IMG/VR virus record: IMGVR_UViG_3300037313_000577
Coordinates: 6,384 to 70,383 of that record
Direction: 5' to 3' (one strand)
Source of the DNA: a virus
Taxonomy: Duplodnaviria > Caudoviricetes
Length of the DNA stretch: 64,000 bases
How positions within the stretch are numbered: the stretch's first letter is position 1; the number at the start of each line of letters is the position of its first letter. This document shows, in pieces, positions 1-64,000 of the stretch. A model generated the notes under the pieces. That model saw nothing but the letters and a program-made list of their open reading frames with translations. It did no database searches and had not been told where the DNA came from. Position numbers and translations under genes: made by a program.

Positions 1-1
1 G

Positions 2-853
2 CAGTACACCAAAGACAACGGTGCAACATGGCAAGCGCTGCAAGTCGATGCAACACCGCACCCTGATGTGTGGGAACAACTCGAAGCCGCGTGGTTTGAA
101 TTCTCACTCGACGGCAGCGAAGTCTTGTGCAATGCACGCTTGCATTATCAGAGCGGCATCTACGTCAACAATCACCCGACGATCCTGCGCGGCACGCTCG
201 ATGACGGCATCGTGGAGATCGGGAGTACCGACTACCATTATGGCGTGCGTGGCATGCCCACGTCGCAACCGATTCCGGGTGATGCAGGCGATATTGGATT
301 CTGGCATGGCGTGCTGTATGACATTGGACTCATGGCGGGTGCGTTCGGTTATTACGATGCTGCGAACACACTGCATGAGATCTATCGCACGGAAGAAACA
401 TTTGCGCCGGTCGTGCATGTCGATCCCAATCGCGTCGTCGCACCCGGATCACGCGCGTTGTATTCACTCTTTCGCGATCAGATCGCGTACACAGAAGATT
501 ATCGTGTTGCTGCACCGCAAGCGTTCACAAACAATGATGATGGATTCGGATCGCTCGCGCTCCTTGCAGATTCTACGATCTTCGTCGCATCACTGAGTCA
601 CGGTATCTTGCGCGGACTTGTCGCGGGTGGCAGCGTAACGCTCACACCGGAACCGGATGTGTCCGCGCTCAATTTGTACGCGTATCTACGCGCGGATCGA
701 CAGACACGCAGGCTTGTGCTCGCGCGGATCAATCGTTCACCAGATAGTTACGTCTACGACGGTACTGCGTGGACGTTGCTGCCAAGGCCGGATACGGCTG
801 TGAGTTTGGGCAAAGGTGGCGAAGCGATTGCGATGCCGGAGGATCTGCAATGA
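2..853 (+). CDS. tail/baseplate-region virion protein, 5'-truncated by window edge
   Basis: Frame is open from base 2 (QYTKDNGATW...) to TGA at 853. It lies directly upstream of the tail-fibre genes and overlaps the next gene by ATGA. Confidence 0.6.
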   Translation, partial: QYTKDNGATWQALQVDATPHPDVWEQLEAAWFEFSLDGSEVLCNARLHYQSGIYVNNHPTILRGTLDDGIVEIGSTDYHYGVRGMPTSQPIPGDAGDIGFWHGVLYDIGLMAGAFGYYDAANTLHEIYRTEETFAPVVHVDPNRVVAPGSRALYSLFRDQIAYTEDYRVAAPQAFTNNDDGFGSLALLADSTIFVASLSHGILRGLVAGGSVTLTPEPDVSALNLYAYLRADRQTRRLVLARINRSPDSYVYDGTAWTLLPRPDTAVSLGKGGEAIAMPEDLQ

Positions 854-1254
854 GCGCAATTGATCGTCTGTTCGCAGATCTCTACCGCTACGTCGATACA
901 CGCATTGCAGAAGCGCTCAGACACTATCGTCCGCGCTTAGCGCAAGCAGACGGCGTACTGCCGATTGGCAATGGTGGCACTGGTGGCAGTGTCGGCGCGC
1001 AAGGACCGAAGGGTGACAAAGGTGATCCCGGCGATCCGGGTCCACCAGGACCACAAGGTGATCCCGGACCAATGGGACCGCCAGGACCGAAAGGTGATCC
1101 GGGTGACGATGCGACATTTCCGGTTGTACCCACGCGCGTCGGCCAGATCTTGATGAGTCTCGACGGCGCGACGTTCGTCGCCGTCATGCCAGTGACAAGC
1201 GACGATGGATGGTTAGTCAACGACGAAGGTTATCTACTCATCAGTGAGGACTAG
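850..1254 (+). CDS. short collagen-like (Gly-X-Y) virion protein
   Basis: ATG at 850 overlaps the previous stop. Contains a [19 protein letters not shown] run. Confidence 0.7.
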
Positions 1255-1257
1255 CGT

Positions 1258-2676
1258 ATGCGACCGTTAGCAGGATCGCCACGGCGCTTACACGCGTTTG
1301 AAGTTGCCGACGATACAGCACTGCATGCACTGCCTGTGAGTCCCGACGACATTGGACGCGCCGCGTACGTCACAAGCACCGGCATCATGCACCTCTTAGC
1401 GGCTGTGAATCCGGCAGACTGGCACGCGATCATGGGTGTGCCAGGTCCGCAAGGAGCAACAGGCGAGCCGGGTCCGCAAGGTCCTGCTGGTCCCAAAGGC
1501 GACACTGGCGATACCGGCGCGACTGGTGCAACAGGACCCAAAGGTGACACTGGCGATACAGGTCCGCAAGGGCCACAGGGACTCACAGGTGCGACAGGTC
1601 CGAAAGGCGATACCGGAGCTACGGGACCGCAAGGTCCCATCGGGCTCACAGGCGCGACCGGACCAAAGGGTGATACGGGTGATACGGGTGCGACAGGACC
1701 GCAAGGGCCAGCAGGACCGATTGTGAATCTTGGCGGCTTGCTTGACGTTGCGCTTGGCACACTTGCAGACGGCGACATGCTGTATCGCGATGCAACGGCG
1801 AATACGTGGAAGAACATGCCGGGGCGCGGCAAAGCAAGCGGAGTCGCACCATTAGACACAAATCTGGATCTCGTTGCGCCACACTGGATCGGAGTCGGCG
1901 CTGCTCCATCGTATCCGCTCGATCTTGTTGGCAGTGTATACATTCAACGCATTAAATCTGCAACGCAGAGTGACAGCGCACTCTTGCGGTTGGAAACGGC
2001 GGGTATTGCAGGTGGATCGGGTGGTGCAGGTGGCATTGACATCTTTGACGGCACGGTCCGCAGTGGACGACTCACAGCCGCGCTTGCGAATGCCAGCGGT
2101 GGACGCTATTTCGGTTTCGTGTGCGAAGTAGATCGCGATGCGAATAATCTGCCGTTCATCGTGTTCACACGCAGCGCCGCTGGTGGCAATACACGCGCGT
2201 TCACGGTGTGGCCCGATCCACAGCAAGGCTACGTCACCGTTGGCAATCTCGCGACAGCACCCGGCGCAAATCTGCATGTCTACCAGGCGGAAACAGGTGT
2301 AACGTCGTCCGTCTTGTCGATGCTCCGACTCGAACACCAATCGAACGTGGCGACGGCAAGCGGATTCGGATCGTCGCTTGGGTTTGCCGGACGATCATCC
2401 ACGACGGCAGGACGCGACATGGCCGATATTACGGCTGTGTGGGCGACGGCGACGGATGCCACGCGCAAAGGACGACTCTCACTGAATGTGTGGGATACAG
2501 CAGTGCGTGAGGCGTTGCGACTCGAATCGTCGGGCAGTGCGCCGATGATCGGATTGTACGGAGTCACAGCCGTCGCACGACAAACCGTCGCAGCGGCGGC
2601 AACCGATCTGACAAGCGCGATCACGCTCGTCAACGATCTGCGCTCCAAGCTGATCACGCTTGGCGCATTCCAATAG
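1258..2676 (+). CDS. collagen-repeat tail/head fibre protein
   Basis: Long Gly-X-Y tract ([13 protein letters not shown] repeats). C-terminus [18 protein letters not shown] resembles fibre termini. Confidence 0.8.
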
Positions 2677-2685
2677 GAGACAAAT

Positions 2686-2946
2686 ATGAGTGCGAGACAA
2701 CAGGATTTCATATCGCAAGTTCGGACGGAAGCAAGCGCAATTCTGGACGCGGTGTCGCGTCTGCACGCACTGCGCGCGGAGTGGGATGCGCTGGCGTACG
2801 GCGCAACACTGACGACAGATGATTTCGTCGGCGAAAATGCCGATCTGGATGTGGCGGAGATCACAGGTGTGTTTACGACCGTCGAAGCGATTGACGCACT
2901 TATGAGTGCGGGGCACGCAACCAATTTGTACAAAGTGTATCGGTGA
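2686..2946 (+). CDS. hypothetical protein
   Basis: AGGAG RBS, 86 aa, tightly packed in the operon. Confidence 0.6.
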   Translation: MSARQQDFISQVRTEASAILDAVSRLHALRAEWDALAYGATLTTDDFVGENADLDVAEITGVFTTVEAIDALMSAGHATNLYKVYR

Positions 2947-2949
2947 CGC

Positions 2950-3129
2950 ATGGAAGATCGCATCAAACAGCGCATTGTCGAGCTACGCCAATTCAAGATC
3001 AATTTAGAGCGCGAACTCCGCGCGACCGAAGCGGCGATTGGCGAACTGCATGCGCTCCTTGCACCGGAGCAACCACATGACACAGGGACCGAAGCACCAT
3101 CAACAGACGCGCGTTCACAGGCCGAATAA
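2950..3129 (+). CDS. small coiled-coil hypothetical protein
   Basis: MEDRIKQRIVELRQFKINLERELRATEAAIGELHALL, read manually; fills the gap between neighbours. Confidence 0.45.
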   Translation: MEDRIKQRIVELRQFKINLERELRATEAAIGELHALLAPEQPHDTGTEAPSTDARSQAE

Positions 3130-4513
3130 CTGGGTGTTTCCTGATGCAGCAGCGCGTGCGGCATTCACTGGTTATGACGCGCCGCTTGCAGACGACGTTG
3201 GGTTGTGGGCGTATCAGCAAGATAACAATACGTTTTGGGTGCTGACCGATTACGATCCGATCACGTGGGTTGGTGTGGCCGGATCGAGCGTCGGCGCGGG
3301 CACGATCATGCCCGACGATCTTGGATTCGATGTCGCAACACAAGCGGAACTCGACGCGCACGCGGCTGTGATCGCGGATGCGACGACGAACGGCCACATC
3401 ACCGTCGAGCAAGTGCAGGACATCATCGGCACGATGACGACTGGCGCAACGCCGATTGTCGTGGTGTACGATGATGGACTTGGACATCTCAATATCTCGT
3501 TCAGCGCGCATTATTTCACAACGGTTGACGATTTCAACGAAGCTGTGCGTGATCTTTTAGGCGCGACGTTGGTTGCGGGAACGGGCGTCACCATCGATGT
3601 CAACGATGCAGGTGATGTCGTCACACTCTCTGCCGCGTCAGCCACGCTTGAATCACTTGTCACCGCGTACGGCCAGTATCGTGTGCCATTCATCTCTGCT
3701 GATAGCGATGTCGATGTCGATAACGATTTCGTCTGGCAGGACGCATTACGACAACTGTTGATCGGCTACGCGAATAGCGTGAGCGTTGGCGCTGAAGCTG
3801 GTCCGGGCAAAGTATCGATCCTGTACGACGCGCAAGGCTCGATTGCGACGGCGAACGAAGCGTTGGATGTGTCGAACGAGTACACGAATCCGACACAGCC
3901 GACGAGTCAATATGCCGCGTGGCTGCAATCGATTGGCGTGAACGATACCAACGTAGCGCTGCATCTCAAAGCGATCAACGGCACGAAAAACTACGCGCTG
4001 ATCGCGGAATTCGGCAACGTCGGGATCGGATCGACCAATCCAACCGAAAAACTTGAAGTTGCAGGGAACGTCAAAGTGATCGGCGGCAACATTCTGTTGG
4101 ATGCAGGCGCAACCGTCGATGGTGTTGATGTCAGCGCACTCGGCAACACACGCAAGCGCACGATGGGCTGGTACGCCAACGGCGCACTTGCGGTGGGCGC
4201 ATCGTTCGGCCCGATCTTCCAACTCGACACAGCGTACGCGGTGATCAAGGGCGTGTGCAACGCGAAAACGCCGGGAGTCGGCGGCGCGACACTTCTGCGT
4301 GTGTATCAGACGGACAACATCGAAACCGGATCATGGACGTTCATCGGCGGCGGCAGTGGACAGCTTTCACTTCCAGCGGCGACGAAGCACGCCGAATTCG
4401 ATTACGCAAGTCTGGTGTTGCCTGCCGGTACATGGTTGCGTCTCGACATCGATCAAGTTGCGCCGACACCACCGCAAGATGTCACGTTTCAATTGATGTT
4501 GAGCGTGCAATAG
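3077..4513 (+). CDS. tail fibre / virion structural protein
   Basis: N-terminus resembles that of 1258..2676 (DxG..AY....W.L....P..W). Contains GNVGIGSTNPTEKLEVAGN, a fibre-type repeat. Start chosen at ATG 3077. Confidence 0.65.
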   Translation: MTQGPKHHQQTRVHRPNNWVFPDAAARAAFTGYDAPLADDVGLWAYQQDNNTFWVLTDYDPITWVGVAGSSVGAGTIMPDDLGFDVATQAELDAHAAVIADATTNGHITVEQVQDIIGTMTTGATPIVVVYDDGLGHLNISFSAHYFTTVDDFNEAVRDLLGATLVAGTGVTIDVNDAGDVVTLSAASATLESLVTAYGQYRVPFISADSDVDVDNDFVWQDALRQLLIGYANSVSVGAEAGPGKVSILYDAQGSIATANEALDVSNEYTNPTQPTSQYAAWLQSIGVNDTNVALHLKAINGTKNYALIAEFGNVGIGSTNPTEKLEVAGNVKVIGGNILLDAGATVDGVDVSALGNTRKRTMGWYANGALAVGASFGPIFQLDTAYAVIKGVCNAKTPGVGGATLLRVYQTDNIETGSWTFIGGGSGQLSLPAATKHAEFDYASLVLPAGTWLRLDIDQVAPTPPQDVTFQLMLSVQ

Positions 4514-4522
4514 GAGCGAACG

Positions 4523-5545
4523 ATGGCGCTGATCTTCATGGACGGATTCGATCATTACAACACACCCGCGCAAAAAGGATGGATCGCGACTGGTGGAAAC
4601 ATGCAAGCGAGCGGCACGCGCTTTGGCAGCGGTCAGTGCTACTCACTCGGCGGCAATCAAAATATGTACCAACAATTGCCGTCAACAAGCGAGCATGCCA
4701 CGATCATCATTGGATGCGCGGTGTATCGCTCGGCCAACGTCGGCGTGCATAACGATTGGCTGTTCTACAGTGATGCGCACGCGACCACGCACGTGGTTGT
4801 TGCGATTATGCCGGATGGATCAATTGGCGCGTGGCGTGGCGGCTACAACAACGCGAACGTGCTTGGGATCTCGGCAGCGAACAATCTTGTCCCGCCGAAT
4901 GTGTGGGCGTACATCGAAATTAAAGTCACGCTCAGTGATACCGTTGGCGTCGTTGAAGTGCGCTTGAATGGCAGCGCCACGCCAGTATTGAATGTGAGCG
5001 GCGTCGATACGAAGAACGGCGGGACGAAAACAACGATTGACAGCGTGGGCATCAACAACAGTACCGGCACATCACTCTATGACGACGTGTACATCCTGAA
5101 TCCTTCTGGCAGCGTCAATACGACATTCCTGGGTGATGTGCGAGTCGAGACGATCTACCCGACCGGCGCGGGTGCATCGACCGGACTCACGCCGTCAACA
5201 GGCGCGAACTGGGCTGCTGTCGATGAAACGCCGCCGAATACGACCGATTACGTGTCGTCGGCAGGCACGAACGTCAAAGACACGTACGCGATGGGCGATC
5301 TGTCAACAGGCGCAAGCACGGTGGTGGGCATGCAGATCGGCACGTACGCGATGAAAACCGATACCGGCGTGAAACAGTATCGACAGGTCGTCCGCAGCGG
5401 CGGCACCGATTATCCCGGCACGGCACGCTCACCCGCGACGAGCTACAACTACGACTTTGCAATCTCAGAGACGAATCCGGCGACATCGGTCGCGTGGACA
5501 AAATCGACGGTGAATGCGGTCGAGATCGGTGTTGAGGTGCTGTGA
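4523..5545 (+). CDS. virion protein, beta-rich lectin-like (MALIFMDGFDHY type)
   Basis: GGAG RBS, 340 aa, S/T/G/N-rich beta-strand pattern, located in the fibre module. Confidence 0.6.
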   Translation: MALIFMDGFDHYNTPAQKGWIATGGNMQASGTRFGSGQCYSLGGNQNMYQQLPSTSEHATIIIGCAVYRSANVGVHNDWLFYSDAHATTHVVVAIMPDGSIGAWRGGYNNANVLGISAANNLVPPNVWAYIEIKVTLSDTVGVVEVRLNGSATPVLNVSGVDTKNGGTKTTIDSVGINNSTGTSLYDDVYILNPSGSVNTTFLGDVRVETIYPTGAGASTGLTPSTGANWAAVDETPPNTTDYVSSAGTNVKDTYAMGDLSTGASTVVGMQIGTYAMKTDTGVKQYRQVVRSGGTDYPGTARSPATSYNYDFAISETNPATSVAWTKSTVNAVEIGVEVL

Positions 5546-5763
5546 TGACGACGATCAATGTTTCACAGGTTGAAGCGGAAGTGATCACGGTCAGTACAAC
5601 GGCGGGTGTGCGTACGTCACAAGTGGAAGCGGAAGTGTTGACGCGCAGCACCAGTGCACAAGTGCAAGTGTCGCAGGTCTTTGCAGAAGTGTTGTGTACG
5701 TGGACGGCAGATGCACCGCTGACACCCGCAGGCGATTATCGCATGCTGCCGTGGATCACATGA
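5542..5763 (+). CDS. small virion-associated protein
   Basis: Internal repeat SQVEAEV x3. Overlaps neighbours by GTGA/ATGA. Confidence 0.5.
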   Translation: MMTTINVSQVEAEVITVSTTAGVRTSQVEAEVLTRSTSAQVQVSQVFAEVLCTWTADAPLTPAGDYRMLPWIT

Positions 5764-6140
5764 AGCTACGCGCGTGGTTTCGTATGCTGGCACAGGCGTG
5801 TGCGGAGTATGCCGGATCGCCGTACGCGTTTCTCGCAGCACTGGCTGTGATCGTCGTGTGGGCGATCACAGGGCCGTTCTTAGGATTCAGCGATACGTGG
5901 CAACTGATCATCAATACGTTCACCACACTGGTGACGTTTCTGATGACGTTTGTGATCCAGCACACGCAGAATCGTGACACCAAAGCGCTGCATTTGAAGT
6001 TGGATGAGCTGGTCCGTGCACAAGCGAATGCGCGCAACAACTTCATCGACATCGAACACCTTGACGACGAACAGCTTGCGCATCTGAAAGCGTACTTCGA
6101 TTCACAGGTGCGCACGGAAGGAGATGCTGATTATGCCTAG
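5760..6140 (+). CDS. low-affinity iron permease family (Fet4-like) membrane protein
   Basis: WAITGPFLGFSDTWQLIINTFTTLVTFLMTFVIQHTQNRDTKALHLKLDELVRA matches the family signature as recalled. Two TM segments. Confidence 0.8.
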   Translation: MKLRAWFRMLAQACAEYAGSPYAFLAALAVIVVWAITGPFLGFSDTWQLIINTFTTLVTFLMTFVIQHTQNRDTKALHLKLDELVRAQANARNNFIDIEHLDDEQLAHLKAYFDSQVRTEGDADYA

Positions 6141-6558
6141 ACGAGTCGCATGTGTATGCGCAACATGCGGTACATCTTTTACCGTTGTCCGCGCTGCGTA
6201 CGAACGTGGTGAAGGTCAATACTGTTCACGCGCGTGTTGGCGAGAGAGATTACGTACACAGCCGCTTGATCGCCTACTCGCACGAATCGATAAGCGCAAT
6301 GGTTGTTGGTATGTACGTGGTGTCGCGCCGTACGAATATGCGACACTCAAAATTAACGGCGCAAAGGTAAAAGCGCATCGATTTATGTACGAACAGCACA
6401 ACGGTCCTGTACCGGATGGTTTGGTTGTCATGCACACATGCGATCATAAATCATGTGTCAATCCCGATCATTTATGCGTTGGTACACAAGCTGACAACGT
6501 ACACGATGCTATGCGTAAGGGAATCTTTCAGGGATCGGGGATAAGGAGTGGGATATGA
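6133..6558 (+). CDS. HNH homing endonuclease
   Basis: AHRFMYE...VMHTCDHKSCVNPDHLCVGTQADNVHD, with an N-terminal CxxC...YCSRAC zinc motif. Confidence 0.85.
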   Translation: MPRRVACVCATCGTSFTVVRAAYERGEGQYCSRACWRERLRTQPLDRLLARIDKRNGCWYVRGVAPYEYATLKINGAKVKAHRFMYEQHNGPVPDGLVVMHTCDHKSCVNPDHLCVGTQADNVHDAMRKGIFQGSGIRSGI

Positions 6559-7619
6559 GTGATTTCTTTTGGGATGGCACGACGAACTTTAGAACAGTAC
6601 AAGATTTCGCGTTGTGGCTGAACAGACAACCAAAACCGGCGTGGAATCCGAAAGGAGTCACGTTTCATCATACATGGAAACCAGTACAAAAAGACTGGCG
6701 TGGACTCTTATCAATGCAGAGTCTCGAACGTACGTATCGCGGCTATCAGGGATGGAACGCAGGACCTCACGTGTTTCTGTGTGCGGGTGCGCCGAATCCG
6801 GCCAACGACGGCATCTGGATCGGCACACCGATCTCGCACGCGGGCATCCATGCCGGGAAGTGCAACAGCGATCATTTTGGCATGGAGATCGTCGGCAACT
6901 ACGATTTTTCCGGTTGGTCGCAAGCGACAAGCGATCTGGTGTACGGCACGATCATCACGCTCCTACGCTGGTTGAATGTTCGCGTGATGAATGATGCAGA
7001 TACGACGCATCTAGCCGGACATCGCGAATGTCTCAACAACAAATCGTGCCCCGGATGGGCGATTGATTGCAAGGTTGTACGCAGAAAGGTGATGCAACTC
7101 ATGACGACTCCGAACGTAACTCCCACACCTACGCCTGTGAATCCGATGCGCGATGTACAAGTGATCGGCGTGACACCATCGATCTCGTTCGAGCAATTTA
7201 TGCGCGTGCTGTCGCGTCACCCATGCGGACTCAATCCAACCGAGATGAAACGCTGTTATGACATGTGCGTGTGGCTGGATGTCGATCCAACATTCATGCT
7301 TGCATTATGGAATAACGAAGCGCCGCCATGGGGCCAGTCACCCTTGCAACTGAAATCGAATTGCCCGATCAACGCGCGCGCGGTTGCAGGTGAGACGCGC
7401 CATACGACGCCGGGTCCTGACGGTAAGCCATTCCTGCGCTTTGAAACGCAGCAGCTTGGCTTCATGTATTCGGTCGTGCATATGAAGGAGCAATACGGCG
7501 CGGAAGGTCAACTCACCGTGCGCGAGATCGCACAAAAATTCACCGGCAGCACAGCGGAGCAAGCAATCGCGTACGGCGATAAATTGATGAACTTTATGGC
7601 CGAATTGCGCAAAGTCTGA
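6555..7619 (+). CDS. endolysin: N-acetylmuramoyl-L-alanine amidase (Amidase_2) plus C-terminal glucosaminidase/lysozyme-like domain
   Basis: HHTW, GPH, HAG, GMEIVG, GHRE and KSCPG amidase motifs. A Pro/Thr linker leads to PSISFEQF...VDPTFMLALWNNE. Confidence 0.85.
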   Translation: MSDFFWDGTTNFRTVQDFALWLNRQPKPAWNPKGVTFHHTWKPVQKDWRGLLSMQSLERTYRGYQGWNAGPHVFLCAGAPNPANDGIWIGTPISHAGIHAGKCNSDHFGMEIVGNYDFSGWSQATSDLVYGTIITLLRWLNVRVMNDADTTHLAGHRECLNNKSCPGWAIDCKVVRRKVMQLMTTPNVTPTPTPVNPMRDVQVIGVTPSISFEQFMRVLSRHPCGLNPTEMKRCYDMCVWLDVDPTFMLALWNNEAPPWGQSPLQLKSNCPINARAVAGETRHTTPGPDGKPFLRFETQQLGFMYSVVHMKEQYGAEGQLTVREIAQKFTGSTAEQAIAYGDKLMNFMAELRKV

Positions 7620-7626
7620 GGGCGAT

Positions 7627-8112
7627 GTGTTTGCACGTGGGCACCACACGACGCCGATCACAGGGAGTGCGGGACCTGTGAATCCCGCTGGTCCGGGCGA
7701 CTTGCCCCACACGCGTGTGCGCTATCTGATCTACGCGCCAGATCTGGTGGAGGTGATCGCGTTCACAATTGCGATTGTGTATGGGATCTGGTATCTGCTG
7801 CCGTGGGATCTGTTTCGTGTCAGCAGCACGTACAACGATATGCGCGCGCTGCTGAGCGAAGATGCGTGGGGCTGGATCTTTATCATCGTCGGTGTTGTGC
7901 AATGGTACGGTTGGTTTCGTAGCTGGCGTAACTATCGACGCAGAGCGGCACTGTATGGCGTCGTGTTCTGGTCGATTATCTGGATTCTGCTCATCCACGG
8001 CAACTGGCGCGGCGCGGGGACGGTGATCTTTCCCTTTTCGTTCATCTACTATAATCTCGTCGCGTTTTTGCGGTTGGGAAATCCACGCATAGGACACTAT
8101 GTTAACCAATGA
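7627..8112 (+). CDS. multi-pass membrane protein (lysis cassette)
   Basis: About 4 hydrophobic segments, immediately after the endolysin. Start uncertain. Confidence 0.6.
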   Translation: MFARGHHTTPITGSAGPVNPAGPGDLPHTRVRYLIYAPDLVEVIAFTIAIVYGIWYLLPWDLFRVSSTYNDMRALLSEDAWGWIFIIVGVVQWYGWFRSWRNYRRRAALYGVVFWSIIWILLIHGNWRGAGTVIFPFSFIYYNLVAFLRLGNPRIGHYVNQ

Positions 8113-8650
8113 TGATGCATTGCGCGATGTTCCGATCCGGCAGGTCTTACAATTGCGTGAGGATGCCGCGCGGCAACTCGAAGCCATTGATCGCTCGACG
8201 TTCCCACGCATCAAAGCGTGGAAGATTCTCACACCGGGCCAGATGTACGTGTTCTATACCAAAAACATGGGCGCGGGTGAGATCGGCGTCGTCTTTGCGA
8301 ACATCCTGCTCTCCGTCGCGCTGGTGTTCAACACACCCGATCTGATCGGACTGTTGTGGTATCAAATTCTGATCAGCATCTTCCCGACATGGCTGTGGGC
8401 TGTGATCTGGCTGGTGCTGACGACGGTAAGCGTGTTCGCGTTCATCACCGGACATGTCGTGTCGCGCAAGTGGTCATGGCGCATCAGCGCGATTGTGTGG
8501 TGCGCCATGTTCGGCGCGATCTGGTGGAATGTGCCAACATTCAGTTTGTTGAAGTATCTGATGCTCGACATCGGGATCGTGAGTGCCATTTCTAGCACAC
8601 GGCTACGTGACATCGAGCGGATACATAAACGATTGCGACAGAGCGAATGA
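8099..8650 (+). CDS. multi-pass membrane protein (lysis cassette)
   Basis: About 4 hydrophobic segments with a basic C-terminus. Layout similar to 7627..8112. Confidence 0.65.
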   Translation: MLTNDDALRDVPIRQVLQLREDAARQLEAIDRSTFPRIKAWKILTPGQMYVFYTKNMGAGEIGVVFANILLSVALVFNTPDLIGLLWYQILISIFPTWLWAVIWLVLTTVSVFAFITGHVVSRKWSWRISAIVWCAMFGAIWWNVPTFSLLKYLMLDIGIVSAISSTRLRDIERIHKRLRQSE

Positions 8651-9078
8651 ATGTGGAATCGGTGTTGGCGATCATAGGAACGGGCGGCGGCGCGTTCATC
8701 ATCACACAAGTGCTCGATTTCGTACAGAAGCGAGCGACCTCACACGACACCAAAGCGCAGGCACTCTCCGATCATATGTCGGCGGCATCGGCGCAGGTGT
8801 TCGATCAACAGGTCGAAGTGATCAAAGCGCTCAGAGAACGCGAAGCAACACGCGAGCAGGCGCTCAATGTTGCGATAACGCGCGCGGATGCTGAACATAT
8901 CCGCGCGCAAACGATGTATGAGCAGATCGCACAGATGCGCATCGTTCTGCTGTCTGTCGTCAGCTTCTTGCGCAACATCACACAAACACCCGATCCGAGT
9001 CCGTTGCGTGAGACCGCAACACAATTGATTCCACAGATCGAATCACAACTGGCGGCCACGACGCCGCGCGAACACTAA
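8647..9078 (+). CDS. holin-like / membrane-anchored coiled-coil protein
   Basis: N-terminal TM segment (VLAIIGTGGGAFIITQVL) followed by a coiled coil. Last gene of the lysis cassette. Confidence 0.5.
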   Translation: MNVESVLAIIGTGGGAFIITQVLDFVQKRATSHDTKAQALSDHMSAASAQVFDQQVEVIKALREREATREQALNVAITRADAEHIRAQTMYEQIAQMRIVLLSVVSFLRNITQTPDPSPLRETATQLIPQIESQLAATTPREH

Positions 9079-9179
9079 AAGGTGTGCGGGGCTGTGTGTG
9101 CACAGACACGGCGATCACAGGCGTGCGCGTGTCGCACGCGGTGGTGTTCCGGCGCGCGGGAGTTGTGCCCCACGCGTAT

Positions 9180-9215
9180 GCGCGGAGATGTATCCCTGCT
9201 CCTACATCTCCGCGC
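9180..9215. terminator. hairpin between convergent genes
   Basis: GCGCGGAGATGTA (9180-9192) pairs with TACATCTCCGCGC (9203-9215): a 13-bp stem without a U-tract. Confidence 0.4.
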
Positions 9216-9429
9216 CGGAACCATTCACAATCGCACGCGACACAATGCAGATCTCCGTACATTGTCCACGCGCGACCAGTGTATTGAGGCGACTCACAGC
9301 GGCGGCATAGCTCGTAAAGTGCTCGACCGTTTGTACATTTTCGCGTGTGTAGTGGACGGTGTAGTTAAACTTGCGTGGGCGACCTGCACCCGGCTTCTTG
9401 CCGCCATGCACACCCTTCACTCCCGGCAT
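9202..9429 (-). CDS. small basic protein with GGKKPGAGRPRK motif (putative DNA-binding)
   Basis: AGGAG RBS before the ATG at 9429, 75 aa. The only leftward gene in this part of the window. Confidence 0.55.
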   Translation of the reverse strand: MPGVKGVHGGKKPGAGRPRKFNYTVHYTRENVQTVEHFTSYAAAVSRLNTLVARGQCTEICIVSRAIVNGSGAEM

Positions 9430-9550
9430 ACCCCGCTCCTTCGCACAGGTGTTCGCTTTACAGCTTGCGTATAAATCATGTGGTGGCGTCAAACGCCGCT
9501 CACCCGATAGATGATACCCCTGCCGTCAAGCGGCACAGACCGCTCCTTCT

Positions 9551-9794
<244 letters not shown>

Positions 9795-9858
9795 GGAGAA
9801 AGGGGAGAGGCAGGAGAGGCAGGAAGGGCCAACTTGACATAAGTTAGTTCTCTGCTAT

Positions 9859-9887
9859 TTGCCTTAAACAGCGTTTTATGGTATACT
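9859..9887 (+). promoter_or_regulatory. sigma70-type promoter of the replication operon
   Basis: TTGCCT (9859-9864), 17 bp, then TATACT (9882-9887) preceded by TG (extended -10). Confidence 0.65.
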
Positions 9888-9924
9888 GAAAGCCTAGAAT
9901 CCACTTTGTACCAGGAGCACACAC

Positions 9925-10590
9925 ATGGCGCGTTCCCCTACCAAGCTCCATCCACAGGTGCGTGATGAGATCATTCAACTCGCACACAGTGGCGCAACGA
10001 TTGCGATGATCGCGAACGAACTGCCGATCTCGTACGAAAGTGTCAGGCGCGTTTTAGCTGAGGAAGGTATCACCACCGCGCGTGAAACCGCGCTGGCACG
10101 CGAAACTGGCAACGACGACGGCATACGCATTCGCGCGGTTCCGGTTGCACGCGCGAAAGAGATCGCTCGCGATTACACTGCCGGAATGCCGATCCCCGAT
10201 TTACTTGAGAAGCATGGTATCTCTGCGCCGACAATGTATAAAATCTTGCGCGTGTTCGAGATCCCCAATCGCACAGAGTTGGCGGCACAGGCGCGTGTCA
10301 GCGCATTCAACGACGCCATTGGTATGTACTACAACGGCGCGAAGCTGTGGGAGATCACGCGCGCGACCGGCATATCGTCGGCATCGCTGATCGCAGAGCT
10401 TCACAAGCGCGGCTTTGAGTTGCGTGGACGCAAGCAACATCGCCCACAATACACGCTGGCGCACACCATCGATCAGATCAAGCTCGACCTTGACGACGAA
10501 CAGATTCAACTCCGTCTGGATGCGATCATCCGCGACGAATTACAAAACAACGCACACGCGGAGGCTGTGATCCATGGAGACGACGCATAA
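9925..10590 (+). CDS. multi-HTH DNA-binding protein (transcription regulator candidate)
   Basis: Three HTH-like segments (GATIAMIANELPISYESVRRVL; GMPIPDLLEKHGISAPTMYKIL; GAKLWEITRATGISSASL). AGGAG RBS. Confidence 0.75.
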   Translation: MARSPTKLHPQVRDEIIQLAHSGATIAMIANELPISYESVRRVLAEEGITTARETALARETGNDDGIRIRAVPVARAKEIARDYTAGMPIPDLLEKHGISAPTMYKILRVFEIPNRTELAAQARVSAFNDAIGMYYNGAKLWEITRATGISSASLIAELHKRGFELRGRKQHRPQYTLAHTIDQIKLDLDDEQIQLRLDAIIRDELQNNAHAEAVIHGDDA

Positions 10591-10972
10591 CGACGTACTA
10601 CTGGAAGCGCACGCGATCTTAGATGGGATGGGCATTCCCGACGACGAGCGCTCACTTGTTGATCGCCTTGCGCTTGTTGCAAGTCAATGGGAGCGGCGGC
10701 AACGCGGCAAGATCTACGGTCTGACCGACGTGCAGGTGACACGGCTGTACGATGTATTCAATGCCGCGTTAGAGTGGTCCAAGGTCGAAACAGCACGCGA
10801 TTTCGAGCACGCACAGCGCGTCAATCCGCAAGCGGAACAGAATCGCGCGTACTTACAGCAGACACTTTTCGACGCCGTCCGCGCATGCAATCGTGCGTTT
10901 ATTGACGCTTTCACCCAGGAGCACACACGCGATGCACTACGGACAAAAAACCACGATCAAAGTCGAGCTTAA
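10574..10972 (+). CDS. hypothetical protein
   Basis: GGAGG RBS, overlapping operon gene. Confidence 0.55.
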   Translation: METTHNDVLLEAHAILDGMGIPDDERSLVDRLALVASQWERRQRGKIYGLTDVQVTRLYDVFNAALEWSKVETARDFEHAQRVNPQAEQNRAYLQQTLFDAVRACNRAFIDAFTQEHTRDALRTKNHDQSRA

Positions 10973-11405
10973 ACCAGGACAGCGCATCTGTGCCATCGAT
11001 CCGGGAGGCACAACCGGAATCACACAAGTACAGTATCGCGGTGGACGTGAGTTTGACGTGCTCTGTTGTACTGAATTGAAGTGGGAAGATCGATTCCGTA
11101 TACGTGAGTATCTGACACTCATGGATTGGCTTGTCGTGGAGCGTTTTACACCGTACGCGCATAAAGCACAGTCACTTACGTACGATACACTTCCGGCGGT
11201 ACAAGTAATCGGAATCGTTGAAGCGTTTGCGTCGATGATCAATTACCCACTGAATGCGATCATCTACCAGAGTGCGAACGTGATGAAGCACGTGGAAATC
11301 CTGCCTGAGCACGCTGCTATCGTCGGTCGTGGCTCAGAGCACAGAAAAGATTCCTACCGCCATGTTCGATATTGCATTGTCACGAACAGACCACGTGAAA
11401 CATAA
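10932..11405 (+). CDS. RuvC-like Holliday junction resolvase
   Basis: ICAIDPGGTTGI first strand, LVVERF, and HxxDSxRH at the C-terminus. Confidence 0.7.
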   Translation: MHYGQKTTIKVELKPGQRICAIDPGGTTGITQVQYRGGREFDVLCCTELKWEDRFRIREYLTLMDWLVVERFTPYAHKAQSLTYDTLPAVQVIGIVEAFASMINYPLNAIIYQSANVMKHVEILPEHAAIVGRGSEHRKDSYRHVRYCIVTNRPRET

Positions 11406-11529
11406 TGCGCGCGTATCTCACGACGCTGGCGGTCATGGCCGGAATGCTGGCTGTGGCTTTTTATTTCTTTTCGGAGTATAAAATTTCGCGCGTACGTGCG
11501 TTGACGCTACGAACACGATTGGTGATCGC

Positions 11530-12978
11530 ATGCCTGATACTACTTTATCTGATCACGATGAAACTGCTCTTGCAGTAGCAGAACGTACGCCGCGTACGCC
11601 GTTTCCGTTTCAGGAGACAGCGATCCAACGTGGTGTCGATGCAAACACGTATCTGGCGTTACCATGCGGCTTAGGAAAGTCGCTGTGTGCCGTGGAGATC
11701 GCCAAGCGCTTGCGCATGCGCGCCGAATCACAGGGGTTGTGGGGATTCAAAGTACTGATCTGTCTGTCACCAAAAGTGGCAGCGCAGCAGTGGCGCAATG
11801 AAATTCTCGCACAGGACTGTGATCCGCGTGTACAGGTGTACGTTGGCGATCAGTGCGTCGTACCACTGATTGATCCGCTCGCGCACACCGATCCATGCTA
11901 TGTCGTACTCTATTACGAGCAGTTGAGCATGTTCGAGCACTTGCTCACACGCACAACATGGGATGTCGTCGTGTTTGACGAATCGCATTATCTGAATAAC
12001 AGAAATGCTGCACGCACACAGATTGCAGCGAAGTTGCGTGCACGCCGTACGATTGCCATGTCTGCGACACCGTACGACCGCTCGATCATCGAAACATGGA
12101 GCGTGCTGCATCTGCTGTATCCGAAGGAGTTCGTTTCTTATTGGGCATTCCGCAACAAATACGCGTTGCTGAGTGCGCCACGCGAAGGAGGGTATCGCGA
12201 AGTATTAGGGACAAATCCGCAAGCGCTCGCCACGTTCGCGCCGCGTTTGAAAGCGATCATGTATCGCATCTCGAAAGAAAAGGCGCTCCCACAGTTGCCG
12301 CCACTCACGGTCACGCGCGTACCGATTGTCCTGAGCGCGGAACAACGCGCGCTCTACGATCACATCAAGCACGCGCCTGACATCGAGCTTGACATGTCGG
12401 AGTATTGGGATGTGCCGCAGGACACGCGCGATGACGACGATCAATACATGCTGATCAAGAGCGTGCTGGCGCGCATCGTGCGCTTGCAACAGGCAGCAGT
12501 GTATCCGGCCTTGCTCGGCGCGTGGAATGTGCCAAGCGCGAAGCTTGAATGGCTGGATGACTATTTCAACAATAACCGTGATGAACGCATCGTCGTATTC
12601 ACACGCTTTCGTGCCGTTGCAGAAGCGCTGGCACGCAAGTACGGCAGTGCGTTGATCGTCGGCGGCGCGCGTGAAGGTGTAGACGAATTTCGGGCCTGTG
12701 ATCCGCATGTACGTGTGTTAGTCGGCACGATTGCCGCAATGGGCACAGCATTGTCGCTTGGCATGGCACGCACGGCGATCTTTGTCGATAGCGACTGGTC
12801 GTCAATCAAAATGTATCAAGCCACGCAGCGCATTCACAGGGCCGACATTACTGAGCCGAAACATCTGATCTATCTCGACGCGCTGAAAACAGAGGATATG
12901 CGAGTAAAGCGCATTCTCGAACGCAAGGCGAGCGAGAGCGCATTGGTCGCATCATTTTTGACGGAGGATGTCGAATGA
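11530..12978 (+). CDS. SF2 (SNF2/DEAD-like) helicase
   Basis: LPCGLGKS (motif I variant), VVFDESH (II), MSATP (III), QATQRIHR (VI). Confidence 0.9.
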   Translation: MPDTTLSDHDETALAVAERTPRTPFPFQETAIQRGVDANTYLALPCGLGKSLCAVEIAKRLRMRAESQGLWGFKVLICLSPKVAAQQWRNEILAQDCDPRVQVYVGDQCVVPLIDPLAHTDPCYVVLYYEQLSMFEHLLTRTTWDVVVFDESHYLNNRNAARTQIAAKLRARRTIAMSATPYDRSIIETWSVLHLLYPKEFVSYWAFRNKYALLSAPREGGYREVLGTNPQALATFAPRLKAIMYRISKEKALPQLPPLTVTRVPIVLSAEQRALYDHIKHAPDIELDMSEYWDVPQDTRDDDDQYMLIKSVLARIVRLQQAAVYPALLGAWNVPSAKLEWLDDYFNNNRDERIVVFTRFRAVAEALARKYGSALIVGGAREGVDEFRACDPHVRVLVGTIAAMGTALSLGMARTAIFVDSDWSSIKMYQATQRIHRADITEPKHLIYLDALKTEDMRVKRILERKASESALVASFLTEDVE

Positions 12979-13478
12979 CGCTCACCATTGCAGACAGGCG
13001 CGCACGCACGGACGCAGACTACGCGCAACTCGAAGGAGCGGACATCGGACCTGTGATCACGCCGATCTTCCCCTTCTCGATGGCGTATCTCGGCGGATAC
13101 ATCGACTCGACCTTGCGCATCTACACGCAGTATCGTCCACGTCCGTACGTGCGCATGCGCATGGCGCTCAATGGCGATACGGAGATTCCCAAGGCACTCT
13201 ACGAAGCCGGTTATGGCTACACGTATCGACATCTGTTCTGTATTCATGACGTGTACAAAGTTGAAGAATTTTGTGCACTCATTCAGCCGCACGTGCGCTT
13301 CATGCGTCCATACGTAGATCGCGTCCTGGCGATTGCACGCGCGCGACGTTTCATGAATGCGATGATGCGCGAGCGCGCGCTTTCGGAAGAAACGACCGCG
13401 CGGCACGCGTTTATCGAACGCTTTGAAGATCTGCAAAAATACTTGCGCACCCATCCGATCTTACCGACACGGAGCTAA
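12975..13478 (+). CDS. degenerate LAGLIDADG-like endonuclease-fold protein
   Basis: MAYLGGYIDSTLRI resembles the LAGLIDADG helix, and FCALIQPHVRFMR resembles its C-terminal part. Confidence 0.5.
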   Translation: MTLTIADRRARTDADYAQLEGADIGPVITPIFPFSMAYLGGYIDSTLRIYTQYRPRPYVRMRMALNGDTEIPKALYEAGYGYTYRHLFCIHDVYKVEEFCALIQPHVRFMRPYVDRVLAIARARRFMNAMMRERALSEETTARHAFIERFEDLQKYLRTHPILPTRS

Positions 13479-13480
13479 CG

Positions 13481-14554
13481 ATGCCACACTTCACACCGGA
13501 CGGACGCACGGCCATCCACATCTCCGATGTCACTGCCTACAAAACGTGCAAGCGTCAATGGAACTGGTCGAGTCGCATGCGTGGCAACTTGGAGCCGAAG
13601 CGCATCTATGAGCCGTTCTTTCTTGGATCACTCATCCACTACGCGCTCGAACGCTACTACGCGGGTGAGACAGACGCGCAGGCGACGATCACAGCCTACG
13701 TCGCGGAGAAGCGCGCGACGATGGAATCCCAGGCGACGTTGTGGGCAGAAGATCTGATGCAGATCGATGAGATCGAAACGCTGGCACGCGGCATCATTCG
13801 CCATTATCTGTTGTGGGAAGCACGCCAGAAAGGTCCGTTCTCGATGGAGAACTTAGAATTCCTGACGCTAGAGCAGGAGTTTGGCGTGCCGATCTGGAAT
13901 CCCGAAACGGATGAGACACATCCGCACGCGTACTTTGAAGGGAAATGGGACGGACTCGTGCGTCGGCGCGACACTGGCGATCTCTACATATGGGAGATGA
14001 AAACAACGCGCTCGATTCCGGGACGCGTGGCGATGCTGGTCAATGACGACCAGGCGACCGAATACATGAACGCGGCGCGGTACATGTTCGGGAGTCAAGT
14101 CAAGGGTGTGCTGTACACGATCATGGCAAAGCGCATCCCGCCGTTCCCGAAGATCACGCGCGACGGCATGCTTTCGCTCGACGTGAAACAGCAAACGCTC
14201 GCATCCTACATCGCGGCGATCAAAGATTTCCACGGCGACGACGCAAGCACGTTGATGCGCTCGCACTACGCCAATGCGATCATCACACTCAGCACACAGG
14301 AGGATCTGTATTTCCAGCGGCGTGTGATCACACGCACAGACGCCGCGCTCAAACGTGGCATGTTGGAGTTGTGGCAAGTGGCGACGAATATGATTCAAGA
14401 GATCGCACCATATTCCACGCCTGCGCAACACTGCACGTACTGCACCTTTCGTGAGCCATGTCTTGCACTGCAAAACGATCAGGATTACGAAGTGCTGCTA
14501 CGTGAAAGTTACCAGTCACGCGATCTCGCACGTGAAGCGGTAGAGGATGACTGA
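13481..14554 (+). CDS. Cas4/AddB-like PD-(D/E)XK exonuclease
   Basis: HISDVTAYKTC...GKWDGL...IWEMKTT, with C-terminal HCTYCTFREPC (four Cys, Fe-S pattern). Confidence 0.85.
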   Translation: MPHFTPDGRTAIHISDVTAYKTCKRQWNWSSRMRGNLEPKRIYEPFFLGSLIHYALERYYAGETDAQATITAYVAEKRATMESQATLWAEDLMQIDEIETLARGIIRHYLLWEARQKGPFSMENLEFLTLEQEFGVPIWNPETDETHPHAYFEGKWDGLVRRRDTGDLYIWEMKTTRSIPGRVAMLVNDDQATEYMNAARYMFGSQVKGVLYTIMAKRIPPFPKITRDGMLSLDVKQQTLASYIAAIKDFHGDDASTLMRSHYANAIITLSTQEDLYFQRRVITRTDAALKRGMLELWQVATNMIQEIAPYSTPAQHCTYCTFREPCLALQNDQDYEVLLRESYQSRDLAREAVEDD

Positions 14555-14780
14555 CATGCGCAACATCATGGTGTTGATCGCCAGTCGCGATAGTGCGCAC
14601 TGCATCGATCAATGTTTGATCATCATTCCTGAATCGGAATGGGACGGTTACAATCCGGCCAATGATGCGCGCATCACTGGCATCATAGCAGATCCGTACG
14701 TGATGCGGACGTTTGTGATCCCATTCGATGCGGATTGGTTCGTGTCGGACATCGGAGACAATCGCCCGTATATCGGCTAG
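14547..14780 (+). CDS. hypothetical protein
   Basis: Coupled to the upstream gene, 77 aa. Confidence 0.5.
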   Translation: MTDMRNIMVLIASRDSAHCIDQCLIIIPESEWDGYNPANDARITGIIADPYVMRTFVIPFDADWFVSDIGDNRPYIG

Positions 14781-14788
14781 GATCACAG

Positions 14789-15061
14789 ATGAAATTGTTG
14801 CTGTTGGTATCATCGACAACACACGCGCGTGGCGTCATGGTCGTGCATGACGATGCAGACGAGTCCGCACTGTTGGCACGGCATGACGTACGAGCGACGA
14901 TTCCAGCAGCAATCTTGTACGCGCGGCTCTCGCTTCCGATTCGCGATAGCGATGCGCGCATGCTCGTACGTGCACTCGGAGCGGGTGAGTTATATATTCC
15001 GGCGACGGATTCACAGGGGAACTATCATGCGCCTAGCGATTACGATCCGACTGATGCGTGA
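14789..15061 (+). CDS. hypothetical protein
   Basis: Fills the operon. Start at MKLLLL. Confidence 0.45.
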   Translation: MKLLLLVSSTTHARGVMVVHDDADESALLARHDVRATIPAAILYARLSLPIRDSDARMLVRALGAGELYIPATDSQGNYHAPSDYDPTDA

Positions 15062-15230
15062 GGACACACAGATTGACGAATGGAGCGCCAATGTCGATCT
15101 GGTGTCGCTTGCGCCAGTCGATAATTCCAATGGATTAGTCACGCGTCTACGCACGCTGGTACGGCGCGAACTGATTACGCGCGGCTTGATGCTGCCAGAA
15201 CCCGAAGATCGGGGAAAGAAGAAACGATGA
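15054..15230 (+). CDS. hypothetical protein
   Basis: Overlaps both neighbours. Start uncertain (15027 or 15054). Confidence 0.4.
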   Translation: MREDTQIDEWSANVDLVSLAPVDNSNGLVTRLRTLVRRELITRGLMLPEPEDRGKKKR

Positions 15231-15760
15231 ACACGCACGACGATGACGACGAAGGAACGGACGGCATCTTGAATCTGGCGCGCATGTTGGGAATCAACGT
15301 GGCTGTGATCTCACTCGACGGCGATACACCGACCGTGCACACGTACAATCCAGACATGGACACGCAGCGCCACGCAGATGCGCGCGACGATGACGCGCAC
15401 GACGACGCGCAGGGCATTGACGGTGATGCGCGGTTCGGATCGGCGCGCGCGGGTGACGACGACTTTGACGACAAGATGCAGGAGATCAGAGATTCAGCGC
15501 ATCTGTTTACGGTGTACGTCGGCATCGTCGGCGGGAATCGCGTCGTGCGCGATCACTTCACGCGCTGCCGCGATCACGGTGAGCTACTGCTTGAAACGCT
15601 GTGTGAGGTTGTGCGTGCGCAATTGCACGAACAGGTGGATGAGAGCGGCTATCTCGCTATCGACGTGCATGCTGCTGGACTCGCGGCACGCAAGCTCGAC
15701 GTGAGCGACGTGCCGCATGCGCTCGAACGCGCGACACTCCCGACGACGAAAAGTGCATAG
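15227..15760 (+). CDS. acidic hypothetical protein
   Basis: 177 aa, ATGA overlap. Confidence 0.5.
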   Translation: MNTHDDDDEGTDGILNLARMLGINVAVISLDGDTPTVHTYNPDMDTQRHADARDDDAHDDAQGIDGDARFGSARAGDDDFDDKMQEIRDSAHLFTVYVGIVGGNRVVRDHFTRCRDHGELLLETLCEVVRAQLHEQVDESGYLAIDVHAAGLAARKLDVSDVPHALERATLPTTKSA

Positions 15761-15805
15761 AGGCGCGTGCCGCACACACGCAGCCTGTGAATCGATGAGG
15801 GGCAT

Positions 15806-16612
15806 ATGCGACGACTAAATCCAGAAACGACTCCATTCCTTAAGATGCTTTTGTTCGGATTGCCGGGAAGCACGAAAACACGCACGGCAGCGACGGCAGC
15901 ATGGGACGCGCGAACAGCACCGGCTTTGCATCTCGACATCGGCGGCAATACCTTGTCGATTGCCGATTACAAGGACAAGCCTGATGTGCTGGAATTGACA
16001 AAGCTGAATGAGTTGAATCCTGTCTACGACTATCTGTCAACAGGACAGAAGCCGGATCACGCGCTCGCGCGCAAGTTTGACTTGCAACAGTATCGCACGG
16101 TGATTGTCGATACGATTACCGATATTCAACGTGATTCTGCGACGATAGTCACGAACGCGGAAAAGATGGGGCCAGGAGATTTGCCGCCTGCGATGCAGAT
16201 ACAACACTACGGAGCTGTGTTAAGGCAAGTGCTCAACCTCACGCGACTCTTTTATCGCTTGCCGATGAACGTGATCTTTATTGCACAGGAGCGTGAAGAT
16301 CGCGATGAAACGACCGGCGCGATCTACTATCGTCCAGCACTGAGCGGGCAGGCAGCGTTAGAAGTACCGGCGTATGCGTATGTGCTTGGACGCATGATGC
16401 ACATGTCGCGTGTAGACAAGCGTACGTTACAGGAAGTTGGTGCGAACGGTCTAGATGCAGGAAAGATCACGTCGGTGATGATCTTACGTCCGTCTGGTCG
16501 CATTGCAGCCAAGGACCAAATGGGGATCGGCGTGCCGTACCTAACAGATCCGACTGTAACCAAGCTACTCGACCTTGCAGCAAAGCATGTGTATTCGGAT
16601 GAAGGTGAATGA
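15806..16612 (+). CDS. AAA-family ATPase (AAA_24 / Sak4-like recombination protein)
   Basis: LLFGLPGSTKT Walker A variant, VIVDTITD Walker B, VIFIAQE, PALSGQ. Lies near the Cas4-like nuclease and SSB. Confidence 0.8.
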   Translation: MRRLNPETTPFLKMLLFGLPGSTKTRTAATAAWDARTAPALHLDIGGNTLSIADYKDKPDVLELTKLNELNPVYDYLSTGQKPDHALARKFDLQQYRTVIVDTITDIQRDSATIVTNAEKMGPGDLPPAMQIQHYGAVLRQVLNLTRLFYRLPMNVIFIAQEREDRDETTGAIYYRPALSGQAALEVPAYAYVLGRMMHMSRVDKRTLQEVGANGLDAGKITSVMILRPSGRIAAKDQMGIGVPYLTDPTVTKLLDLAAKHVYSDEGE

Positions 16613-16814
16613 TCGCGCGTGCGAGTCTGAGTCATTATGACTCAGACTCTCTGCGCACACAGTACGCAAGGATCGCCGGATTATCGGTGATTATAACTCG
16701 TGAGAATGCTTCTTCTCAATAGTAATGTTGTGTACGCGTACCTGAGCCACAAACACACACGCCTGTGAATCGGTCACAGCACCGATTCACAGGCGGTCAA
16801 GGAGTACACACGCC

Positions 16815-17015
16815 ATGCAGTATACCATACGCACACGCGCATGGGAACCGTACGGCTATTCGATCTGCGTAGACACAACCTCTGACCGGAGTGATCCGTT
16901 AGCTCCGTCACGCACCAGCTACACGGTCTATCGCTACAACGAAGCTATCAAGACGTTTCAGATCGAAGCAGATGCGATCCTGCTGATCATCGATCTGATT
17001 ACGCTCAAAATTTAA
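16815..17015 (+). CDS. hypothetical protein
   Basis: AAGGAG RBS, 66 aa. Confidence 0.5.
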   Translation: MQYTIRTRAWEPYGYSICVDTTSDRSDPLAPSRTSYTVYRYNEAIKTFQIEADAILLIIDLITLKI

Positions 17016-17074
17016 TCGCTGCTGGCCTGTGAATCGTGCACTCGTTCGATTCACAACCTTCTTGGAGCACATGC

Positions 17075-17725
17075 ATGCAAGCAATTGTTAGAGGCTCAAC
17101 GACGATCTACACGGATAAACCGATGAGGGCACGCGCGGATTTCGATTTTTACCCAAGTCCTGATGCACATGTGATCGCCGCGTTACAACAACTCGCAGAT
17201 TTACACCCGAAACGGATTCTCGATCCGGGTGCAGGCGCGGGTGTGTGGGGCTATTGGTGTCGAGAGACGTGGCCGAATGCGGAGATCGTCGGCGTCGAAG
17301 TGCGTACCGATGCACAACCACATCCAAAGTATGATCGCTGGATCACAGGCTCGTTCCTAGATCCACATGTGCGTTCGCAACTCGGCAACTTCGATCTAGT
17401 CATCGGTAATCCACCGTTTATCGTAGCCGAAGCGTTCTTGCGTGCGTCGTGGGAACTTATGAACGCAGATGCGCATATGCTGCAATTATTACGCATTGGT
17501 TTCCTGGCTGGTATCAAACGTCACGCAGATCTGTATCAGGTGATGCATCCGAATACGGTGTATGTATCTGCCAAGCGACCATCATTCACTGGCGATAGTA
17601 GAACCGATGCGATGGAATACATATTCATGCATTGGCACAAAGCTGTGCGTCCCGATCACTTTATCGGCAAGATCCTCAATCCGCAGCACTGGCAATTGCA
17701 ATACTGTACGGAGCCGTACCGTTAA
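17075..17725 (+). CDS. amino (N6-adenine type) DNA methyltransferase
   Basis: ILDPGAGAGVWG (motif I) followed by VIGNPPF (motif IV). Confidence 0.8.
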   Translation: MQAIVRGSTTIYTDKPMRARADFDFYPSPDAHVIAALQQLADLHPKRILDPGAGAGVWGYWCRETWPNAEIVGVEVRTDAQPHPKYDRWITGSFLDPHVRSQLGNFDLVIGNPPFIVAEAFLRASWELMNADAHMLQLLRIGFLAGIKRHADLYQVMHPNTVYVSAKRPSFTGDSRTDAMEYIFMHWHKAVRPDHFIGKILNPQHWQLQYCTEPYR

Positions 17726-17759
17726 CACATGCGACACTGATCCAGTTTTTGCGTACCTC

Positions 17760-17788
17760 TTGACAAATGGCCCGATCTGTGCTATAAT
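17760..17788 (+). promoter_or_regulatory. consensus sigma70 promoter
   Basis: TTGACA (17760-17765), 17 bp, TATAAT (17783-17788), with extended -10 TG. Confidence 0.85.
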
Positions 17789-17792
17789 ATAG

Positions 17793-17928
17793 GCTCACCA
17801 CCGAAAAGCGGTGGTTGCTCTTTGCACATTAACTATAAAATCCGAATGTGTGTGACACGCCCATACATTCGCGCATGCGTCACTGAGTGACGACGCATCT
17901 CTGCCGCGTGTAACAGCGCGGCTTTTTT
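17793..17928 (+). ncRNA. candidate ~135-nt small RNA
   Basis: Lies between the perfect promoter and a U-tailed terminator, contains three internal hairpins and no ORF. Confidence 0.55.
17903..17928 (+). terminator. intrinsic terminator
   Basis: GCCGCG-8 nt-CGCGGC followed by TTTTTT. Confidence 0.7.
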
Positions 17929-17954
17929 GTCGCACGGAAAGTATAAAATTTCGT

Positions 17955-18390
17955 GCCTGCCGCTTGTCAGTACACAAGCCCATTTGCGAAGCGTTGTCCG
18001 TCGTTGCAAGCGGCGGAATGCTGTCGGTACGGGACTCCTTCCATGTGTGTGCGTGTGTCGGATGACGAGCTTTGCATGTCTGTGTCATCTGCGTGTGTGT
18101 CGTATCCAGCACAACGCTTCGCAAAACATCACCGCGTGTGCACAAACGTACGCGCGTATTCGCTAGACGTAGCAGTAACAAAGCATGGTCGCTGTCGGCC
18201 AGCGTCGGAGTCGCTGCTGCTGTTTGCGCATCTGTCAGGGAGAAGTAAGACACGTGCTTCTCCCGCAGATGTGGATCGTGGGCGCGCGAGATGCGTGTAT
18301 CGCGCGCAAATGAGTGCGTGCGGAGTCGAGTGTGTGCGACTCCGCTCCCGCTCTTGCTCACACATACAACAGTGCTGCATGTGTGGGGAT
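17955..18390 (+). ncRNA. candidate ~440-nt structured RNA
   Basis: Perfect 15-bp long-range helix 17983-17997/18111-18125 plus at least six further stems. No credible ORF. AGTATAAAAT box just upstream. Confidence 0.4.
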
Positions 18391-18398
18391 GGGGGAGG

Positions 18399-18683
18399 AT
18401 GCCAAGCGATTTCACCAACACGAATTATGTCAATGAGATTCTTGCTTTCCTGGGATCAGAGGCGATTGAAGTCTTGCCGCAAGGTGAGTATCACGGTCGC
18501 ATCGTGGATGCGCCACACGCATTAGGCGCGAACGGCATGCACAAACAATGGTTCACCGTGCGTTTGATTGCACCGTCGCCGCCGGATCTGATCGGAAAGA
18601 TCGTTCACGTCGGAATCGCTGCCGATAGCACAGATGAGGCAGTGGAAACGGATGAGTATGCCACGCAAGCGAGCACAAGCTAA
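18399..18683 (+). CDS. short DUF669/SSB-like paralogue
   Basis: EVLPQGEYHGRIVDA resembles the N-terminal strands of the downstream SSB. Confidence 0.45.
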   Translation: MPSDFTNTNYVNEILAFLGSEAIEVLPQGEYHGRIVDAPHALGANGMHKQWFTVRLIAPSPPDLIGKIVHVGIAADSTDEAVETDEYATQASTS

Positions 18684-18744
18684 CGCGAACACGAACACCA
18701 ACAACAACCATCAACCAATCAGTACACAAGAGGACACCACGATC

Positions 18745-19239
18745 ATGACACAGGTCAACGAGTACGCCACGCAAGAAACGGACGTTGTTTTCGATGAGAA
18801 CATGTTTGCGATCAATCTGGCGGAGATTCCCGACGAGAACGCACCGATTGAAGGAACGTTCTCGGCTGTGATCGCCAAGGCGACGGCAGGCCGATCACAG
18901 AAGGGCAATCCCAAGATCGATCTGCACTGGAAGATCGAAGATGAAGGTCCGTTCCACAACCGGCGCGTGTTCGACACACTGACGTTCACCGAAAAAGCGC
19001 TCTTTCGCATTCGCGATCTGCTGCTGGCGATTGGCGAAAGTAAGAATTTCGACGGTGTTGTGACGCCAGATCTGTTGTTCGGCTCACGTGCCGACATCGT
19101 TGTGTTCATGGATGCTGGCAACGGTCAGATCGATCCACAGACGAACGAGCCGTACCCGCCCCGCCCCAAGATCAAGAAGTATCTTCCCGAAGGTGCGGGT
19201 CGCCAGCAGGGGATCGATTCGATCCTTGGCGACGATTAA
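18745..19239 (+). CDS. phage single-stranded DNA-binding protein (DUF669-like)
   Basis: PIEGTFSAVIAKATAGRSQKGNPKIDLHWKI...RRVFDTLTF, with an acidic C-terminal tip. Confidence 0.75.
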   Translation: MTQVNEYATQETDVVFDENMFAINLAEIPDENAPIEGTFSAVIAKATAGRSQKGNPKIDLHWKIEDEGPFHNRRVFDTLTFTEKALFRIRDLLLAIGESKNFDGVVTPDLLFGSRADIVVFMDAGNGQIDPQTNEPYPPRPKIKKYLPEGAGRQQGIDSILGDD

Positions 19240-19267
19240 GGATTCATCCCTCACCCTTCACACACAG

Positions 19268-19295
19268 ACGGCGGTATGCACATGCATACCGCCGT
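19268..19295 (+). terminator. hairpin after SSB gene
   Basis: ACGGCGGTATGCA-CA-TGCATACCGCCGT followed by TTG. Confidence 0.5.
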
Positions 19296-19350
19296 TTGTG
19301 CAATGACGCAAAGTATAAAATAATAGCACGGTCGATGGAGCACACACACC

Positions 19351-20646
19351 ATGACGATCAGGATACCGCTTACGCAAGGTTATCACGCACTCATAGACGA
19401 TGAGGACGAAGATCTTGTACGTCCGTACAAATGGCACATTCATGCTGGAAGCGCACAGCACATCTATGCAACGAGTGCAGTAGCAGGTAAGCGTATATGG
19501 ATGCACAGGTTGATCATGCGCACACCTGAGCATCTTGTAGTAGATCATATTTCAGGCGATACGCTTGATAATCGAAAAGCAAATCTACGAAACGTCACAC
19601 AAGCGATTAACTGCATGAACGCGCCGATGCGTCCACTTGGAATTACAGGGTTTCGCGGCGTGCAATATCGTGGGGACCGTGACAGATTTATTGTTGTTGC
19701 ACGCGATGCTGACGGTCGGCAACATAGATACGGATCTTTCAAAACAGCGGAAGAAGCTGCACGTCGATACGACGAAGTAGTACGTCGATTACATGGTCCG
19801 CTTGCACAAACAAACTTCAAGGATCACACGATGCTCGACATTCCGTGTAATACCGTATTCCATGCAGATGCTCTCACAGTTCTGCGTAAGATGCAGGGGA
19901 ATAGTGTTTCACTGATCTATGCCGATCCACCATGGAACACCGGACACAATCAGCGCATGATACGCACTGTGAATCACGGCGAATTCGTGAGCGAATTTGA
20001 ATACGCGGATGTACACATTAACTTTCGCTCATGGCTCATGGAGATTATTACAGAAGCACGGCGCGTCTTGACGCACATCGGATCGATCTATCTACATCTC
20101 GATTATCACGAAGTCCACTATATTAAGGTCGCTATGGACGCACTTTTTGGTGAGGAGTCGTTCATCAACGAGCTAATTTGGCACTGGGATTTTGGCGCAC
20201 GTGCTAAACGATACTGGCCGCGTAAGCACTCAACAATCTTATGGTACGTCAAAGATCCACGCAATTACATATTTAATTACGAAGATTTAGATCGTATGCC
20301 GTACATGACTCCTGAGCTTGTCGGCCCGGAGAAAACGGAAAGGGGCAAGACACCCACCGATGTGTGGTGGAATAGCATCGTCGGCACAAACAGCCGTGAG
20401 CGTACGGGCTACGCGTCACAGAAGCCACTACCGATTGTCGAGCGCATCATCCGCGCATCATCGCATCCCGGCGATCTGGTGATGGACATGTTTGCTGGAT
20501 CGGGAACAACTGGTGAGGCCGCATATAAGCATGGAAGGAGATTTGCGTTAGCCGATACAAATCCGCAAGCGATCAGTGTTATGCGTCAACGTTTCACACG
20601 CGTCGGCATTCCAGACGACGCGATAGATTGGGTACGGTATGAATGA
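19351..20646 (+). CDS. HNH-AP2 homing endonuclease fused in frame to a beta-class amino DNA methyltransferase
   Basis: MHRLIM...VDHISGDTLDNRKANLR and an AP2 domain, with no stop before MLDIP... (ATG 19831). Then LIYADPPW and VMDMFAGSGTT. Confidence 0.85.
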   Translation: MTIRIPLTQGYHALIDDEDEDLVRPYKWHIHAGSAQHIYATSAVAGKRIWMHRLIMRTPEHLVVDHISGDTLDNRKANLRNVTQAINCMNAPMRPLGITGFRGVQYRGDRDRFIVVARDADGRQHRYGSFKTAEEAARRYDEVVRRLHGPLAQTNFKDHTMLDIPCNTVFHADALTVLRKMQGNSVSLIYADPPWNTGHNQRMIRTVNHGEFVSEFEYADVHINFRSWLMEIITEARRVLTHIGSIYLHLDYHEVHYIKVAMDALFGEESFINELIWHWDFGARAKRYWPRKHSTILWYVKDPRNYIFNYEDLDRMPYMTPELVGPEKTERGKTPTDVWWNSIVGTNSRERTGYASQKPLPIVERIIRASSHPGDLVMDMFAGSGTTGEAAYKHGRRFALADTNPQAISVMRQRFTRVGIPDDAIDWVRYE

Positions 20647-23600
20647 CCTTGCGCACGGCACAACGGAGCAACGGGAATTCCTACAGCGATTTCTCATTGA
20701 GGGATCGCACTTTCAACTCAGTGTCGGCAAGCGCGGCGCTGCCGGAAAGCTCCAATTGTCCGACTCCTGGTACAACGGTGTTCCGCAGATCACAGGTGTG
20801 CAAGCCGATCTGAACGTCTTTTTCGCGCCTGCACAGCGCAAGCGTCACGGCTCGCTGAAAGCGGACGTGCACGGCACGCTGGCGTTGTGGGTTGATGTAG
20901 ACGATGCAGATCGCGCACACGAGCCTGTGTGTACCTTACCACCATCCGCGCTTGTGTGGTCTGGTCATGGATGGCATCTCTACTATTTCTTTCGCACACC
21001 ACTGACGGCGATCAAACAGATCGAAGCGTACAACAAGATCCTGATTAACGATGTCGAAGGTGCGGATGGATCATGTTGGAACGCGAATCGACTCATGCGC
21101 GTGCCCGGTACATGGAATCCGGGTGACGCGGGAAAGGATGAACAACCGACCGAAGCTGTGATCGTGCGCATGCGTCCGGTCGTGTACGATTGGGGCGATG
21201 TCGATGCGCTGGCGATGACCGATCTGCGAACACGCGCGCTTATTGTGAAGGGTACGCGCGAGGGATTCAAGAGTAGAAGTGAACGTGACTATTCGTGTAT
21301 CGCAGGACTCGTCGCCGCTGGCGCAACTAACGCGCTGATCGAACGGATCTATACATGGTCGCACATTGGCGATAAGATGCGCGAACATCCCGATCCGTCA
21401 CACTACCTGACGACGACGATCACCAAAGTACGCGCCGACATCGACGCGCAACTGCGTGCGGAAGGTGTCGAGCTTGACGGACCTGTGAATCGATCCATGA
21501 CCGATGCAGATCGCCGCATGCTTGCCGCCAATCTTGCTGCAACCGACGAAGAACGCGGCGCAATCAAGCCAACAGGAGCGCAAGCGCAAACGCAAGCCAA
21601 CGTCGCACAGCAAGCACGCGCGGCGAAAGGCGACGGCGATTCACAGGCCCCGAAGAAAGTCAAGAAACAGGGACGCATTCAAGGCGCGCAGATTCTCGCC
21701 AAAGACAACGGCTATTGGGTTGTCTCGCACACGACACGTCAGGTCTCGACGTTCGTGCTGCATCCAAAGATGTTGCTCGACGGCAAACAATTCAACACCG
21801 AAGATGCGCTGGTGTGCGACATCACGATTGAAACCGGTGAGCGATGGGAGGATGTCACCTTACCGCGCTCGGCATTCAATAGTGTGTCGGCGCTCGATAA
21901 ACATCTCGGCAACATGCTGTGGGTGTGGCTAGGGAACGACTCCGATGTGCGCCTGTTGATTACGCATTTAACCAAGGAAATGCGCGATGAAAACGGCGTG
22001 CTGCCGCGCATTGAAGCATCATCCACGATTGGCCTGCATCACGTGCACGATGAATATGTTTTCCTTGGCGACACACAGACGCTCACGCGTACGACGCTGT
22101 ACGAAGGATCGAGCGGACAGATCACGTGGATGCCGACACGCCGCGAGCATCCGCACATGGAGCTAGGCGGCGGCGCATGGAGCGACGAAGATCGCGCGCG
22201 TGTGGCCGCGCATCTCCCGTACATGAACGACGCGTGCCCGATGTGGATCATGATCGGCTGGTACGGCGCAACCTGCTTGAAACCATGGTTAGAAACGCAT
22301 GGGTATCGATATCCGATCTTGAATGTGACCGGCTCGAAGGGCAGTGGGAAGTGTGTCGTTGCTGGCACACTGATCGATATGGCAGACGGCACGCGCGTGC
22401 CTATCGAACAACTCCAAGACGGCGGGATCGTACGTTCGTGGGATGAAAATCTCCAAACGTTCGTGAATGCCGAATGTTCGCCGGTAGAAGCGCAAGGTGT
22501 TAAGCCGTGCGTGCATATCGACACGTGGACTGGTCGCGGGATCACAGCGTCGTACGACCATCCATTCCTGACTATCGACGGTTGGAAACAGGCGCACGAA
22601 CTTCGCGTAGGCGATTACATCATCGCGTCACGCGAACGTGACGATCTGTCGGATGATCTGCTCGATCTTCCACACGCGCGTTTTATCGGATACATGCTCG
22701 GTGATGGAAGTATGACAGCAGGAAATTGCACATTTACCAAACCAGAAGGTATGGTATTGGATCGATTCCGTGCTGTCGTACGCGCGTGCGGTTGGGAAAG
22801 TAAATTCTACTCGTACAGTGGTGCGTCAACAACGCTTGGCGTACGGAACGACGAAGCATCGGAAGGTCCACGCGATTTCTTACTGCGCATGGATCTCTAC
22901 GATCACAGAGCGCGCGAGAAGCGTGTACCGCGAGCAATCATGCGCACCAATCGTGAGATTCGCCGTGAAGTGCTCGCAGCATATTACGAGTGTGATGGGT
23001 ATCGATCCAAGACAGAACGTCGCCAGATCGAATTCTCATCGGCATCGCGTTTACTGTTGCGCGATGTACAGGAATTACTTGCGCGCGATGGTATCACATC
23101 AACTCTACGTCGTGCGCATATTGTCTATAAGGGGAATCACTACTGGAAGTTGACGATCAATGGTGACGACGCCGCATGGTTTCTCACGATCATGCCGGTC
23201 GTCGGTGAAAAGGCTGTGATGCCTGCAACGTGGAAGAATCTTCGCGTCACAGGGATTCACGGTGGCGGTATACCGATGTCGTTGGTGATGCAGGCGACAG
23301 GAGGCAAATATGCGTGGACCAAATCACTTGGATTCGCATTGTCGCCGCAATGTCGTGAAGTATCGCGCGATAAGTTGGGGAACGTGATCGATCTGCTCCG
23401 CGACTATGAACCACAGATCGCAGCGCGTCTGCAAGCGTTATTGCGTGATGACGTGAGCTACGAGCGCGTGAGTGAGGTACGTGACGTGGGTGATGTCGAA
23501 ACATACAACATCGAAGTGTACGATACGCACACGTTCGTCGCAGAAGGACTTGTCACCCACAACACGACCATGACGCAGCGCGTGTTGATGCCATTGTTCG

Positions 23601-24562
23601 GACAGCCGGAAGGACGCGCCTACAACGCCGGGACAACACCGTTTGTGATCCTCTCACTCTTAGGCAGCGCGAACGCAACACCCATCGCGTTTTCGGAGTT
23701 TCGAGTCGAGAGCGTGGAGAAGTTCAATCGCACGATCTTGATGGCCTACGACACCGGACATGATCCGCGCGGACGTGGTGATCAAACGACGGTGGATTAT
23801 CCGCTCAGTGCACCGTTCTCTGTGGACGGCGAAGATGTCATCAACGACGCCGCCGCGCGTGAACGGATTGTCGTCGCGCGTCTGCGTCCTGACACCGTGG
23901 CAGAGGGATCGAGCGCGTACGCGCATTTCCACGCCTTTCGTGACAGCGTGCCGCGCTCGTTCGCCGGACATTTCATCCAGAAGTGTTTGCAAGCGATCAG
24001 CACGGACGAAGCTGCAACGATGCTGGCAGATGCACGCCGCGCGATGTTCGACGCGTTTCCGTCCAAATTGCCGGATCGCGTGCGCAACAATTACACCGTC
24101 GTGTTGTTTGGCGCGCGACTCGTCGCAGCAGCACTGGGCTGTGATCCGCCCGATCCACGCATCTTCGAGTCGAGCATCGCGGAGTTAGTGTCCTTGACAA
24201 CCGGACGATCACGCACGCTGGTGGATGATTTTGTCGAGTCGGTCGTGAATGCCATGCGTGGCATGCAAGCAAACATATTCGGACACAAGTACGACGAACG
24301 CGCGAATGTGCTGTATGTGCAACTGTCAACCGCACACGCGTGGTGGTTGCAGCAGCGCAGACGCCAGGGACGCGGCACGATGGAGCGCGATTCGATCAAC
24401 GCGCAGTTACGTGAAGCGATCTACTTCACGGAGACAAAGGTGATCGAAGGGATGATCATGTACGGGATCGACCTGGGTGCGGCACAGGATGCAGGCTTGG
24501 ACATTCCCAATCGCTTGCAGCAAACCATGCGCATCACCGTTCCGAACGTGATCAATAGTTAA
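20639..24562 (+). CDS. primase (RepB-type)-helicase (DUF927/SF3-like) with intein
   Basis: ALWVDVDD, SGHGWHLYY and RLMRVPGTWN primase motifs. P-loop GSKGSGK/TT is split by an intein. Confidence 0.85.
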   Translation: MNDLAHGTTEQREFLQRFLIEGSHFQLSVGKRGAAGKLQLSDSWYNGVPQITGVQADLNVFFAPAQRKRHGSLKADVHGTLALWVDVDDADRAHEPVCTLPPSALVWSGHGWHLYYFFRTPLTAIKQIEAYNKILINDVEGADGSCWNANRLMRVPGTWNPGDAGKDEQPTEAVIVRMRPVVYDWGDVDALAMTDLRTRALIVKGTREGFKSRSERDYSCIAGLVAAGATNALIERIYTWSHIGDKMREHPDPSHYLTTTITKVRADIDAQLRAEGVELDGPVNRSMTDADRRMLAANLAATDEERGAIKPTGAQAQTQANVAQQARAAKGDGDSQAPKKVKKQGRIQGAQILAKDNGYWVVSHTTRQVSTFVLHPKMLLDGKQFNTEDALVCDITIETGERWEDVTLPRSAFNSVSALDKHLGNMLWVWLGNDSDVRLLITHLTKEMRDENGVLPRIEASSTIGLHHVHDEYVFLGDTQTLTRTTLYEGSSGQITWMPTRREHPHMELGGGAWSDEDRARVAAHLPYMNDACPMWIMIGWYGATCLKPWLETHGYRYPILNVTGSKGSGKCVVAGTLIDMADGTRVPIEQLQDGGIVRSWDENLQTFVNAECSPVEAQGVKPCVHIDTWTGRGITASYDHPFLTIDGWKQAHELRVGDYIIASRERDDLSDDLLDLPHARFIGYMLGDGSMTAGNCTFTKPEGMVLDRFRAVVRACGWESKFYSYSGASTTLGVRNDEASEGPRDFLLRMDLYDHRAREKRVPRAIMRTNREIRREVLAAYYECDGYRSKTERRQIEFSSASRLLLRDVQELLARDGITSTLRRAHIVYKGNHYWKLTINGDDAAWFLTIMPVVGEKAVMPATWKNLRVTGIHGGGIPMSLVMQATGGKYAWTKSLGFALSPQCREVSRDKLGNVIDLLRDYEPQIAARLQALLRDDVSYERVSEVRDVGDVETYNIEVYDTHTFVAEGLVTHNTTMTQRVLMPLFGQPEGRAYNAGTTPFVILSLLGSANATPIAFSEFRVESVEKFNRTILMAYDTGHDPRGRGDQTTVDYPLSAPFSVDGEDVINDAAARERIVVARLRPDTVAEGSSAYAHFHAFRDSVPRSFAGHFIQKCLQAISTDEAATMLADARRAMFDAFPSKLPDRVRNNYTVVLFGARLVAAALGCDPPDPRIFESSIAELVSLTTGRSRTLVDDFVESVVNAMRGMQANIFGHKYDERANVLYVQLSTAHAWWLQQRRRQGRGTMERDSINAQLREAIYFTETKVIEGMIMYGIDLGAAQDAGLDIPNRLQQTMRITVPNVINS
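22352..23563 (+). mobile_element. 404-aa intein with LAGLIDADG homing endonuclease
   Basis: Starts CVVAGT right after the Walker A Lys and ends VTHN before Thr. Block B TASYDHPFLT; FIGYMLGDG and VLAAYYECDG endonuclease motifs. Confidence 0.92.
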
Positions 24563-24573
24563 TTGGAGTAGTC

Positions 24574-24978
24574 ATGTCCACGGATCGCGAGTACGAACAG
24601 CGCCAACTTCCCCTGATGCCCGATGCGCCTGAGCGCGCGCAAAAAGTCGCACGCTCGTCGCATGTCGTCGGCGGCGTCTTAGTGGTGCAGCACGACGACG
24701 GCACATACGGACTCCTGTTTGCGGATCAGATCTCTGACGGCGCTGTGAATCCGCTTGCGGATGACGCACACACCTTTGACATTCACATGCGCGTCGTCAA
24801 GCCCGAAGGTGTCCGCGCGTACAAAGCTGACTTCATCGCCGCACCGCGCTTTCAAGGCGCGTATCTACGATCAGGGACGTACGTCGTAGACACGCGGCCA
24901 CAGCACCAGAGGAACACGCAACCTAAAGTCGAACGCGCGCGTATCTCCGCGCGTAAGAAGGAGCACACACGTGATTAA
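24574..24978 (+). CDS. hypothetical protein
   Basis: GGAG RBS, 134 aa. Confidence 0.5.
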   Translation: MSTDREYEQRQLPLMPDAPERAQKVARSSHVVGGVLVVQHDDGTYGLLFADQISDGAVNPLADDAHTFDIHMRVVKPEGVRAYKADFIAAPRFQGAYLRSGTYVVDTRPQHQRNTQPKVERARISARKKEHTRD

Positions 24979-26047
24979 TCTCGCATCGCACGCCTGGAAT
25001 GCGGTTGAGGATTTTGAGATCACGAAGGTCCATCCAAGACAGCGATTTACTATTCACAACGACGACAACGCACGTATTCGCATCGATTTCCCTGTGAATC
25101 GCGCATACGACGGTCTACGCTTCCTGTTCCCGGCACATCTGATCACAGGAATGATTTACCCACAGGAGTCGTTCCTGTTGCACTTCACGACAACTTCCGG
25201 CGATGAGCGTATGCGCATTGCCGCTATCGTACGCGGGTGCCACACAACAGAAGTGGATGTGTCAGGTCGTGTGTACGTGCGTCTTGATGAGCATACGACG
25301 TGCGCCGATCAAGATCTGTTGAAGTTGATCTCTGATAAGCCAGCAGGATCATCGCAACCGACATCGTACGTGGACATGTATACCGCCGCAACGAGCCACA
25401 CGGATACCACACCGCTCGAAACGTTACACGCGATGCTGAATGACGTGAATGGGGAAGTACGTGGTGGTGAAGGGATCGTAGAACGACTTGAAGATGTGTT
25501 GTACGAGCTAAGCAGCTATCGCGACGGTATGCACGCAACTATGCTCGACACATACCAACGATGGGCATTTACGAAAGTGAATGCTGAAGCTGTGTATGCC
25601 GTGCCGCGCGGATTACTTCTGAATGCCGCGCTTGGACTTACCGGAGAAGCGGGAGAGTTCGCGGATACGATCAAGAAGATCGTTTTTCACAACCATCCCG
25701 TAGACAGTGAATCAACGCATGCGCTGGCCTTAGAGCTAGGCGACATCCTCTGGTATGTGGCGCTTGCGGCCTCTGGTATCGGCTATCCGCTCGACGCCAT
25801 ACGCGCGCTTAATGTCAAGAAGCTCAATACGCGCTACCCGAACGGATTCGACGCCGCGCGCTCGATCCATCGCGAAAGTTCTCCAACAGAGAACGGTTCT
25901 CTCGTAGAGAACGATGCAGCGGAGGATGGTTCTCTAGCAGAGAACGGTTCTCTATCAGAGAACGGTACGACGGTAGACGGCGTAGAGTACGCGGAGATCG
26001 ATTCCGATCTGCTTCCACATCGCACCATCAATGTTAACCGGAGCTAA
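24971..26047 (+). CDS. MazG-like nucleotide pyrophosphohydrolase with unknown N-terminal domain
   Basis: ALGLTGEAGEFADTIKK...ELGDILWYV...NVKKLNTRYP. Confidence 0.8.
   Translation: MINLASHAWNAVEDFEITKVHPRQRFTIHNDDNARIRIDFPVNRAYDGLRFLFPAHLITGMIYPQESFLLHFTTTSGDERMRIAAIVRGCHTTEVDVSGRVYVRLDEHTTCADQDLLKLISDKPAGSSQPTSYVDMYTAATSHTDTTPLETLHAMLNDVNGEVRGGEGIVERLEDVLYELSSYRDGMHATMLDTYQRWAFTKVNAEAVYAVPRGLLLNAALGLTGEAGEFADTIKKIVFHNHPVDSESTHALALELGDILWYVALAASGIGYPLDAIRALNVKKLNTRYPNGFDAARSIHRESSPTENGSLVENDAAEDGSLAENGSLSENGTTVDGVEYAEIDSDLLPHRTINVNRS
25888..25966. repeat. 18-bp-period palindromic repeat (AGAGAACGGTTCTCT)
   Basis: Perfect copies at 25888 and 25939, partial or variant copies at 25906, 25921 and 25957. 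Encodes ENGSLx. Confidence 0.8.
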
Positions 26048-26049
26048 GC

Positions 26050-26652
26050 ATGAACGTCCTGATCGCCTGCGAGTATAGCGGTATCGTTCGTGATGCGTTC
26101 GCCGCACGCGGACACAATGCCTGGTCCTGTGATCTGCTGCCGTCTGAAACGCCAGGACAACACTCGCGCGGCGATGTCCGTCCGCTCTTAGATCTTGGTT
26201 GGGATTTGATGATCGCGTTTCCACCGTGCACCTATTTATGTAAAGCAGGTGCCGTGTGGATGCACGGATCACGCGCGCGCCGTCATGAACGCATGCGCGC
26301 GCGTGATCACGCGATTGCATTCTTTATGGAGCTTGCACACGCGCCGATCCCGAAGATCGCGATTGAGAATCCGGTCGGGATTATGGCGCACAGGTGGCGA
26401 CCATCCGATCAACGCATTCAACCATACATGTTCGGTGATGACGCACAGAAAACAACGTGCTTATGGTTGAAAAATCTCCCGCCGCTCGTACCAACCAAGA
26501 TCGTTGACGTGACGTACGTGACTCTCGGTAACGGACGCAGAGTGTGCAAGTGGGAGTACGACAACTTAAAGCTTCCAACACCTCTGCGTGGACGCGAACG
26601 CTCACGCACATTCAAGGGCATCGCACAGGCGATGGCTGATCAATGGGGTTAA
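26050..26652 (+). CDS. short C5-cytosine DNA methyltransferase-like protein
   Basis: VLIACEYSG (motif I variant), SCDL, AFPPC catalytic Pro-Cys, IENP. Confidence 0.7.
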   Translation: MNVLIACEYSGIVRDAFAARGHNAWSCDLLPSETPGQHSRGDVRPLLDLGWDLMIAFPPCTYLCKAGAVWMHGSRARRHERMRARDHAIAFFMELAHAPIPKIAIENPVGIMAHRWRPSDQRIQPYMFGDDAQKTTCLWLKNLPPLVPTKIVDVTYVTLGNGRRVCKWEYDNLKLPTPLRGRERSRTFKGIAQAMADQWG

Positions 26653-26653
26653 C

Positions 26654-27109
26654 ATGCGCAATGTCTATCTGGCAGGGCCGATCACAGGCGTGCAAGCAGG
26701 ACCGCAATTCGATTGGCGGCGCACGATCATGCGCGTGCTGTTGCGTAAGTTTGATGATGTGCGCTGTGTGAATCCACTGCGCGGTATTCCATTCGATGAC
26801 GACGAAATCATGATCGCTGATACGGTTGCGCGCGCGGAACACACCACGACAGCGCACGCGCTCATCCAACGCTGTTACGCCGATGTCATGCACGCTCACA
26901 TCGTCGTCGCGAATTTCTTGCACGCAGAGCGCGCGTCGATTGGATCGTGTTTCGAGATGGCCTGGTGCTATACGGAGCACATTCCGCTCGTCGTCATCAT
27001 GCAACCGGAGAACGTACACGCGCATCCGTTTGTACGCATGGCGGCAGGCTGGATCGTGCCGACGCTGGCACTCGCGACCGATGTCGTGGTAACGCATCTG
27101 GAAAAGTAA
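26654..27109 (+). CDS. nucleoside 2-deoxyribosyltransferase-like protein
   Basis: VYLAGPI...NP...D...IVVAN...SIGSCFEMAW family pattern. Confidence 0.7.
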   Translation: MRNVYLAGPITGVQAGPQFDWRRTIMRVLLRKFDDVRCVNPLRGIPFDDDEIMIADTVARAEHTTTAHALIQRCYADVMHAHIVVANFLHAERASIGSCFEMAWCYTEHIPLVVIMQPENVHAHPFVRMAAGWIVPTLALATDVVVTHLEK

Positions 27110-27129
27110 CACACATGAAGGACACACAC

Positions 27130-27387
27130 ATGTCTGATGATCCGGTCGCACGCATTGATCGCGCTCTACAAGAAGCGTTGGCACGCAACGATCAGCAAGC
27201 GGTTATCGATATTCTCAATATTATCATCGCCAGCGAAGGTGTGCCACACGGCGATCTGTATGTGGACTATCGCGACGGTGGCTATGTGCTGTGTGACGCG
27301 GCGACGTGCGTGCCGTTAGCACGCGACGAATTGAACGACGCCGCAATGAGTACGAACGCACGGAAGTGGCTCACAGCACCACGCTAA
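27130..27387 (+). CDS. hypothetical protein
   Basis: GAAGGA RBS, 85 aa. Confidence 0.5.
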   Translation: MSDDPVARIDRALQEALARNDQQAVIDILNIIIASEGVPHGDLYVDYRDGGYVLCDAATCVPLARDELNDAAMSTNARKWLTAPR

Positions 27388-27460
27388 GCTCGAATCACCA
27401 TCAGGTACACGGATGGCCGCGCGGTACGCTGCGTGCGTACGGCGCGGTCACGAAAGGCGT

Positions 27461-27922
27461 ATGATGCACAGGGATGATCCGCGTGCGCCGGGAAGCGCAC
27501 ACACACAGCCACAGGCCCCGCTCGACCACTTTAACGATTTTCAGGCGTACGTGACCGATCCGCGCTGCATGCCAGCATCGTCGGTCACGGCGAGCCAGAT
27601 CAAGCGCACGCTTGAATTCACGCGCTCGATCAAAGGCGTGCGAGATCGCGGCCAGCTTCTTGCTGCACTCCTGGTCAGCGTTGCCATTGAAGCGCATTAC
27701 GCCGGGTACAGCATGCGCGATGTCGCCATGCGTGCTGTTGACATGTTGCACTGGACAGGAGGTGAGAGCACACAGATCGCGCGTGACATGATCCTGTCGG
27801 CCATCGCGCGCAGTAACGACCGGCACGATTCACAGGTCCGCACGTATGCCGGTCCTGGGATCGTCTTTGAACAGCACGCCGATCAGATCCTCAGTGTGGA
27901 GGAAGAAACACGTGAGCGCTAA
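27461..27922 (+). CDS. hypothetical helical protein
   Basis: Overlaps the polymerase start. Start uncertain. Confidence 0.45.
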   Translation: MMHRDDPRAPGSAHTQPQAPLDHFNDFQAYVTDPRCMPASSVTASQIKRTLEFTRSIKGVRDRGQLLAALLVSVAIEAHYAGYSMRDVAMRAVDMLHWTGGESTQIARDMILSAIARSNDRHDSQVRTYAGPGIVFEQHADQILSVEEETRER

Positions 27923-30398
27923 AGCTGCCAGCGCGAGCGTGCTTCCGCCGCCCACGGATGAACAGATCGCCGCGCGTAAGAATCGCCATGCTGCCTGTGA
28001 ACGCTGTCCGCTTGGGCACCGGCAGTACAAGTACGTCGCCGCTGCCGGAAACGCACGCGATCCACAAGCAATTGTGGTGGGAGAGGCACCCGGTACGGAG
28101 GAAGTGATCGAGCGGATGCCGTTCGTCGGCGCATCGGGGAAGGTGCTGCGCGCAACGTTAAAGCGTGTGGGGATCGATCCGAAGCGAGTATGGTACACTA
28201 ATGCTGTGGGGTGTCATCCACCGAACAATAAGTTGGATGACTACAAGGATGCAATCGCGTGTTGTCGCCCACGCTTAGAACACGAATTAAGTGTGATCGG
28301 CAACGCAGACACACCTGTGATCGCGGCTGGACGCACCAGTGTCGAGAGTGTTGTGAAGCTCACGCAAGGTTCACGCGCGCCCCGCACGGTGAAGATCACA
28401 AGCGAACGCGGTACGTGGTTTCATCCAACCGATGACGGAAGCGTGCAGAAACGCACGCTTGCGACGGTTCATCCCGCATACGTCCTGCGTGCACCAAACG
28501 TCATGCCCGATTTCGAGTCGGATCTGCGTACGGTGACACAGGGGATACCGGAGCATAAGCTCCAACATGCGCCGCGCGTACGTTGGTTACACACACTTGC
28601 GGACATGGATGCAGCTTTTGCAGAGATCGCAGATGGCGAGTGGATCGCATTCGATGTGGAAACGTCGAATCTGATCTGGTATACGCGTCCGGGCAGACAA
28701 GAAACACTGCTGATGATCGGCATCGCGCGCGGAAGCGACGAAGGGTTGATCATCGGACAAGATCTCTTGTACAGCGCCGGTCGCGACGTGCAAAAACGCG
28801 TGAACGCCCTCTTTGAGCGTGTGCGAACATGCGCGCACAATGGCAAATTCGACGTGCTGTGGCTCCGGCGATGGGGATTCACAGCGGCGCGCGTCGATTT
28901 TGATACCATGCTGGCGCACTACACGCTGCATGAAACACCACCGCACGGACTCAAAGAGCTAGCGCATACGCTCTATCACGTGGAGGATTACGAATCAGCG
29001 TTTGTTACCAAGTACTTCCCATCGCAGAAGCGCGAAGATCGTGATTATTCGCTCGTTCCACCGAATCAACTTGCGCACTATCTTGCGTGGGATCTGGCGG
29101 TCACGTACCAACTCTTTCGAGATTTCGGGCCTGCCATGCAGCAGGACGGCGCAGCGGAGCGCACGTTCAACGAGATCTTGATGCCTGCTTCAAGCGCATT
29201 TGTGCGTTTGGAAGAATACGGTGTGTTGATCGACCGTCCGTACCTTGAGAGTGTGCGTACGGTGATGGAGCGCGATAGTTACGAATCGCTCATGCACTTG
29301 CGTGAGATGACGGGCCGTCCGCACTTCAATCCAAATTCGACGCAACAGGTCGCAGCGGTATTGTTTGATGATCTCGGATTCAAGCCGACAACGAGTAAGC
29401 ATTTTCCGTATCGATCTACCAGTGCAGGCGCGTTAAAGCAAGCTGATCCGGCATTGTTGGCGCATCCGTTTACGCAAGAATTTCAAAAGCATCGACGCAT
29501 CAAGAAATTACTTTCGGCGTATGTGCAACCAATGTTGGATTTTGCAGATGTTAACGATTATCTGCATCCGTCGTACAGATTGATCGGAACGGAAACGGGC
29601 AGATTGTCCGCTGTTGATCCGGCCATTCAAACACTTCCGCGTGCCGCGCGCGATGTGTATGGCCCGATGATCCGTGCCAGTGTGATCGCGCCGCCGGGAT
29701 ACAAGCTTGTTCTGGCGGATTACTCACAGGCAGAAATGCGTGTGTGGGCGCACCTATGTCAAGATCCGTTCCTCTTGCAAGTGTATCGAGACGGACGTGA
29801 TCTGCATACCGAAGGTGCGATCCATCTCTTTGGACCGAACTATACCAAAGAGCAACGCACATGGGTGAAAAATTATAATTTCGCCTATGTGTATGGAGGG
29901 AATGAATATAGCTTCGCAGGTCAATACAACTTACCAATCGAAACGGCGCGTGAATTCGTACACGAATATGAACGCATGATGCCGGTTGCACGTGCATGGA
30001 GACGCACAGCTTTTGAAGATGCTGTGAATCGCGGGTACGTCGAAACGCCTTTCGGACGCAAGCGCAGATTTCCGCTGATCAACGAAGAAACATTAGAGGA
30101 AATCAAAAAAGTCGCTTGGAATTTCCCGCCTCAGTCTATTGCTAGCGATCTTACACTGCTCTCTACGATCAAGCTTGTCGAAATGAATGTACGTGTCGTC
30201 TTGACCGTACACGACTCGATAGGCGCGTATGTGCGTGATGAAGATGTCGAACGCATAGGCGCATTGATGCGCTCGATCATGATCGCTACTGCTGAACAAT
30301 GGGTACCAAGTGTACCGTGGGAAGTAGACGTGGAAGTACAGGATCGATGGGCATTACGTACTGACGACGATCTTGCATTGATTGGAGAGGTTGTATGA
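27912..30398 (+). CDS. polA: family A DNA polymerase with N-terminal family-4 uracil-DNA-glycosylase domain and 3'-5' exonuclease (SPO1-like architecture)
   Basis: CERCPL, GEAPG, PFVGASG and HPAYVLR (UDG); FDVETS and HNGKFD (exonuclease); [18 protein letters not shown] and VHDS (pol motifs A, B, C). GTG start after GGAGG. Confidence 0.95.
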
Positions 30399-30853
30399 AA
30401 ACTGTCAAGCTTACATCTGGCGCGGTTATGATCGTGGACGATGACGATTACGATTTTGTGCGTCAATATCGCTGGAACGGTCATTCGTGTGGGTATGCAC
30501 AGACGCGCATAAACGCTAAAGTTGTCCTTGCCCATCGGCTGATCATGAATCCGCCTGCACACATGCAGGTCGATCATCGAAACGGCGATAAATTAGATAA
30601 TCGGCGCAGCAACTTACGCATCTGTACACGTGCACAGAATTACGCAGCGCGACCATCCACGAAAACACGCTATCGTGGTGTGATCGAATTGTACACAGGA
30701 CGATGGAGAGCGAACATCACTGTTGATCGTAAGCAACTCTACCTGGGTACGTTCGATACGCCTGAACAGGCGGCGCGTGCATATGATGTGGCTGCGTTGA
30801 AGTATCGCGGAGAGTTTGCAACACTCAACTTTCCGATACAGGTACAAACATGA
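30395..30853 (+). CDS. HNH-AP2 homing endonuclease
   Basis: AHRLIM...[17 protein letters not shown] followed by YRGV...[16 protein letters not shown]. Confidence 0.88.
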
Positions 30854-31221
30854 CGATGGTAGAAGAACGCGATCACAGGCAGCACGCAGATCGAATCGAA
30901 CGGCCCCAGGTGTTATTTCTCGATCCACCGGAGTCGGATGAGACACGCGCGGCCAAGCTTGTGATCAATCGTGGACGCTCGTATCGCAGTACGGCAACGC
31001 GCACGCTGCAAGTGTTCAGCACGAATCGGGAGGAAGTGGCACTCCTCCGCCGCGTGTACGGTGGACAGTTTTATCCGCATTCAAGCGGGTATCAATGGAC
31101 AGTGAGCAAGCTCGCAACGCTGCAAACCATCGCACGCTCGCTTAAGTCGCTGGCGAATGTGCGACCGGAACGGAAAAAAATGCTCGCGGCTTTGTTTTCA
31201 ACGTTGCCGCCTGACGCATAG
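30850..31221 (+). CDS. LAGLIDADG-fold-like remnant
   Basis: [23 protein letters not shown]...YQWTV resembles the distal half of the fold. The catalytic helix is not recognisable. Confidence 0.45.
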
Positions 31222-31242
31222 CGACGAAAATTTTTTGGAATC

Positions 31243-31277
31243 AAAAAAGCCGGTAGCACATCGCTACCGGCCTTTTT
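31243..31277. terminator. bidirectional intrinsic terminator at the convergence of the two arms
   Basis: AAAAAA-GCCGGTAGC-ACATC-GCTACCGGC-CTTTTT. Confidence 0.85.
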
Positions 31278-31298
31278 GCGCTGTGTGAGGAATGCGTG

Positions 31299-31616
31299 CT
31301 AGTCGTCGTCAATCGTACGCCGCACTTGCTCATCCATGATCGTCTGCATCACAACCGAATCATCTACGAATGTCGATGCATACATCGGCGGAAATATCTC
31401 TTTGGCTGTTTCTGCAAAGCACGTTTGTGCACGTACGAGATCGGCATTCGTGTATTGGGTAAGCGCGTCAGGCGTCAGAAACGCCGTGACCAGGAGATCG
31501 ACAAACGGCGCATCCGTTGCTGATTCGCTCATGCGCGACATCACGGCTAGCTCATCCGCCGCAATGCGTTCGCCAAGCGCGGCGATCTCTGTATGGAGAT
31601 CTTCAATCCCTTTCAT
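31299..31616 (-). CDS. hypothetical protein
   Basis: Start at MKGIED with a GGGAG RBS. Last gene of the leftward array. Confidence 0.55.
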   Translation of the reverse strand: MKGIEDLHTEIAALGERIAADELAVMSRMSESATDAPFVDLLVTAFLTPDALTQYTNADLVRAQTCFAETAKEIFPPMYASTFVDDSVVMQTIMDEQVRRTIDDD

Positions 31617-31944
31617 GCTGTGTACGCTCCCTGCGTAATCGTGCACGCTCCTTGCGATTCTGTGCGATCTGGCGTTGATTGGCCTGTTGACGTGCACGCT
31701 GTAACGTTCGTGCACGCGCGCGAAGTTGCACACAACTGTTGCGATATTCCGCGATGCGACTATGGAGTCCGCTCAAGCCGTCCAGTACCGATCCAAGTGC
31801 GCTAATTTCCGCTTGCGGATCTTCCAACAACGCGCGCGCTTTCGACGCATCTTCGTACGCGATGATCGCACGCTTAAGGATGCGCAACTGTGCACGCACT
31901 ACGGCACGCTGTGTGTCGATCACAAGCTTGTCTGTTTCGTCCAT
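31603..31944 (-). CDS. coiled-coil hypothetical protein
   Basis: AGGAGG RBS adjacent to element E1. Confidence 0.6.
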   Translation of the reverse strand: MDETDKLVIDTQRAVVRAQLRILKRAIIAYEDASKARALLEDPQAEISALGSVLDGLSGLHSRIAEYRNSCVQLRARARTLQRARQQANQRQIAQNRKERARLRRERTQHERD

Positions 31945-32014
31945 GCATACCTCCTTAAACGCCCAAACCAACATGCGATGTGCATGTTGGTTAAGGCGCG
32001 TGGAATATGCTGGA

Positions 32015-32347
32015 TTACGCATCAAGACGCTTGAAAAGATTCGGATGAATCTGACGTGCGACGGTTTCAGACACGCGAATGCAGCACGCGCGTAAGTAGT
32101 CATCCGACACAGAACTGCCAGCTACGGCGCTGTTGTCCCACGTGTGGACGGCCATCAGACCTTCAACACAATAGCGCGTGCCATTCCAGTACCAGCGTGG
32201 ATTATTGTGATCGAGCGAGATCGCGATCACGTTGCCGGGTGCGATCACCTTTGATGCGACGACGGAATAGCGCTTACGCGCGTTGCGACGAAAGTGTTGT
32301 TTGCCTTGCGCACTGCCAAGATCACGATAGAAGCGATAGCCTTGCAT
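32015..32347 (-). CDS. hypothetical protein (cassette E2)
   Basis: GGAGG RBS. Bounded by elements E2 and E1. Confidence 0.65.
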   Translation of the reverse strand: MQGYRFYRDLGSAQGKQHFRRNARKRYSVVASKVIAPGNVIAISLDHNNPRWYWNGTRYCVEGLMAVHTWDNSAVAGSSVSDDYLRACCIRVSETVARQIHPNLFKRLDA

Positions 32348-32419
32348 GTGTGTACCCTCCGTATGTAGCTTTTAAACGCCAAAAACGCATGCGATGTGCA
32401 TGCGCTTCTGGCGCGCGTG

Positions 32420-32824
32420 TTAGTGATCAGCGATCCACTGTGGAAGTGCGTCGATGAACGTTTGGATCATCTCTGCGAACGTGCCGTATTCGATCCAATC
32501 GTCAGGACCACGCCCCATGAGTCCAATCGGACGCGTCCGCTCACATTCCCACGAATCGTCACTCTCGTTGTGTGAGAGCACGATCACGTAATCGTCGCCC
32601 GACTCATCATCGGGATCGCCAAGCGTGAGTCCGTCGCAACCGTGCTGTTCGCGCATGCAGATCGCGCGGACCTTCGTTTGCAGACTTTTCACCGTGCGTG
32701 CCTGCACGCGCGACGTTTGACGATTGTCGTAATTCCAACGCAGTGTGAGCACAAGCATGCCGTTCGCTTGCGTGCCAATCGTCGGTTGTGCCGTCCTACG
32801 TGCGAGTCTGTTCTCCGTCCGCAT
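32420..32824 (-). CDS. hypothetical protein
   Basis: GGAGG RBS before MRTEN. Confidence 0.6.
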   Translation of the reverse strand: MRTENRLARRTAQPTIGTQANGMLVLTLRWNYDNRQTSRVQARTVKSLQTKVRAICMREQHGCDGLTLGDPDDESGDDYVIVLSHNESDDSWECERTRPIGLMGRGPDDWIEYGTFAEMIQTFIDALPQWIADH

Positions 32825-33183
32825 TAGAAATACCTCCATTCTACGTTGCCATCAGGATCATACTCGAATGTAATCGTACAGGGTAAATATCCAGGAATGT
32901 GCAAACGCACGCGCATGCCGCACACGTCAGCTATGATCGCGCTTGCGTCCCTGACATAGCTGATCACGCGTGCATCGTCTGCCTCATGCAACACAAGCAT
33001 GGTATCGGCCACGGCGAATGCGCCAATGGCGCGTATACGGACGTAGCGCATACCACAGGTGAATAGCGCGCAATAATACGCGTGTGTGCGATGCACATCT
33101 TCCGCGTCGGCGGGATTGTCAAGACAGATCGCGTTGTCGCGGATGCGTACACGCCGCGCGTGCTCTAGATCGGTCGTTGCCAT
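32824..33183 (-). CDS. hypothetical protein
   Basis: GAGGAAG RBS, coupled to neighbours. Confidence 0.55.
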   Translation of the reverse strand: MATTDLEHARRVRIRDNAICLDNPADAEDVHRTHAYYCALFTCGMRYVRIRAIGAFAVADTMLVLHEADDARVISYVRDASAIIADVCGMRVRLHIPGYLPCTITFEYDPDGNVEWRYF

Positions 33184-33839
33184 AAGCGATCTTCCTCACG
33201 CTGTTCGTGATAACACGCGGGACATTCATGCGCTTCTGTAACTCGGAGAAGCGAGAGCGGTTTGTGCTGCGTGTCTACGGTTAAGATGTACTTGATCGTA
33301 GACCGATGCGATGGTGACGTAAGCCAGATATAAAATTCTAGCTCGCCCGATCCATGCGGATCGGAGTCAAGTTCGTAATCTTCCAACTGTTCGTCATCAT
33401 GCAACATGCACGCTTGCGCCTGTGGCGTGCGTAAGAACGCTTCCAATTCGCCCACGATCATCGGTAGATTCTCCCATTTGATAACACCTTGCACGCGTTC
33501 GCTTGCGCGTGCCGGATTCACAGGCTCCTGTGAATCCGCGTGTGCGGCCGTACGCGGCACGATTAACACCGCGTACATTCCTTCATCGATCAGCGATCCG
33601 TAATACGCACACGCTTCTTGCGTGGCGTTGACGACGCGCAAGATCGTGAGCAGACGATGCACCAACATCGATTGATTCGACGCTGGAAACTTGAATGTCA
33701 GCATCACGCCGTCTGCATGATCACCTTCGATCCCATGACCTGTAAAACGGTGCAATGCACCGAGCTTAAACCACGGAAGCGCGGCCTGTTGAGCCGCGCT
33801 TGTGGCGATGCGTGCGATGGTAGTAGACGTGGCGGACAT
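33165..33839 (-). CDS. hypothetical protein
   Basis: 224 aa, TGATG overlap with the upstream gene. Confidence 0.55.
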   Translation of the reverse strand: MSATSTTIARIATSAAQQAALPWFKLGALHRFTGHGIEGDHADGVMLTFKFPASNQSMLVHRLLTILRVVNATQEACAYYGSLIDEGMYAVLIVPRTAAHADSQEPVNPARASERVQGVIKWENLPMIVGELEAFLRTPQAQACMLHDDEQLEDYELDSDPHGSGELEFYIWLTSPSHRSTIKYILTVDTQHKPLSLLRVTEAHECPACYHEQREEDRLWQRPI

Positions 33840-35023
33840 CACACACGTTCCTTCGTGCGTGTATACTTACAGCGTGTCAGTTCTGTTTGGGCGACTCCTT
33901 TATACTCCGTATGCGCCTTGATCGTGCCAAGCAGGGTGTACGTGCATCCTTCTTCCAGGCGATACGATGATGTACGCCACGTGTAGATGTTGCCGGTCGC
34001 GTCGTGGAAGATGTGTTGAAACGATACGCCGTAGAGCGTATCATTGTCAAAGATCCGCTCGACCGTCAGATCGATAAAGATCGTGCGATCTCCAACGTTG
34101 CCGACGTGCTGCGATGCTTCGCGCTTGCGTTCGTGCGCTAGCTCGCGCGCCAATGTGCGGCGATAGGCGCTCACGGCACTCGCGACCAGTGCAGCGCTGC
34201 GTGCGTCTGTGTAGTCTTGTGCATCGATCATCACAAGATTATGCTCGTAGTCCGTGCGTTCGTGGATCGGCTTGATTGTGAGCGTGTGCATCCACGCGCG
34301 GGTCGCTGTTGCAAGCGCGCGATCATCGTCGCCAACCGGCTCTTGCGGAATATCGCGCGGATCGGACGGACGTGGCGAAGCACTTATGTTCGTGAATACG
34401 CGCGTGATCGTGGGTATCCCGCCTGTTTCGGTCGCTTTTGCACGCGATACCCAACCGTGTACGCGGATCATCGCGGCTGTGTGCTGCAAGATCGCATCGA
34501 TGTCAAAGAGATCGCGATGTGTCGAAATGCCTACGCGCATGAACTGATCGAGATCGTCAAGCATGTGCATCTGGCGCAAGATCGCGCCCGATACGATATT
34601 GTCTGGAAAGAAGTCTTTGAGACAATTCGATCCGACGATCTTGATCTCTCCTGTTTGCGTATGCACGACGACGTACGTCTTGAGTCGATTCCGCACGGTG
34701 TTGCACACATCACAGTGTGCCGGGCCAGTACGATACTGTGTGAGATCGATCTGTGGAAGGTGCGATTGTGGCACACGCGACACGATGTTACCATGTGGCG
34801 TGTGCTCGACAACGGCCATAAACGCCCAATCGTCATAGATCGGACCAGATCCTTCTAGCTCACATTCATACATGAGATAGAATGATCCATCTTCCTGCTC
34901 GACTCGATGCTCCGTACCAACACGCAACGTGATTGGATCGACTTGACGCGATGTGCGATGCGCGTTGAGCTTATGCACTTTTGCGCGGACAAGCTCTAGT
35001 GTTCTTTCGTCTAGCGTGTACAT
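33839..35023 (-). CDS. phage protein with CxxC motif and C-terminal OB-fold-like domain
   Basis: AGGAGG RBS adjacent to E3. Contains CDVCNTVR and a C-terminal HVGNVGDR...LLGTIKAHTEYKGVAQTELTRC segment. Confidence 0.75.
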   Translation of the reverse strand: MYTLDERTLELVRAKVHKLNAHRTSRQVDPITLRVGTEHRVEQEDGSFYLMYECELEGSGPIYDDWAFMAVVEHTPHGNIVSRVPQSHLPQIDLTQYRTGPAHCDVCNTVRNRLKTYVVVHTQTGEIKIVGSNCLKDFFPDNIVSGAILRQMHMLDDLDQFMRVGISTHRDLFDIDAILQHTAAMIRVHGWVSRAKATETGGIPTITRVFTNISASPRPSDPRDIPQEPVGDDDRALATATRAWMHTLTIKPIHERTDYEHNLVMIDAQDYTDARSAALVASAVSAYRRTLARELAHERKREASQHVGNVGDRTIFIDLTVERIFDNDTLYGVSFQHIFHDATGNIYTWRTSSYRLEEGCTYTLLGTIKAHTEYKGVAQTELTRCKYTRTKERV

Positions 35024-35097
35024 GTGTACCTCCTTTAAACGCCGAAAGCCATATGCGTGTGCATATGGCATCAGCGGATTCACAGGCGTGGTGTGCG

Positions 35098-35757
35098 TTA
35101 GAGATCACGTACGAGCATGGTATTGTAGCATGACCATATCGCGTGACTCAACGCGAAATAATCTTGCTCACACAGATCCTCGATGTACTGTATGCGTTGA
35201 TTGTAGCGAATCGTGCGTAACATATAGTAGACTTCACGCCATTTGCGCGGCATCGCATCGATGTATGTAACGAAATCCAGATCGTCGCGACATTTGGTTT
35301 GAATGAGTGGCATACCCAATACATCGGTACGAATAGTCATCGACAAGTACGCGTGTTCACGTGGAATGTGTACGCGTGGCGATTTGATCACGCCCGGTGG
35401 AAGCTGTGCAATGCGATCTTGCCGTAAGTGAATGCGATCAAGTGCGCGTTCCAGGTACGCATCGACATCCGCGAGTCCGTTTGGAAGATCATCGAATGTT
35501 GGTGGCGGCGTCACTGTACCGTCCGCATAGCGTACCTGATGCATGTAACATTGTCGCGTGAAATCCCAATTGTGCTCAGCATAGCGCTTGACGCGCGGAT
35601 ACCGCTGCGGCATGTAATACTCATCGATAGCGATGCACGGTTGTCCGCCGACGATGATCCACAAGCGGAGATGTTCGCCTTTGTAGGTAAATTCGATGCC
35701 GCTTGCGCCTGCACTCAGCAACGTGACTCCATCCGGCATGTACTCCTGTAGCTGCAT
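35098..35757 (-). CDS. hypothetical protein (cassette E4)
   Basis: AAGGAGG RBS, 219 aa. Confidence 0.6.
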   Translation of the reverse strand: MQLQEYMPDGVTLLSAGASGIEFTYKGEHLRLWIIVGGQPCIAIDEYYMPQRYPRVKRYAEHNWDFTRQCYMHQVRYADGTVTPPPTFDDLPNGLADVDAYLERALDRIHLRQDRIAQLPPGVIKSPRVHIPREHAYLSMTIRTDVLGMPLIQTKCRDDLDFVTYIDAMPRKWREVYYMLRTIRYNQRIQYIEDLCEQDYFALSHAIWSCYNTMLVRDL

Positions 35758-35836
35758 GTGATCCTCCTTATGTGCTGTTTAAACGCCTAAAACGCCACAC
35801 AATTGCGTGACGTTTTGAGGCGTGTGCGTGCGTGCA

Positions 35837-36010
35837 CTACTGTGATCGATACGTGCTCTCGTAGACGACTCCGATGATCAGGCCAATCGACGCACCAAAC
35901 AACGCTGCTGCATAGCGATCCCATGTTGGATTGTGATGCAGCAGAAGTGAGATCAGCATGCAGATGACTGCAAACTCTGTGAGCAGTGCAAGCCTGTAAT
36001 TGAGTTTCAT
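35837..36010 (-). CDS. small two-TM membrane protein
   Basis: MKLNYRLALLTEFAVICMLISLLLHH..., read manually. TGATG coupling with the upstream gene. Confidence 0.5.
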   Translation of the reverse strand: MKLNYRLALLTEFAVICMLISLLLHHNPTWDRYAAALFGASIGLIIGVVYESTYRSQ

Positions 36011-36231
36011 CATACATCCTTGAATGAAATTTCATCGAAATGTGTGAGCAATTCCGCCAGGACGTGCGACGAGATCGGCTTACATTCGCGCATGGTTTGA
36101 TAGAGCGCGTCTACCAACTCATGCACGCGCTTGCGCGATTGTGCATACTGAAAGGACAGGTGCGAGTCGCTATACGTGTTCACGCGCATCGTCACTTGCA
36201 CTTTCTTACCGCGAATCAGACGTGCTACCAT
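36010..36231 (-). CDS. hypothetical protein
   Basis: AGGAGG RBS adjacent to E5. Confidence 0.6.
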   Translation of the reverse strand: MVARLIRGKKVQVTMRVNTYSDSHLSFQYAQSRKRVHELVDALYQTMRECKPISSHVLAELLTHFDEISFKDV

Positions 36232-36308
36232 GTGTGTACCTCCTTAAACACGTAAAGCGCCGTACGTGTGTACGACGCTGACGCTCCGACATGTGCGTGC
36301 GTGTGTGC

Positions 36309-36890
36309 CTAGTCGCGATGTCCGCGCATTGGCGTGCAGGGCTGCGTGATCGGCCCCGAAAGATCGAACGTGTTAGGCGCAACACGTCCAATCGCACCAC
36401 AGCGCTTGCACAGGACCGCTTGTCCGTACTCGTTCGACACAGACTCGAATCCGTCGATCTCGTGACCACGCTCCGTGATGATGTCAAGCGCGCGTTCTTC
36501 AAGCGTCCATGTATACGCACGATCTACCGACACATTCAAGTGAATGTCCATCGGTGCCATATCGTGCCGTGCATTCGTGCGCAGGATGATCGTTTTTCCA
36601 CGCGCGTACACATCGTACACACGCACGCCGACCTTTGAATCGTAATCTTCATGCGTGTATGCGCCGGGATGCAGCATCTCAGCAACAACGCATGCGATTC
36701 TGTGCAGCACTTCATCACAATACAGATCCCACGCTTCGGCGGTAGCAAAATCGCTCATGCTTGCGTGTCCTGCCTGTTGCACAAACAAGTCGCGCGCTTT
36801 AAACCATGTTGCACGTGCGCTGATCCAATCCTGTGCATCCGGCGTTTCGTTTGTGTCCTGCGTGCATGCGTGTGTGTCGTTGGCGTCCAT
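36309..36890 (-). CDS. hypothetical protein (cassette E6)
   Basis: GGAGG RBS, C-terminal CxxC. Confidence 0.6.
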   Translation of the reverse strand: MDANDTHACTQDTNETPDAQDWISARATWFKARDLFVQQAGHASMSDFATAEAWDLYCDEVLHRIACVVAEMLHPGAYTHEDYDSKVGVRVYDVYARGKTIILRTNARHDMAPMDIHLNVSVDRAYTWTLEERALDIITERGHEIDGFESVSNEYGQAVLCKRCGAIGRVAPNTFDLSGPITQPCTPMRGHRD

Positions 36891-36978
36891 GAGATTCCTC
36901 CATGCGAATGTGAATGCATCCGCTTAACTGTCTAAAGCCGTATGCGTGTGCATACGGCTTGGCGATTCACAGGTCGCG

Positions 36979-37140
36979 CTAGCGTACATTCAGCTTGATC
37001 TTGACTCCCTTAGCAGTAAGCGTATGCAGTTGCTCTGCAAACGTGCGTTCAAAATCCGCGCGCTGCTGCATTGCTCGCTTGCGTGCTTGTGCCGCATTGT
37101 ACCGACTCCGACGCGTGCTCTGCTTGGTGGTGCGTGCCAT
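36979..37140 (-). CDS. small basic protein (cassette E7)
   Basis: MARTTKQSTRRSRYNAAQARKR..., 53 aa, GGAGG RBS, read manually. Confidence 0.55.
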   Translation of the reverse strand: MARTTKQSTRRSRYNAAQARKRAMQQRADFERTFAEQLHTLTAKGVKIKLNVR

Positions 37141-37220
37141 TGTGTGTGCCTCCGTGTGTGTCCTTTAAACGCCTAAAGCGCATGCGTGTGCTGCATGCGC
37201 TTAGGTGTGTGTACGTGCTA

Positions 37221-37484
37221 CTACACGTGAAAGACAGGACCGATAGTTTTGCGTTCGCCAGCGAGCGTGATCGCTACGGTATCTTCGATCTTGCGACACG
37301 CGATGACATCAGCCATATCGATCTCTCGCCCTAAGATCTCATAGTTCTCATGCGTCACCGTCAGTGCTTTCAGTCGCACTTCTGCACGCACATCTCCATC
37401 CCCAGTGGCGATAATGTACGTGCAAATGTCCGGTTCCACTTGTCCTAGCACGTCCACGCTTACGACGACGATCCAATGCTTCAT
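37221..37484 (-). CDS. hypothetical protein (cassette E8)
   Basis: GGAGG RBS, 87 aa. Confidence 0.6.
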   Translation of the reverse strand: MKHWIVVVSVDVLGQVEPDICTYIIATGDGDVRAEVRLKALTVTHENYEILGREIDMADVIACRKIEDTVAITLAGERKTIGPVFHV

Positions 37485-37560
37485 GATACCCCTCCATGTG
37501 TATGTGTGTGTTTAAATGCCTAAAAGCGTACGCGATGGACGTACGCTTTTAGGTGTACTA

Positions 37561-37857
37561 TTATTCAATGGTCAGATCAGTAATCCGTGCACGTGTGCCA
37601 TTTTCATGGATCACAGGCGTATCTTCAAGCCTGCGTGTCGATATGACGTAACACGACAACGCGTTACGAGTATGTGTCGCATGCTCGTCCTGAACAAGCT
37701 TGATCGCAAGCGCATGTGCACGCGCGACATCCATTTCTTCGTTGTCAGTTACGTGCACGCCGATCACATGTGTCGTGTACAGCGTCATGATTCCTATGTA
37801 GTCGTGTACAACGACGGTGATCGCATAATGGCGAGTCGGTGTAGCTTTGTTTGTCAT
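37561..37857 (-). CDS. hypothetical protein
   Basis: ATGA overlap with the upstream gene. Confidence 0.5.
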   Translation of the reverse strand: MTNKATPTRHYAITVVVHDYIGIMTLYTTHVIGVHVTDNEEMDVARAHALAIKLVQDEHATHTRNALSCYVISTRRLEDTPVIHENGTRARITDLTIE

Positions 37858-38201
37858 AGCAAGATCCATCCATCGTCATAGTCGCGCTGAATGAAGAATC
37901 GCTTGGCGTCCTTGATCGCGCGAATGTGATCCTCCACTGGTACGAAGTCACGCGGCGTTGTTGCAAGCTTCATTGTATCAGGCGGTAAGCGGTACACGAT
38001 GCGCTTGTCTGCAAACATGGCCGACCACGCGATAATCTTCCCGCTTGTTTGTGCGAATACAAGCATAACGTTCGTCGGCTTGATCTCCCACGCGTAGCGC
38101 GTGCCGTCCGGTAACGATTCGCCTTGTGCCAGCACAACTTTGCAGATCTGTTCTGCATAATCGTGCACTTCACGCTTACTCAATCGAATCGGCTTCGTCA
38201 T
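37854..38201 (-). CDS. hypothetical protein
   Basis: GGGAGGG RBS before MTKP. Confidence 0.55.
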   Translation of the reverse strand: MTKPIRLSKREVHDYAEQICKVVLAQGESLPDGTRYAWEIKPTNVMLVFAQTSGKIIAWSAMFADKRIVYRLPPDTMKLATTPRDFVPVEDHIRAIKDAKRFFIQRDYDDGWILL

Positions 38202-38299
38202 AAATTCCCTCCCCATGATGCATAGGCTGCAATAAGCAGCGAAATAATGCATGCGACGATCACAAGTGTGATGTAGAAACGTGGCGATTCACGCTGCAT
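38198..38299 (-). CDS. 33-aa single-TM peptide
   Basis: MQRESPRFYITLVIVACIISLLIAAYASWGGNL, with AGGAGG adjacent to E9. Confidence 0.5.
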   Translation of the reverse strand: MQRESPRFYITLVIVACIISLLIAAYASWGGNL

Positions 38300-38385
38300 G
38301 CGTCCCTCCTTTAAACGCCTAGAACGTACCGCGATGTGCGATACGTTCAGGCGCGCGTGGGAGCGTGTGCGTGTGCGTAAGCGTG

Positions 38386-38718
38386 CTAGAGTTGAATGTC
38401 ACGCAGGATCGATGCTGCGAGTCCGCTGCGGACATGTTCATGCAGGGCTGTGATCTCGCAGGCGTGATCATCGCCAATGATGATGTACGCGTCCGCATCT
38501 GTAAGTCGCTCTGCATGCGGATGGACAATGACGATCACAGCGCCGCAATGCGTGCAATGGCATCCGATGGATCGTCCGCCGACATGATCGTGCCATGGCG
38601 CGTACGTGTGTGTGCGATCATCTCCGAAGATCGAGCGTGCGACGATCTTCGCTTGATCGAGTGTGATCCCGCTGATTGCGATTCGCTCTTGTGGGAGCAG
38701 TGTTGTTTGCGTGTACAT
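38386..38718 (-). CDS. hypothetical protein with CxxC
   Basis: GGAG RBS, HCTHCG motif. Confidence 0.5.
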   Translation of the reverse strand: MYTQTTLLPQERIAISGITLDQAKIVARSIFGDDRTHTYAPWHDHVGGRSIGCHCTHCGAVIVIVHPHAERLTDADAYIIIGDDHACEITALHEHVRSGLAASILRDIQL

Positions 38719-38720
38719 TG

Positions 38721-39338
38721 CTAGCTCCATCGATTCACGAATGTTTTATACTCTTTGCGCGTACTTTCGTACACATCGTACACGATCCACGATAAACCAT
38801 TCTCCTGTTGGTGGTGTGTGGTGATGCGTCCCTGAATCGCCAATACACGATCACAGACCGTGCATGCGCGCACATGTAGTGCAAAATGCACACGCGTGTA
38901 CGCTTCATGTGGAATGTAGATGATGGAATGTGCATGCCCACACGTCAACTTATCCGCTTGCAAACGCGCCCGATCTAGCTCATGCAAGAGCGATTGCGAA
39001 TAGATCTGCAACATTGTGCCATCGACAAACTGAATCGATGGGCACCATTGTGCGCTTTGTGCAAGTGTGAATGAACGCGTCCAACGCAATGCTTCTGCAT
39101 GCGTATCGAAATACGCGTACATGTGCTTGCCGCTATAGCACAATGCGTGCACGTATGCATGGTTCTGCAATGGCGTTGTTGGATCATCGAAACGCAAAGA
39201 GATGCGCTTGATGTCGTGCTTGTTGCGATGCATCCATTGCTTCGGGTTAATGTCGCGCCGTACGTGCTCGAACGCGGTCCATGCTTCGGTGTACGCGTAC
39301 TCAAACGCGCGCTTTTCCGCTGTAATCCTGCGTGCCAT
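38721..39338 (-). CDS. hypothetical protein
   Basis: GGAGG RBS adjacent to E10. Confidence 0.6.
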   Translation of the reverse strand: MARRITAEKRAFEYAYTEAWTAFEHVRRDINPKQWMHRNKHDIKRISLRFDDPTTPLQNHAYVHALCYSGKHMYAYFDTHAEALRWTRSFTLAQSAQWCPSIQFVDGTMLQIYSQSLLHELDRARLQADKLTCGHAHSIIYIPHEAYTRVHFALHVRACTVCDRVLAIQGRITTHHQQENGLSWIVYDVYESTRKEYKTFVNRWS

Positions 39339-39425
39339 GTGTGTGTGTACCTCCCTTTAAACGCCGAAAAGCGCATGCGATATACATGCGCTTTGGCGAT
39401 TCACAGGTGCGTGTGTGCGTACGTG

Positions 39426-40004
39426 CTAGCGTGCGCGATACCAATTGTGCACGTGATGTTCTGTGATCGTCACGTACTCGTATAAGCCGCGTTGCGCGCG
39501 AATCTCGATACGATTCGGTGAACGCTTCCATGTTTTAATGGACGTAATACGATAACGCTGCGGCGTGAGTCCGTCCGCGTCAAAATGTCCGATTGGATGA
39601 ATGACTTCACCTTGACGCAGATCTTTTGCACATTCGAGATCGAGTGGACGAATCACAGTTCGCGTACCGTGTTGTTGATCTTGCCAGTTTGCAATACGAC
39701 TCGACATAGGATACACAAACAATTCACCATTGACGATCAAGTGATGTGCGATCATACGATCAATGCGCTCCACTGTGATCACAAACACGTTATAGCGTTG
39801 ATCCGCTGAATACATCGCTGTAATCTGATCGTGTGCGTGATGAGTCGCTTCATCGTACGAGTCCGCTTGCACCAAGAGATCGACAATCAATGTGTCTGCT
39901 GCAAACACGCTGAATTGTGGCGTGCCGATTGTCGGATTCTTTGCAGACAATTCTGCAATGATCAACCAGAGCGGATGGTCCGGCACAAAATCGGTCGCTG
40001 GCAT
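39426..40004 (-). CDS. hypothetical protein (cassette E11)
   Basis: GGAGG RBS. C-terminal beta-rich segment (YRITSIKTWKRSPNRIEI). Confidence 0.6.
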   Translation of the reverse strand: MPATDFVPDHPLWLIIAELSAKNPTIGTPQFSVFAADTLIVDLLVQADSYDEATHHAHDQITAMYSADQRYNVFVITVERIDRMIAHHLIVNGELFVYPMSSRIANWQDQQHGTRTVIRPLDLECAKDLRQGEVIHPIGHFDADGLTPQRYRITSIKTWKRSPNRIEIRAQRGLYEYVTITEHHVHNWYRAR

Positions 40005-40119
40005 GATGATCCTCCATGCGTGTGTGTGTACTCACGCGTGTGTGTATGAACGTGCACAATACACGCTCGTTAACGCCGTAAAGCGCATCACATATCGTGA
40101 TGCGCTTTCGGATTCGCTT

Positions 40120-40695
40120 CTACTGATATGCAGGACAGTGTGTCAGTTTTGTTCTGTAATCAATAGCGTAACGTGTACCGAGATGTGTTGTTGCGTGCGT
40201 GTAATTCAAGATCGCGCCACACGCGCTACAACGCAATGCGTTGCTGTATTGTTCTGTTCGTGTAGGCGTGAATGCATGACGCGATTCTGCAATGCGCTTA
40301 AGTAATTGATCCCATGTCAACATGCGTTGCCAACCGACCGGAAGTTTAACAGTCGCGTTGCATGCGATCGACGTGATCACTTCTCCATACGACGCACGCA
40401 CAAGATCGCGCGCTTGCACACCTTGCGGAAGATCAGTAACCGATACGAAATTGATGCGTTGATCTTCAAGCGCTGTACGTAAATGCGCTTGAATGTGACT
40501 CGTTGTTACGCTATAGCGCGTGGTGTTCACAACGAATCGTGGCGCATCTTCGCGCGTGGTTGCAATGGCTGTACCGTACGAAAAGAGCGTACCGTGTTGC
40601 GACCAGACCGCGTTAAGTTCGCGTCCACTATCGCGTGTAGGCGATACGATCCATGCATCGATAAGTTCTGCATTCCGCTCGCGTATGTGTCCCAT
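40120..40695 (-). CDS. hypothetical phage protein (cassette E12)
   Basis: GGAGG RBS. LFSYGTAIA...TTRYSVTTSHIQ segment and C-terminal CxxC. Confidence 0.65.
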   Translation of the reverse strand: MGHIRERNAELIDAWIVSPTRDSGRELNAVWSQHGTLFSYGTAIATTREDAPRFVVNTTRYSVTTSHIQAHLRTALEDQRINFVSVTDLPQGVQARDLVRASYGEVITSIACNATVKLPVGWQRMLTWDQLLKRIAESRHAFTPTRTEQYSNALRCSACGAILNYTHATTHLGTRYAIDYRTKLTHCPAYQ

Positions 40696-40785
40696 TGTGT
40701 ACCTCCATGTGTGTATGCGCATGCATGTGCATACGCTTTAAACGTCTAAAGCGTAGCATGGTGTATGCTACGCTTGAGTGAGTCG

Positions 40786-40989
40786 CTAGCGCGTGATTCG
40801 AATCCAATCGCGTAATTCATCACGGATCGCGATCAACTTTTCGCAATTGTCCGCGAGTCGCTCGTACGGCATTGGATTCTTTGTATCCGCGCTTCGTCGC
40901 TTGACCTCTTTACGCATCTCTACAATGCGATCCGTTAATGCATCCGCGACTAAGATCGCTTCGTCTTGATTAAGCGAGAGATTCTTCAT
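40786..40989 (-). CDS. hypothetical protein (cassette E13)
   Basis: AGGAG RBS, 67 aa, helical. Confidence 0.6.
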   Translation of the reverse strand: MKNLSLNQDEAILVADALTDRIVEMRKEVKRRSADTKNPMPYERLADNCEKLIAIRDELRDWIRITR

Positions 40990-41081
40990 GTGTGTATTCT
41001 CCTGATATGTCCTTTAAACACCTAAAACCATGCAGCATGTGTGCATGGCTTTAGCGATGCGTGTGTGCGTGTAGGCGCGTG

Positions 41082-41303
41082 TTAATCGAGATATTCTAAA
41101 CAATCGTCGCATGCCATATACGGATCGTCGCTTAAGTCGCTTGCGAAGATCGCGCGGATCGGATCGCCATGCCGATCACAAGTGAACGGATCTTGGAGTT
41201 GCGTTTCTGTGAATCGCTTGCGTGCACATTCTGGACAATGATGTGCCGCTTCGTACGTGTAGCCGATCACAGCGGTCGCGTGCAGACGAAATTGTGTGAG
41301 CAT
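41082..41303 (-). CDS. small Cys-rich (2x CxxC) protein
   Basis: AGGAG RBS, CPEC...CDDC. Confidence 0.6.
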   Translation of the reverse strand: MLTQFRLHATAVIGYTYEAAHHCPECARKRFTETQLQDPFTCDRHGDPIRAIFASDLSDDPYMACDDCLEYLD

Positions 41304-41343
41304 GATGTGTGTACTCCTGTGTGTGTACGTGTGTGTGTACGTG

Positions 41344-41583
41344 CTAGGCCCATTCAAGCGTGCGGATCATCTTCTGATCGTCGCGATCTGCTGTAATTAC
41401 GCGTGTGCCAACTTTGAGCGTGCGTGAATGCACAATACGTACAAATACGCCGGTAACACGCTCTGCATGCGCGTGTGCGATGTGTTCTGCCATGACGCTA
41501 TCCGGTGCCGCTACGACGTACGAGAAATCGTTGATGAATCCATCCGCGCGCCATGTAACGATGTACAATTGATCTTTAGGCAT
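41344..41583 (-). CDS. hypothetical protein
   Basis: GGAGG RBS adjacent to E14. Confidence 0.6.
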   Translation of the reverse strand: MPKDQLYIVTWRADGFINDFSYVVAAPDSVMAEHIAHAHAERVTGVFVRIVHSRTLKVGTRVITADRDDQKMIRTLEWA

Positions 41584-41647
41584 ATGTACCTCCCTTTAAA
41601 TGCCTATAACCGTGTACACATCGTACACGGTTATAGACGTGTGTGTG

Positions 41648-42232
41648 CTAGTGGCGCGTGTGTGGACAATCGGATTCGGTACGCCACACAATCTCGTAAT
41701 CGCTCAAGCGAATCTTTTGTAGCGCGTTACAATCGTAACACTTTGCTTGCACAAAATCATCGCCATCGTCGCGCCAGTAATGCATGTTGTGGCCTAGATT
41801 CGTCGCGTGACGCTCTAGATCTCGCATGCGTGCGCCAAGAATGCCAAGCATACAATCGCGCGGGATTGATCGTAGTTCGCGCGCATTCGCACGTGCCCAT
41901 TCGCGTACGCGTGTGTGATCGCTATCCCAATACGCGCTTGCGATCTCTTGCGGAAGTGCGTGCATCGCTTGCAAGACCGTCGTTGGCACGCGCTCAGGTA
42001 GACCGTCCGATCCGTACGATCCACTGATGTAGATCGGATAATTAACAAGCGTGAATGTCGCCATCATGAAATTTCCGCATTGCGCCATGCGCACGGTACG
42101 AATCGCGCCGTACAATTGCGGATTCGGATGCTGATCGGCATGTCCGTATGCAAGCAAGAGATACGATCCGCTAGAGCGTTGCGATCCGTCACGCGTGTAC
42201 CATGTGCGTGCTTTGCCGTCATTGATGAACAT
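41648..42232 (-). CDS. hypothetical protein (cassette E15)
   Basis: GGAGG RBS, 194 aa. Confidence 0.6.
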   Translation of the reverse strand: MFINDGKARTWYTRDGSQRSSGSYLLLAYGHADQHPNPQLYGAIRTVRMAQCGNFMMATFTLVNYPIYISGSYGSDGLPERVPTTVLQAMHALPQEIASAYWDSDHTRVREWARANARELRSIPRDCMLGILGARMRDLERHATNLGHNMHYWRDDGDDFVQAKCYDCNALQKIRLSDYEIVWRTESDCPHTRH

Positions 42233-42322
42233 GATGTGTACCTCCATGTGTGTATGTTTGCGCGTGTGTGCGCTTTAAATGCCTAAAGCGTATCACGATA
42301 TATGATACGCTTTAGAGATTGC

Positions 42323-42562
42323 CTAACGCTTAAAGATACTTAAGCAGGTATCTAGTTCATGATCCGATGCGTGATTGTAGTATTGTCCTGCGACGGTATC
42401 CGGTCCACTACGTGCAAGATATTCGAGAATCTCATGTGCATCTTTGCGCGTCAATGTGTGCGGATCGCGTCCAATTCTGCGTGCTTGACTACGAATCGCG
42501 CCTTGTGTGATTGTGCGTGCATAAATGTACGTTGCCTTGAGGTCAAAGTTCAATTTGATCAC
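42323..42562 (-). CDS. hypothetical protein (cassette E16)
   Basis: GTG start after GGAG. Confidence 0.55.
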   Translation of the reverse strand: MIKLNFDLKATYIYARTITQGAIRSQARRIGRDPHTLTRKDAHEILEYLARSGPDTVAGQYYNHASDHELDTCLSIFKR

Positions 42563-42648
42563 GTTCCTACTCCATGTATGTATGGCTTTAAACGCCTAAC
42601 GCGCATGGCGATGTACCATGCGCGTAGCCGATTCACAGTGCGTGCGTG

Positions 42649-43149
42649 CTAGCATCCGGTAATGCTTGACCAAAAGATCTCGTATGGATCGGGATTCGCG
42701 CTTGGCTCGTATTTTACATCGATGCGTGCGCGTGCGTGCAAGAGTCCCAGTAAGTAGATGTCCTGTTCAGGCGTAAGCTTGAATCGCTTGCGTACAACAT
42801 CGTATGCGGTACGCTTATACTTGATCTCACTTCGTATGCAATGCCATAACGGTAAGTGAAAGTGTGCATAGAGATCAAACGCCGTATGCCAAAAGCGCGT
42901 GCTATGTGATTCGCTTGGATCGCAACACAGATGCGCGTATTCATGTAACAAGCAAAGCGCTTGATCGACACCGCTTTTACCTGCTGAAATATGCATGCGA
43001 TTGAGCGCGGGCCATGCACGTCCGCTACTATTGTAATGCTTCGTGTTGGTCCACGTGATCGACGGCATAGGTCGATTCTTATATTCGCATGCACGTTCGA
43101 TCACTTGGATCGCCCAATCCGGCACATTTTTCGTAGATACGCGTGACAT
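42649..43149 (-). CDS. SprT-like zinc metalloprotease-domain protein
   Basis: LLHEYAH (HExxH) followed by H..RFW. AGGAGTACACACAATG RBS. Frame stays open upstream to 43389. Confidence 0.7.
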   Translation of the reverse strand: MSRVSTKNVPDWAIQVIERACEYKNRPMPSITWTNTKHYNSSGRAWPALNRMHISAGKSGVDQALCLLHEYAHLCCDPSESHSTRFWHTAFDLYAHFHLPLWHCIRSEIKYKRTAYDVVRKRFKLTPEQDIYLLGLLHARARIDVKYEPSANPDPYEIFWSSITGC

Positions 43150-43185
43150 TGTGTGTACTCCTGGTAAACGTGGACGCGATTCACA

Positions 43186-43206
43186 GTGTGTGTGTGTGTG
43201 TGTGTG
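43186..43206. repeat. (TG)n microsatellite
   Basis: About 10 TG units flanked by GATTCACA...TGTGAATC inverted arms. Confidence 0.85.
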
Positions 43207-43295
43207 AATCACGCTCTGAAATTTCATTTTTGCGTGGGGAAATTTCAGAATTGCTGAACTTTGAATTGCACGCCCTATGCATGCGTGCCGACAAT

Positions 43296-43385
43296 GATCG
43301 TGATCGTGATCGTGATCGTGATCGTGATCGTGATCGTGATCGTGATCGTGATCGTGATCGTGATCGTGATCGTGATCGTGATCGT
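43296..43385. repeat. (GATCGT)15 perfect tandem repeat
   Basis: 90 bp of exact hexamer copies. Reads (DH)n on the minus strand. Confidence 0.95.
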
Positions 43386-43482
43386 CCATGGATTCACGTG
43401 CTAGACTAAGCTAGCGCGTGCTCTAATTAATGTCGTTTAAATGCAGAATGCCGACATACAATGTATGTCGGCATTCTGTCTG

Positions 43483-44064
43483 CTACGTGTACTCTACGCA
43501 TCCACATGGATACCAGAGTAGGATTGTGTGCGTGTTAGGGTCAGTAGGCGAGTAATCGCGTGGTATGTAGATCGCACGCCAAAGGCACGTAATGCCGCAT
43601 TGTGTGCGATGGGTTGCTATCGGTTCTGTCTTAATGTGTTGGTACTGACATGTCGCATGGTGTGGCGACTTGCGATGTGTGAATGTCTGAGGAATGCGCC
43701 ATGCTTGATCGCGATCCGGCATGTGCAGAGTACTAAGCTTTGTCTTTGTTTGTGGCGCTGGCGCTGGCGGCTTATAGCGGTCCCCAGTAGATCGCCCTAC
43801 TGGACTCTCTGTCTGTGGCTGTGGCTGTGGCTGTGCTGGCGGCACGCATGGTGCATAGCTTGCAGAACCAGACACAATGCCGGATGGTAGGACATAGACC
43901 ATGCTCGCGCAATGCGTGCATCGTGCTAGGTAGATCTTGCGGGATTCAGAGTAGAGCCATGCGCCAAGACTATGATTGTTCGAGCATGCTTGATCACGCG
44001 CATGATCTAACGCATGCTTGATCACGTGTGATGCATGCGTATAAGGATCTACGATCTGTGTCAT
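43483..44064 (-). CDS. hypothetical Cys/His/Pro-rich protein (cassette E18)
   Basis: GGAG RBS, PQPQPQ tract, CxxC motif. Confidence 0.55.
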   Translation of the reverse strand: MTQIVDPYTHASHVIKHALDHARDQACSNNHSLGAWLYSESRKIYLARCTHCASMVYVLPSGIVSGSASYAPCVPPAQPQPQPQTESPVGRSTGDRYKPPAPAPQTKTKLSTLHMPDRDQAWRIPQTFTHRKSPHHATCQYQHIKTEPIATHRTQCGITCLWRAIYIPRDYSPTDPNTHTILLWYPCGCVEYT

Positions 44065-44135
44065 AGGACTCTCCATACTATAGGCTTTAAATGGCTAAAG
44101 CGATCTACGGCATGTAGATCGCTTTAGAGTATGGA

Positions 44136-44423
44136 CTAGCGTACGCGTACGGTGGCGATATAATGCGTATGTTCTGATCTATCGTGATAGTGCGATCCGA
44201 AAATTGCGAATCCCGTAAACTTATCTGCACGCGCTATTATGGTACGTAGCATGTCGCCTATGTATGCATGCGTTAAGACACATGCGCTATTAACACATGT
44301 TGTGTTGCGATGCACATACGAGATCACGATGCTTGTGTACCCATGCTCAGATGCTTGATTCAGGATCATCTCTGTAAGATCCTGATTCGGATCGCGATGC
44401 ACCATGTTTGGTTGAACGTTCAT
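44136..44423 (-). CDS. hypothetical protein (cassette E19)
   Basis: AAGGAGTACACACAATG RBS. Confidence 0.65.
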   Translation of the reverse strand: MNVQPNMVHRDPNQDLTEMILNQASEHGYTSIVISYVHRNTTCVNSACVLTHAYIGDMLRTIIARADKFTGFAIFGSHYHDRSEHTHYIATVRVR

Positions 44424-44498
44424 TGTGTGTACTCCTTATGTGTGTGTCCTTTAAATGCCTAAAGCCATGCATGGTGTATGCATGGCTTTAGTTATGTG

Positions 44499-44792
44499 CT
44501 AGATGCGCGGAAGGATATCTAGGATAGATATTGTACGATTCGTAGACTTATTCGATTGTACGCCATGCACGTTAATCACCTTGTGTGTATTAGCTTGCAT
44601 TAAAACACTGTATATGACTTGTGTCATAAGGTGATGCTTTAGGATCGTGCTATACGTTCTTGTAATCCTAGCATCCTGATCACGTGCATCGATGTAATCA
44701 ATAGCGATTAACACGTATTTTTGTTTACGTGCATGAGTAAGGATCTGTCCTGCTAGTTGTTCTGCATAGTCGAAAAGATCGTGCTCGCCCAT
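44499..44792 (-). CDS. hypothetical protein (cassette E20), probable distant paralogue of 44136..44423
   Basis: Same RBS leader and a shared L...IL..A....Y..I.I.Y pattern. Confidence 0.65.
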   Translation of the reverse strand: MGEHDLFDYAEQLAGQILTHARKQKYVLIAIDYIDARDQDARITRTYSTILKHHLMTQVIYSVLMQANTHKVINVHGVQSNKSTNRTISILDILPRI

Positions 44793-44874
44793 TGTGTGTA
44801 CTCCTTATGTGTGTGGCCTTTAAATGGCTAAAGCGATCTACGTTTCGTAGATCGCTTTAGTGTATGGTAGCGTG

Positions 44875-45246
44875 CTAGATGTTTGCTAACTTCCGTTCAT
44901 TAAAGAATCTCGCCCAATATGTTTGCAATGTGTAGATTGTTACTTCATTGGCTTGATCATGGCTTGCATCCGCCATGCGTAGACCGTGATAGATATACGC
45001 GTGTACACTGGGATTCAAGACTCCGTGATGCGTCATGATCTCATGGGCAAGCTTGATCAGATACTTAATGTAGATTACATCATCGTATGTCTTGGCAAGC
45101 GTGCACGGTTGATCATGCAATGGCAGCATGGGACATGGTAGACGGGACTCTTCGACTCGTTGGGCGATGTCATAGACAAAGAGTAGATAATCTTTTGACG
45201 TGTTTAGTGGTAGATCCATCGTCATTGTGTCTGATTGAGCATTCAT
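44875..45246 (-). CDS. hypothetical protein (cassette E21)
   Basis: GGAGAGTACACACAATG RBS. Confidence 0.6.
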   Translation of the reverse strand: MNAQSDTMTMDLPLNTSKDYLLFVYDIAQRVEESRLPCPMLPLHDQPCTLAKTYDDVIYIKYLIKLAHEIMTHHGVLNPSVHAYIYHGLRMADASHDQANEVTIYTLQTYWARFFNERKLANI

Positions 45247-45377
45247 TGTGTGTACTCTCCTTTGTGTAAGCTATGGCCTAGCATGGCCTGCCATGGCCTT
45301 TAAATGCCTAAAGCCATGGGGCATGGCCCCATGGCTCTAGGATGGTCTAGGACGGCTTAGGATGGCTTAGGACAAGC

Positions 45378-45929
45378 CTAGCCGATGGACTCTAGGACAG
45401 CATCGCGCCGCTCTTGTTCTGCCTGCACATTCTCTGCTGAGGGCGTGGATTCAGCAGCAGCAGCATCAGAGTCTTTCTTCCCGCGTGACTTCTTCTCTGC
45501 GACATCACAACCATGCTCTTGCAGCAGTGCAAGAACAGTTTCAACTTTGGATTCAGGAATCCACAAGTTGTAGGCTTGCATGTCCTTATGCTTGCCGTGC
45601 GATCCAGTCTCACCAGATTCAACCCGCGCCTTATAGTCTGCGATATGTTCTGGCTTGACGACGTTAAGCGTGATCGCAAAATCCGGCATCTCTACTGTGT
45701 CGTATTTCAGAATGTCATTACTGACCAGATACCGTACACGCGCTTCGCCAACACCTAACAATTCCGCGACCTGCTTAAGGTTAGCAATGCGGATCGCATC
45801 CTTCCGATCTTTCTCCGGCGTGGCATTCTCTGGCGTGTTGTTCGTGGACTCGTCCATGTTGGGATTCTCCTGTTGCGTGATGTTCTCCGGCGTACCCTTG
45901 TTCTTACCCTTACCGCGTGTACCTGCCAT
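45378..45929 (-). CDS. putative DNA-binding protein, first gene of the leftward array
   Basis: GGGGAA RBS. IANLKQVAELLGVGEARVRYLV HTH-like segment with basic/acidic tails. Confidence 0.65.
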   Translation of the reverse strand: MAGTRGKGKNKGTPENITQQENPNMDESTNNTPENATPEKDRKDAIRIANLKQVAELLGVGEARVRYLVSNDILKYDTVEMPDFAITLNVVKPEHIADYKARVESGETGSHGKHKDMQAYNLWIPESKVETVLALLQEHGCDVAEKKSRGKKDSDAAAAESTPSAENVQAEQERRDAVLESIG

Positions 45930-47965
45930 GATCGTATTCCCCCATGTGTGCGCTAGATGCATGCCTTATACATGCATCCTACAGTACACAAACATGCCAT
46001 GTGTGCGTATTCAATCACGCGCGCATGTTTGTGTACTCTAGGATACATACATATGCGAATGGTGGAATGGAGATCGTGATCACAGTGTGCTAAGAAGAAG
46101 ATCCATTGTGTCTCATGGCAGAGTGTGCATACACGTCATGTCTACCCTGCCATGGGACTCTGCTAGTGTTTTGCGTGCATTCTCACTAGGCTAACTATCT
46201 ACCGTGCACGATGCTTGCACGTGGACGGTATAAGCGCATACGTACAAGTAAGCATAGCGTACACGTTCATAACTCGTGTATGGATCGCTAGCGTACGGTT
46301 TACGTATGGCGATTGTATGTAGTTGGTAAGGTACGCACTATGGACGCACACACACATGTGTGTATGCGTCCACACTAGAATGCCGTTCTATGGCTATGTA
46401 CCGTTAGAGATGTGTACCGATCTTGCTTAGATGCAAGCATCATGGACTATGCAGAGTATGCATAGGATACGATTACTCCATACATAAAGCGCGCGTATGT
46501 GTGTCGTCAATGAGCCGATCTTGCATGCGTTTTTATACTCTAAAAACGCAGTGCTATTCAGCCATGTCTACATGTTGCGTCCGGTACGTATGGGGACAAT
46601 TGCTACTGCGATATATGGCGACCATAGCTAGCAGTAGATGCAACATGGATGAGCGGCACGTGTACATCGACGTTGGGACATCGCTGTACATACGACATCA
46701 CCGTATGCAGAGGGAGTCTAACGAACAAGCGAGCATTCTAGGCCATTGAACGTACATGATGCTGACATGTGCACGTGATGCGTGGTGTAGTCGATAGTGT
46801 GTGCGTGATGCGTGCGACATGCGGGGATGCATGGCGCATGCAGGGAGTCAGCATGTGGCGTGTATGTAGTCAATGACGTGTATTGTAAGGTGCAAGTTGT
46901 GGGCGGTATTTCCGCCGCAAGAGAACAGTAGCACGGATCGCGGATATTGTTAATAGCAACTAAATGAGGGTACTCTCCTAAGATGAAGGCAGGATGCGGG
47001 GATGGTGGTAGATTATGGGGATACGGTAGTAGGATATGCGTAGATGAGTAGCAGAAAGTACAATTGTGTGTGCGATTGTTGACCAATAGTCCTACTAGAA
47101 GGGTGTTTTAAATTAGGTATAGTACTGTGTGCGTAACAGGACTAGAGTACAGTTTTGCATGTGGTAGTTTGGTAAGGTATTAATGACCTTTACTACGTCT
47201 TGCAAAGCGTTTGCAAAACACTTGCCCATAGCTTGCACACACTTAGGGTCGCAATACACTTTACACTTTCAGCCATGAACGTCGAATCCCGTACAAACAT
47301 CTCTGTATGTCCATCCACATCCACACGTAGCAAAACACACACAATGCACGTGCAATGCCGCACAATGCCACACAGCGCGTTTCAGAGGCATCTCCGTGTA
47401 TGCAGACATGGACGCATGGAACATGGACGCATGGCCTAGTAGAGCGTAGATGCACGTCCGTAGATCTTCCTCAGTGTGTGCACGTCCATAACTCTCTTGC
47501 ATGCATGGTGCATCGAATGCGTACACACGACCATGACCATGCGACCATGCGACCATGCGCGACGTTGCACACGTGGCAACGCCGGCAGTGCATCATTGCG
47601 CGGACGCATGCGCCGGCAGTGCAGCAACGCACGAAGATCGCGCATGCAGGCCCGGCAGTAAAAACGCGACCCGGAAAACGCGTGCGATCCTCTTGCACAT
47701 CCTCTCACAAACAAAAATGTACAAAGGAAATTTTATACTTTTCACTGAATGTTTTACAGCGTAAAAAAGCCTCGTCATCGACTTGACATCAAGGTATCGC
47801 ATTTTTCACACATCATCTGTCAGCCCTTTTCTCCCCCAACTCTGAGTCTCACTTGTCAACTTACTAAAAGTAACCGACCATTCCCCATCAAATTTTAAGC
47901 TTAAGAACAATAACAATAAAATACGAATTATCGGCACTCCCATTTAGGGCATCCCAATGCCTCAA

Positions 47966-48176
47966 AACCCCTCTCTCTTTATTTACATATTATTATTATT
48001 CTTAATAATAAAATACTACATAAATAGAAAATGCATGGAAAGGTAAATTCACGTAATATTTGCGCCGACCGCACTCAAATAACACTTTACACTTTTGCAC
48101 AAAATCGCCTTTTCCAGCACCTATATCCAATCTATTTGTGTAGTATTTTCTTCTTATGAATAATAATAACAATAAA
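47966..48176. repeat. AT-rich inverted-repeat module 2 (inverted copy of module 1)
   Basis: AAAATACTACATAAATA (48010-48026) and TATTTGTGTAGTATTTT (48133-48149), 106-bp spacer, with CTCTCTC and (ATT)n on the left. Confidence 0.88.
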
Positions 48177-48534
48177 ACTTTTTTAGGGCTTCCTAATGCC
48201 TTAAACCGAAAAACACCCATAGTTACAAGTTATTCGCCTTAAACAATCTTTCCACAGCACCCTTTTTTCGCGCAACGACCCTCAAACGCGCTGTAAACTG
48301 TTTCCCTGACACCCACGCTCACACGCCCCCGCCCCCACGCAGCTCGACACCACGCACCCCCACGCTCGACCAGACCGACCCGCCCCGTTCTTTTGCACCC
48401 CCACGCCCCGCCGCACGTACCATGCACACAAAAAATAAAAAATCCCCATCCCACTCCACACCTGTGAATCGGATCACGGCCAGCTACACGTGCACGCGAT
48501 TCTTTCAATTTCCTGTCAGACTCCCCACTGAGCA

Positions 48535-48543
48535 TGTTATAAT
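48535..48543 (+). promoter_or_regulatory. extended -10 promoter upstream of the packaging operon
   Basis: TGtTATAAT about 80 bp before the ATG at 48624. Confidence 0.55.
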
Positions 48544-48623
48544 CGGGTGACAGGCAGACATAACGAGACATTTTTAGGTCCAAACACCCACAAACAGGCA
48601 CAAACGAGCACAAACAGGCGTAC

Positions 48624-49904
48624 ATGGACACAGACGGACGGACAGAAGGGACGCAGCACGTGACATCAGCGCATGATCAAGCACCCACGCCAGCGCAAGA
48701 TTTCACGTACGTGCGCATCTCCAAGGATGAGTACGCGCGCCTGCGTGACGCTGGAATTGAAGTGGCATCGCTCCAACAGCAGATCGCAGCGCTTCAAGCG
48801 CAGATCACATACTTGCAGACGCTCGCATCTCCCAACCATCCGGCCCGTGCACACACACCTACGCCGACCGCCACGCCAGCACTCGATGGTGTAGAACTCG
48901 ATCCTGACATGCGTGCACTCGTAGATCGTCACACACACGACAGCGCGCACACCGGACCTGTGAATCCGCCAACACGCACGCCCACACGCGACATGACACG
49001 CCTGGTCCTGCATGATGACGACTCGACACGCGTCAACACAGCTATCGATCCAAACGACGATACACACGCCTACACGCACACAACACTCACAGAACAAAAC
49101 TTACCCATCCCATCATTCACATCCGTCCCAACTGACAAACACGATCCGCGCAACACACGCGACCTGCCTACACCCGTACCGATGTTCAAGAGCACGGTCC
49201 GCTATGACACCATTTTCGCAGCCGTGCTTGACGAGCTACAATTAGCGCTGTATGGAACCGATTACGCGCCGCCGCGTCTGCTCACGCCGCAGAACGTGCA
49301 AACGATTATGACCTGTGTCCAGGGCGGCATGACGCGGCATCGCGCGTGTGCCATCGTCGGCATCAGCCAGCACGTCTATCGCACCTGGCGGAGTCGCGCA
49401 GAGGATGAAGAAGAACCGTACGCGACCTTCTTCATGCTCTTTGACATGGCCGAAGCACGCACGGAAGCGCAACTGATTGCTTCATGGAGCGCACACGCGC
49501 GCATCTCATGGCAAGCTGCCCAGGCCCTTGCACGTGCACGCTTCCCCGACTGGAACGACGCCGCCGCAACGAAGGAGATCAACAAGCAAGAGATCGCACG
49601 CATGACGGTGGATGAGTTGCGCTCGCAGATCGGAGCCGAACGCGCCAAACAGATCGAAGCCGAAGTTCGCAGCGCGCGTGCACTCCCGGCCCCGCCAGCA
49701 GCAGACGCGTCCACCAACACCACCAATCCCATCGATCAGATCGCCTATCGTCAAACTGGCATGCAAGCGCGCATACCAGACGACGGCGACAATGACGACG
49801 GCAATGACGCCAACCCTGTGAATCGGCCCACGTACGATGAAATCCATCTCGCACGCACATACACACACGTGGACGATCCAGACGACACCGTAGCCAGCGA
49901 CTAA
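48624..49904 (+). CDS. terminase small subunit-like protein with long low-complexity N-terminal extension
   Basis: GGMTRHRACAIVGISQHVYRTW HTH plus F...FDMAEARTEA...W..AA..LAR.R.P..W. First gene of the packaging operon. Confidence 0.65.
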   Translation: MDTDGRTEGTQHVTSAHDQAPTPAQDFTYVRISKDEYARLRDAGIEVASLQQQIAALQAQITYLQTLASPNHPARAHTPTPTATPALDGVELDPDMRALVDRHTHDSAHTGPVNPPTRTPTRDMTRLVLHDDDSTRVNTAIDPNDDTHAYTHTTLTEQNLPIPSFTSVPTDKHDPRNTRDLPTPVPMFKSTVRYDTIFAAVLDELQLALYGTDYAPPRLLTPQNVQTIMTCVQGGMTRHRACAIVGISQHVYRTWRSRAEDEEEPYATFFMLFDMAEARTEAQLIASWSAHARISWQAAQALARARFPDWNDAAATKEINKQEIARMTVDELRSQIGAERAKQIEAEVRSARALPAPPAADASTNTTNPIDQIAYRQTGMQARIPDDGDNDDGNDANPVNRPTYDEIHLARTYTHVDDPDDTVASD

Positions 49905-49939
49905 GCACTACACACAACACACAGAGAGCAACGGAGCAC

Positions 49940-50314
49940 ATGATGACTGATGTACGACCGAATATCGCTGTGCGCGACAAGTATAAAGGCGAGCTACCGG
50001 ATCGCGCCATACTCGATCTCTTAGAGAAGCCGCCGATGCGTGAGCGCATCCGCACAGCACTCGCACAATACGCACACGACGACGCATGGTCCGGTTGGAT
50101 GCGCTATCTCCTGAGCAAATGCACGCACAACGACGACGGATCGGCAACGATTCCCGCGTGGGCAGTGGAACGCTGGCAGCGCCAGATCACCACGCCCTTC
50201 ACCGACTTACCAGAATCCGAACGCGCATCTGATTACGACGAAGCGGACGCGATGCTCGCTGCAATCGCCCACGCACTCGCATCCAACACTCCCCACCAGG
50301 AGACTACACCATGA
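49940..50314 (+). CDS. hypothetical phage protein
   Basis: AHDAWSGWMRYL...WAVERWQRQITTPFTDLPESERASD. Confidence 0.6.
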   Translation: MMTDVRPNIAVRDKYKGELPDRAILDLLEKPPMRERIRTALAQYAHDDAWSGWMRYLLSKCTHNDDGSATIPAWAVERWQRQITTPFTDLPESERASDYDEADAMLAAIAHALASNTPHQETTP

Positions 50315-50631
50315 CGACACTCACGTTTCCATCCGGTACGGGTATGGCGACGATCCTGCTGCTCTCAATCCTCTCCCCGCTCATCATCGCCACGATCACA
50401 CGCCCGCATTGGGACTCGAAATTGAAGCTCCTCCTTGCATTCATCGTCGTGTGCCTCTGCACCATCGTCGGCCAACTCCTTGACGGTCAGTTTAACTTCC
50501 CGTTCAATAACGCATTTTATCTGCTTGTCCTCGCCGCGTTCGGATCACAGCAAGGCGTGTTCTCGCTGTTCAAGGATCAATTCCGCGCGATTGAGGCAGC
50601 AACCAGCACAAGCACATGGTCACGCAAGTGA
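50311..50631 (+). CDS. holin-like three-TM membrane protein
   Basis: AGGAG RBS, three hydrophobic segments, charged C-terminus. Confidence 0.55.
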   Translation: MTTLTFPSGTGMATILLLSILSPLIIATITRPHWDSKLKLLLAFIVVCLCTIVGQLLDGQFNFPFNNAFYLLVLAAFGSQQGVFSLFKDQFRAIEAATSTSTWSRK

Positions 50632-51128
50632 ACAACAATACACCGCTCGACACTGTGATCACGCAGACGCTCGCAGCAGAACGACACGCACGCACGAACG
50701 CGAACGCACCCACGAACGCGGACACGAACGCGAACGCAAACCAGAGCATCGTCGCCTTGCAATCCATCGTGCACTTTCGTATTCCCGGCCTCCGCAGTGG
50801 ACGCGAAGTGACGGTGATCTTACGCATGCGTGTGCACGTGCCGATCCCGCCTGACGACGCCGATACGATTGAACCACTCGAATTCGAGATCACGTATCCG
50901 CGCGCGTGGTGGGCACGCATGATCCAAAAGATCAAGGATAACGAGCGCATCACGCTCCTGCCGTGCGACACGGACACAATCAGCGTCGTCCTACTCGATC
51001 CGCCGACCGGCGCGCGCTTGTTCGCGGACATCCCGCAGTGTCCCGGCTGGACTTCCAACAACGACGCCACAATCCACATCGATTACGACGGCACGCCATA
51101 TATACGCGCGGAGATCAGCACGCGATGA
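50616..51128 (+). CDS. hypothetical protein
   Basis: 170 aa with a TNANAP/TNADTN repeat. Confidence 0.5.
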   Translation: MVTQVNNNTPLDTVITQTLAAERHARTNANAPTNADTNANANQSIVALQSIVHFRIPGLRSGREVTVILRMRVHVPIPPDDADTIEPLEFEITYPRAWWARMIQKIKDNERITLLPCDTDTISVVLLDPPTGARLFADIPQCPGWTSNNDATIHIDYDGTPYIRAEISTR

Positions 51129-51808
51129 ACACACACGCACTCGACGCACCACAGATCCCGCCGACCGTTGCGATCACACCGATCCGTGCTGTGATCGCCA
51201 AACTGGTCGATCTCGATCCGCTCACACCCCACACCATCGTGAACGTTTGCGCTGGCAACGGCGTGTGGGGACGCATCATCGCACAGGCACTTCCGTCCGC
51301 ACGCGTGATCGGTTTCGATCACACGCGCTATGCGCCGCATTACTACTACGACTACGAGCACATGTACGTCTGCAACATCTTGAATGCCGCGCGCGAACAT
51401 GCGCACGCTCATCCCTACGCGAACACGCACATGGCAACGAGCGGACCAGCCGCAGCCTGTGATCTGGTCGTCGGCACGCCGCCACGCGTCGATCTGAGCG
51501 CGTACGCCGCCGCATGCATGCATCTGTGGCCGCGCGCGACGTGCGTCCTTGTGGGCGATTCACAGCCTGACATGGGCGCAAATGCGATGTGGTACATCGA
51601 CTCATCGGACAGCGCCGCACACATCTGGACGGATGACGCGCGCTATCACACGCAGACGATCCTACGCAGCCCGTACGATCCGCGCGAAGCGTTTGAGCGC
51701 CGACTCCGCGCGCTCGACCGCAGGCACGGACCTGTGAATCCGGCCAGCACGCCGCTCCGCGCTGAATCGTACGCAGATCTTGTCAACGATGCCGACACGT
51801 ACCACTAG
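51125..51808 (+). CDS. degenerate methyltransferase-fold protein
   Basis: IVNVCAGNGVWG resembles motif I of 17075..17725. NPPF is replaced by GTPPR. Confidence 0.5.
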   Translation: MNTHALDAPQIPPTVAITPIRAVIAKLVDLDPLTPHTIVNVCAGNGVWGRIIAQALPSARVIGFDHTRYAPHYYYDYEHMYVCNILNAAREHAHAHPYANTHMATSGPAAACDLVVGTPPRVDLSAYAAACMHLWPRATCVLVGDSQPDMGANAMWYIDSSDSAAHIWTDDARYHTQTILRSPYDPREAFERRLRALDRRHGPVNPASTPLRAESYADLVNDADTYH

Positions 51809-53597
51809 ACTCGATGCAGAAACGCAGCGCCAGCTTGAATTAGAGTATGCGCTTCGCGTGCACATGGAACAGGAGATCGCACACGCTGCCGTATGGGAAC
51901 CGCGCAGCGTCGTGCAGCAAACCGCGCTTGACTCCCCGGCAGACGAATTGTTTTTCGGCGGAGCCGGGGGCGGAGGCAAAACTGATCTTCTGATTGGCGT
52001 GGCCTGCACGCAGCATCGTCGGTCGATCATCTTCCGCCGTGAATTTCCGCAACTGCGTGAGATCATCATGCGTTTGTATGAGATCTTGGGCGACACGGAT
52101 GCGAAATATAATCAAGCCACGCACGTGTGGCGCAACATTCCTGGTGGACGCATGCTCGAACTGGGTGCCGTCCAACACGACGCACATAAGAGCAAGTATC
52201 AGGGACGTGCACACGATTTCAAAGGCTATGACGAATTGCCGCAGTTCACGAAGGAGATCTACAAGTTCACAAGTGGCTGGCTTCGTACGACCGTCCCTGA
52301 TCAGCGCACGCGCATCATCGGCGCGGGAAATCCGCCCATGAACGCAGAGGGCTACTGGGTGATCGACTACTGGGGGCCATGGCTCAATAAAAGCGATCCG
52401 CTCTACGGCAAAGTGTTACCGGGCGAACTTGTGTGGTACATCACCGATCCGGCAGACGGCAGTGAACACGTGGTGGAGAATCCTGAACGCATCTATGTCA
52501 AGGGACTCCCCATCGATCCGGTCTCACGCACGTTCATCCCGGCCACGCTTGCCGATAACCCTTACTTACGCAACACGCGCTACGCGTCGGTGGTGAATGC
52601 GCTGCCTGAGCCGATGCGCTCACGCATGTTGTTTGGCGACTTCGAGATCAAACCCGAAGATCGCGACTGGCAGATCGTTCCAAGCGCGTGGTTTCAAGCC
52701 GCAACCGAACGCTGGCGACGACGTGGTGCGCCGAGCGCACCCATCTCTGTGATCTCGATTGACGTGGCGCATGGCGGCAGTGACAAGACAACCATCGGCG
52801 CGCGCTACGGCGATTTCGTGGATGCGATTGCGCGTTTTCCTGGGAGTGAGACACAGGACGGACGCGCCGTCGTCGTCAAGTTGCTGGAAGCGTTCGGACT
52901 CTCGACGGACACCATCGATACAACGTCGTGGGCATCGACGCGCTTTGGACAGATTCCGATCCACATCGACGCCGTTGGCTACGGCGCAAGCGCGTTCGAT
53001 GAGCTGCGTGCATTGGGATTCAATGTGTGGCCTGTGATCGGCAACGAAGGCACGGAGGCAACCGACTATACCGAAGTGTTGCCGCTCACGAACAAGCGCG
53101 CGGAGATGTACTGGCGTTTGCGGGAAGCACTCGATCCCGCGCTTGGCAGCACGCTCGCACTCCCACCCGATCATGAGCTAGAGATTGAGATCACCGCGCC
53201 GACGTGGACGATGGGCGCGCAAGGCATTCAAGTACTCAGGAAGATCGATGTGAAATCGTTGATCGGACGCTCGCCGGATAAAGCGGATTGCATCGCGCAG
53301 ATGTTTCTGGATTACACGCACGATTATTCATCCTATCCCACGTCGTCGGCGGAGATTCGTCTCCCAGTGGGCGCATCGCCGCACGCGCCGATCTTGCAGA
53401 AACAACGCGAGATCGCCGCACAACGCGAGCGTGCCGAACGCGCGCGCAATGCAGGTAGGTCGAGAGTTCCATCAATCGGACGGCCGCAATTCAACGGCCA
53501 CGCAACAGTACACGGTGGATTCGCACCCAAGAGCGGCAGCGCACGCATCGTCTATGGGCGCAACGGCGCACTTGAAATTGTACGGGAGGGGAACTAG
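51780..53597 (+). CDS. terL: terminase large subunit
   Basis: FFGGAGGGGKT Walker A, KGYDELPQF Walker B, GAGNPP, DNPYL, nuclease ISIDVAHGGSDKT, HIDAVGYG, SPDKADC. Confidence 0.95.
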   Translation: MSTMPTRTTRLDAETQRQLELEYALRVHMEQEIAHAAVWEPRSVVQQTALDSPADELFFGGAGGGGKTDLLIGVACTQHRRSIIFRREFPQLREIIMRLYEILGDTDAKYNQATHVWRNIPGGRMLELGAVQHDAHKSKYQGRAHDFKGYDELPQFTKEIYKFTSGWLRTTVPDQRTRIIGAGNPPMNAEGYWVIDYWGPWLNKSDPLYGKVLPGELVWYITDPADGSEHVVENPERIYVKGLPIDPVSRTFIPATLADNPYLRNTRYASVVNALPEPMRSRMLFGDFEIKPEDRDWQIVPSAWFQAATERWRRRGAPSAPISVISIDVAHGGSDKTTIGARYGDFVDAIARFPGSETQDGRAVVVKLLEAFGLSTDTIDTTSWASTRFGQIPIHIDAVGYGASAFDELRALGFNVWPVIGNEGTEATDYTEVLPLTNKRAEMYWRLREALDPALGSTLALPPDHELEIEITAPTWTMGAQGIQVLRKIDVKSLIGRSPDKADCIAQMFLDYTHDYSSYPTSSAEIRLPVGASPHAPILQKQREIAAQRERAERARNAGRSRVPSIGRPQFNGHATVHGGFAPKSGSARIVYGRNGALEIVREGN

Positions 53598-55324
53598 TGG
53601 ATGATTTGATCCTATCGGACAGAGTTGCGCGGCCCGGTGTTTCCGCCGACACGCCGCCGATTCTGATCGCGTCGAACGTGCAAGTGCGCAACACGCGCCG
53701 CACGATCCCCGGCAACCTTGAATTTGACCGCGCCGATCTGCGCTGGATCGCGCGCCAGATCGCACGCACGCTGGCAGGGGACTACACCGTTAATCAACGC
53801 TTCTACGACGGCGATCACTGGCAAAGCGCAAGCGGTTGGATCGGACCGATCCCCGATCCGAACGATACCGGCGCATCCGAAGTGATCGAGACGATCCGCA
53901 AGTCGTTCGTGTCGGAGAACGTGATCAAGGAAGTTATAGATCGCAAAGCGCAAGCGGCTGTGGGACGCGAACCCGCGTGGACGTGGGCACCAGTCCGCAC
54001 ACTCGCGGATGGTGAAGCGCCGAACGACGAAGAATCCGCGCTGATTCAAGAACTCAACGATGCCATCACCGCGTGGTGGGATACGCGCGGCGCGCATGCG
54101 CTCTTTGAGCGGGCTGTGATCCACGGGCTGCTTGCCGGGAAAGGACCGCTCCGTTTGTTTTTGCCGAGCGGATTCTTAGGCGCGGACGGTGAGATCCCGC
54201 CGATTACCACGCTCGCGGATGCGCTTGATCTGATCTACGCCGACGCACCCGCGCCGGATGAATGCACGGTGATCGTCAACGGCAACACGATGGAGCGCGC
54301 GGGGATGTACGCCTACCGCGACGATGATAATAAACGCGTGGGCGAGATCTGTTTCACGCGCGGGATCGGCAAACAGGCGCGCACGATCTTACGCGCGTTC
54401 TCCGCACAGTCGAGCGCGGCGCAAGCAAGTGTGCTGGTCGGCACAAGCGATAGTGTAGTGGACGGCAGCGACATCGAAATGGATCTTGGTGGACGCATCA
54501 CCATCGGCCAGCTTGAGATCGACAAGCTGATCAGCGAACAGATCCGCACGTTGCAGATGTTACTGAATCTGAACATGACGATGGCAGCGGAGAACGTCAA
54601 GGTTGCAGGCTTCTTGGAGCGCGTGATCTTGAACGGTCAGATGCCAGGACACATCGAAAGCGATCCGAGCGATCCCACGAATCGCGCGAAAGATCGGTGG
54701 GTGAAGGACGATTATCAGGTCGGACCAGGATCGATCAACTACATTGCAGGAAATCTGCTTTATGACAAGGAAGGCAAGATCATTGGGATCTCCAATCCAC
54801 AGATGCAGTATCGAACTCCCGTTCCGGTTGACTCATTCAGCGGCACCCGCGAATTGGTCTACGCAAGCATTCTTGGTCAGGCGCAACAATTGCATTATCT
54901 GCTCGCATCCGAGCAGTACGCCTCTGGTGAATCGCGCAAGCAAGCCCGCGCGGACTTTGAAGCGTCCCTGCGCAAAACGCGCGCGCAACTGAACATCTTT
55001 GGACGTTGGTTTCTTGAAACACTCGTAACCTTCGGCGCGTGGCTGATGGACGATCCGCATCGCTACGATACGATCCGGTGTGTCTTTGACGCGCGCATCG
55101 ATCCGGGGCCAGCGACGACGGAGACGATTCGCGCCGCGATTGAATTGTACGACGACGGCGTGATCTCACGCGAAGCCGCACAAACGTGGTCAGGCGTGGA
55201 CGATCCTGACGCGATGTCAGCACAGATCGCCAAAGAACGCGCGGCAGGTATCATGCCACCACCGAAAACGCAAGCCATGGGTAGCTCGACAGGAGGGATC
55301 ACGCCGCCGAACACACAGACATAA
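53597..55324 (+). CDS. portal protein
   Basis: 575 aa directly after terL. RFYDGDHW...NVIKEVIDR and ASGESRK portal-type motifs. Confidence 0.85.
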   Translation: MDDLILSDRVARPGVSADTPPILIASNVQVRNTRRTIPGNLEFDRADLRWIARQIARTLAGDYTVNQRFYDGDHWQSASGWIGPIPDPNDTGASEVIETIRKSFVSENVIKEVIDRKAQAAVGREPAWTWAPVRTLADGEAPNDEESALIQELNDAITAWWDTRGAHALFERAVIHGLLAGKGPLRLFLPSGFLGADGEIPPITTLADALDLIYADAPAPDECTVIVNGNTMERAGMYAYRDDDNKRVGEICFTRGIGKQARTILRAFSAQSSAAQASVLVGTSDSVVDGSDIEMDLGGRITIGQLEIDKLISEQIRTLQMLLNLNMTMAAENVKVAGFLERVILNGQMPGHIESDPSDPTNRAKDRWVKDDYQVGPGSINYIAGNLLYDKEGKIIGISNPQMQYRTPVPVDSFSGTRELVYASILGQAQQLHYLLASEQYASGESRKQARADFEASLRKTRAQLNIFGRWFLETLVTFGAWLMDDPHRYDTIRCVFDARIDPGPATTETIRAAIELYDDGVISREAAQTWSGVDDPDAMSAQIAKERAAGIMPPPKTQAMGSSTGGITPPNTQT

Positions 55325-55399
55325 ACGATTCGGACACGCACGGGACGCGCGCTCACGCACGCGCGAGCCTGTGATCACCGCTCGGTACACGCAGACGGA

Positions 55400-55419
55400 A
55401 GTATAAAATATGCTATAAT
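55400..55419 (+). promoter_or_regulatory. AGTATAAAAT box plus extended -10 promoter of the head genes
   Basis: AGTATAAAAT (55400-55409), then TGcTATAAT (55411-55419), then GGAGG. Confidence 0.6.
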
Positions 55420-55434
55420 AACGATGGAGGTTGC

Positions 55435-56301
55435 ATGTTACTCAGCACTGATCTCTGGAATCGATTCGCTCCGTACTTAGAACCAGACGACGGTGGTACG
55501 TCTGGTGGCGGCGCAAGCGATACCGCACGGGCCGACGACGACGATGCAAGCGATGACGATTCCGGCGAGCAATCAGATGACGACGCAGAGGAAGATGCAG
55601 ATGATGATGCATCTGCCGACGCACCGCCGACACTTTCACCGGAGCAAGCCTTTGAAAAGCTGATGAAGCGATTCAACGGCGATGCACACGCGGCAGCGGA
55701 GCATCTGTTTCGACAGGGCTATCGCACGCGCGTGCGTCTGCGACTCAAGACCGATGAAGTTAAAGATCTGCAACGCCAACTCCCCAAGAACGGGCGCTAC
55801 CTGACGAAAAAGGATGCGCAAGTGTTCGATCAGTATCGCGCGCTCAAGCTCTCACCCCAACAGATCAGCGCGCGACTCGGAGAACATGCAACCCTGCAAC
55901 AACAAGTGGCTGCGCAAACACGCGAAAGTACGCTACGCGATGTAGCGGAGACAGAGAGCGCCAAATTCTCTGTTTTGCGTGAGCTTGGCAAAGATCTCAC
56001 CTATGAGATCAAAGAGGTTGATGGCGTACGTACGGCGTACGTGCGTGTCACAGGTGCCGACAACACAGTAGCACTCAAACCTCTGCGCGAGTATGCCGAA
56101 GAAACATGGCCGGATTTCACCGTCGCGCTCTTTCCCGATGGCGGCGATACTGCGAATCGCGGACGGCGCACGTTTACGCGCCAACCAGGACCATCGGATC
56201 GCAAGAATGGTACGGCGACATCCGACATCAAAGGCACCGCGCAAAATTACGTGCGTACGCGCTACGCACGTCCAGGCAAGAAACAGGAGCAGAACGCGTA
56301 A
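55435..56301 (+). CDS. capsid scaffolding protein
   Basis: Acidic N-terminus and coiled coils, located between portal and capsid genes. Confidence 0.7.
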   Translation: MLLSTDLWNRFAPYLEPDDGGTSGGGASDTARADDDDASDDDSGEQSDDDAEEDADDDASADAPPTLSPEQAFEKLMKRFNGDAHAAAEHLFRQGYRTRVRLRLKTDEVKDLQRQLPKNGRYLTKKDAQVFDQYRALKLSPQQISARLGEHATLQQQVAAQTRESTLRDVAETESAKFSVLRELGKDLTYEIKEVDGVRTAYVRVTGADNTVALKPLREYAEETWPDFTVALFPDGGDTANRGRRTFTRQPGPSDRKNGTATSDIKGTAQNYVRTRYARPGKKQEQNA

Positions 56302-56411
56302 GTACGCGTGTGCTCCACGCAGCCGTACGCGCACGCACGCAAGCGAAGCGTACACGCATGCACCATTTTCACTGATGTTCACGTACAGTGTACGCGAACG
56401 TGGATACAACA

Positions 56412-57026
56412 ATGGGAATCGAATATAGCGGTCGGCAGACTTTCGTGCATCCCAGGTGGGCGAAAGACTATTTCAACCGTGATAGCGTGCTTCCCGGTGG
56501 TGTCAAAGTTGATCCGACGCAGTTTCCGCGCGAAGGAGCGGTGCAAGTCACCGTCAACGGCGCGGTAACGGCAGGTGCAACGTCGATCACCGTGGACGCG
56601 CTAACCGGGCCGATTCCTGCCAATACGATGTTGCGTTTCACAGGCGGCCAGATGGCATTCGTGAATGCAGCAGCGGCGACAGGAGCGACGACGCTTGCGG
56701 TAGACGCACTTGGCTTCGACATCCCTGATAACGCGGCAGCGTGGTATATGGGATCGGGCAAAGTGACGATTGTGGATGGGACTCTGATCGGGCGCACTTT
56801 TGCAGAACGTGACGCGAAAACGCCCTTCGGTCCTGCTGTGTCCACCGACGAAGAAGTGTATGCACTTGTGCATACGATTGACGACGCGATCAGAAACAAC
56901 GATGCAGACGTGTATCGCCACGGTCGGTTGATTGACGAAACGCATTTTCCGGGTTGGGCATCGCTTTCGGGCGCAATGCAAACCCTGGTGCGCTCGCTCT
57001 ATCAGACGACAATAGGAGTCGACTAG
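56412..57026 (+). CDS. head decoration / capsid-stabilising protein
   Basis: Precedes the major capsid gene. GTLIGR...FGPA motif with an Ala/Thr-rich insertion. Confidence 0.65.
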   Translation: MGIEYSGRQTFVHPRWAKDYFNRDSVLPGGVKVDPTQFPREGAVQVTVNGAVTAGATSITVDALTGPIPANTMLRFTGGQMAFVNAAAATGATTLAVDALGFDIPDNAAAWYMGSGKVTIVDGTLIGRTFAERDAKTPFGPAVSTDEEVYALVHTIDDAIRNNDADVYRHGRLIDETHFPGWASLSGAMQTLVRSLYQTTIGVD

Positions 57027-57029
57027 GCG

Positions 57030-58133
57030 ATGGATATTAAACAGCTAGTCGAACGTCTGATCGCAGAAGGTGAAGTTGACGGACTCGCACGGAATCGTGC
57101 TGCGCAGTTCGGCACACCCGCGCGCGCGTATCTTGGTGCGACGTTCCTGCCCGAACGTGATCAAGATCAAACTGAATACACGGAAGAAGAAATCCGGTTC
57201 AGGACGGTGATCGCCAATGATGGCACACGCTACTCACCAGCACAACTGCGTGATAGCGGTGCGATCATGGGCACGATGCGTGTGTCGCTCTCCAACAGCG
57301 ACATCGCACGTGAGTTCACCGCGCGCGATTACGACGGTCTGCGGCGTCTGCTTGGAACGGGACGCACGATGGAAGCGGCGCTGCGCTTCACCGGATGGCT
57401 TGACACGATGATCAATCTAGCGCTTGTCGAGCTAGATGAAAAGCATCGGTGGGAAGCGTTGTTGGACGCGCAATGCCTCCGTGCTGGCGATAACGGCTAT
57501 ACGGAAACGGTGTATTACTCGAATCCTCCCGGTCATCGCCTGACACTCGGTGACGCATGGAGCGATCCGACCTATGATCCGTGGCCGGACATCACTGGCA
57601 TGGCGCAATTCCTCTATGACAAGGGCTATCGCGTCAATCGCATCGTTACGTCACGGTGGGCGCGTTCGCTCCTGCTCTCCAATCCGAAGATCGCACAGCG
57701 CGTGCTGGCGACTCCGGTGGTGTTGTCAGGTGGCACGCTCACGGCTGTGCAGCCGGGCATGCGCTTGTCAGTTGCGCAATTGAATGCGGCGCTCGAAGCC
57801 GAAGAATTGCCGCCGATTGAGACGTACGATCTGTCGTATTTCACGCAGACCGGACAGGCGCGATTCTTCCGGCGTGATGCAATGATGTTCGCGTGCACGA
57901 CCGGGCGCGATGAGGAAATCCAGGTCGATCCCGATACGGAACCGATTCTCATCCCGGATACGCTTGGGTACACCGGGATCGGGCCTGCTGCGGGGCAGGA
58001 CGGACCTGGGCGCGTGCTTGACTTGCAGGTGTTCACCAACAAGCCGCCACGCGTGGAAGTGAACGGTTGGGAAACGTCGCTCCCTGTGATCCTCGATCCA
58101 GAGGCGATAGGCGTCCTGAACGGCATTTCGTAA
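57030..58133 (+). CDS. major capsid protein (HK97 fold, cap_E-like)
   Basis: 367 aa, TFLPER...E....RWEALL...W..PT.DP..DI pattern, and gene position. Confidence 0.85.
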   Translation: MDIKQLVERLIAEGEVDGLARNRAAQFGTPARAYLGATFLPERDQDQTEYTEEEIRFRTVIANDGTRYSPAQLRDSGAIMGTMRVSLSNSDIAREFTARDYDGLRRLLGTGRTMEAALRFTGWLDTMINLALVELDEKHRWEALLDAQCLRAGDNGYTETVYYSNPPGHRLTLGDAWSDPTYDPWPDITGMAQFLYDKGYRVNRIVTSRWARSLLLSNPKIAQRVLATPVVLSGGTLTAVQPGMRLSVAQLNAALEAEELPPIETYDLSYFTQTGQARFFRRDAMMFACTTGRDEEIQVDPDTEPILIPDTLGYTGIGPAAGQDGPGRVLDLQVFTNKPPRVEVNGWETSLPVILDPEAIGVLNGIS

Positions 58134-58205
58134 ACGCGTAACCGTGTGTGACGCACACCGTGTGAACAACATGCGTGTGCGTCACATGCAGACGGAGATC
58201 ACAGC

Positions 58206-58436
58206 ATGGCGACAAAGAAGAAAACGGATCGCGCACAGGACGTGCAAGATCCGAGTGTCGTGTCGCATGTGGAGGAAACCGAGCGCAAGCGTGCGGATTT
58301 GCAGGCGTTGAATGAGCGCATGCAATCCGTGCCGAATGCGATTGGCGTTGCAGGCGCAACCGGATCATCGGTTGCGGATGCGGCGAACATCCCCGCTGGC
58401 GGCACGACGATCACAGGTGGAGGCACGAATGGCTAA
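58206..58436 (+). CDS. hypothetical protein
   Basis: GGAG RBS, 76 aa. Confidence 0.5.
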   Translation: MATKKKTDRAQDVQDPSVVSHVEETERKRADLQALNERMQSVPNAIGVAGATGSSVADAANIPAGGTTITGGGTNG

Positions 58437-58809
58437 GCGCGTGCTCGTCGGCGGGTATATGTACAATGGCGAACGGTACGGACCGGGCGAAGCCGATCTG
58501 CCAGAAGGCGATGCACACAAGAAATTTCTCGCGCGTGTCGATGCGACGGAAGAAACACGCAAGCGCGAGCTAGATGCGCGTGTGCAATCGGCTGTGGGTG
58601 GTGCGCTTCCGCCTGGGTACGACTATCGGAGTGTCGCAACCGCGCCGACTCCATTCATTGCACCAGAAAGTGCAAGTTCGAGTGCTGGCGGCGAGAGCAA
58701 AGACGCATCCGATCCGGCCAACAATCCCGCGCCACGTTTGCAGGGATCGACTTCGGCGGATACAACCAAGTCGAGCGGATCGGGTTCGTCGCCAGCGTCG
58801 TCTAAATAG
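58429..58809 (+). CDS. hypothetical head-associated protein
   Basis: GGAGG RBS before MAKRVL, low-complexity tail. Confidence 0.55.
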   Translation: MAKRVLVGGYMYNGERYGPGEADLPEGDAHKKFLARVDATEETRKRELDARVQSAVGGALPPGYDYRSVATAPTPFIAPESASSSAGGESKDASDPANNPAPRLQGSTSADTTKSSGSGSSPASSK

Positions 58810-58817
58810 GATCGATC

Positions 58818-59282
58818 ATGCCTGCTGCAACAAGCTACACAGAAGAAACACTTGCTGCGTACATGCGTACGAGTGTGTTACGTGAAACAGCGGACACGCT
58901 CGCGTGGACGGTCGTCACCGTACCAGGAGATTACGACACGATCATCCACGATGTCGAGCGCTATCTTGGCGTGGACGACATTGCGTCCGTCGAGAGCGCG
59001 CGCATGCGCTATGTGGAGCTTGTTGCAGCCTATTTCGCGTGGAAAGCTGCGGTCGCCGCGTTCGTCACCGCATATGATATTGCAGGTGGCGGCGCAACCG
59101 GCAACGCGCTTGCACGCACCATGGCACGCGGACAGATGTTCGCGCATGCACAACAAGCGTTAGCGGATGCAGCAGACGAGCTAGAACAATACGAGCGAAC
59201 ACTCGTCGGTGTCGATCAGATGGTGGAAGCGGGCACGCGTTCGGCGGCGATCCGTGTACGCGCGGTGTGGAGGCCACGCTAG
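58818..59282 (+). CDS. head-tail adaptor candidate
   Basis: Helical 154-aa protein, assigned by position. Confidence 0.5.
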   Translation: MPAATSYTEETLAAYMRTSVLRETADTLAWTVVTVPGDYDTIIHDVERYLGVDDIASVESARMRYVELVAAYFAWKAAVAAFVTAYDIAGGGATGNALARTMARGQMFAHAQQALADAADELEQYERTLVGVDQMVEAGTRSAAIRVRAVWRPR

Positions 59283-59689
59283 TGCTGCCGATCTCTCCGC
59301 ACGAAGCCGGTCGCGTACAGAACGACGAAGCCGAATTGATTGTGAATCTGTTTCGCGCGTACGGTGTCGGCGGCAGTGCGTGGACGCTCACGCGGCGCGA
59401 TGCAGGGAGTGGCATGTCGGCAGGCACGATCACTACACGCGCGCTGACAGATCTGTACGTGGCGCTCAGACAGGACGTGGGGCTGCCTGTGAATCCGGTC
59501 GATACGCCGATTCCATCCGACGCATGGAGCGCGGTCTCACGCACGGAAGCAGATCTGTTGGTGTATGACGTACTCACATCCATCGATGATCCATCACTCG
59601 CGTTCACAGTGCAAAGTGTTTCGCGCAACAGCGTCGTGATCACACTGGCGCAACTCTCGAAAAATGATCGTGTGGGAATGGCGTACTGA
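59267..59689 (+). CDS. head-tail joining candidate
   Basis: Assigned by position; beta-rich. Confidence 0.45.
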   Translation: MEATLVLPISPHEAGRVQNDEAELIVNLFRAYGVGGSAWTLTRRDAGSGMSAGTITTRALTDLYVALRQDVGLPVNPVDTPIPSDAWSAVSRTEADLLVYDVLTSIDDPSLAFTVQSVSRNSVVITLAQLSKNDRVGMAY

Positions 59690-60147
59690 TGGCACGCGCG
59701 ACATCGTTTCTGGAAATGGCACTCATCATGCAGGCGTTACCGGATGCCGTGCAAGCGAAGTGCAAGCAGGCGTTAGAGCCGTACACCATCGTTTTTGAAG
59801 ATGTCGCGACGGCAACCGACTCGTATTCGGATGTGACAGGTGCCACGCGCGCCAGTACCATGTCGTTCGTCGCGGACGCGAGCGATTTTCCTGGGCCTGT
59901 GCCTGATCAATCGCGCGCGACGGTGACGCTCTACAATCCTGGGTACGAAGCTGACGACAATATACTTGCAGCGCCAGGCGCGCATCAGATCGTGCTCGAT
60001 TCGATGTCGGGGACAAATTATTCGTATTATTTGAATATTCGCAACGGACTTGAATCTTCCTATCTGCTTGACGCGCTGCATGCAGGCGCGGTGCAAGCGT
60101 TTGATGGCCTCTGTGCCACGCTCAGTGATATGTTCAGAGGTCAATAA
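59689..60147 (+). CDS. tail completion (HK97 gp10-like) candidate
   Basis: TGATG coupling; YYLNIRNG motif; assigned by position. Confidence 0.45.
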   Translation: MARATSFLEMALIMQALPDAVQAKCKQALEPYTIVFEDVATATDSYSDVTGATRASTMSFVADASDFPGPVPDQSRATVTLYNPGYEADDNILAAPGAHQIVLDSMSGTNYSYYLNIRNGLESSYLLDALHAGAVQAFDGLCATLSDMFRGQ

Positions 60148-60596
60148 TGATTCGAATAAACGTGCAAGCACTGACGCAATCGATCTTTGATCGGATTGCA
60201 ACGGACACATACGCGCCGTGCGTCGATTTACGCTCGCGTTTGGGCATCGATGGCACCGGCAGTGATCCGTCAGTGATTCACGCGCGTTTGTTACGCGCCA
60301 ATGCACGACCGCGCCGACCGTTTTTAGCGTTTCGCGCGGGGCCGATTGTGACGCGCGAGCGTGTGATCGCAGCACCGCTCTTTTATTGGATGATCTATGA
60401 CGATCTCGTACAGAGCTACGAGCGTATCAACACCCTGTTGCCGTTGATTGACATGTGTTATGACGCGGCAAAAATCCAGCTTGCAGATACGGTCGTGGGC
60501 GAGATCAGCATCGATTCGGGATCGCGTGAACAGGAAGATCCACAATTGAATCTGCTGATGCGCTACGTTACCGTGTCTGTGGATGCGACATGGTGA
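60147..60596 (+). CDS. tail terminator candidate
   Basis: Immediately before the major tail gene; RPFLAF motif. Confidence 0.5.
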   Translation: MIRINVQALTQSIFDRIATDTYAPCVDLRSRLGIDGTGSDPSVIHARLLRANARPRRPFLAFRAGPIVTRERVIAAPLFYWMIYDDLVQSYERINTLLPLIDMCYDAAKIQLADTVVGEISIDSGSREQEDPQLNLLMRYVTVSVDATW

Positions 60597-60600
60597 TTGA

Positions 60601-61197
60601 ATGGCGACAGCAACCGAGAAATTCCGCATCTTAGGCGTGGAGCATGCGGCAATCCTGATGGATTCGACGCCGACTCCCGGCACGGTGACGGAACACGATC
60701 TTCACTTCGTCAACACAGTCAACTTTGATGTGCAGCAACAGGACATCGCATTTGAGGGCGATCAGCAGACCGTTCGGAAGTACATCATGAACGGGATCAC
60801 GATCAACGTCACGTGCGATACGGTTGATGTCAAAGCTGTGAGCGAAGCATTCAATAAGAGCACCGTTGTGGGTGATGGGCCGAGCGGTAACGGGATTCCC
60901 GTTGGCACGACGCGCATCTATTTCGGTGATCTGGCGGAAACGTCAGGCGTGAAAGTTGGCTTTCTCGCACAGACGCACGCGGACGCACTCACCGCGCAGA
61001 CAGTAGACATCCTGGATGTCGTGATCCCGATGAGCGCACTTACGATCTTCCGTCCGCCGAATCTTGGCTTCAACGCCAAAGGTCAGATGAACCTGATCTT
61101 TGCGGGTGAAAAGACGACTTCGGATGTGACTGGTGATCCGTTGCCGGAAGTCCCGGCTGACGGTTGTTTCTGGTATCTCGATTACATTGCGCCATAA
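60601..61197 (+). CDS. major tail (tube) protein
   Basis: 198 aa, beta-rich, followed by a hairpin, chaperone genes and the tape measure gene. Confidence 0.7.
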   Translation: MATATEKFRILGVEHAAILMDSTPTPGTVTEHDLHFVNTVNFDVQQQDIAFEGDQQTVRKYIMNGITINVTCDTVDVKAVSEAFNKSTVVGDGPSGNGIPVGTTRIYFGDLAETSGVKVGFLAQTHADALTAQTVDILDVVIPMSALTIFRPPNLGFNAKGQMNLIFAGEKTTSDVTGDPLPEVPADGCFWYLDYIAP

Positions 61198-61218
61198 GCG
61201 CATCTGTGATCGGGGCGC

Positions 61219-61248
61219 GGAGGGACGTGCGGATACGTACGTCCCTTC
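61219..61248 (+). terminator. hairpin after major tail gene
   Basis: GAGGGACGTGCG-GATA-CGTACGTCCCTTC. Confidence 0.45.
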
Positions 61249-61275
61249 GCTTAGTGAACGCACAACGGAGCATGT

Positions 61276-61818
61276 ATGACTGACGCACAGATCAAGAATC
61301 CCCCCGCCACTATCACGGCCACACCCGCGAGCGCGTGGCGACGACAGGCCGTCGAAGGTGAATGGTATCGTCTCCCAGGAAGCGGCAACGTCGTGTGTCT
61401 TGCACGTCCGGGCCTGCAAGCGATGATTGGCGTGGCAGGCAAGGTGCCCAATCCGATCTCACGCAACGTCCTCAATTTTCTCGCGGCAACGTCGCGCCTG
61501 ATCGACCGTGCCAACGCGAGCGAAGATGAGCGCGTGCAGGCGTGGATCGAAGATCAGCGCACGAACATCGAGCTTGCCAAGCTGTGTTTCGTGCATCCGC
61601 GCATCGTGGACGATCCACAGGGCGACGATCAGATCGCGGGTGAATGGCTCAGCGATTACGATCTTTCGTGGGTTGTGTATTCGTTCTTGGAGGGTAGCGC
61701 GGAACGCGTGAGCGCGTTTCGTCTCGCTGCAAGCACTGGAAACGATGGATCTGATGGCACAGCGCTACGGGAAGCTGCCAACGGATCTGCTGAGCCAGCA
61801 GGAGCGGACGAGTCTTAG
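61276..61818 (+). CDS. tail assembly chaperone (gpG-like)
   Basis: Between the major tail and tape measure genes; GGAG RBS. Confidence 0.7.
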   Translation: MTDAQIKNPPATITATPASAWRRQAVEGEWYRLPGSGNVVCLARPGLQAMIGVAGKVPNPISRNVLNFLAATSRLIDRANASEDERVQAWIEDQRTNIELAKLCFVHPRIVDDPQGDDQIAGEWLSDYDLSWVVYSFLEGSAERVSAFRLAASTGNDGSDGTALREAANGSAEPAGADES

Positions 61819-62140
61819 CGCGTACGAGCGCTGGTGTTGGAACGAAGCCGCGATGATCGCGGGTCTGCAAGCGGAACAGCGCGCGTACGCACGCATGCGT
61901 GCACAGATGGATGCAGACACGGATGATCCGGCCGTCGCGCCATCACCGCACGCAGACACGCAGCCACGCACGCAATCCGCGTACAAACCGGCACAAACAG
62001 GCACGGCCAGTGTGTATTCGACCGATCAGGGGCTCGTGATCACCGGATCGGTGCCGTTTATTGGTGGCGGCAGACGCAAGCGCACGCAAGCATCCACCGT
62101 CGAATTCGATCACAAGGGGCGCGCACGCTATGGCAACTGA
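61745..62140 (+). CDS. tail assembly chaperone extension (gpT-like), overlapping in the +1 frame
   Basis: Overlaps gpG by 74 nt. Frame is open from 61712. Confidence 0.6.
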   Translation: MDLMAQRYGKLPTDLLSQQERTSLSAYERWCWNEAAMIAGLQAEQRAYARMRAQMDADTDDPAVAPSPHADTQPRTQSAYKPAQTGTASVYSTDQGLVITGSVPFIGGGRRKRTQASTVEFDHKGRARYGN

Positions 62141-64000
62141 AATTGGCAATGCAGTAGCACGATTCCTCTTTGACATTAGCGACTTCGCAGAGAAGGCGCG
62201 TATGGCAGAGGAAACGCTGACTCGTCTGCAAGAATTGACAGCAAAGCCACTGCGTGCGCGCATCTCTGCATCTGTGCCAAGCGGACAGACGCGCCAGAAT
62301 GCACAGCAGCAGGTTCAAGCGGTCGTGCAACCGGAGCGGCAAGCGACTGAGGCTGTGCAGCAGACGGTGCAACGTCGCGCGCGTATCTATCAAGATGGCG
62401 TTGCCGTCGAGCGGCGCACGAATCAAGAGCTTAAGCAGACCGTAGACGAACGCATCCAGATCTACGAAAAAGAACAGGCCGCCGCACGCAATCAGGATCA
62501 AGCAGCACAGCGCCGCCGCACGCGATCACAACAGCAACAACCGCAAGCAGGCAACGCACAGCAGCAAGTTGCGCAGAGCAACGCGACTCCGCAAGCGACA
62601 AGTGCGCCTGCGGCGGGCACTGTGAATCCCGGCACGGTCGCGACCGTCACTGCCGCACTCGAAAAAGAGAGCGCGGCACTGACTGATTCCGAAGATCGTA
62701 CGATTCGCCTTGCGCTGGCGTCGAACGATCTCAAAACAGCTATCGACGCGATTGGCCGTGCACTTGCAAAGAATACACTCACCGAATCACAGCGTACCGA
62801 TCTCCTGGTGCAACAGACGCAGCTTTCCACGCGCTTCACACAAGAGCAAGTCACGCTCGAATTACGACTCGCGCGCAACGCCGCAGCCGCAAATGAATTT
62901 GCCGTTGCACTAGAGAACGTCGCCAACGCGGAAAAAGCAGCAGGCAACAGCACTGAATTGATGTCGCAAGTCGAAGCGACACACATTCAAGTGATGAAGC
63001 AGATGCAATCCATCACGAATCAAGTGGCGGATTCCGAAGTGCAACGCCTGACGATCCAAAAGCGACTCACAGATGCGCAAGCGGTAGTTCAGAAACAACT
63101 CGCAAATCTCCCGATTGCACCGGAGAACGCACCACGTCGCGCGGCACTCCAAGCCGACGAAGCACAGATCATCGCACTGATCGTCCAGGCCGAACAGAAA
63201 CAGATCAAATCTGAAGCCGATCTTGCGCGTGCGATGCGTGAGTACGAAAAGGCGATTGACAAACTGCGTGAAGCGCAGAAGGCGTACGTCAAAGATTCGA
63301 CTGGTTACAACATCCTTGAGCGCCAGATTACAGAGATTCAAAAGCAGGCAACACGCGAAGCGAATGCATACGCCGACGCACAGATTCGTAATGCGGCGGC
63401 AGCACGCAACTGGGCTGAAGCGGAGCGTCTGTTAGGAGCGGCAATTAAGAATGCCGTGACGCAAGGCGATCTGACGCGCGTCGAACGACTCCAAGGCACG
63501 CTGCAAAATCTCCAACGCACGCGTTTTGAACAATCGTTCCTGGGCGGCCTCACAGAAGGTCTGCGTAGTCTTATTCTGCCCCTTGGACTCGCACAAGCCG
63601 CACTGTCAACGTTGCGTTTTACGATTGATACAGTCATCGACGGACTTAAATTGTCTGCGCAATTCGACTTGAATCGCAGATCAATTGAAGCATTTTTCGG
63701 CTCTGTGAATCGTGGTGATGCGACCTTCAACGAAGCGATGGAGTTTGCCAAGCGCTATCGTATCTCGTATCAAGAGATGGGTGAGGCGATTCAAGATGCA
63801 GCACTGATCCAACGTACATCCAACGCGACGACTGAGGAAACACTGAGCGTGCTTGCACGTTTGCAACAGCGTGCGCCAAACAAAACATTCGCGGATGCCG
63901 TGCGGTCGGTTGTCGAACTGCAATCGGGCCAGATCCAATCGATTGAGCGCGTTTTCCAGATACCACAACGCTTCGCACAGCAGCTTGATCACGAGATTCA
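62130..64000 (+). CDS. tape measure protein, 3'-truncated by window edge
   Basis: ATG at 62130 (MATEIGNAVARF...) begins an Ala/Gln-rich coiled-coil frame, translated by hand for its first part. No stop-terminated ORF appears in the track, consistent with running off the end. Confidence 0.85.
   Translation, partial: MATEIGNAVARFLFDISDFAEKARMAEETLTRLQELTAKPLRARISASVPSGQTRQNAQQQVQAVVQPERQATEAVQQTVQRRARIYQDGVAVERRTNQELKQTVDERIQIYEKEQAAARNQDQAAQRRRTRSQQQQPQAGNAQQQVAQSNATPQATSAPAAGTVNPGTVATVTAALEKESAALTDSEDRTIRLALASNDLKTAIDAIGRALAKNTLTESQRTDLLVQQTQLSTRFTQEQVTLELRLARNAAAANEFAVALENVANAEKAAGNSTELMSQVEATHIQVMKQMQSITNQVADSEVQRLTIQKRLTDAQAVVQKQLANLPIAPENAPRRAALQADEAQIIALIVQAEQKQIKSEADLARAMREYEKAIDKLREAQKAYVKDSTGYNILERQITEIQKQATREANAYADAQIRNAAAARNWAEAERLLGAAIKNAVTQGDLTRVERLQGTLQNLQRTRFEQSFLGGLTEGLRSLILPLGLAQAALSTLRFTIDTVIDGLKLSAQFDLNRRSIEAFFGSVNRGDATFNEAMEFAKRYRISYQEMGEAIQDAALIQRTSNATTEETLSVLARLQQRAPNKTFADAVRSVVELQSGQIQSIERVFQIPQRFAQQLDHEI

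Follow-up and report, generated by a model that had tools for sequence, protein, structure and literature searches.

The phage described here is uncultured and has a closed circular genome of about 70.4 kb, and all coordinates are positions in the window, i.e., the stretch of 64,000 nt that was analysed (record IMGVR_UViG_3300037313_000577, 6,384 to 70,383). The prominent feature of this DNA is a 9-mer, CTGTGAATC, found as 33 copies in the window and 37 in the whole genome (23 forward and 14 reverse in the full record), all of them exact. The copies are Poisson-spread round the whole circle with a density of one per 1.90 kb, where 0.8 to 2.4 copies are expected; for the window, dinucleotide-preserving shuffles gave an expected count of 0.80 with a maximum of 4, and Markov models of order 3 and order 4 gave 1.6 and 2.4, respectively. 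Microsatellites aside, this is the most enriched 9-mer of the genome. Single-mismatch variants are present 0-5 times each, against 37 perfect copies, and the full word with its flanks, C-CTGTGAATC-S, is nearly always exact. The 31 positions listed in a preliminary description are all exact matches and two copies had been overlooked (28876, minus strand, and 41207, plus strand); the enrichment is confirmed as real and stronger than first described.

Intragenic copies account for 27 of the 37 (73%). On the plus strand, sense copies are located at 1403-1411 in a collagen-repeat tail gene (1258-2676, read AVNPA), at 7135-7143 in an amidase gene (6555-7619, PVNPM), at 7676-7684 in gene 7627-8112 (PVNPA; a divergent partner 8-mer lies at 7656), at 19967-19975 in an N6-adenine methyltransferase gene (TVNHG), at 21483-21491 in the primase-helicase gene (PVNRS), at 24743-24751 in gene 24574-24978 (AVNPL), at 25092-25100 in the MazG gene (PVNRA; with a convergent 8-mer at 25141), and at 30022-30030 in the DNA polymerase gene (AVNRG, where relatives have RKL, KKD, LQQ or DKQ). 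Further sense copies on this strand are found at 48958-48966 and 49816-49824 in the small-terminase gene (PVNPP and PVNRP), at 51732-51740 (PVNPA), with the large-terminase start 57 nt further on, at 59487-59495 in gene 59282-59689 (PVNPV), and at 62620-62628 and 63703-63711 in a tape-measure-like gene (TVNPG and SVNRG). Five antisense copies on the minus strand are read as Asp-Ser-Gln (DSQ), i.e., 6099-6107 in gene 5760-6140, 15008-15016 in gene 14789-15061, 21638-21646 in the primase-helicase gene, 27827-27835 in gene 27461-27922 and 51557-51565 in gene 51125-51808. Two other antisense copies are at 28876-28884 (minus), in a variable stretch between conserved blocks of the DNA polymerase gene (GFTAA), and at 41207-41215 (plus), in the leftward gene 41082-41303 (RFTET).

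The density of the word between genes is 2.5 times that in coding sequence, and 9 of the 10 intergenic copies are co-oriented with transcription. One of them (15785-15793, plus) lies 12 nt before the ATG of a Sak4-like gene (15806) and is preceded by a CACACACGC tract; another (43178-43186, minus) directly follows a (CA)9 tract and precedes gene 42649-43149 by 28 nt, and a third (48462-48470, plus) is 153 nt upstream of the small-terminase gene. Four copies on the minus strand, at 35077-35085, 36964-36972, 39398-39406 and 42630-42638, had been said to abut cassette hairpins, and each was indeed located between a stop codon and the hairpin. Three palindromic pairs are present in the window. Two are perfect and slightly longer than previously described: 16760-16795, with copies at 16763 (plus) and 16784 (minus), 15-nt arms and a 6-nt spacer, and 33513-33538, within the leftward gene 33165-33839, with copies at 33515 (minus) and 33528 (plus), 12-nt arms and a 2-nt spacer. 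In the third (17028-17055), the plus-strand copy 17027-17035 faces an imperfect inverted partner, CGATTCACA, at 17047-17055, 39 nt upstream of a methyltransferase-like gene (17075). No preferred dimer spacing was detected among the copies. A promoter for a phage sigma factor or RNA polymerase was discarded, given that the position of the word is not fixed, the next start being 12-153 nt away, and that most copies are intragenic.

With respect to transcription, 27 copies in the whole genome are co-oriented and 10 are in the opposite orientation (73%, p = 0.008), contrary to the compositional expectation; both orientations are enriched and one is preferred. The earlier count of 24 co-oriented copies was right for the window (24 versus 9), as was the observation that the preferred strand changes in the leftward arm, where 6 copies are minus and 2 are plus. 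For the 37 nine-mers together with 51 copies of a sister eight-mer, the plus:minus ratio of these 88 sites at rising distance from the TerS-proximal region was 11:2, 6:3, 6:5, 10:6, 11:11 and 6:11, and within the rightward arm taken by itself this drift had p = 0.026. Most copies of CTGTGAATC point away from the terminase-proximal non-coding region. The large terminase is of the P22/BPP-1 headful type, therefore free DNA ends are expected near terS. The orientation bias of the 9-mer is confounded with the direction of transcription.

The 27:10 co-orientation, and the 9 intergenic copies out of 10 that are in the sense orientation, in many cases with a stop codon on one side and a hairpin on the other, would be in agreement with a signal at the RNA level, with CCUGUGAAUCS in phage mRNAs as the target that an RNA-binding protein, an RNase or a small RNA binds or cuts. 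This is highly improbable, since the antisense copies are enriched about 11-fold and every DSQ codon triplet has the word, neither of which can act on mRNA; moreover, the sister word is unoriented, a search for a complementary RNA gave no candidate, and Rfam gave no match at gathering score in the window. Still less probable is a role in replication, in which the phage primase-helicase would start at the word on the lagging-strand template, the copies being placed at Okazaki-fragment intervals. The phage has its own large primase-helicase, and 27 co-oriented copies in 70 kb amount to one per 2.6 kb; however, a quarter of the copies point the opposite way, the GC skew did not indicate a replication polarity, and known primases read recognition sites of 3 nt.

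According to the preliminary description, the motif would be dismissed if its enrichment vanished under a null that preserves amino acids and codons and no protein bound it. The enrichment persisted: when synonymous codons were shuffled and every protein was kept, the observed counts were 17 sense copies versus 0.52 expected and 9 antisense copies versus 0.81, and none of 1000 shuffles reached them. The same description cautioned that several intragenic copies encode PVNP or PVNR; this association is correct, but the peptide is not the cause, since [PAST]VN[PR] occurs 15 times versus 1.6 expected and is 9-fold over-represented because the word is present. All seven DSQ tripeptides are spelled GATTCACAG (P about 4e-10), and in the DNA polymerase gene the copies fall in variable stretches. 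These results support that the word is an asymmetric, orientation-biased motif selected at the DNA level, and some factor reads it on the DNA itself. That selection is strong enough to alter proteins at more than 25 places, in a virus of 70 kb for which the scan detected no lysogeny genes, means that every copy brings a benefit.

A passive copy of a host-wide word, such as an uptake sequence or a REP/HIP-like repeat, or an artefact of codons or composition, is the least probable of the explanations considered. The composition of the genome is odd (GG/CC 0.59, CG 1.46, GATC 3.4-fold) and REP-like hairpins terminating with this 9-mer occur in Ferruginibacter and Sediminibacterium, which are low-GC Chitinophagaceae. 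Nevertheless, the enrichment survives the dinucleotide, Markov order-4 and codon-preserving nulls, by which the composition or codon artefact is refuted; Ferruginibacter genomes have 35% GC versus 54% in the phage, and the phage has strong Shine-Dalgarno sites, a feature that is not typical of Bacteroidota. In addition, no word-dense genome was found in a sample of 711 (401 Chloroflexota, 300 Gammaproteobacteria and 10 others), where the highest count of the 11-mer was 31 copies in 4.1 Mb. The DUS of Neisseria, the USS of Pasteurellaceae and the cyanobacterial HIP1 are words of host chromosomes, where their orientation is not biased with transcription. They resemble the phage word in being exact 8-12-mers, at about one per kb, that enter genes in certain favoured frames and in some cases occur as inverted pairs; in contrast with an uptake sequence, dense in its host and unbiased, the phage word is biased 27:10, and among the genomes searched only the Chitinophagaceae hairpins share it.

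The sister word, CTGTGATC, is a one-base deletion of CTGTGAATC. It has 51 exact copies in the genome, 48 of them in the window (2859-61211, in both orientations) versus 3.5 expected, and its flanks are S...S; in the synonymous shuffle the observed versus expected counts were 25 versus 2.2 and 20 versus 2.7. It shows no orientation bias (28 co-oriented, 23 opposite), and an unbiased sister is not predicted by a Chi model, which speaks against the Chi-type reading presented below. The two spellings would be accounted for by a putative reader that recognises CTGTG followed by N6-methyladenine, methylatable only in GATC (8-mer) or GANTC/GAATC (9-mer). It is consistent with this idea that CTGTGA followed by (A)TC is common to both words, that CTGTGA is not enriched elsewhere (23 of 120 copies are in other contexts, with 55 expected overall), that GATC (864 versus 542) and GANTC (346 versus 212) are themselves enriched at synonymous sites, and that the phage encodes a beta-class N6-adenine methyltransferase, for which M.RsrI and CcrM are the closest relatives with a solved structure, plus a second methyltransferase-like gene. 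On the other hand, the N position of CTGTGANTC is constrained (A 37, G 5, T 3, C 1) and the two words differ in orientation bias, which makes methylation coupling an improbable explanation.

Another aspect to consider is the kind of factor that reads the word. The preliminary description proposed the site of a phage regulator, citing L5-type stoperators, or of a host factor; of this, the real asymmetric and oriented DNA motif stands, and the stoperator is disfavoured. The L5 gp71 stoperators of cluster A mycobacteriophages and the dispersed P1 C1 operators are reportedly mismatch-tolerant sites of 13-17 bp, located mainly between genes of temperate phages that have the repressor. They share with the word the existence of dozens of dispersed asymmetric sites whose orientation is tied to transcription. 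However, the copies here are almost all exact; 27/37 are intragenic where mainly intergenic sites are expected, 10/37 are antisense where all should be co-oriented, yet these are enriched about 11-fold, and no integrase, repressor or other lysogeny family was found in about 60 proteins scanned.

The word could be the binding site of a phage-encoded protein, a monomer on the asymmetric 11-bp site CCTGTGAATCG, with a genome-wide regulatory or architectural role like that of the L5 or P1 sites. This possibility, although doubtful, is a close rival of the Chi-type reading. The putative binders are the product of 9925-10590, with its two HTH motifs, and TerS (48624-49904), which is unusually large; the product of 45378-45962 had no family hit. 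The word seems private to the lineage, as expected of a co-evolving protein and site, given that neither word was found in relatives at 52% (MCP), 40-44% (TerL) and 37-46% (PolA) identity (the relatives compared had 40-65% protein identity). The higher intergenic density with its co-oriented copies and the three palindromic pairs also favour such a protein; the two HTH motifs of gp9925 could tolerate the one-base difference in spacing of the sister word, and an unrelated phage, G001, has the same 9-mer within palindromic operator-like sites. Against it, 73% of the copies are intragenic and forced into proteins, degenerate sites are almost absent, which is unusual for operators, antisense copies are likewise selected, there is no preferred dimer spacing, and, with no lysogeny function found, a silencer of the immunity type would lack an obvious role.

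The density and exactness of the word agree with a host factor of the Chi or KOPS type. The best reading, albeit tentative, is that the word acts like Chi on a helicase-nuclease that tracks along DNA. As is characteristic of such signals, CTGTGAATC is an exact word and the most frequent k-mer in the phage, at about one per 2 kb. Unlike its selection, exactness, density, dispersion and orientation bias, which are observed, the reader of the word and its effect are what we infer. The helicase-nuclease would track from a free DNA end and change its behaviour on meeting the word from one side, in which case the active strand would be spelled 5'-GATTCACAG-3'. It may be a host enzyme of the RecBCD/AddAB type or, less likely, the phage's own pair of SNF2 helicase and PD-(D/E)XK nuclease. 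Each added copy would protect the genome or promote recombination-dependent replication, a benefit that would explain why copies were pushed into protein-coding sequence. It is also conceivable, but unlikely, that the word is private and directional and is read by a phage-encoded tracking enzyme (with the same SNF2 helicase and nuclease as candidates) or by a methyl-adenine-dependent reader, with CTGTG-A-TC and CTGTG-A-ATC as the putative methylatable contexts, GATC and GANTC respectively; this would be a virus-encoded analogue of Chi-RecBCD self-recognition.

Few phage signals of this sort are understood, the host Chi in phages LLS, P1 and MD8 being one. If the word were the Chi of the host, it would give the Chi sequence of an uncultured lineage and a phage-host link from sequence only; if it were read by the phage's own machinery, it would represent a new kind of viral self-marking. 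Either way, the word is a clean and testable handle, with 37 identical sites.

Known Chi sites are of 5-8 nt and G-rich, whereas the word described here has 9-11 nt, is not G-rich, and has a one-base-shorter sister that is also enriched. A Chi word would be over-represented and strand-skewed in the chromosome of its host, and it counts against the Chi reading that none of the 711 genomes sampled is dense in CTGTGAATC. Its bias, 73% rather than 87-100%, flips between the two transcription arms. In addition, a Sak4-like annealase, an SSB and a PD-(D/E)XK nuclease are encoded by the phage itself, which so departs from the trend of Chi-rich phages. [quoted passage not shown] In spite of these differences, the genome described here is like those of LLS, P1 and the Pseudomonas phage MD8 (Zheng et al. 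2025, Genome Res, PMC12315714) in having a single short, exact word as its most frequent k-mer, at about one per 1.9 kb, and CTGTGAATC, like Chi in those phages, is mostly intragenic, orientation-biased and not explained by codon usage.

The 9-mer CTGTGAATC occurs 33 times in the window, where 0.80 copies are expected from dinucleotide-preserving shuffles (maximum 4), and 37 times in the whole genome, that is, one copy per 1.90 kb. The 31 positions listed in the preliminary description are all correct; however, that list was incomplete, given that the copies at 28876 (minus strand) and 41207 (plus strand) were overlooked. Markov models of order 1 to 4 predict 0.8 to 2.4 copies and, together with the dinucleotide null, rule out an artefact of composition; once microsatellites are set aside, this is the most enriched 9-mer of the genome. 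The aligned copies show the flanks C(24/37)-CTGTGAATC-S(36/37)-S(31/37), and each one-mismatch variant is represented by only 0 to 5 copies, so the word is essentially all-or-none. A sister 8-mer that lacks one A, CTGTGATC, flanked as S...S, is found 48 times in the window versus 3.5 expected, and 51 times in the genome, for which Markov models of order 3 and 4 predict 10-16. The 120 CTGTGA hexamers are followed by TC in 51 cases, by ATC in 37, by GTC in 5, by TTC in 3 and by CTC in one, and the other 23 stand in other contexts.

The codon-preserving test of this enrichment that had been proposed from the sequence was carried out with 1000 shuffles of synonymous codons within each gene, which keep the proteins and the per-gene codon usage. 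The enrichment persists, with 17 sense copies of the 9-mer versus a shuffle mean of 0.52 and 9 antisense copies versus 0.81; likewise, the 8-mer shows 25 sense (mean 2.2) and 20 antisense copies (mean 2.7), and GATC and GANTC are present 864 and 346 times (means 542 and 212, respectively). These observed values were reached in 0/1000 shuffles. With regard to the caveat that several intragenic copies encode PVNP or PVNR, [PAST]-V-N-[PR] occurs 15 times in the proteome versus 1.6 expected, and the word is present at 16 of the 25 x-V-N-[PRHQL] sites. The shuffle and the peptide and codon counts reveal that the peptide is a consequence of the word and not its cause. The NCT codons that the word needs are rare (CCT represents 10% of the Pro codons and GCT 8% of the Ala codons), and all seven Asp-Ser-Gln tripeptides of the proteome are spelled GAT TCA CAG, a spelling with a chance of 0.046 per site and of 4e-10 for 7/7. 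Both copies in the DNA polymerase gene are located in variable stretches beside conserved blocks, where the replaced residues vary among relatives. The word has therefore reshaped the phage proteins, and chance or a codon artefact is excluded as its source; the results of the synonymous shuffle, like the frequencies of the peptides, rule out a codon or peptide artefact. Since the enrichment extends to antisense as well as intergenic copies, these results establish that the word is selected on DNA; they also establish that it is read with near-absolute sequence specificity, and as it is forced into proteins everywhere, it appears to be useful in proportion to its copy number.

The full IMG/VR record has 70,383 bases, of which the window is the final 64,000. 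An exact 18-bp repeat is common to both contig ends (the 63981-64000 region of the window and bases 1-18 of the record), and a tape-measure-like ORF that runs from 62130 off the right end continues in frame at the contig start; from this, it follows that the genome is a complete, closed circle of ~70,365 bp, at odds with the CheckV completeness estimate of 53% for this record. Gene functions were assigned by Pfam and PHROG scans of about 60 proteins, and gene starts are approximate, as the boundaries were set by a simple caller based on codon usage. The rightward arm, which starts at 48.6 kb and crosses the junction to reach 31.2 kb, includes the small terminase (terS, 48624-49904), a large terminase of the P22/BPP-1 type (51789), a probable portal, the major capsid protein (MCP, 57030), tape-measure and tail genes, an amidase (6555), a two-HTH DNA-binding protein (gp9925, 9925-10590), an SNF2 helicase, a PD-(D/E)XK nuclease, a Sak4-like annealase, an SSB, two methyltransferase genes, two HNH-AP2 endonuclease (homing-endonuclease-like) genes (19351-19830 and 30395-30853), a primase-helicase with a LAGLIDADG intein (20639-24562), MazG and a UDG-PolA fusion. 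The HNH-AP2 gene at 19351-19830 either shares the reading frame of an N6-adenine methyltransferase or immediately precedes it; a nucleoside 2-deoxyribosyltransferase-like gene adjoins MazG and the UDG-domain PolA (26654-27109 and 24971-26047), a neighbourhood suggestive of non-standard nucleotide metabolism or of modified DNA. The leftward arm (31.3-46 kb) carries small unknown genes with hairpin cassettes between them. Neither an integrase nor a repressor was found among the about 60 proteins scanned, and the collection of phage isolates held no near relative (identity <28% for PolA, and no match to the MCP). The phage has a GC content of 54% and strong Shine-Dalgarno sites.

Other compositional features of this DNA were also recorded. 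The observed/expected dinucleotide ratios in the window are 0.59 for GG/CC, 0.70 for AG/CT, 1.46 for CG and 1.34 for AT, and purine-pyrimidine alternation is strong (CGCGCG 7-fold, CACACA 5-fold). GATC is present 924 times in the window, 3.4-fold over composition, and the MCP relatives (GC 64-65%) have about 9-12 GATC per kb as well. Another repeated sequence, ACGCAAGC, with 21 copies in the window (e.g., 4150, 10428, 18663, 32766 and 58557), is more one-sided than CTGTGAATC: its 17 intragenic copies are all sense, in all three frames, as are 3 of the 4 intergenic ones. This bias is probably due to sense-strand composition; the sense:antisense ratios of GAAGCG and CGAAGC are 67:15 and 54:9.

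Regarding placement, 27 copies of the word are intragenic and 10 intergenic, a density 2.5x that of coding DNA in the non-coding 12.7% of the genome. The word points in the direction of transcription at 27 copies and against it at 10 (binomial p = 0.008), whereas composition would slightly favour the antisense; the intergenic copies follow tracts rich in CA and ACGC, and 9 of these 10 are co-oriented, the exception being a palindrome's second arm. The word is thus directional, though not strictly. Spacing round the circle is Poisson-like (CV 0.96), pooling both words gives a spacing a little more regular than random (CV 0.81, p = 0.03), and relative to gene ends there is only a mild excess at gene boundaries. 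A promoter was ruled out, as the distance to gene starts is not fixed. Three palindromes hold the word. The two words together have 88 sites, of which the 8 pairs less than 60 bp apart are all inverted, none direct; no favoured spacing was found among these sites, and CRP-like sites (TGTGA-N6-TCACA), of which there are none, were rejected together with any favoured pair spacing. The main rival reading, which we consider rather doubtful, is that a phage-encoded monomeric DNA-binding protein, for which the two-HTH gp9925 is a candidate, binds the word. The intergenic excess and the palindromes would suit such a protein; however, the exactness of the word, the copies forced into genes and the absence of a lysogeny context argue against it.

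Between 31944 and 45378, the leftward arm has about 21 intergenic cassettes, one per small early gene, with the order stop codon, CA/ACGC tract, 8-10-bp hairpin, TTT, AGGCRTTTAAAG, CA tract, GGAGG, TACACA and ATG; exact scans of viral contigs for this pattern gave chance matches only, and no second phage with the cassette. As previously noted for the hairpins, four leftward copies of the word do sit between stop codon and hairpin; given that only these 4 of about 21 cassettes carry it, the word is not integral to the cassette.

The sister CTGTGATC is unbiased in orientation (28:23). The only idea that naturally accounts for two spellings is a methylation-coupled reader, which would recognise the same adenine in GATC or GANTC, and the phage encodes a CcrM/RsrI-like methylase; nevertheless, the N is almost always A, and we judge this reading improbable. 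Signals acting on RNA or on a primase are each very unlikely. When the 88 sites were binned in steps of 10 to 16 kb by distance from the non-coding region adjacent to terS (47.2 kb), the plus:minus counts with rising distance were 11:2, 6:3, 6:5, 10:6, 11:11 and 6:11. In the rightward arm alone, all of it transcribed in one direction, the trend has a p value of 0.026 (one-sided Mann-Whitney), in a test for which control 6-mers gave roughly calibrated results. This hints, without proving it, that orientation tracks the distance from a DNA end and not transcription alone.

Neither of the two words, nor a comparably dominant one, was found in the relatives examined by MCP (52% identity), in 80 TerL relatives (40-44%) or in the PolA relatives examined (37-46%). 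The closest relative in this comparison is at 52% identity; nearer MCP relatives, outside it, are encoded by a 1.1-kb contig (65%) and a 75-kb Logan contig (61%). That the word is private to the lineage speaks for the DNA-binding protein. An inverted-pair scan of 2.9 million viral contigs detected one other phage truly enriched, IMGVR_UViG_3300044825_002951 (36.8 kb, with terminal repeats), which has 7 copies of a longer word, GATCTGTGAATCA, in palindromic arrangement in one intergenic region (4970-5360); two of these sites are perfect palindromes, GATCTGTGAATCA-N4-TGATTCACAGATC. They are likely the operators of that phage's own regulator, and since the two phages have a single tail-like protein in common and differ in dinucleotide signature, it was treated as an unrelated operator system.

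In the search for a host, the word was never above background in 10 whole genomes, 401 Chloroflexota and 300 Gammaproteobacteria, the highest count being 31 copies of its 11-mer form in 4.1 Mb; as these genomes are samples, the result means not found in those searched. Chloroflexota were chosen because a MAG of that phylum is the annotated source of one distant MCP homologue, and the two large sets include unpublished genomes (G044, G179, G233, G350, G448, G541, G694 and G704), used for negative tallies only. The inverted-pair scan of prokaryotes, with each species represented by a single genome, gave chance matches and REP-like hairpins in Ferruginibacter and Sediminibacterium, with 35% GC versus 54% in the phage. 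This REP/MITE-like family, CTGTGAATCTGTGGCAA...TTGCCACAGATTCACAG, has many members per genome in these Chitinophagaceae (Ferruginibacter MAGs L042, L046, L050, L066 and L101; Sediminibacterium L073 and L105). Strong Shine-Dalgarno sites are not typical of Bacteroidota. Endolysin homologues and a protein atlas yielded no host name. A passive host word is also a very unlikely reading.

The profile of the word fits DNA-tracking enzymes better than classical operators, and by analogy it may be a Chi-type signal, a reading put forward tentatively. The putative active spelling, 5'-GATTCACAG-3', would be encountered from its 3' side by a tracking enzyme that would enter from ends near terS, in both arms. 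Several features count against this reading: no known Chi is as long as this word, which is also not G-rich; just 73% of its copies share the favoured orientation; an annealase, an SSB and a nuclease are encoded by the phage itself; and the unoriented sister CTGTGATC is unaccounted for. A literature search for the 9-mer gave only primers and unrelated matches, and no description of this word, its sister spelling or the arm-wise orientation was found in the literature searched. The closest published case is that of the Chi-enriched phages, i.e., LLS with 23 Chi sites (1 per 1.86 kb, orientation 20:3), P1 with 50 (1 per 1.90 kb) and MD8 with 32 in a single orientation throughout (Zheng et al. 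2025, PMC12315714), and the density found here, 1 per 1.90 kb, equals theirs. Exact recognition words dispersed through a phage genome are a known kind of phenomenon, with Chi in LLS, P1 and MD8 as the published case, and the word described here is of this kind.

What the first reader, a model, noticed from the sequence alone, without database searches (positions are those of the whole stretch)
31955..45340. 13.4-kb cassette array: 21 hairpin + GCRTTTAAA + RBS elements punctuate the leftward genes
Seen in sequence: nearly every intergenic gap of the leftward arm carries the same element in the same orientation. On the coding (-) strand it reads: stop codon, a 9-16 bp hairpin usually closed by CTAAAG...CTTTAG, a fixed 3-4 nt linker (GCR), TTTAAA, then GGAG(G) and ATG. 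The inner stems differ between copies yet stay paired (AGCGTAGCAT/ATGCTACGCT, AACCGTGTAC/GTACACGGTT, AATGCCGACATAC/GTATGTCGGCATT), so structure rather than sequence is conserved. Fifteen elements precede a single ORF and six precede 2-4 coupled ORFs. In six copies (31955, 35034, 36244, 38310, 39356, 41595) the RBS abuts TTTAAA, so TTTAAA cannot be an ordinary -10 box with a downstream start. There is no U-tract, so these are not standard terminators. Established knowledge: T4-type PeSL promoter/stem-loop cassettes, N4 virion-RNAP hairpin promoters and integron attC hairpins are partial analogues, and none matches this consensus. Inference, three alternatives: (a) hairpin-type promoters with +1 in the AAA; (b) RNA-processing sites that cut a long early transcript into monocistronic mRNAs; (c) structure-specific recombination sites that let the phage shuffle a library of host-takeover or anti-defence genes. 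This is the best candidate for an undescribed system.
Basis: partly seen in the sequence, partly recalled or inferred. Interest (0 to 1): 0.92.

Follow-up and report, generated by a model that had tools for sequence, protein, structure and literature searches.

The report
Hairpin-plus-UUUAA punctuation of phage early genes
An uncultured soil phage separates its small early genes of unknown function with 21-22 copies of a strong RNA hairpin followed by the fixed sequence GGCRUUUAAA; a second, very distant phage has the same signal, no described RNA family matches it, and it most likely marks where the long early transcript is cut or capped rather than a promoter or a recombination site.

Summary
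On the minus strand between 31954 and 45341 there are 21 intergenic copies, plus a 22nd at 33765-33805. Each is a 13-17 bp hairpin (-19 to -31 kcal/mol) followed within 0-3 nt by (G)GCR-TTTAA-A/G.

What the tests showed:
- Stems covary, and the fold is selected on the sense strand: 31 G.U pairs against 0 A.C mismatches. The hairpin therefore acts as RNA.
- A covariance model built from this phage alone finds 10 of the 11 copies noted in a second soil virus, G001. G001 shares only a ~24%-identical replication module with this phage.
- Closer polymerase relatives have no copies, and wide scans returned only isolated matches. The element is rare and undescribed.
- It is not a canonical terminator. 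Terminator scores are negative in 19 of 21 copies, while the arm ends in a proper U6 terminator.
- It carries no sigma-70 promoter.
- No RNA polymerase, sigma factor or integrase was found in the record.
- No rearrangement was seen in four other metagenomes.

Best reading (about 0.45): RNA punctuation that forms or caps 3' ends on one long early transcript, read by a sequence-specific factor. Rivals are a leaky terminator or pause, a PeSL-like terminator-promoter unit, a regulator site, a nut-like site and an attC-like site. The mechanism is not shown. I class it as a new variant of a known kind.

The parts
31299..45929 (-). Leftward arm: about 31 small co-oriented genes, nearly all without a known family
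   Evidence: ORF reading and sequence. Pfam gives only 3 marginal hits and PHROGs 8 unnamed families for 30 proteins. No paralogues among them.
45299..45341 (-). Element 1: 16-bp hairpin plus GGCATTTAAA. It follows the first gene of the arm.
44819..44860 (-). Element 2: 15-bp hairpin plus GCCATTTAAA. Its inner stem is the same as in element 4.
44450..44491 (-). Element 3: 14-bp hairpin with loop ACACC, plus GGCATTTAAA. Best score against the model (59 bits).
44086..44127 (-). Element 4
43436..43478 (-). Element 5: 16-bp hairpin plus TGCATTTAAA. A 286-nt repeat-rich non-coding slot follows it.
42587..42630 (-). Element 6, preceded by CTGTGAATC
42274..42316 (-). Element 7
41595..41638 (-). Element 8, with the RBS abutting TTTAAA. 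It precedes 2 ORFs.
41013..41054 (-). Element 9 (GGTGTTTAAA)
40737..40778 (-). Element 10 (GACGTTTAAA)
40069..40111 (-). Element 11, with a degenerate tail (GGCGTTAAC)
39356..39398 (-). Element 12, RBS abutting, preceded by CTGTGAATC
38310..38353 (-). Element 13, RBS abutting. It precedes 3 coupled ORFs.
37511..37553 (-). Element 14
37164..37205 (-). Element 15
36923..36960 (-). Element 16, with a degenerate tail (GACAGTTAAG)
36243..36279 (-). Element 17, RBS abutting (TTTAAGGAGG)
35778..35822 (-). Element 18: 17 pairs, 2 of them G.U
35034..35076 (-). Element 19, RBS abutting. It precedes 4 coupled ORFs.
33765..33805 (-). Probable 22nd element: 14-pair hairpin plus GTGGTTTAAG, inside the annotated start of ORF 33165-33839. 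A downstream AAGGTGATC-ATG start would make this stretch intergenic.
   Evidence: the alternative start is inference
32371..32413 (-). Element 20: 16 pairs, 2 of them G.U
31954..31998 (-). Element 21, RBS abutting (TTTAAGGAGG)
31242..31278 (.). Canonical terminator where the two arms converge: GC-rich stem followed by U6 on the minus strand. This is the real end of the leftward arm.
   Evidence: score +37.9 on the minus strand
45963..48600 (.). 2.6-kb non-coding region upstream of the arm, divergent from the terminase arm. It has no copy of the element and no good sigma-70 match on the minus strand.

Best explanation
The elements are signals read on the sense RNA of one long leftward early transcript. 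That transcript probably runs from the 46-48.6 kb non-coding region to the U6 terminator at 31242-31278.

Each element has two parts. The first is a very stable stem-loop placed 4-36 nt after a stop codon. The second is an invariant single-stranded tail, (G)GC-R-UUUAA-A/G, placed directly at the foot of the stem.

I think the tail is the recognition and cut site of a sequence-specific factor. The cut would fall at about R|UUUAA, made by an endoribonuclease of host or phage origin. Its preference would resemble RNase Y (R|W) or RNase E (RN|WUU), but the invariance of the tail suggests something more specific. Cutting would leave each upstream message capped by a 3' hairpin that blocks 3'-5' exonucleases. 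It would leave each downstream message starting a few nucleotides before its Shine-Dalgarno sequence. The result would be stable one- to four-gene messages from one early transcript.

Shown here: the element is real, it is conserved in a second phage, its structure is selected on the sense strand, and it lacks terminator, promoter and recombination hallmarks. Inferred: that RNA is cleaved there, where the cut falls, and which factor makes it.
For: 1. RNA-level, sense-strand selection. The 33 hairpins of the two phages hold 31 G.U pairs and 0 A.C mismatches. The sense fold is more stable than the antisense fold in 23 cases and less stable in 5 (Wilcoxon p = 6e-4).

2. Structure is conserved while stem sequence is free. 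TTAA of the tail is invariant in all 21 aligned copies, and the T before it nearly so.

3. The hairpin-to-tail distance is fixed at 0-3 nt in 20 of 22 copies. The stop-to-hairpin distance varies (4-36 nt) and so does the tail-to-start-codon distance (9-64 nt). Hairpin and tail therefore form one unit.

4. A model built only from this phage finds 10 copies in G001 (best E = 6e-8), all on the sense strand of an analogous arm of unknown genes. G001 shares with this phage only a distant replication module, with PolA at 24% identity.

5. The elements are not efficient terminators. The terminator score is below 0 in 19 of 21 copies here and in 11 of 11 in G001. The arm ends in a canonical terminator scoring +37.9. 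This implies read-through of the elements and one long transcript.

6. All genes are co-oriented, and elements occur only between groups of translationally coupled genes.

7. In G001, 7 of 11 loops have the tRNA T-loop pattern UUNRANU. tRNA-like hairpins followed by A/U-rich trailers are classical endonuclease processing signals (established knowledge: RNase E and RNase Z act on tRNA 3' trailers).

8. The purine before UUU fits the published R|W (RNase Y) and RN|WUU (RNase E) preferences. This rests on my own knowledge and was not tested.
Against: There are no RNA data, so no 5' or 3' end has been mapped.

RNase E and RNase Y are loose in sequence preference and would not by themselves explain an invariant UUUAA. 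No endoribonuclease gene was recognised in either phage. The host is unknown, so its set of RNases is unknown.

Most copies read GGCG, which fits RN|WUU less well than GGCA.

The motif is fused to the RBS in all G001 copies and in 6 copies here. That would fit a role in translation equally well.

Hairpin base directly followed by UUUAAA is also the geometry of a weak terminator or a pause site.
Confidence: 0.45

Rival explanations
1. Leaky, non-canonical intrinsic terminators or hairpin-dependent pause sites. RNA polymerase would stall or partly terminate at UUUAAA just after the hairpin. That would give a gradient of expression along the arm, or a way to keep transcription and translation in step. 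The hairpin would stabilise the terminated RNAs.
For: The geometry is that of a terminator: a G/C clamp at the stem base, then UUU within 0-3 nt. In this phage many 3' arms carry U3-U5 runs created by G.U pairing. Two of 21 copies score above 0, and the others are only moderately negative (median -9.6). The sense-strand RNA signal fits equally well.
Against: A terminator needs U-richness, not an invariant UUUAA preceded by GCR, yet that sequence is what two divergent phages share. In G001 the run next to the GC stem is often not U-rich, and all 11 copies score far below threshold (median -29.6). The phage uses proper U5-U6 terminators where it does end transcription. Twenty-one successive terminators would starve the distal genes unless some antitermination system exists, and none was found.
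Confidence: 0.2
2. Composite terminator-promoter units like the PeSLs of T4-type phages. The hairpin would end the upstream message, and GGCRTTTAAA would be (part of) a promoter read by host RNA polymerase redirected by a phage factor. That factor could be the helix-turn-helix product of the first gene of the arm. Each cassette would then be its own transcription unit.
For: In both phages the first gene of the arm lacks the element and every later unit has it, as in an early-to-middle cascade. The first gene product looks like an HTH_17/MerR-type DNA binder, but this is only a weak lead. No good sigma-70 promoter was found anywhere in the arm. The invariant sequence suggests a specific reader. 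PeSLs are stem-loop plus promoter units in regions rich in genes of unknown function (PMC4122927).
Against: There is no -35/-10 pair. TTTAAA violates the two key -10 positions, A at position 2 and T at position 6. In 6 copies here and in all G001 copies the RBS starts 4-7 nt after the motif. A sigma-70-type start would then lie behind the RBS, although every gene keeps a good RBS. No sigma or RNA polymerase gene was found. The first genes of the two arms are unrelated. All cassettes share one orientation.
Confidence: 0.12
3. Binding site of a regulator that controls translation or elongation of the early genes as a set. Comparable cases are the SAS/ESAS motifs of cluster K mycobacteriophages, T4 RegA on early mRNAs, and stoperators.
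For: The motif runs into the RBS (TTTAA(A)GGAGG) in all G001 copies and in 6 copies here. Most spaced copies still keep AAAGG. SAS/ESAS are likewise an asymmetric motif at the RBS with an inverted repeat just upstream, confined to the non-structural half of the genome, and of unknown function (PMC3203893).
Against: In 15 copies here the motif lies 9-40 nt from the real RBS. A repressor site does not explain why it must sit at the foot of a hairpin of free sequence. No shared candidate protein was found between the two phages.
Confidence: 0.12
4. Repeated nut-like or rrn-like antitermination sites. A variable boxB-like hairpin followed by a boxA-like sequence would reload Nus factors on RNA polymerase and prevent Rho-dependent termination in the C/A-rich untranslated gaps.
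For: The order hairpin then GCGUUUAA recalls boxB then boxA (GCUCUUUAA) of rrn leaders. This comparison is from my own memory and is a lead only. The gaps are C-rich and G-poor, like Rho loading sites. An arginine-rich 53-residue protein is encoded at 36979-37140.
Against: The match to boxA needs a one-base deletion and a C-to-G change. Known systems use one or two sites per operon, not 21. The host is unknown, so its boxA could not be compared. The small protein has no detectable relatives.
Confidence: 0.05
5. Structure-specific recombination sites (attC-like or IS200/IS605-like) that move gene cassettes.
For: The layout is a cassette-like array of unrelated genes. Stems are variable on a conserved base (CCTAAAG/CTTTAGG faintly recalls the RYYYAAC/GTTRRRY core of attC). 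The core TTAA is palindromic.
Against: The hairpins are perfect and lack extrahelical bases. Wobble pairs favour the coding strand, whereas attC folds its bottom strand. No integrase or transposase was found in this record. Contigs of four other metagenomes show no joints or indels and are 99-100% identical, although coverage is fragmentary. The arm holds no duplicated cassettes.
Confidence: 0.04

Closest known systems
PeSL (promoter-early stem-loop) cassettes of T4-type phages (Arbiol et al. 2010, PMC2839356; Comeau et al. 2014, PMC4122927)
   Same: A repeated composite unit with a stem-loop lies between small early genes of unknown function in a plastic region. All copies are co-oriented, stems vary and the flanking sequence is conserved.
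   Different: PeSLs carry a recognisable sigma-70-type promoter (TTGACA/TTTACW-N17-TATAAT-like). The elements here have none, and the RBS is too close to the motif for such a promoter. PeSL-linked indels could not be tested because no close relative exists in the collections searched.
RNase III processing sites between the early genes of T7/T3, and Bacillus RNase III sites in SP82 early mRNA (established knowledge, not re-read here)
   Same: Hairpins punctuate a long early polycistronic transcript. They leave upstream messages with a protective 3' hairpin.
   Different: T7 sites are longer irregular hairpins with an internal loop and are cut inside the duplex. Here the stems are perfect and 13-17 bp long, and the conserved part is a single-stranded tail, which points to a single-strand-specific reader. 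There are 21 sites rather than 5.
SAS/ESAS motifs of cluster K mycobacteriophages (Pope et al. 2011, PMC3203893)
   Same: An asymmetric motif overlapping the RBS, with an inverted repeat just upstream. It is confined to the non-structural half of the genome, occurs in one orientation in many copies, and has unknown function.
   Different: The consensus is different (GGGATAGGAGCCC). ESAS repeats are conserved in sequence, whereas stems here are free. In this phage 15 of 21 motifs are detached from the RBS.
Intrinsic terminators and intercistronic stabiliser hairpins (REP-type)
   Same: A stable GC-rich RNA hairpin lies just after a stop codon on the sense strand, with U residues following it.
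   Different: The elements have only U3 followed by A3, and their terminator scores fall below threshold. An invariant GCRUUUAA tail is not a feature of terminators or REPs. The phage's true terminators have U5-U6.
Integron attC sites
   Same: An array of promoter-less, co-oriented cassettes, each followed by a hairpin with a variable stem on a conserved base.
   Different: The elements lack extrahelical bases and an unpaired central region, lack the RYYYAAC/GTTRRRY core, have no IntI nearby, and are selected on the coding strand.
tRNA-like processing signals
   Same: In G001, 7 of 11 hairpins carry a T-loop-like 7-nt loop, and an A/U-rich trailer follows them between early genes.
   Different: The hairpins of this window have CA-rich 3-7-nt loops rather than T-loops. 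No full tRNA-like fold is present.

Membership tests
Intrinsic (Rho-independent) terminator | Stable GC-rich RNA hairpin on the transcribed strand | tested here: met
   Stability of -19 to -31 kcal/mol, with sense-strand bias
Intrinsic (Rho-independent) terminator | U-tract of about 5-8 residues directly after the stem, with a positive d'Aubenton-Carafa score | tested here: not met
   At most 3-5 U. The score is below 0 in 19 of 21 copies here and in 11 of 11 in G001. The phage's own terminators score +31 and +38. The consensus scan reports none of the elements.
PeSL cassette (T4-type) | Stem-loop followed by a sigma-70-type early promoter (-35, N17, -10) | tested here: not met
   No hexamer pair scoring 9/12 or better lies in any gap of the arm. 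The RBS starts 4-6 nt after the motif in 6 copies.
PeSL cassette (T4-type) | Gene gain or loss between close relatives bounded by the elements | not testable with these tools
   No close relative was found. The best homologue of an arm protein is 35% identical. Other metagenomes hold the identical phage.
N4-type hairpin promoter | 5-7-bp stem with a 3-nt loop on the template strand, and a virion RNA polymerase gene | tested here: not met
   Stems are 13-17 bp. Wobble pairs lie on the non-template strand. No RNA polymerase family was hit.
Integron attC | Imperfect hairpin with extrahelical bases and an RYYYAAC/GTTRRRY core | tested here: not met
   Stems are perfect or nearly so, with only 3 one-by-one mismatches in 33 hairpins. 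GTTRRRY fits only one degenerate copy.
Integron attC | Adjacent IntI-type tyrosine recombinase | tested here: not met
   None in the 70-kb record. The record may be incomplete (CheckV estimate 53%).
SAS/ESAS of cluster K mycobacteriophages | 13-bp GGGATAGGAGCCC motif 3-7 bp before the start codon, with 17-bp sequence-conserved inverted repeats | tested here: not met
   The motif is different, the stems are free in sequence, and 15 of 21 motifs are detached from the RBS.
RNase E/Y-type single-strand cleavage site | Unpaired A/U-rich segment with a purine just upstream (RN|WUU or R|W), next to a stem-loop | tested here: inconclusive
   The sequence is compatible: GGCA|UUU fits RN|WUU, and R|UUU fits R|W. 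These rules are loose and come from my own knowledge, and cleavage cannot be tested here.
T7-type RNase III site | About 20-bp irregular hairpin with an internal loop between early genes, cut within the duplex | tested here: inconclusive
   The position between early genes is met. The stems are shorter and perfect, and cleavage is not testable.
Any Rfam family | Match to a curated covariance model | tested here: not met
   No relevant hit at E <= 1 in window 30000-49000 or in the G001 arm.

The most novel reading that the evidence does not exclude
Hairpin plus RUUUAA is a private RNA 'punctuation code' read by a dedicated, still unidentified sequence-specific factor. That factor could be an endoribonuclease or RNA-binding protein of the phage, or a host enzyme that the phage recruits. 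The unit would be portable: an RNA-level cassette boundary that lets any newly acquired gene be expressed and stabilised once it is dropped into the early operon. Two otherwise unrelated soil phage lineages share it.
Probability: 0.3. Interest if true: 0.7.

Novelty: new variant of a known kind. Interest (0 to 1): 0.55.

Why it matters
Phage early regions hold most of the unknown host-takeover and anti-defence genes, and how such long operons of foreign-looking genes are expressed is poorly understood outside T4, T7 and a few others.

This element has an invariant tail and free stems, occurs 21-22 times in one genome, and is shared by a very distant phage. That makes it a clean, compact model: a 45-nt sequence that can be cloned between two reporters and tested for cutting, pausing, termination or protein binding.

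If a specific reader exists, it would be a new RNA-processing or RNA-binding specificity and possibly a useful insulator part.

Tried and rejected
- RNA evidence: no RNA holder was listed for the stretch.
- Reads laid from four other soil and rhizosphere metagenomes gave only fragmentary, 99-100% identical contigs with no joints or indels. They were therefore uninformative on cassette shuffling.
- Close relatives were not found. Megablast against phages gave nothing. PolA relatives in IMG/VR are at most 40% identical and have zero GCRTTTAAR and no hairpin arrays. The capsid protein has no hit in cultured phages. The PolA of G001 finds only itself. The best homologue of the 394-residue arm protein is 35% identical, and its contexts hold no element.
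- Exact-motif scans of IMG/VR, JGI/ENA metagenome contigs and 185,579 species genomes gave only singletons. One hit, in a Rhizobiales chromosome after cydABX, has the hairpin and scores E = 1e-6 with the model. It is single in that genome, and 151 genomes of that order gave only 3 weak single hits. No host can be inferred from this.
- Extending the record past its 3' end failed.
- Searches for a shared phage factor found nothing. BLASTP between the two proteomes finds only the replication module, and the first genes of the two arms are unrelated.
- Atlas look-ups of the first gene and of the arginine-rich 53-residue protein gave only weak leads or nothing.
- TTTAAA as -35 with TACACA as -10, archaeal TATA box, sigma-54, ECF sigma, the consensus pause signal and CsrA sites were considered from the sequences alone. 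All were dropped because spacing or key positions do not hold across copies.

Full report
**Context.** The window is bases 6384-70383 of a 70,383-bp IMG/VR virus record. The record is linear, and CheckV estimates it as 53% complete. It comes from soil and rhizosphere metagenomes. Its layout is as follows.
- A rightward arm at 1-31.2 kb carries tail fibres, an amidase endolysin, SNF2 and AAA_24 proteins, a PD-(D/E)XK nuclease, an SSB, a primase-helicase with an intein, and a UDG-fused family A polymerase.
- A leftward arm at 31.3-45.9 kb carries about 31 small genes.
- A 2.6-kb non-coding region follows.
- A second rightward arm carries terminase, portal and capsid genes.

The leftward genes have almost no family matches. 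No RNA polymerase, sigma factor, integrase or recognisable endoribonuclease was found.

GGCRTTTAAA with up to 1 mismatch occurs 21 times against 4.06 expected. All 18 minus-strand matches lie at 31954-45308. With two degenerate copies, the intergenic elements number 21. A 22nd sits at 33765-33805, in what is probably a mis-called N-terminus.

Each copy has a hairpin of 10-17 pairs, -19 to -31 kcal/mol, ending 0-3 nt before TTTAA in 20 of 22 copies. TTTAAA occurs 18 times in the arm and never in the 53 kb of rightward arms.

**Structure and strand.** A nearly gap-free alignment of the 21 copies shows an invariant TTAA with the preceding T nearly invariant. It also shows a helix in which 11 pairs have changes on both sides. 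For that helix, 79 cells changed on both sides against 26 in shuffles, none of 500 shuffles reached that value, and slid controls fall to 25-47% paired.

The fold is selected on the coding strand only. The 33 hairpins of the two phages hold 31 G.U pairs and no A.C mismatch. The sense RNA is more stable than the antisense in 23 cases against 5 (p = 6e-4). The hairpin therefore works as RNA, or at least on the sense strand alone. This argues against cruciform or duplex recognition, against N4-type template-strand hairpins, and against attC-type bottom-strand folding.

**A second carrier.** An exact-motif scan of IMG/VR found contig 3300037714_000576, called G001 here. It is 63.9 kb, is classed as a provirus, and carries an integrase and a tRNA-Gln. 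It has 11 copies on the sense strand of its own arm of unknown genes, each as stop codon, hairpin, GCRTTTAA(A)GGRG, then ATG.

A covariance model built only from the window's copies recovers 10 of them, with a best E-value of 6e-8. It finds nothing in four closer PolA relatives or in other related loci.

G001 shares only a distant replication module with this phage: PolA at 24% identity, plus SNF2, AAA_24 and SSB. The arm genes are unrelated. In both phages the first gene of the arm is not preceded by the element, and the first element follows gene 1. In G001, 7 of 11 loops have the T-loop pattern UUNRANU. The rest are CA-rich, like those of the window.

**Rarity.** Scans of IMG/VR, metagenome contigs and 185,579 species genomes with strict forms of the motif gave only isolated hits. 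One lone hit in a Rhizobiales chromosome resembles the element, but it is single there, and the order is not enriched for it. The element is therefore not a common host-genome signal, and the host remains unknown. Rfam has no match.

**What it is not.**
- It is not a canonical terminator. Terminator scores are negative in 19 of 21 copies (median -9.6) and in all 11 G001 copies (median -29.6). The arm ends at 31242-31278 in a hairpin followed by U6 that scores +37.9, and another phage terminator scores +30.9.
- It is not a sigma-70 promoter. The phage can write a perfect one, TTGACA-17-TATAAT at 17760. The arm has fewer promoter-like sites than chance, 11 against 23.4, and none in the gaps. The RBS begins 4-7 nt after the motif in 6 copies here and in all resolved G001 copies, so a start site downstream of a -10 would skip the RBS.
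- There is no evident recombination system. No recombinase was found, the hairpins are perfect, no joints appear in four other metagenomes, and the arm has no duplicated cassettes.

**Most likely mechanism.** One long early transcript reads through the elements. Each element is a unit of stable hairpin plus a single-stranded (G)GC-R-UUUAA tail at its foot. Its position between stop codon and RBS is loose, but its internal geometry is fixed.

I favour 3'-end formation by endonucleolytic cutting at about R|UUUAA. That would leave hairpin-capped upstream messages and downstream messages that begin just before their RBS. The invariance of the tail in two divergent phages points to a specific reader rather than to general A/U preference.

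This is inference, and I give it about 0.45. The alternatives are:
- a weak terminator or pause (0.20);
- a PeSL-like terminator-promoter unit read with a phage factor (0.12);
- a regulator site of the SAS/ESAS or RegA kind (0.12);
- a nut/boxA-like site (0.05);
- a recombination site (0.04).

**Comparison with known systems.** The element works like the intercistronic stem-loop cassettes of phage early regions: PeSL, T7 RNase III sites and SAS/ESAS. It fails the defining features of each, and of terminators, attC sites and N4 promoters. I therefore class it as a new variant of a known kind, real and well supported as an element, with its mechanism untested.

Earlier notes of this scan on other phages describe PeSL-type cassettes (e1-216313) and tRNA-like punctuation (e1-2911951). 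Those are analogous elements, not the same one.

Noticed in passing
whole record; e.g. window 42625-42640, 39398-39410, 36960-36975, 35076-35090, 16760-16795: The asymmetric 9-mer CTGTGAATC occurs 23 times on the plus strand and 14 times on the minus strand of the record. It sits 0-3 nt before about five of the hairpins and forms a perfect 15-bp inverted repeat at 16760-16795. G001 has at most one copy, so it is a separate signal from the hairpin-UUUAA element.
   Followed up: partly
window 31299-45929: TAG is the stop codon of 20 of 30 arm genes, 8 of them as TAGCAC. Elsewhere in the window it ends 12 of 47 genes. The cause is unknown.
   Followed up: partly
window 33692-33839: The 22nd element lies inside the annotated start of ORF 33165-33839. 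A downstream ATG preceded by AAGGTGATC would make this stretch intergenic, so the coupled group of 4 genes may be 1 + 3.
   Followed up: partly
window 31242-31278: A terminator at the convergence of the two arms is canonical (U6) on the minus strand, and its loop, ACATC/GATGT, is the same as the commonest loop of the elements.
   Followed up: partly
window 43150-43435: The slot after element 5 is 286 nt of non-coding DNA with about 15 GATCGT units, a CA/TG tract and a copy of CTGTGAATC. It is the only gap of this kind in the arm.
   Followed up: no
window 45963-48600: A 2.6-kb non-coding region lies upstream of the arm. It has a large inverted repeat at 45955-46068 and no sigma-70 match of 9/12 or better on the minus strand. 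The best candidate is TTAACA-17-TG-TACTGT, with its -35 hexamer starting at 46953. The promoter of the arm is therefore not identified.
   Followed up: partly
window 17760-17788: A perfect TTGACA-17-TATAAT promoter, the only one in the window, with 0 expected by chance. It shows that the host reads standard sigma-70 promoters.
   Followed up: partly
L017:15742-19362 (G001 35742-39362): Seven of the G001 hairpins have 7-nt loops of the tRNA T-loop type (TTCGACT, TTCAACT, TTTGACT, TTAGACT and similar) on closely related stems (GCGTCGRG...). They look like copies of an acceptor/T-arm mimic.
   Followed up: partly
L045:26-75 (Rhizobiales bacterium AFS022961, contig_40): A lone, well-formed copy (hairpin plus GGCGTTTAAGG, E = 1e-6 with the model) lies about 300 nt after cydABX, 25 nt from a contig end. 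It is single in that genome.
   Followed up: partly
window 36979-37140: A 53-residue protein has an arginine-rich N-terminus (TKQSTRRSRYNAAQARKR) reminiscent of RNA-hairpin-binding peptides. It has no detectable relatives.
   Followed up: partly
window 19351-24562 and 30395-30853: Selfish elements in the replication arm: a LAGLIDADG intein in the primase-helicase and three HNH (two with AP2) endonuclease genes. One of the HNH genes is fused to a DNA methylase.
   Followed up: no
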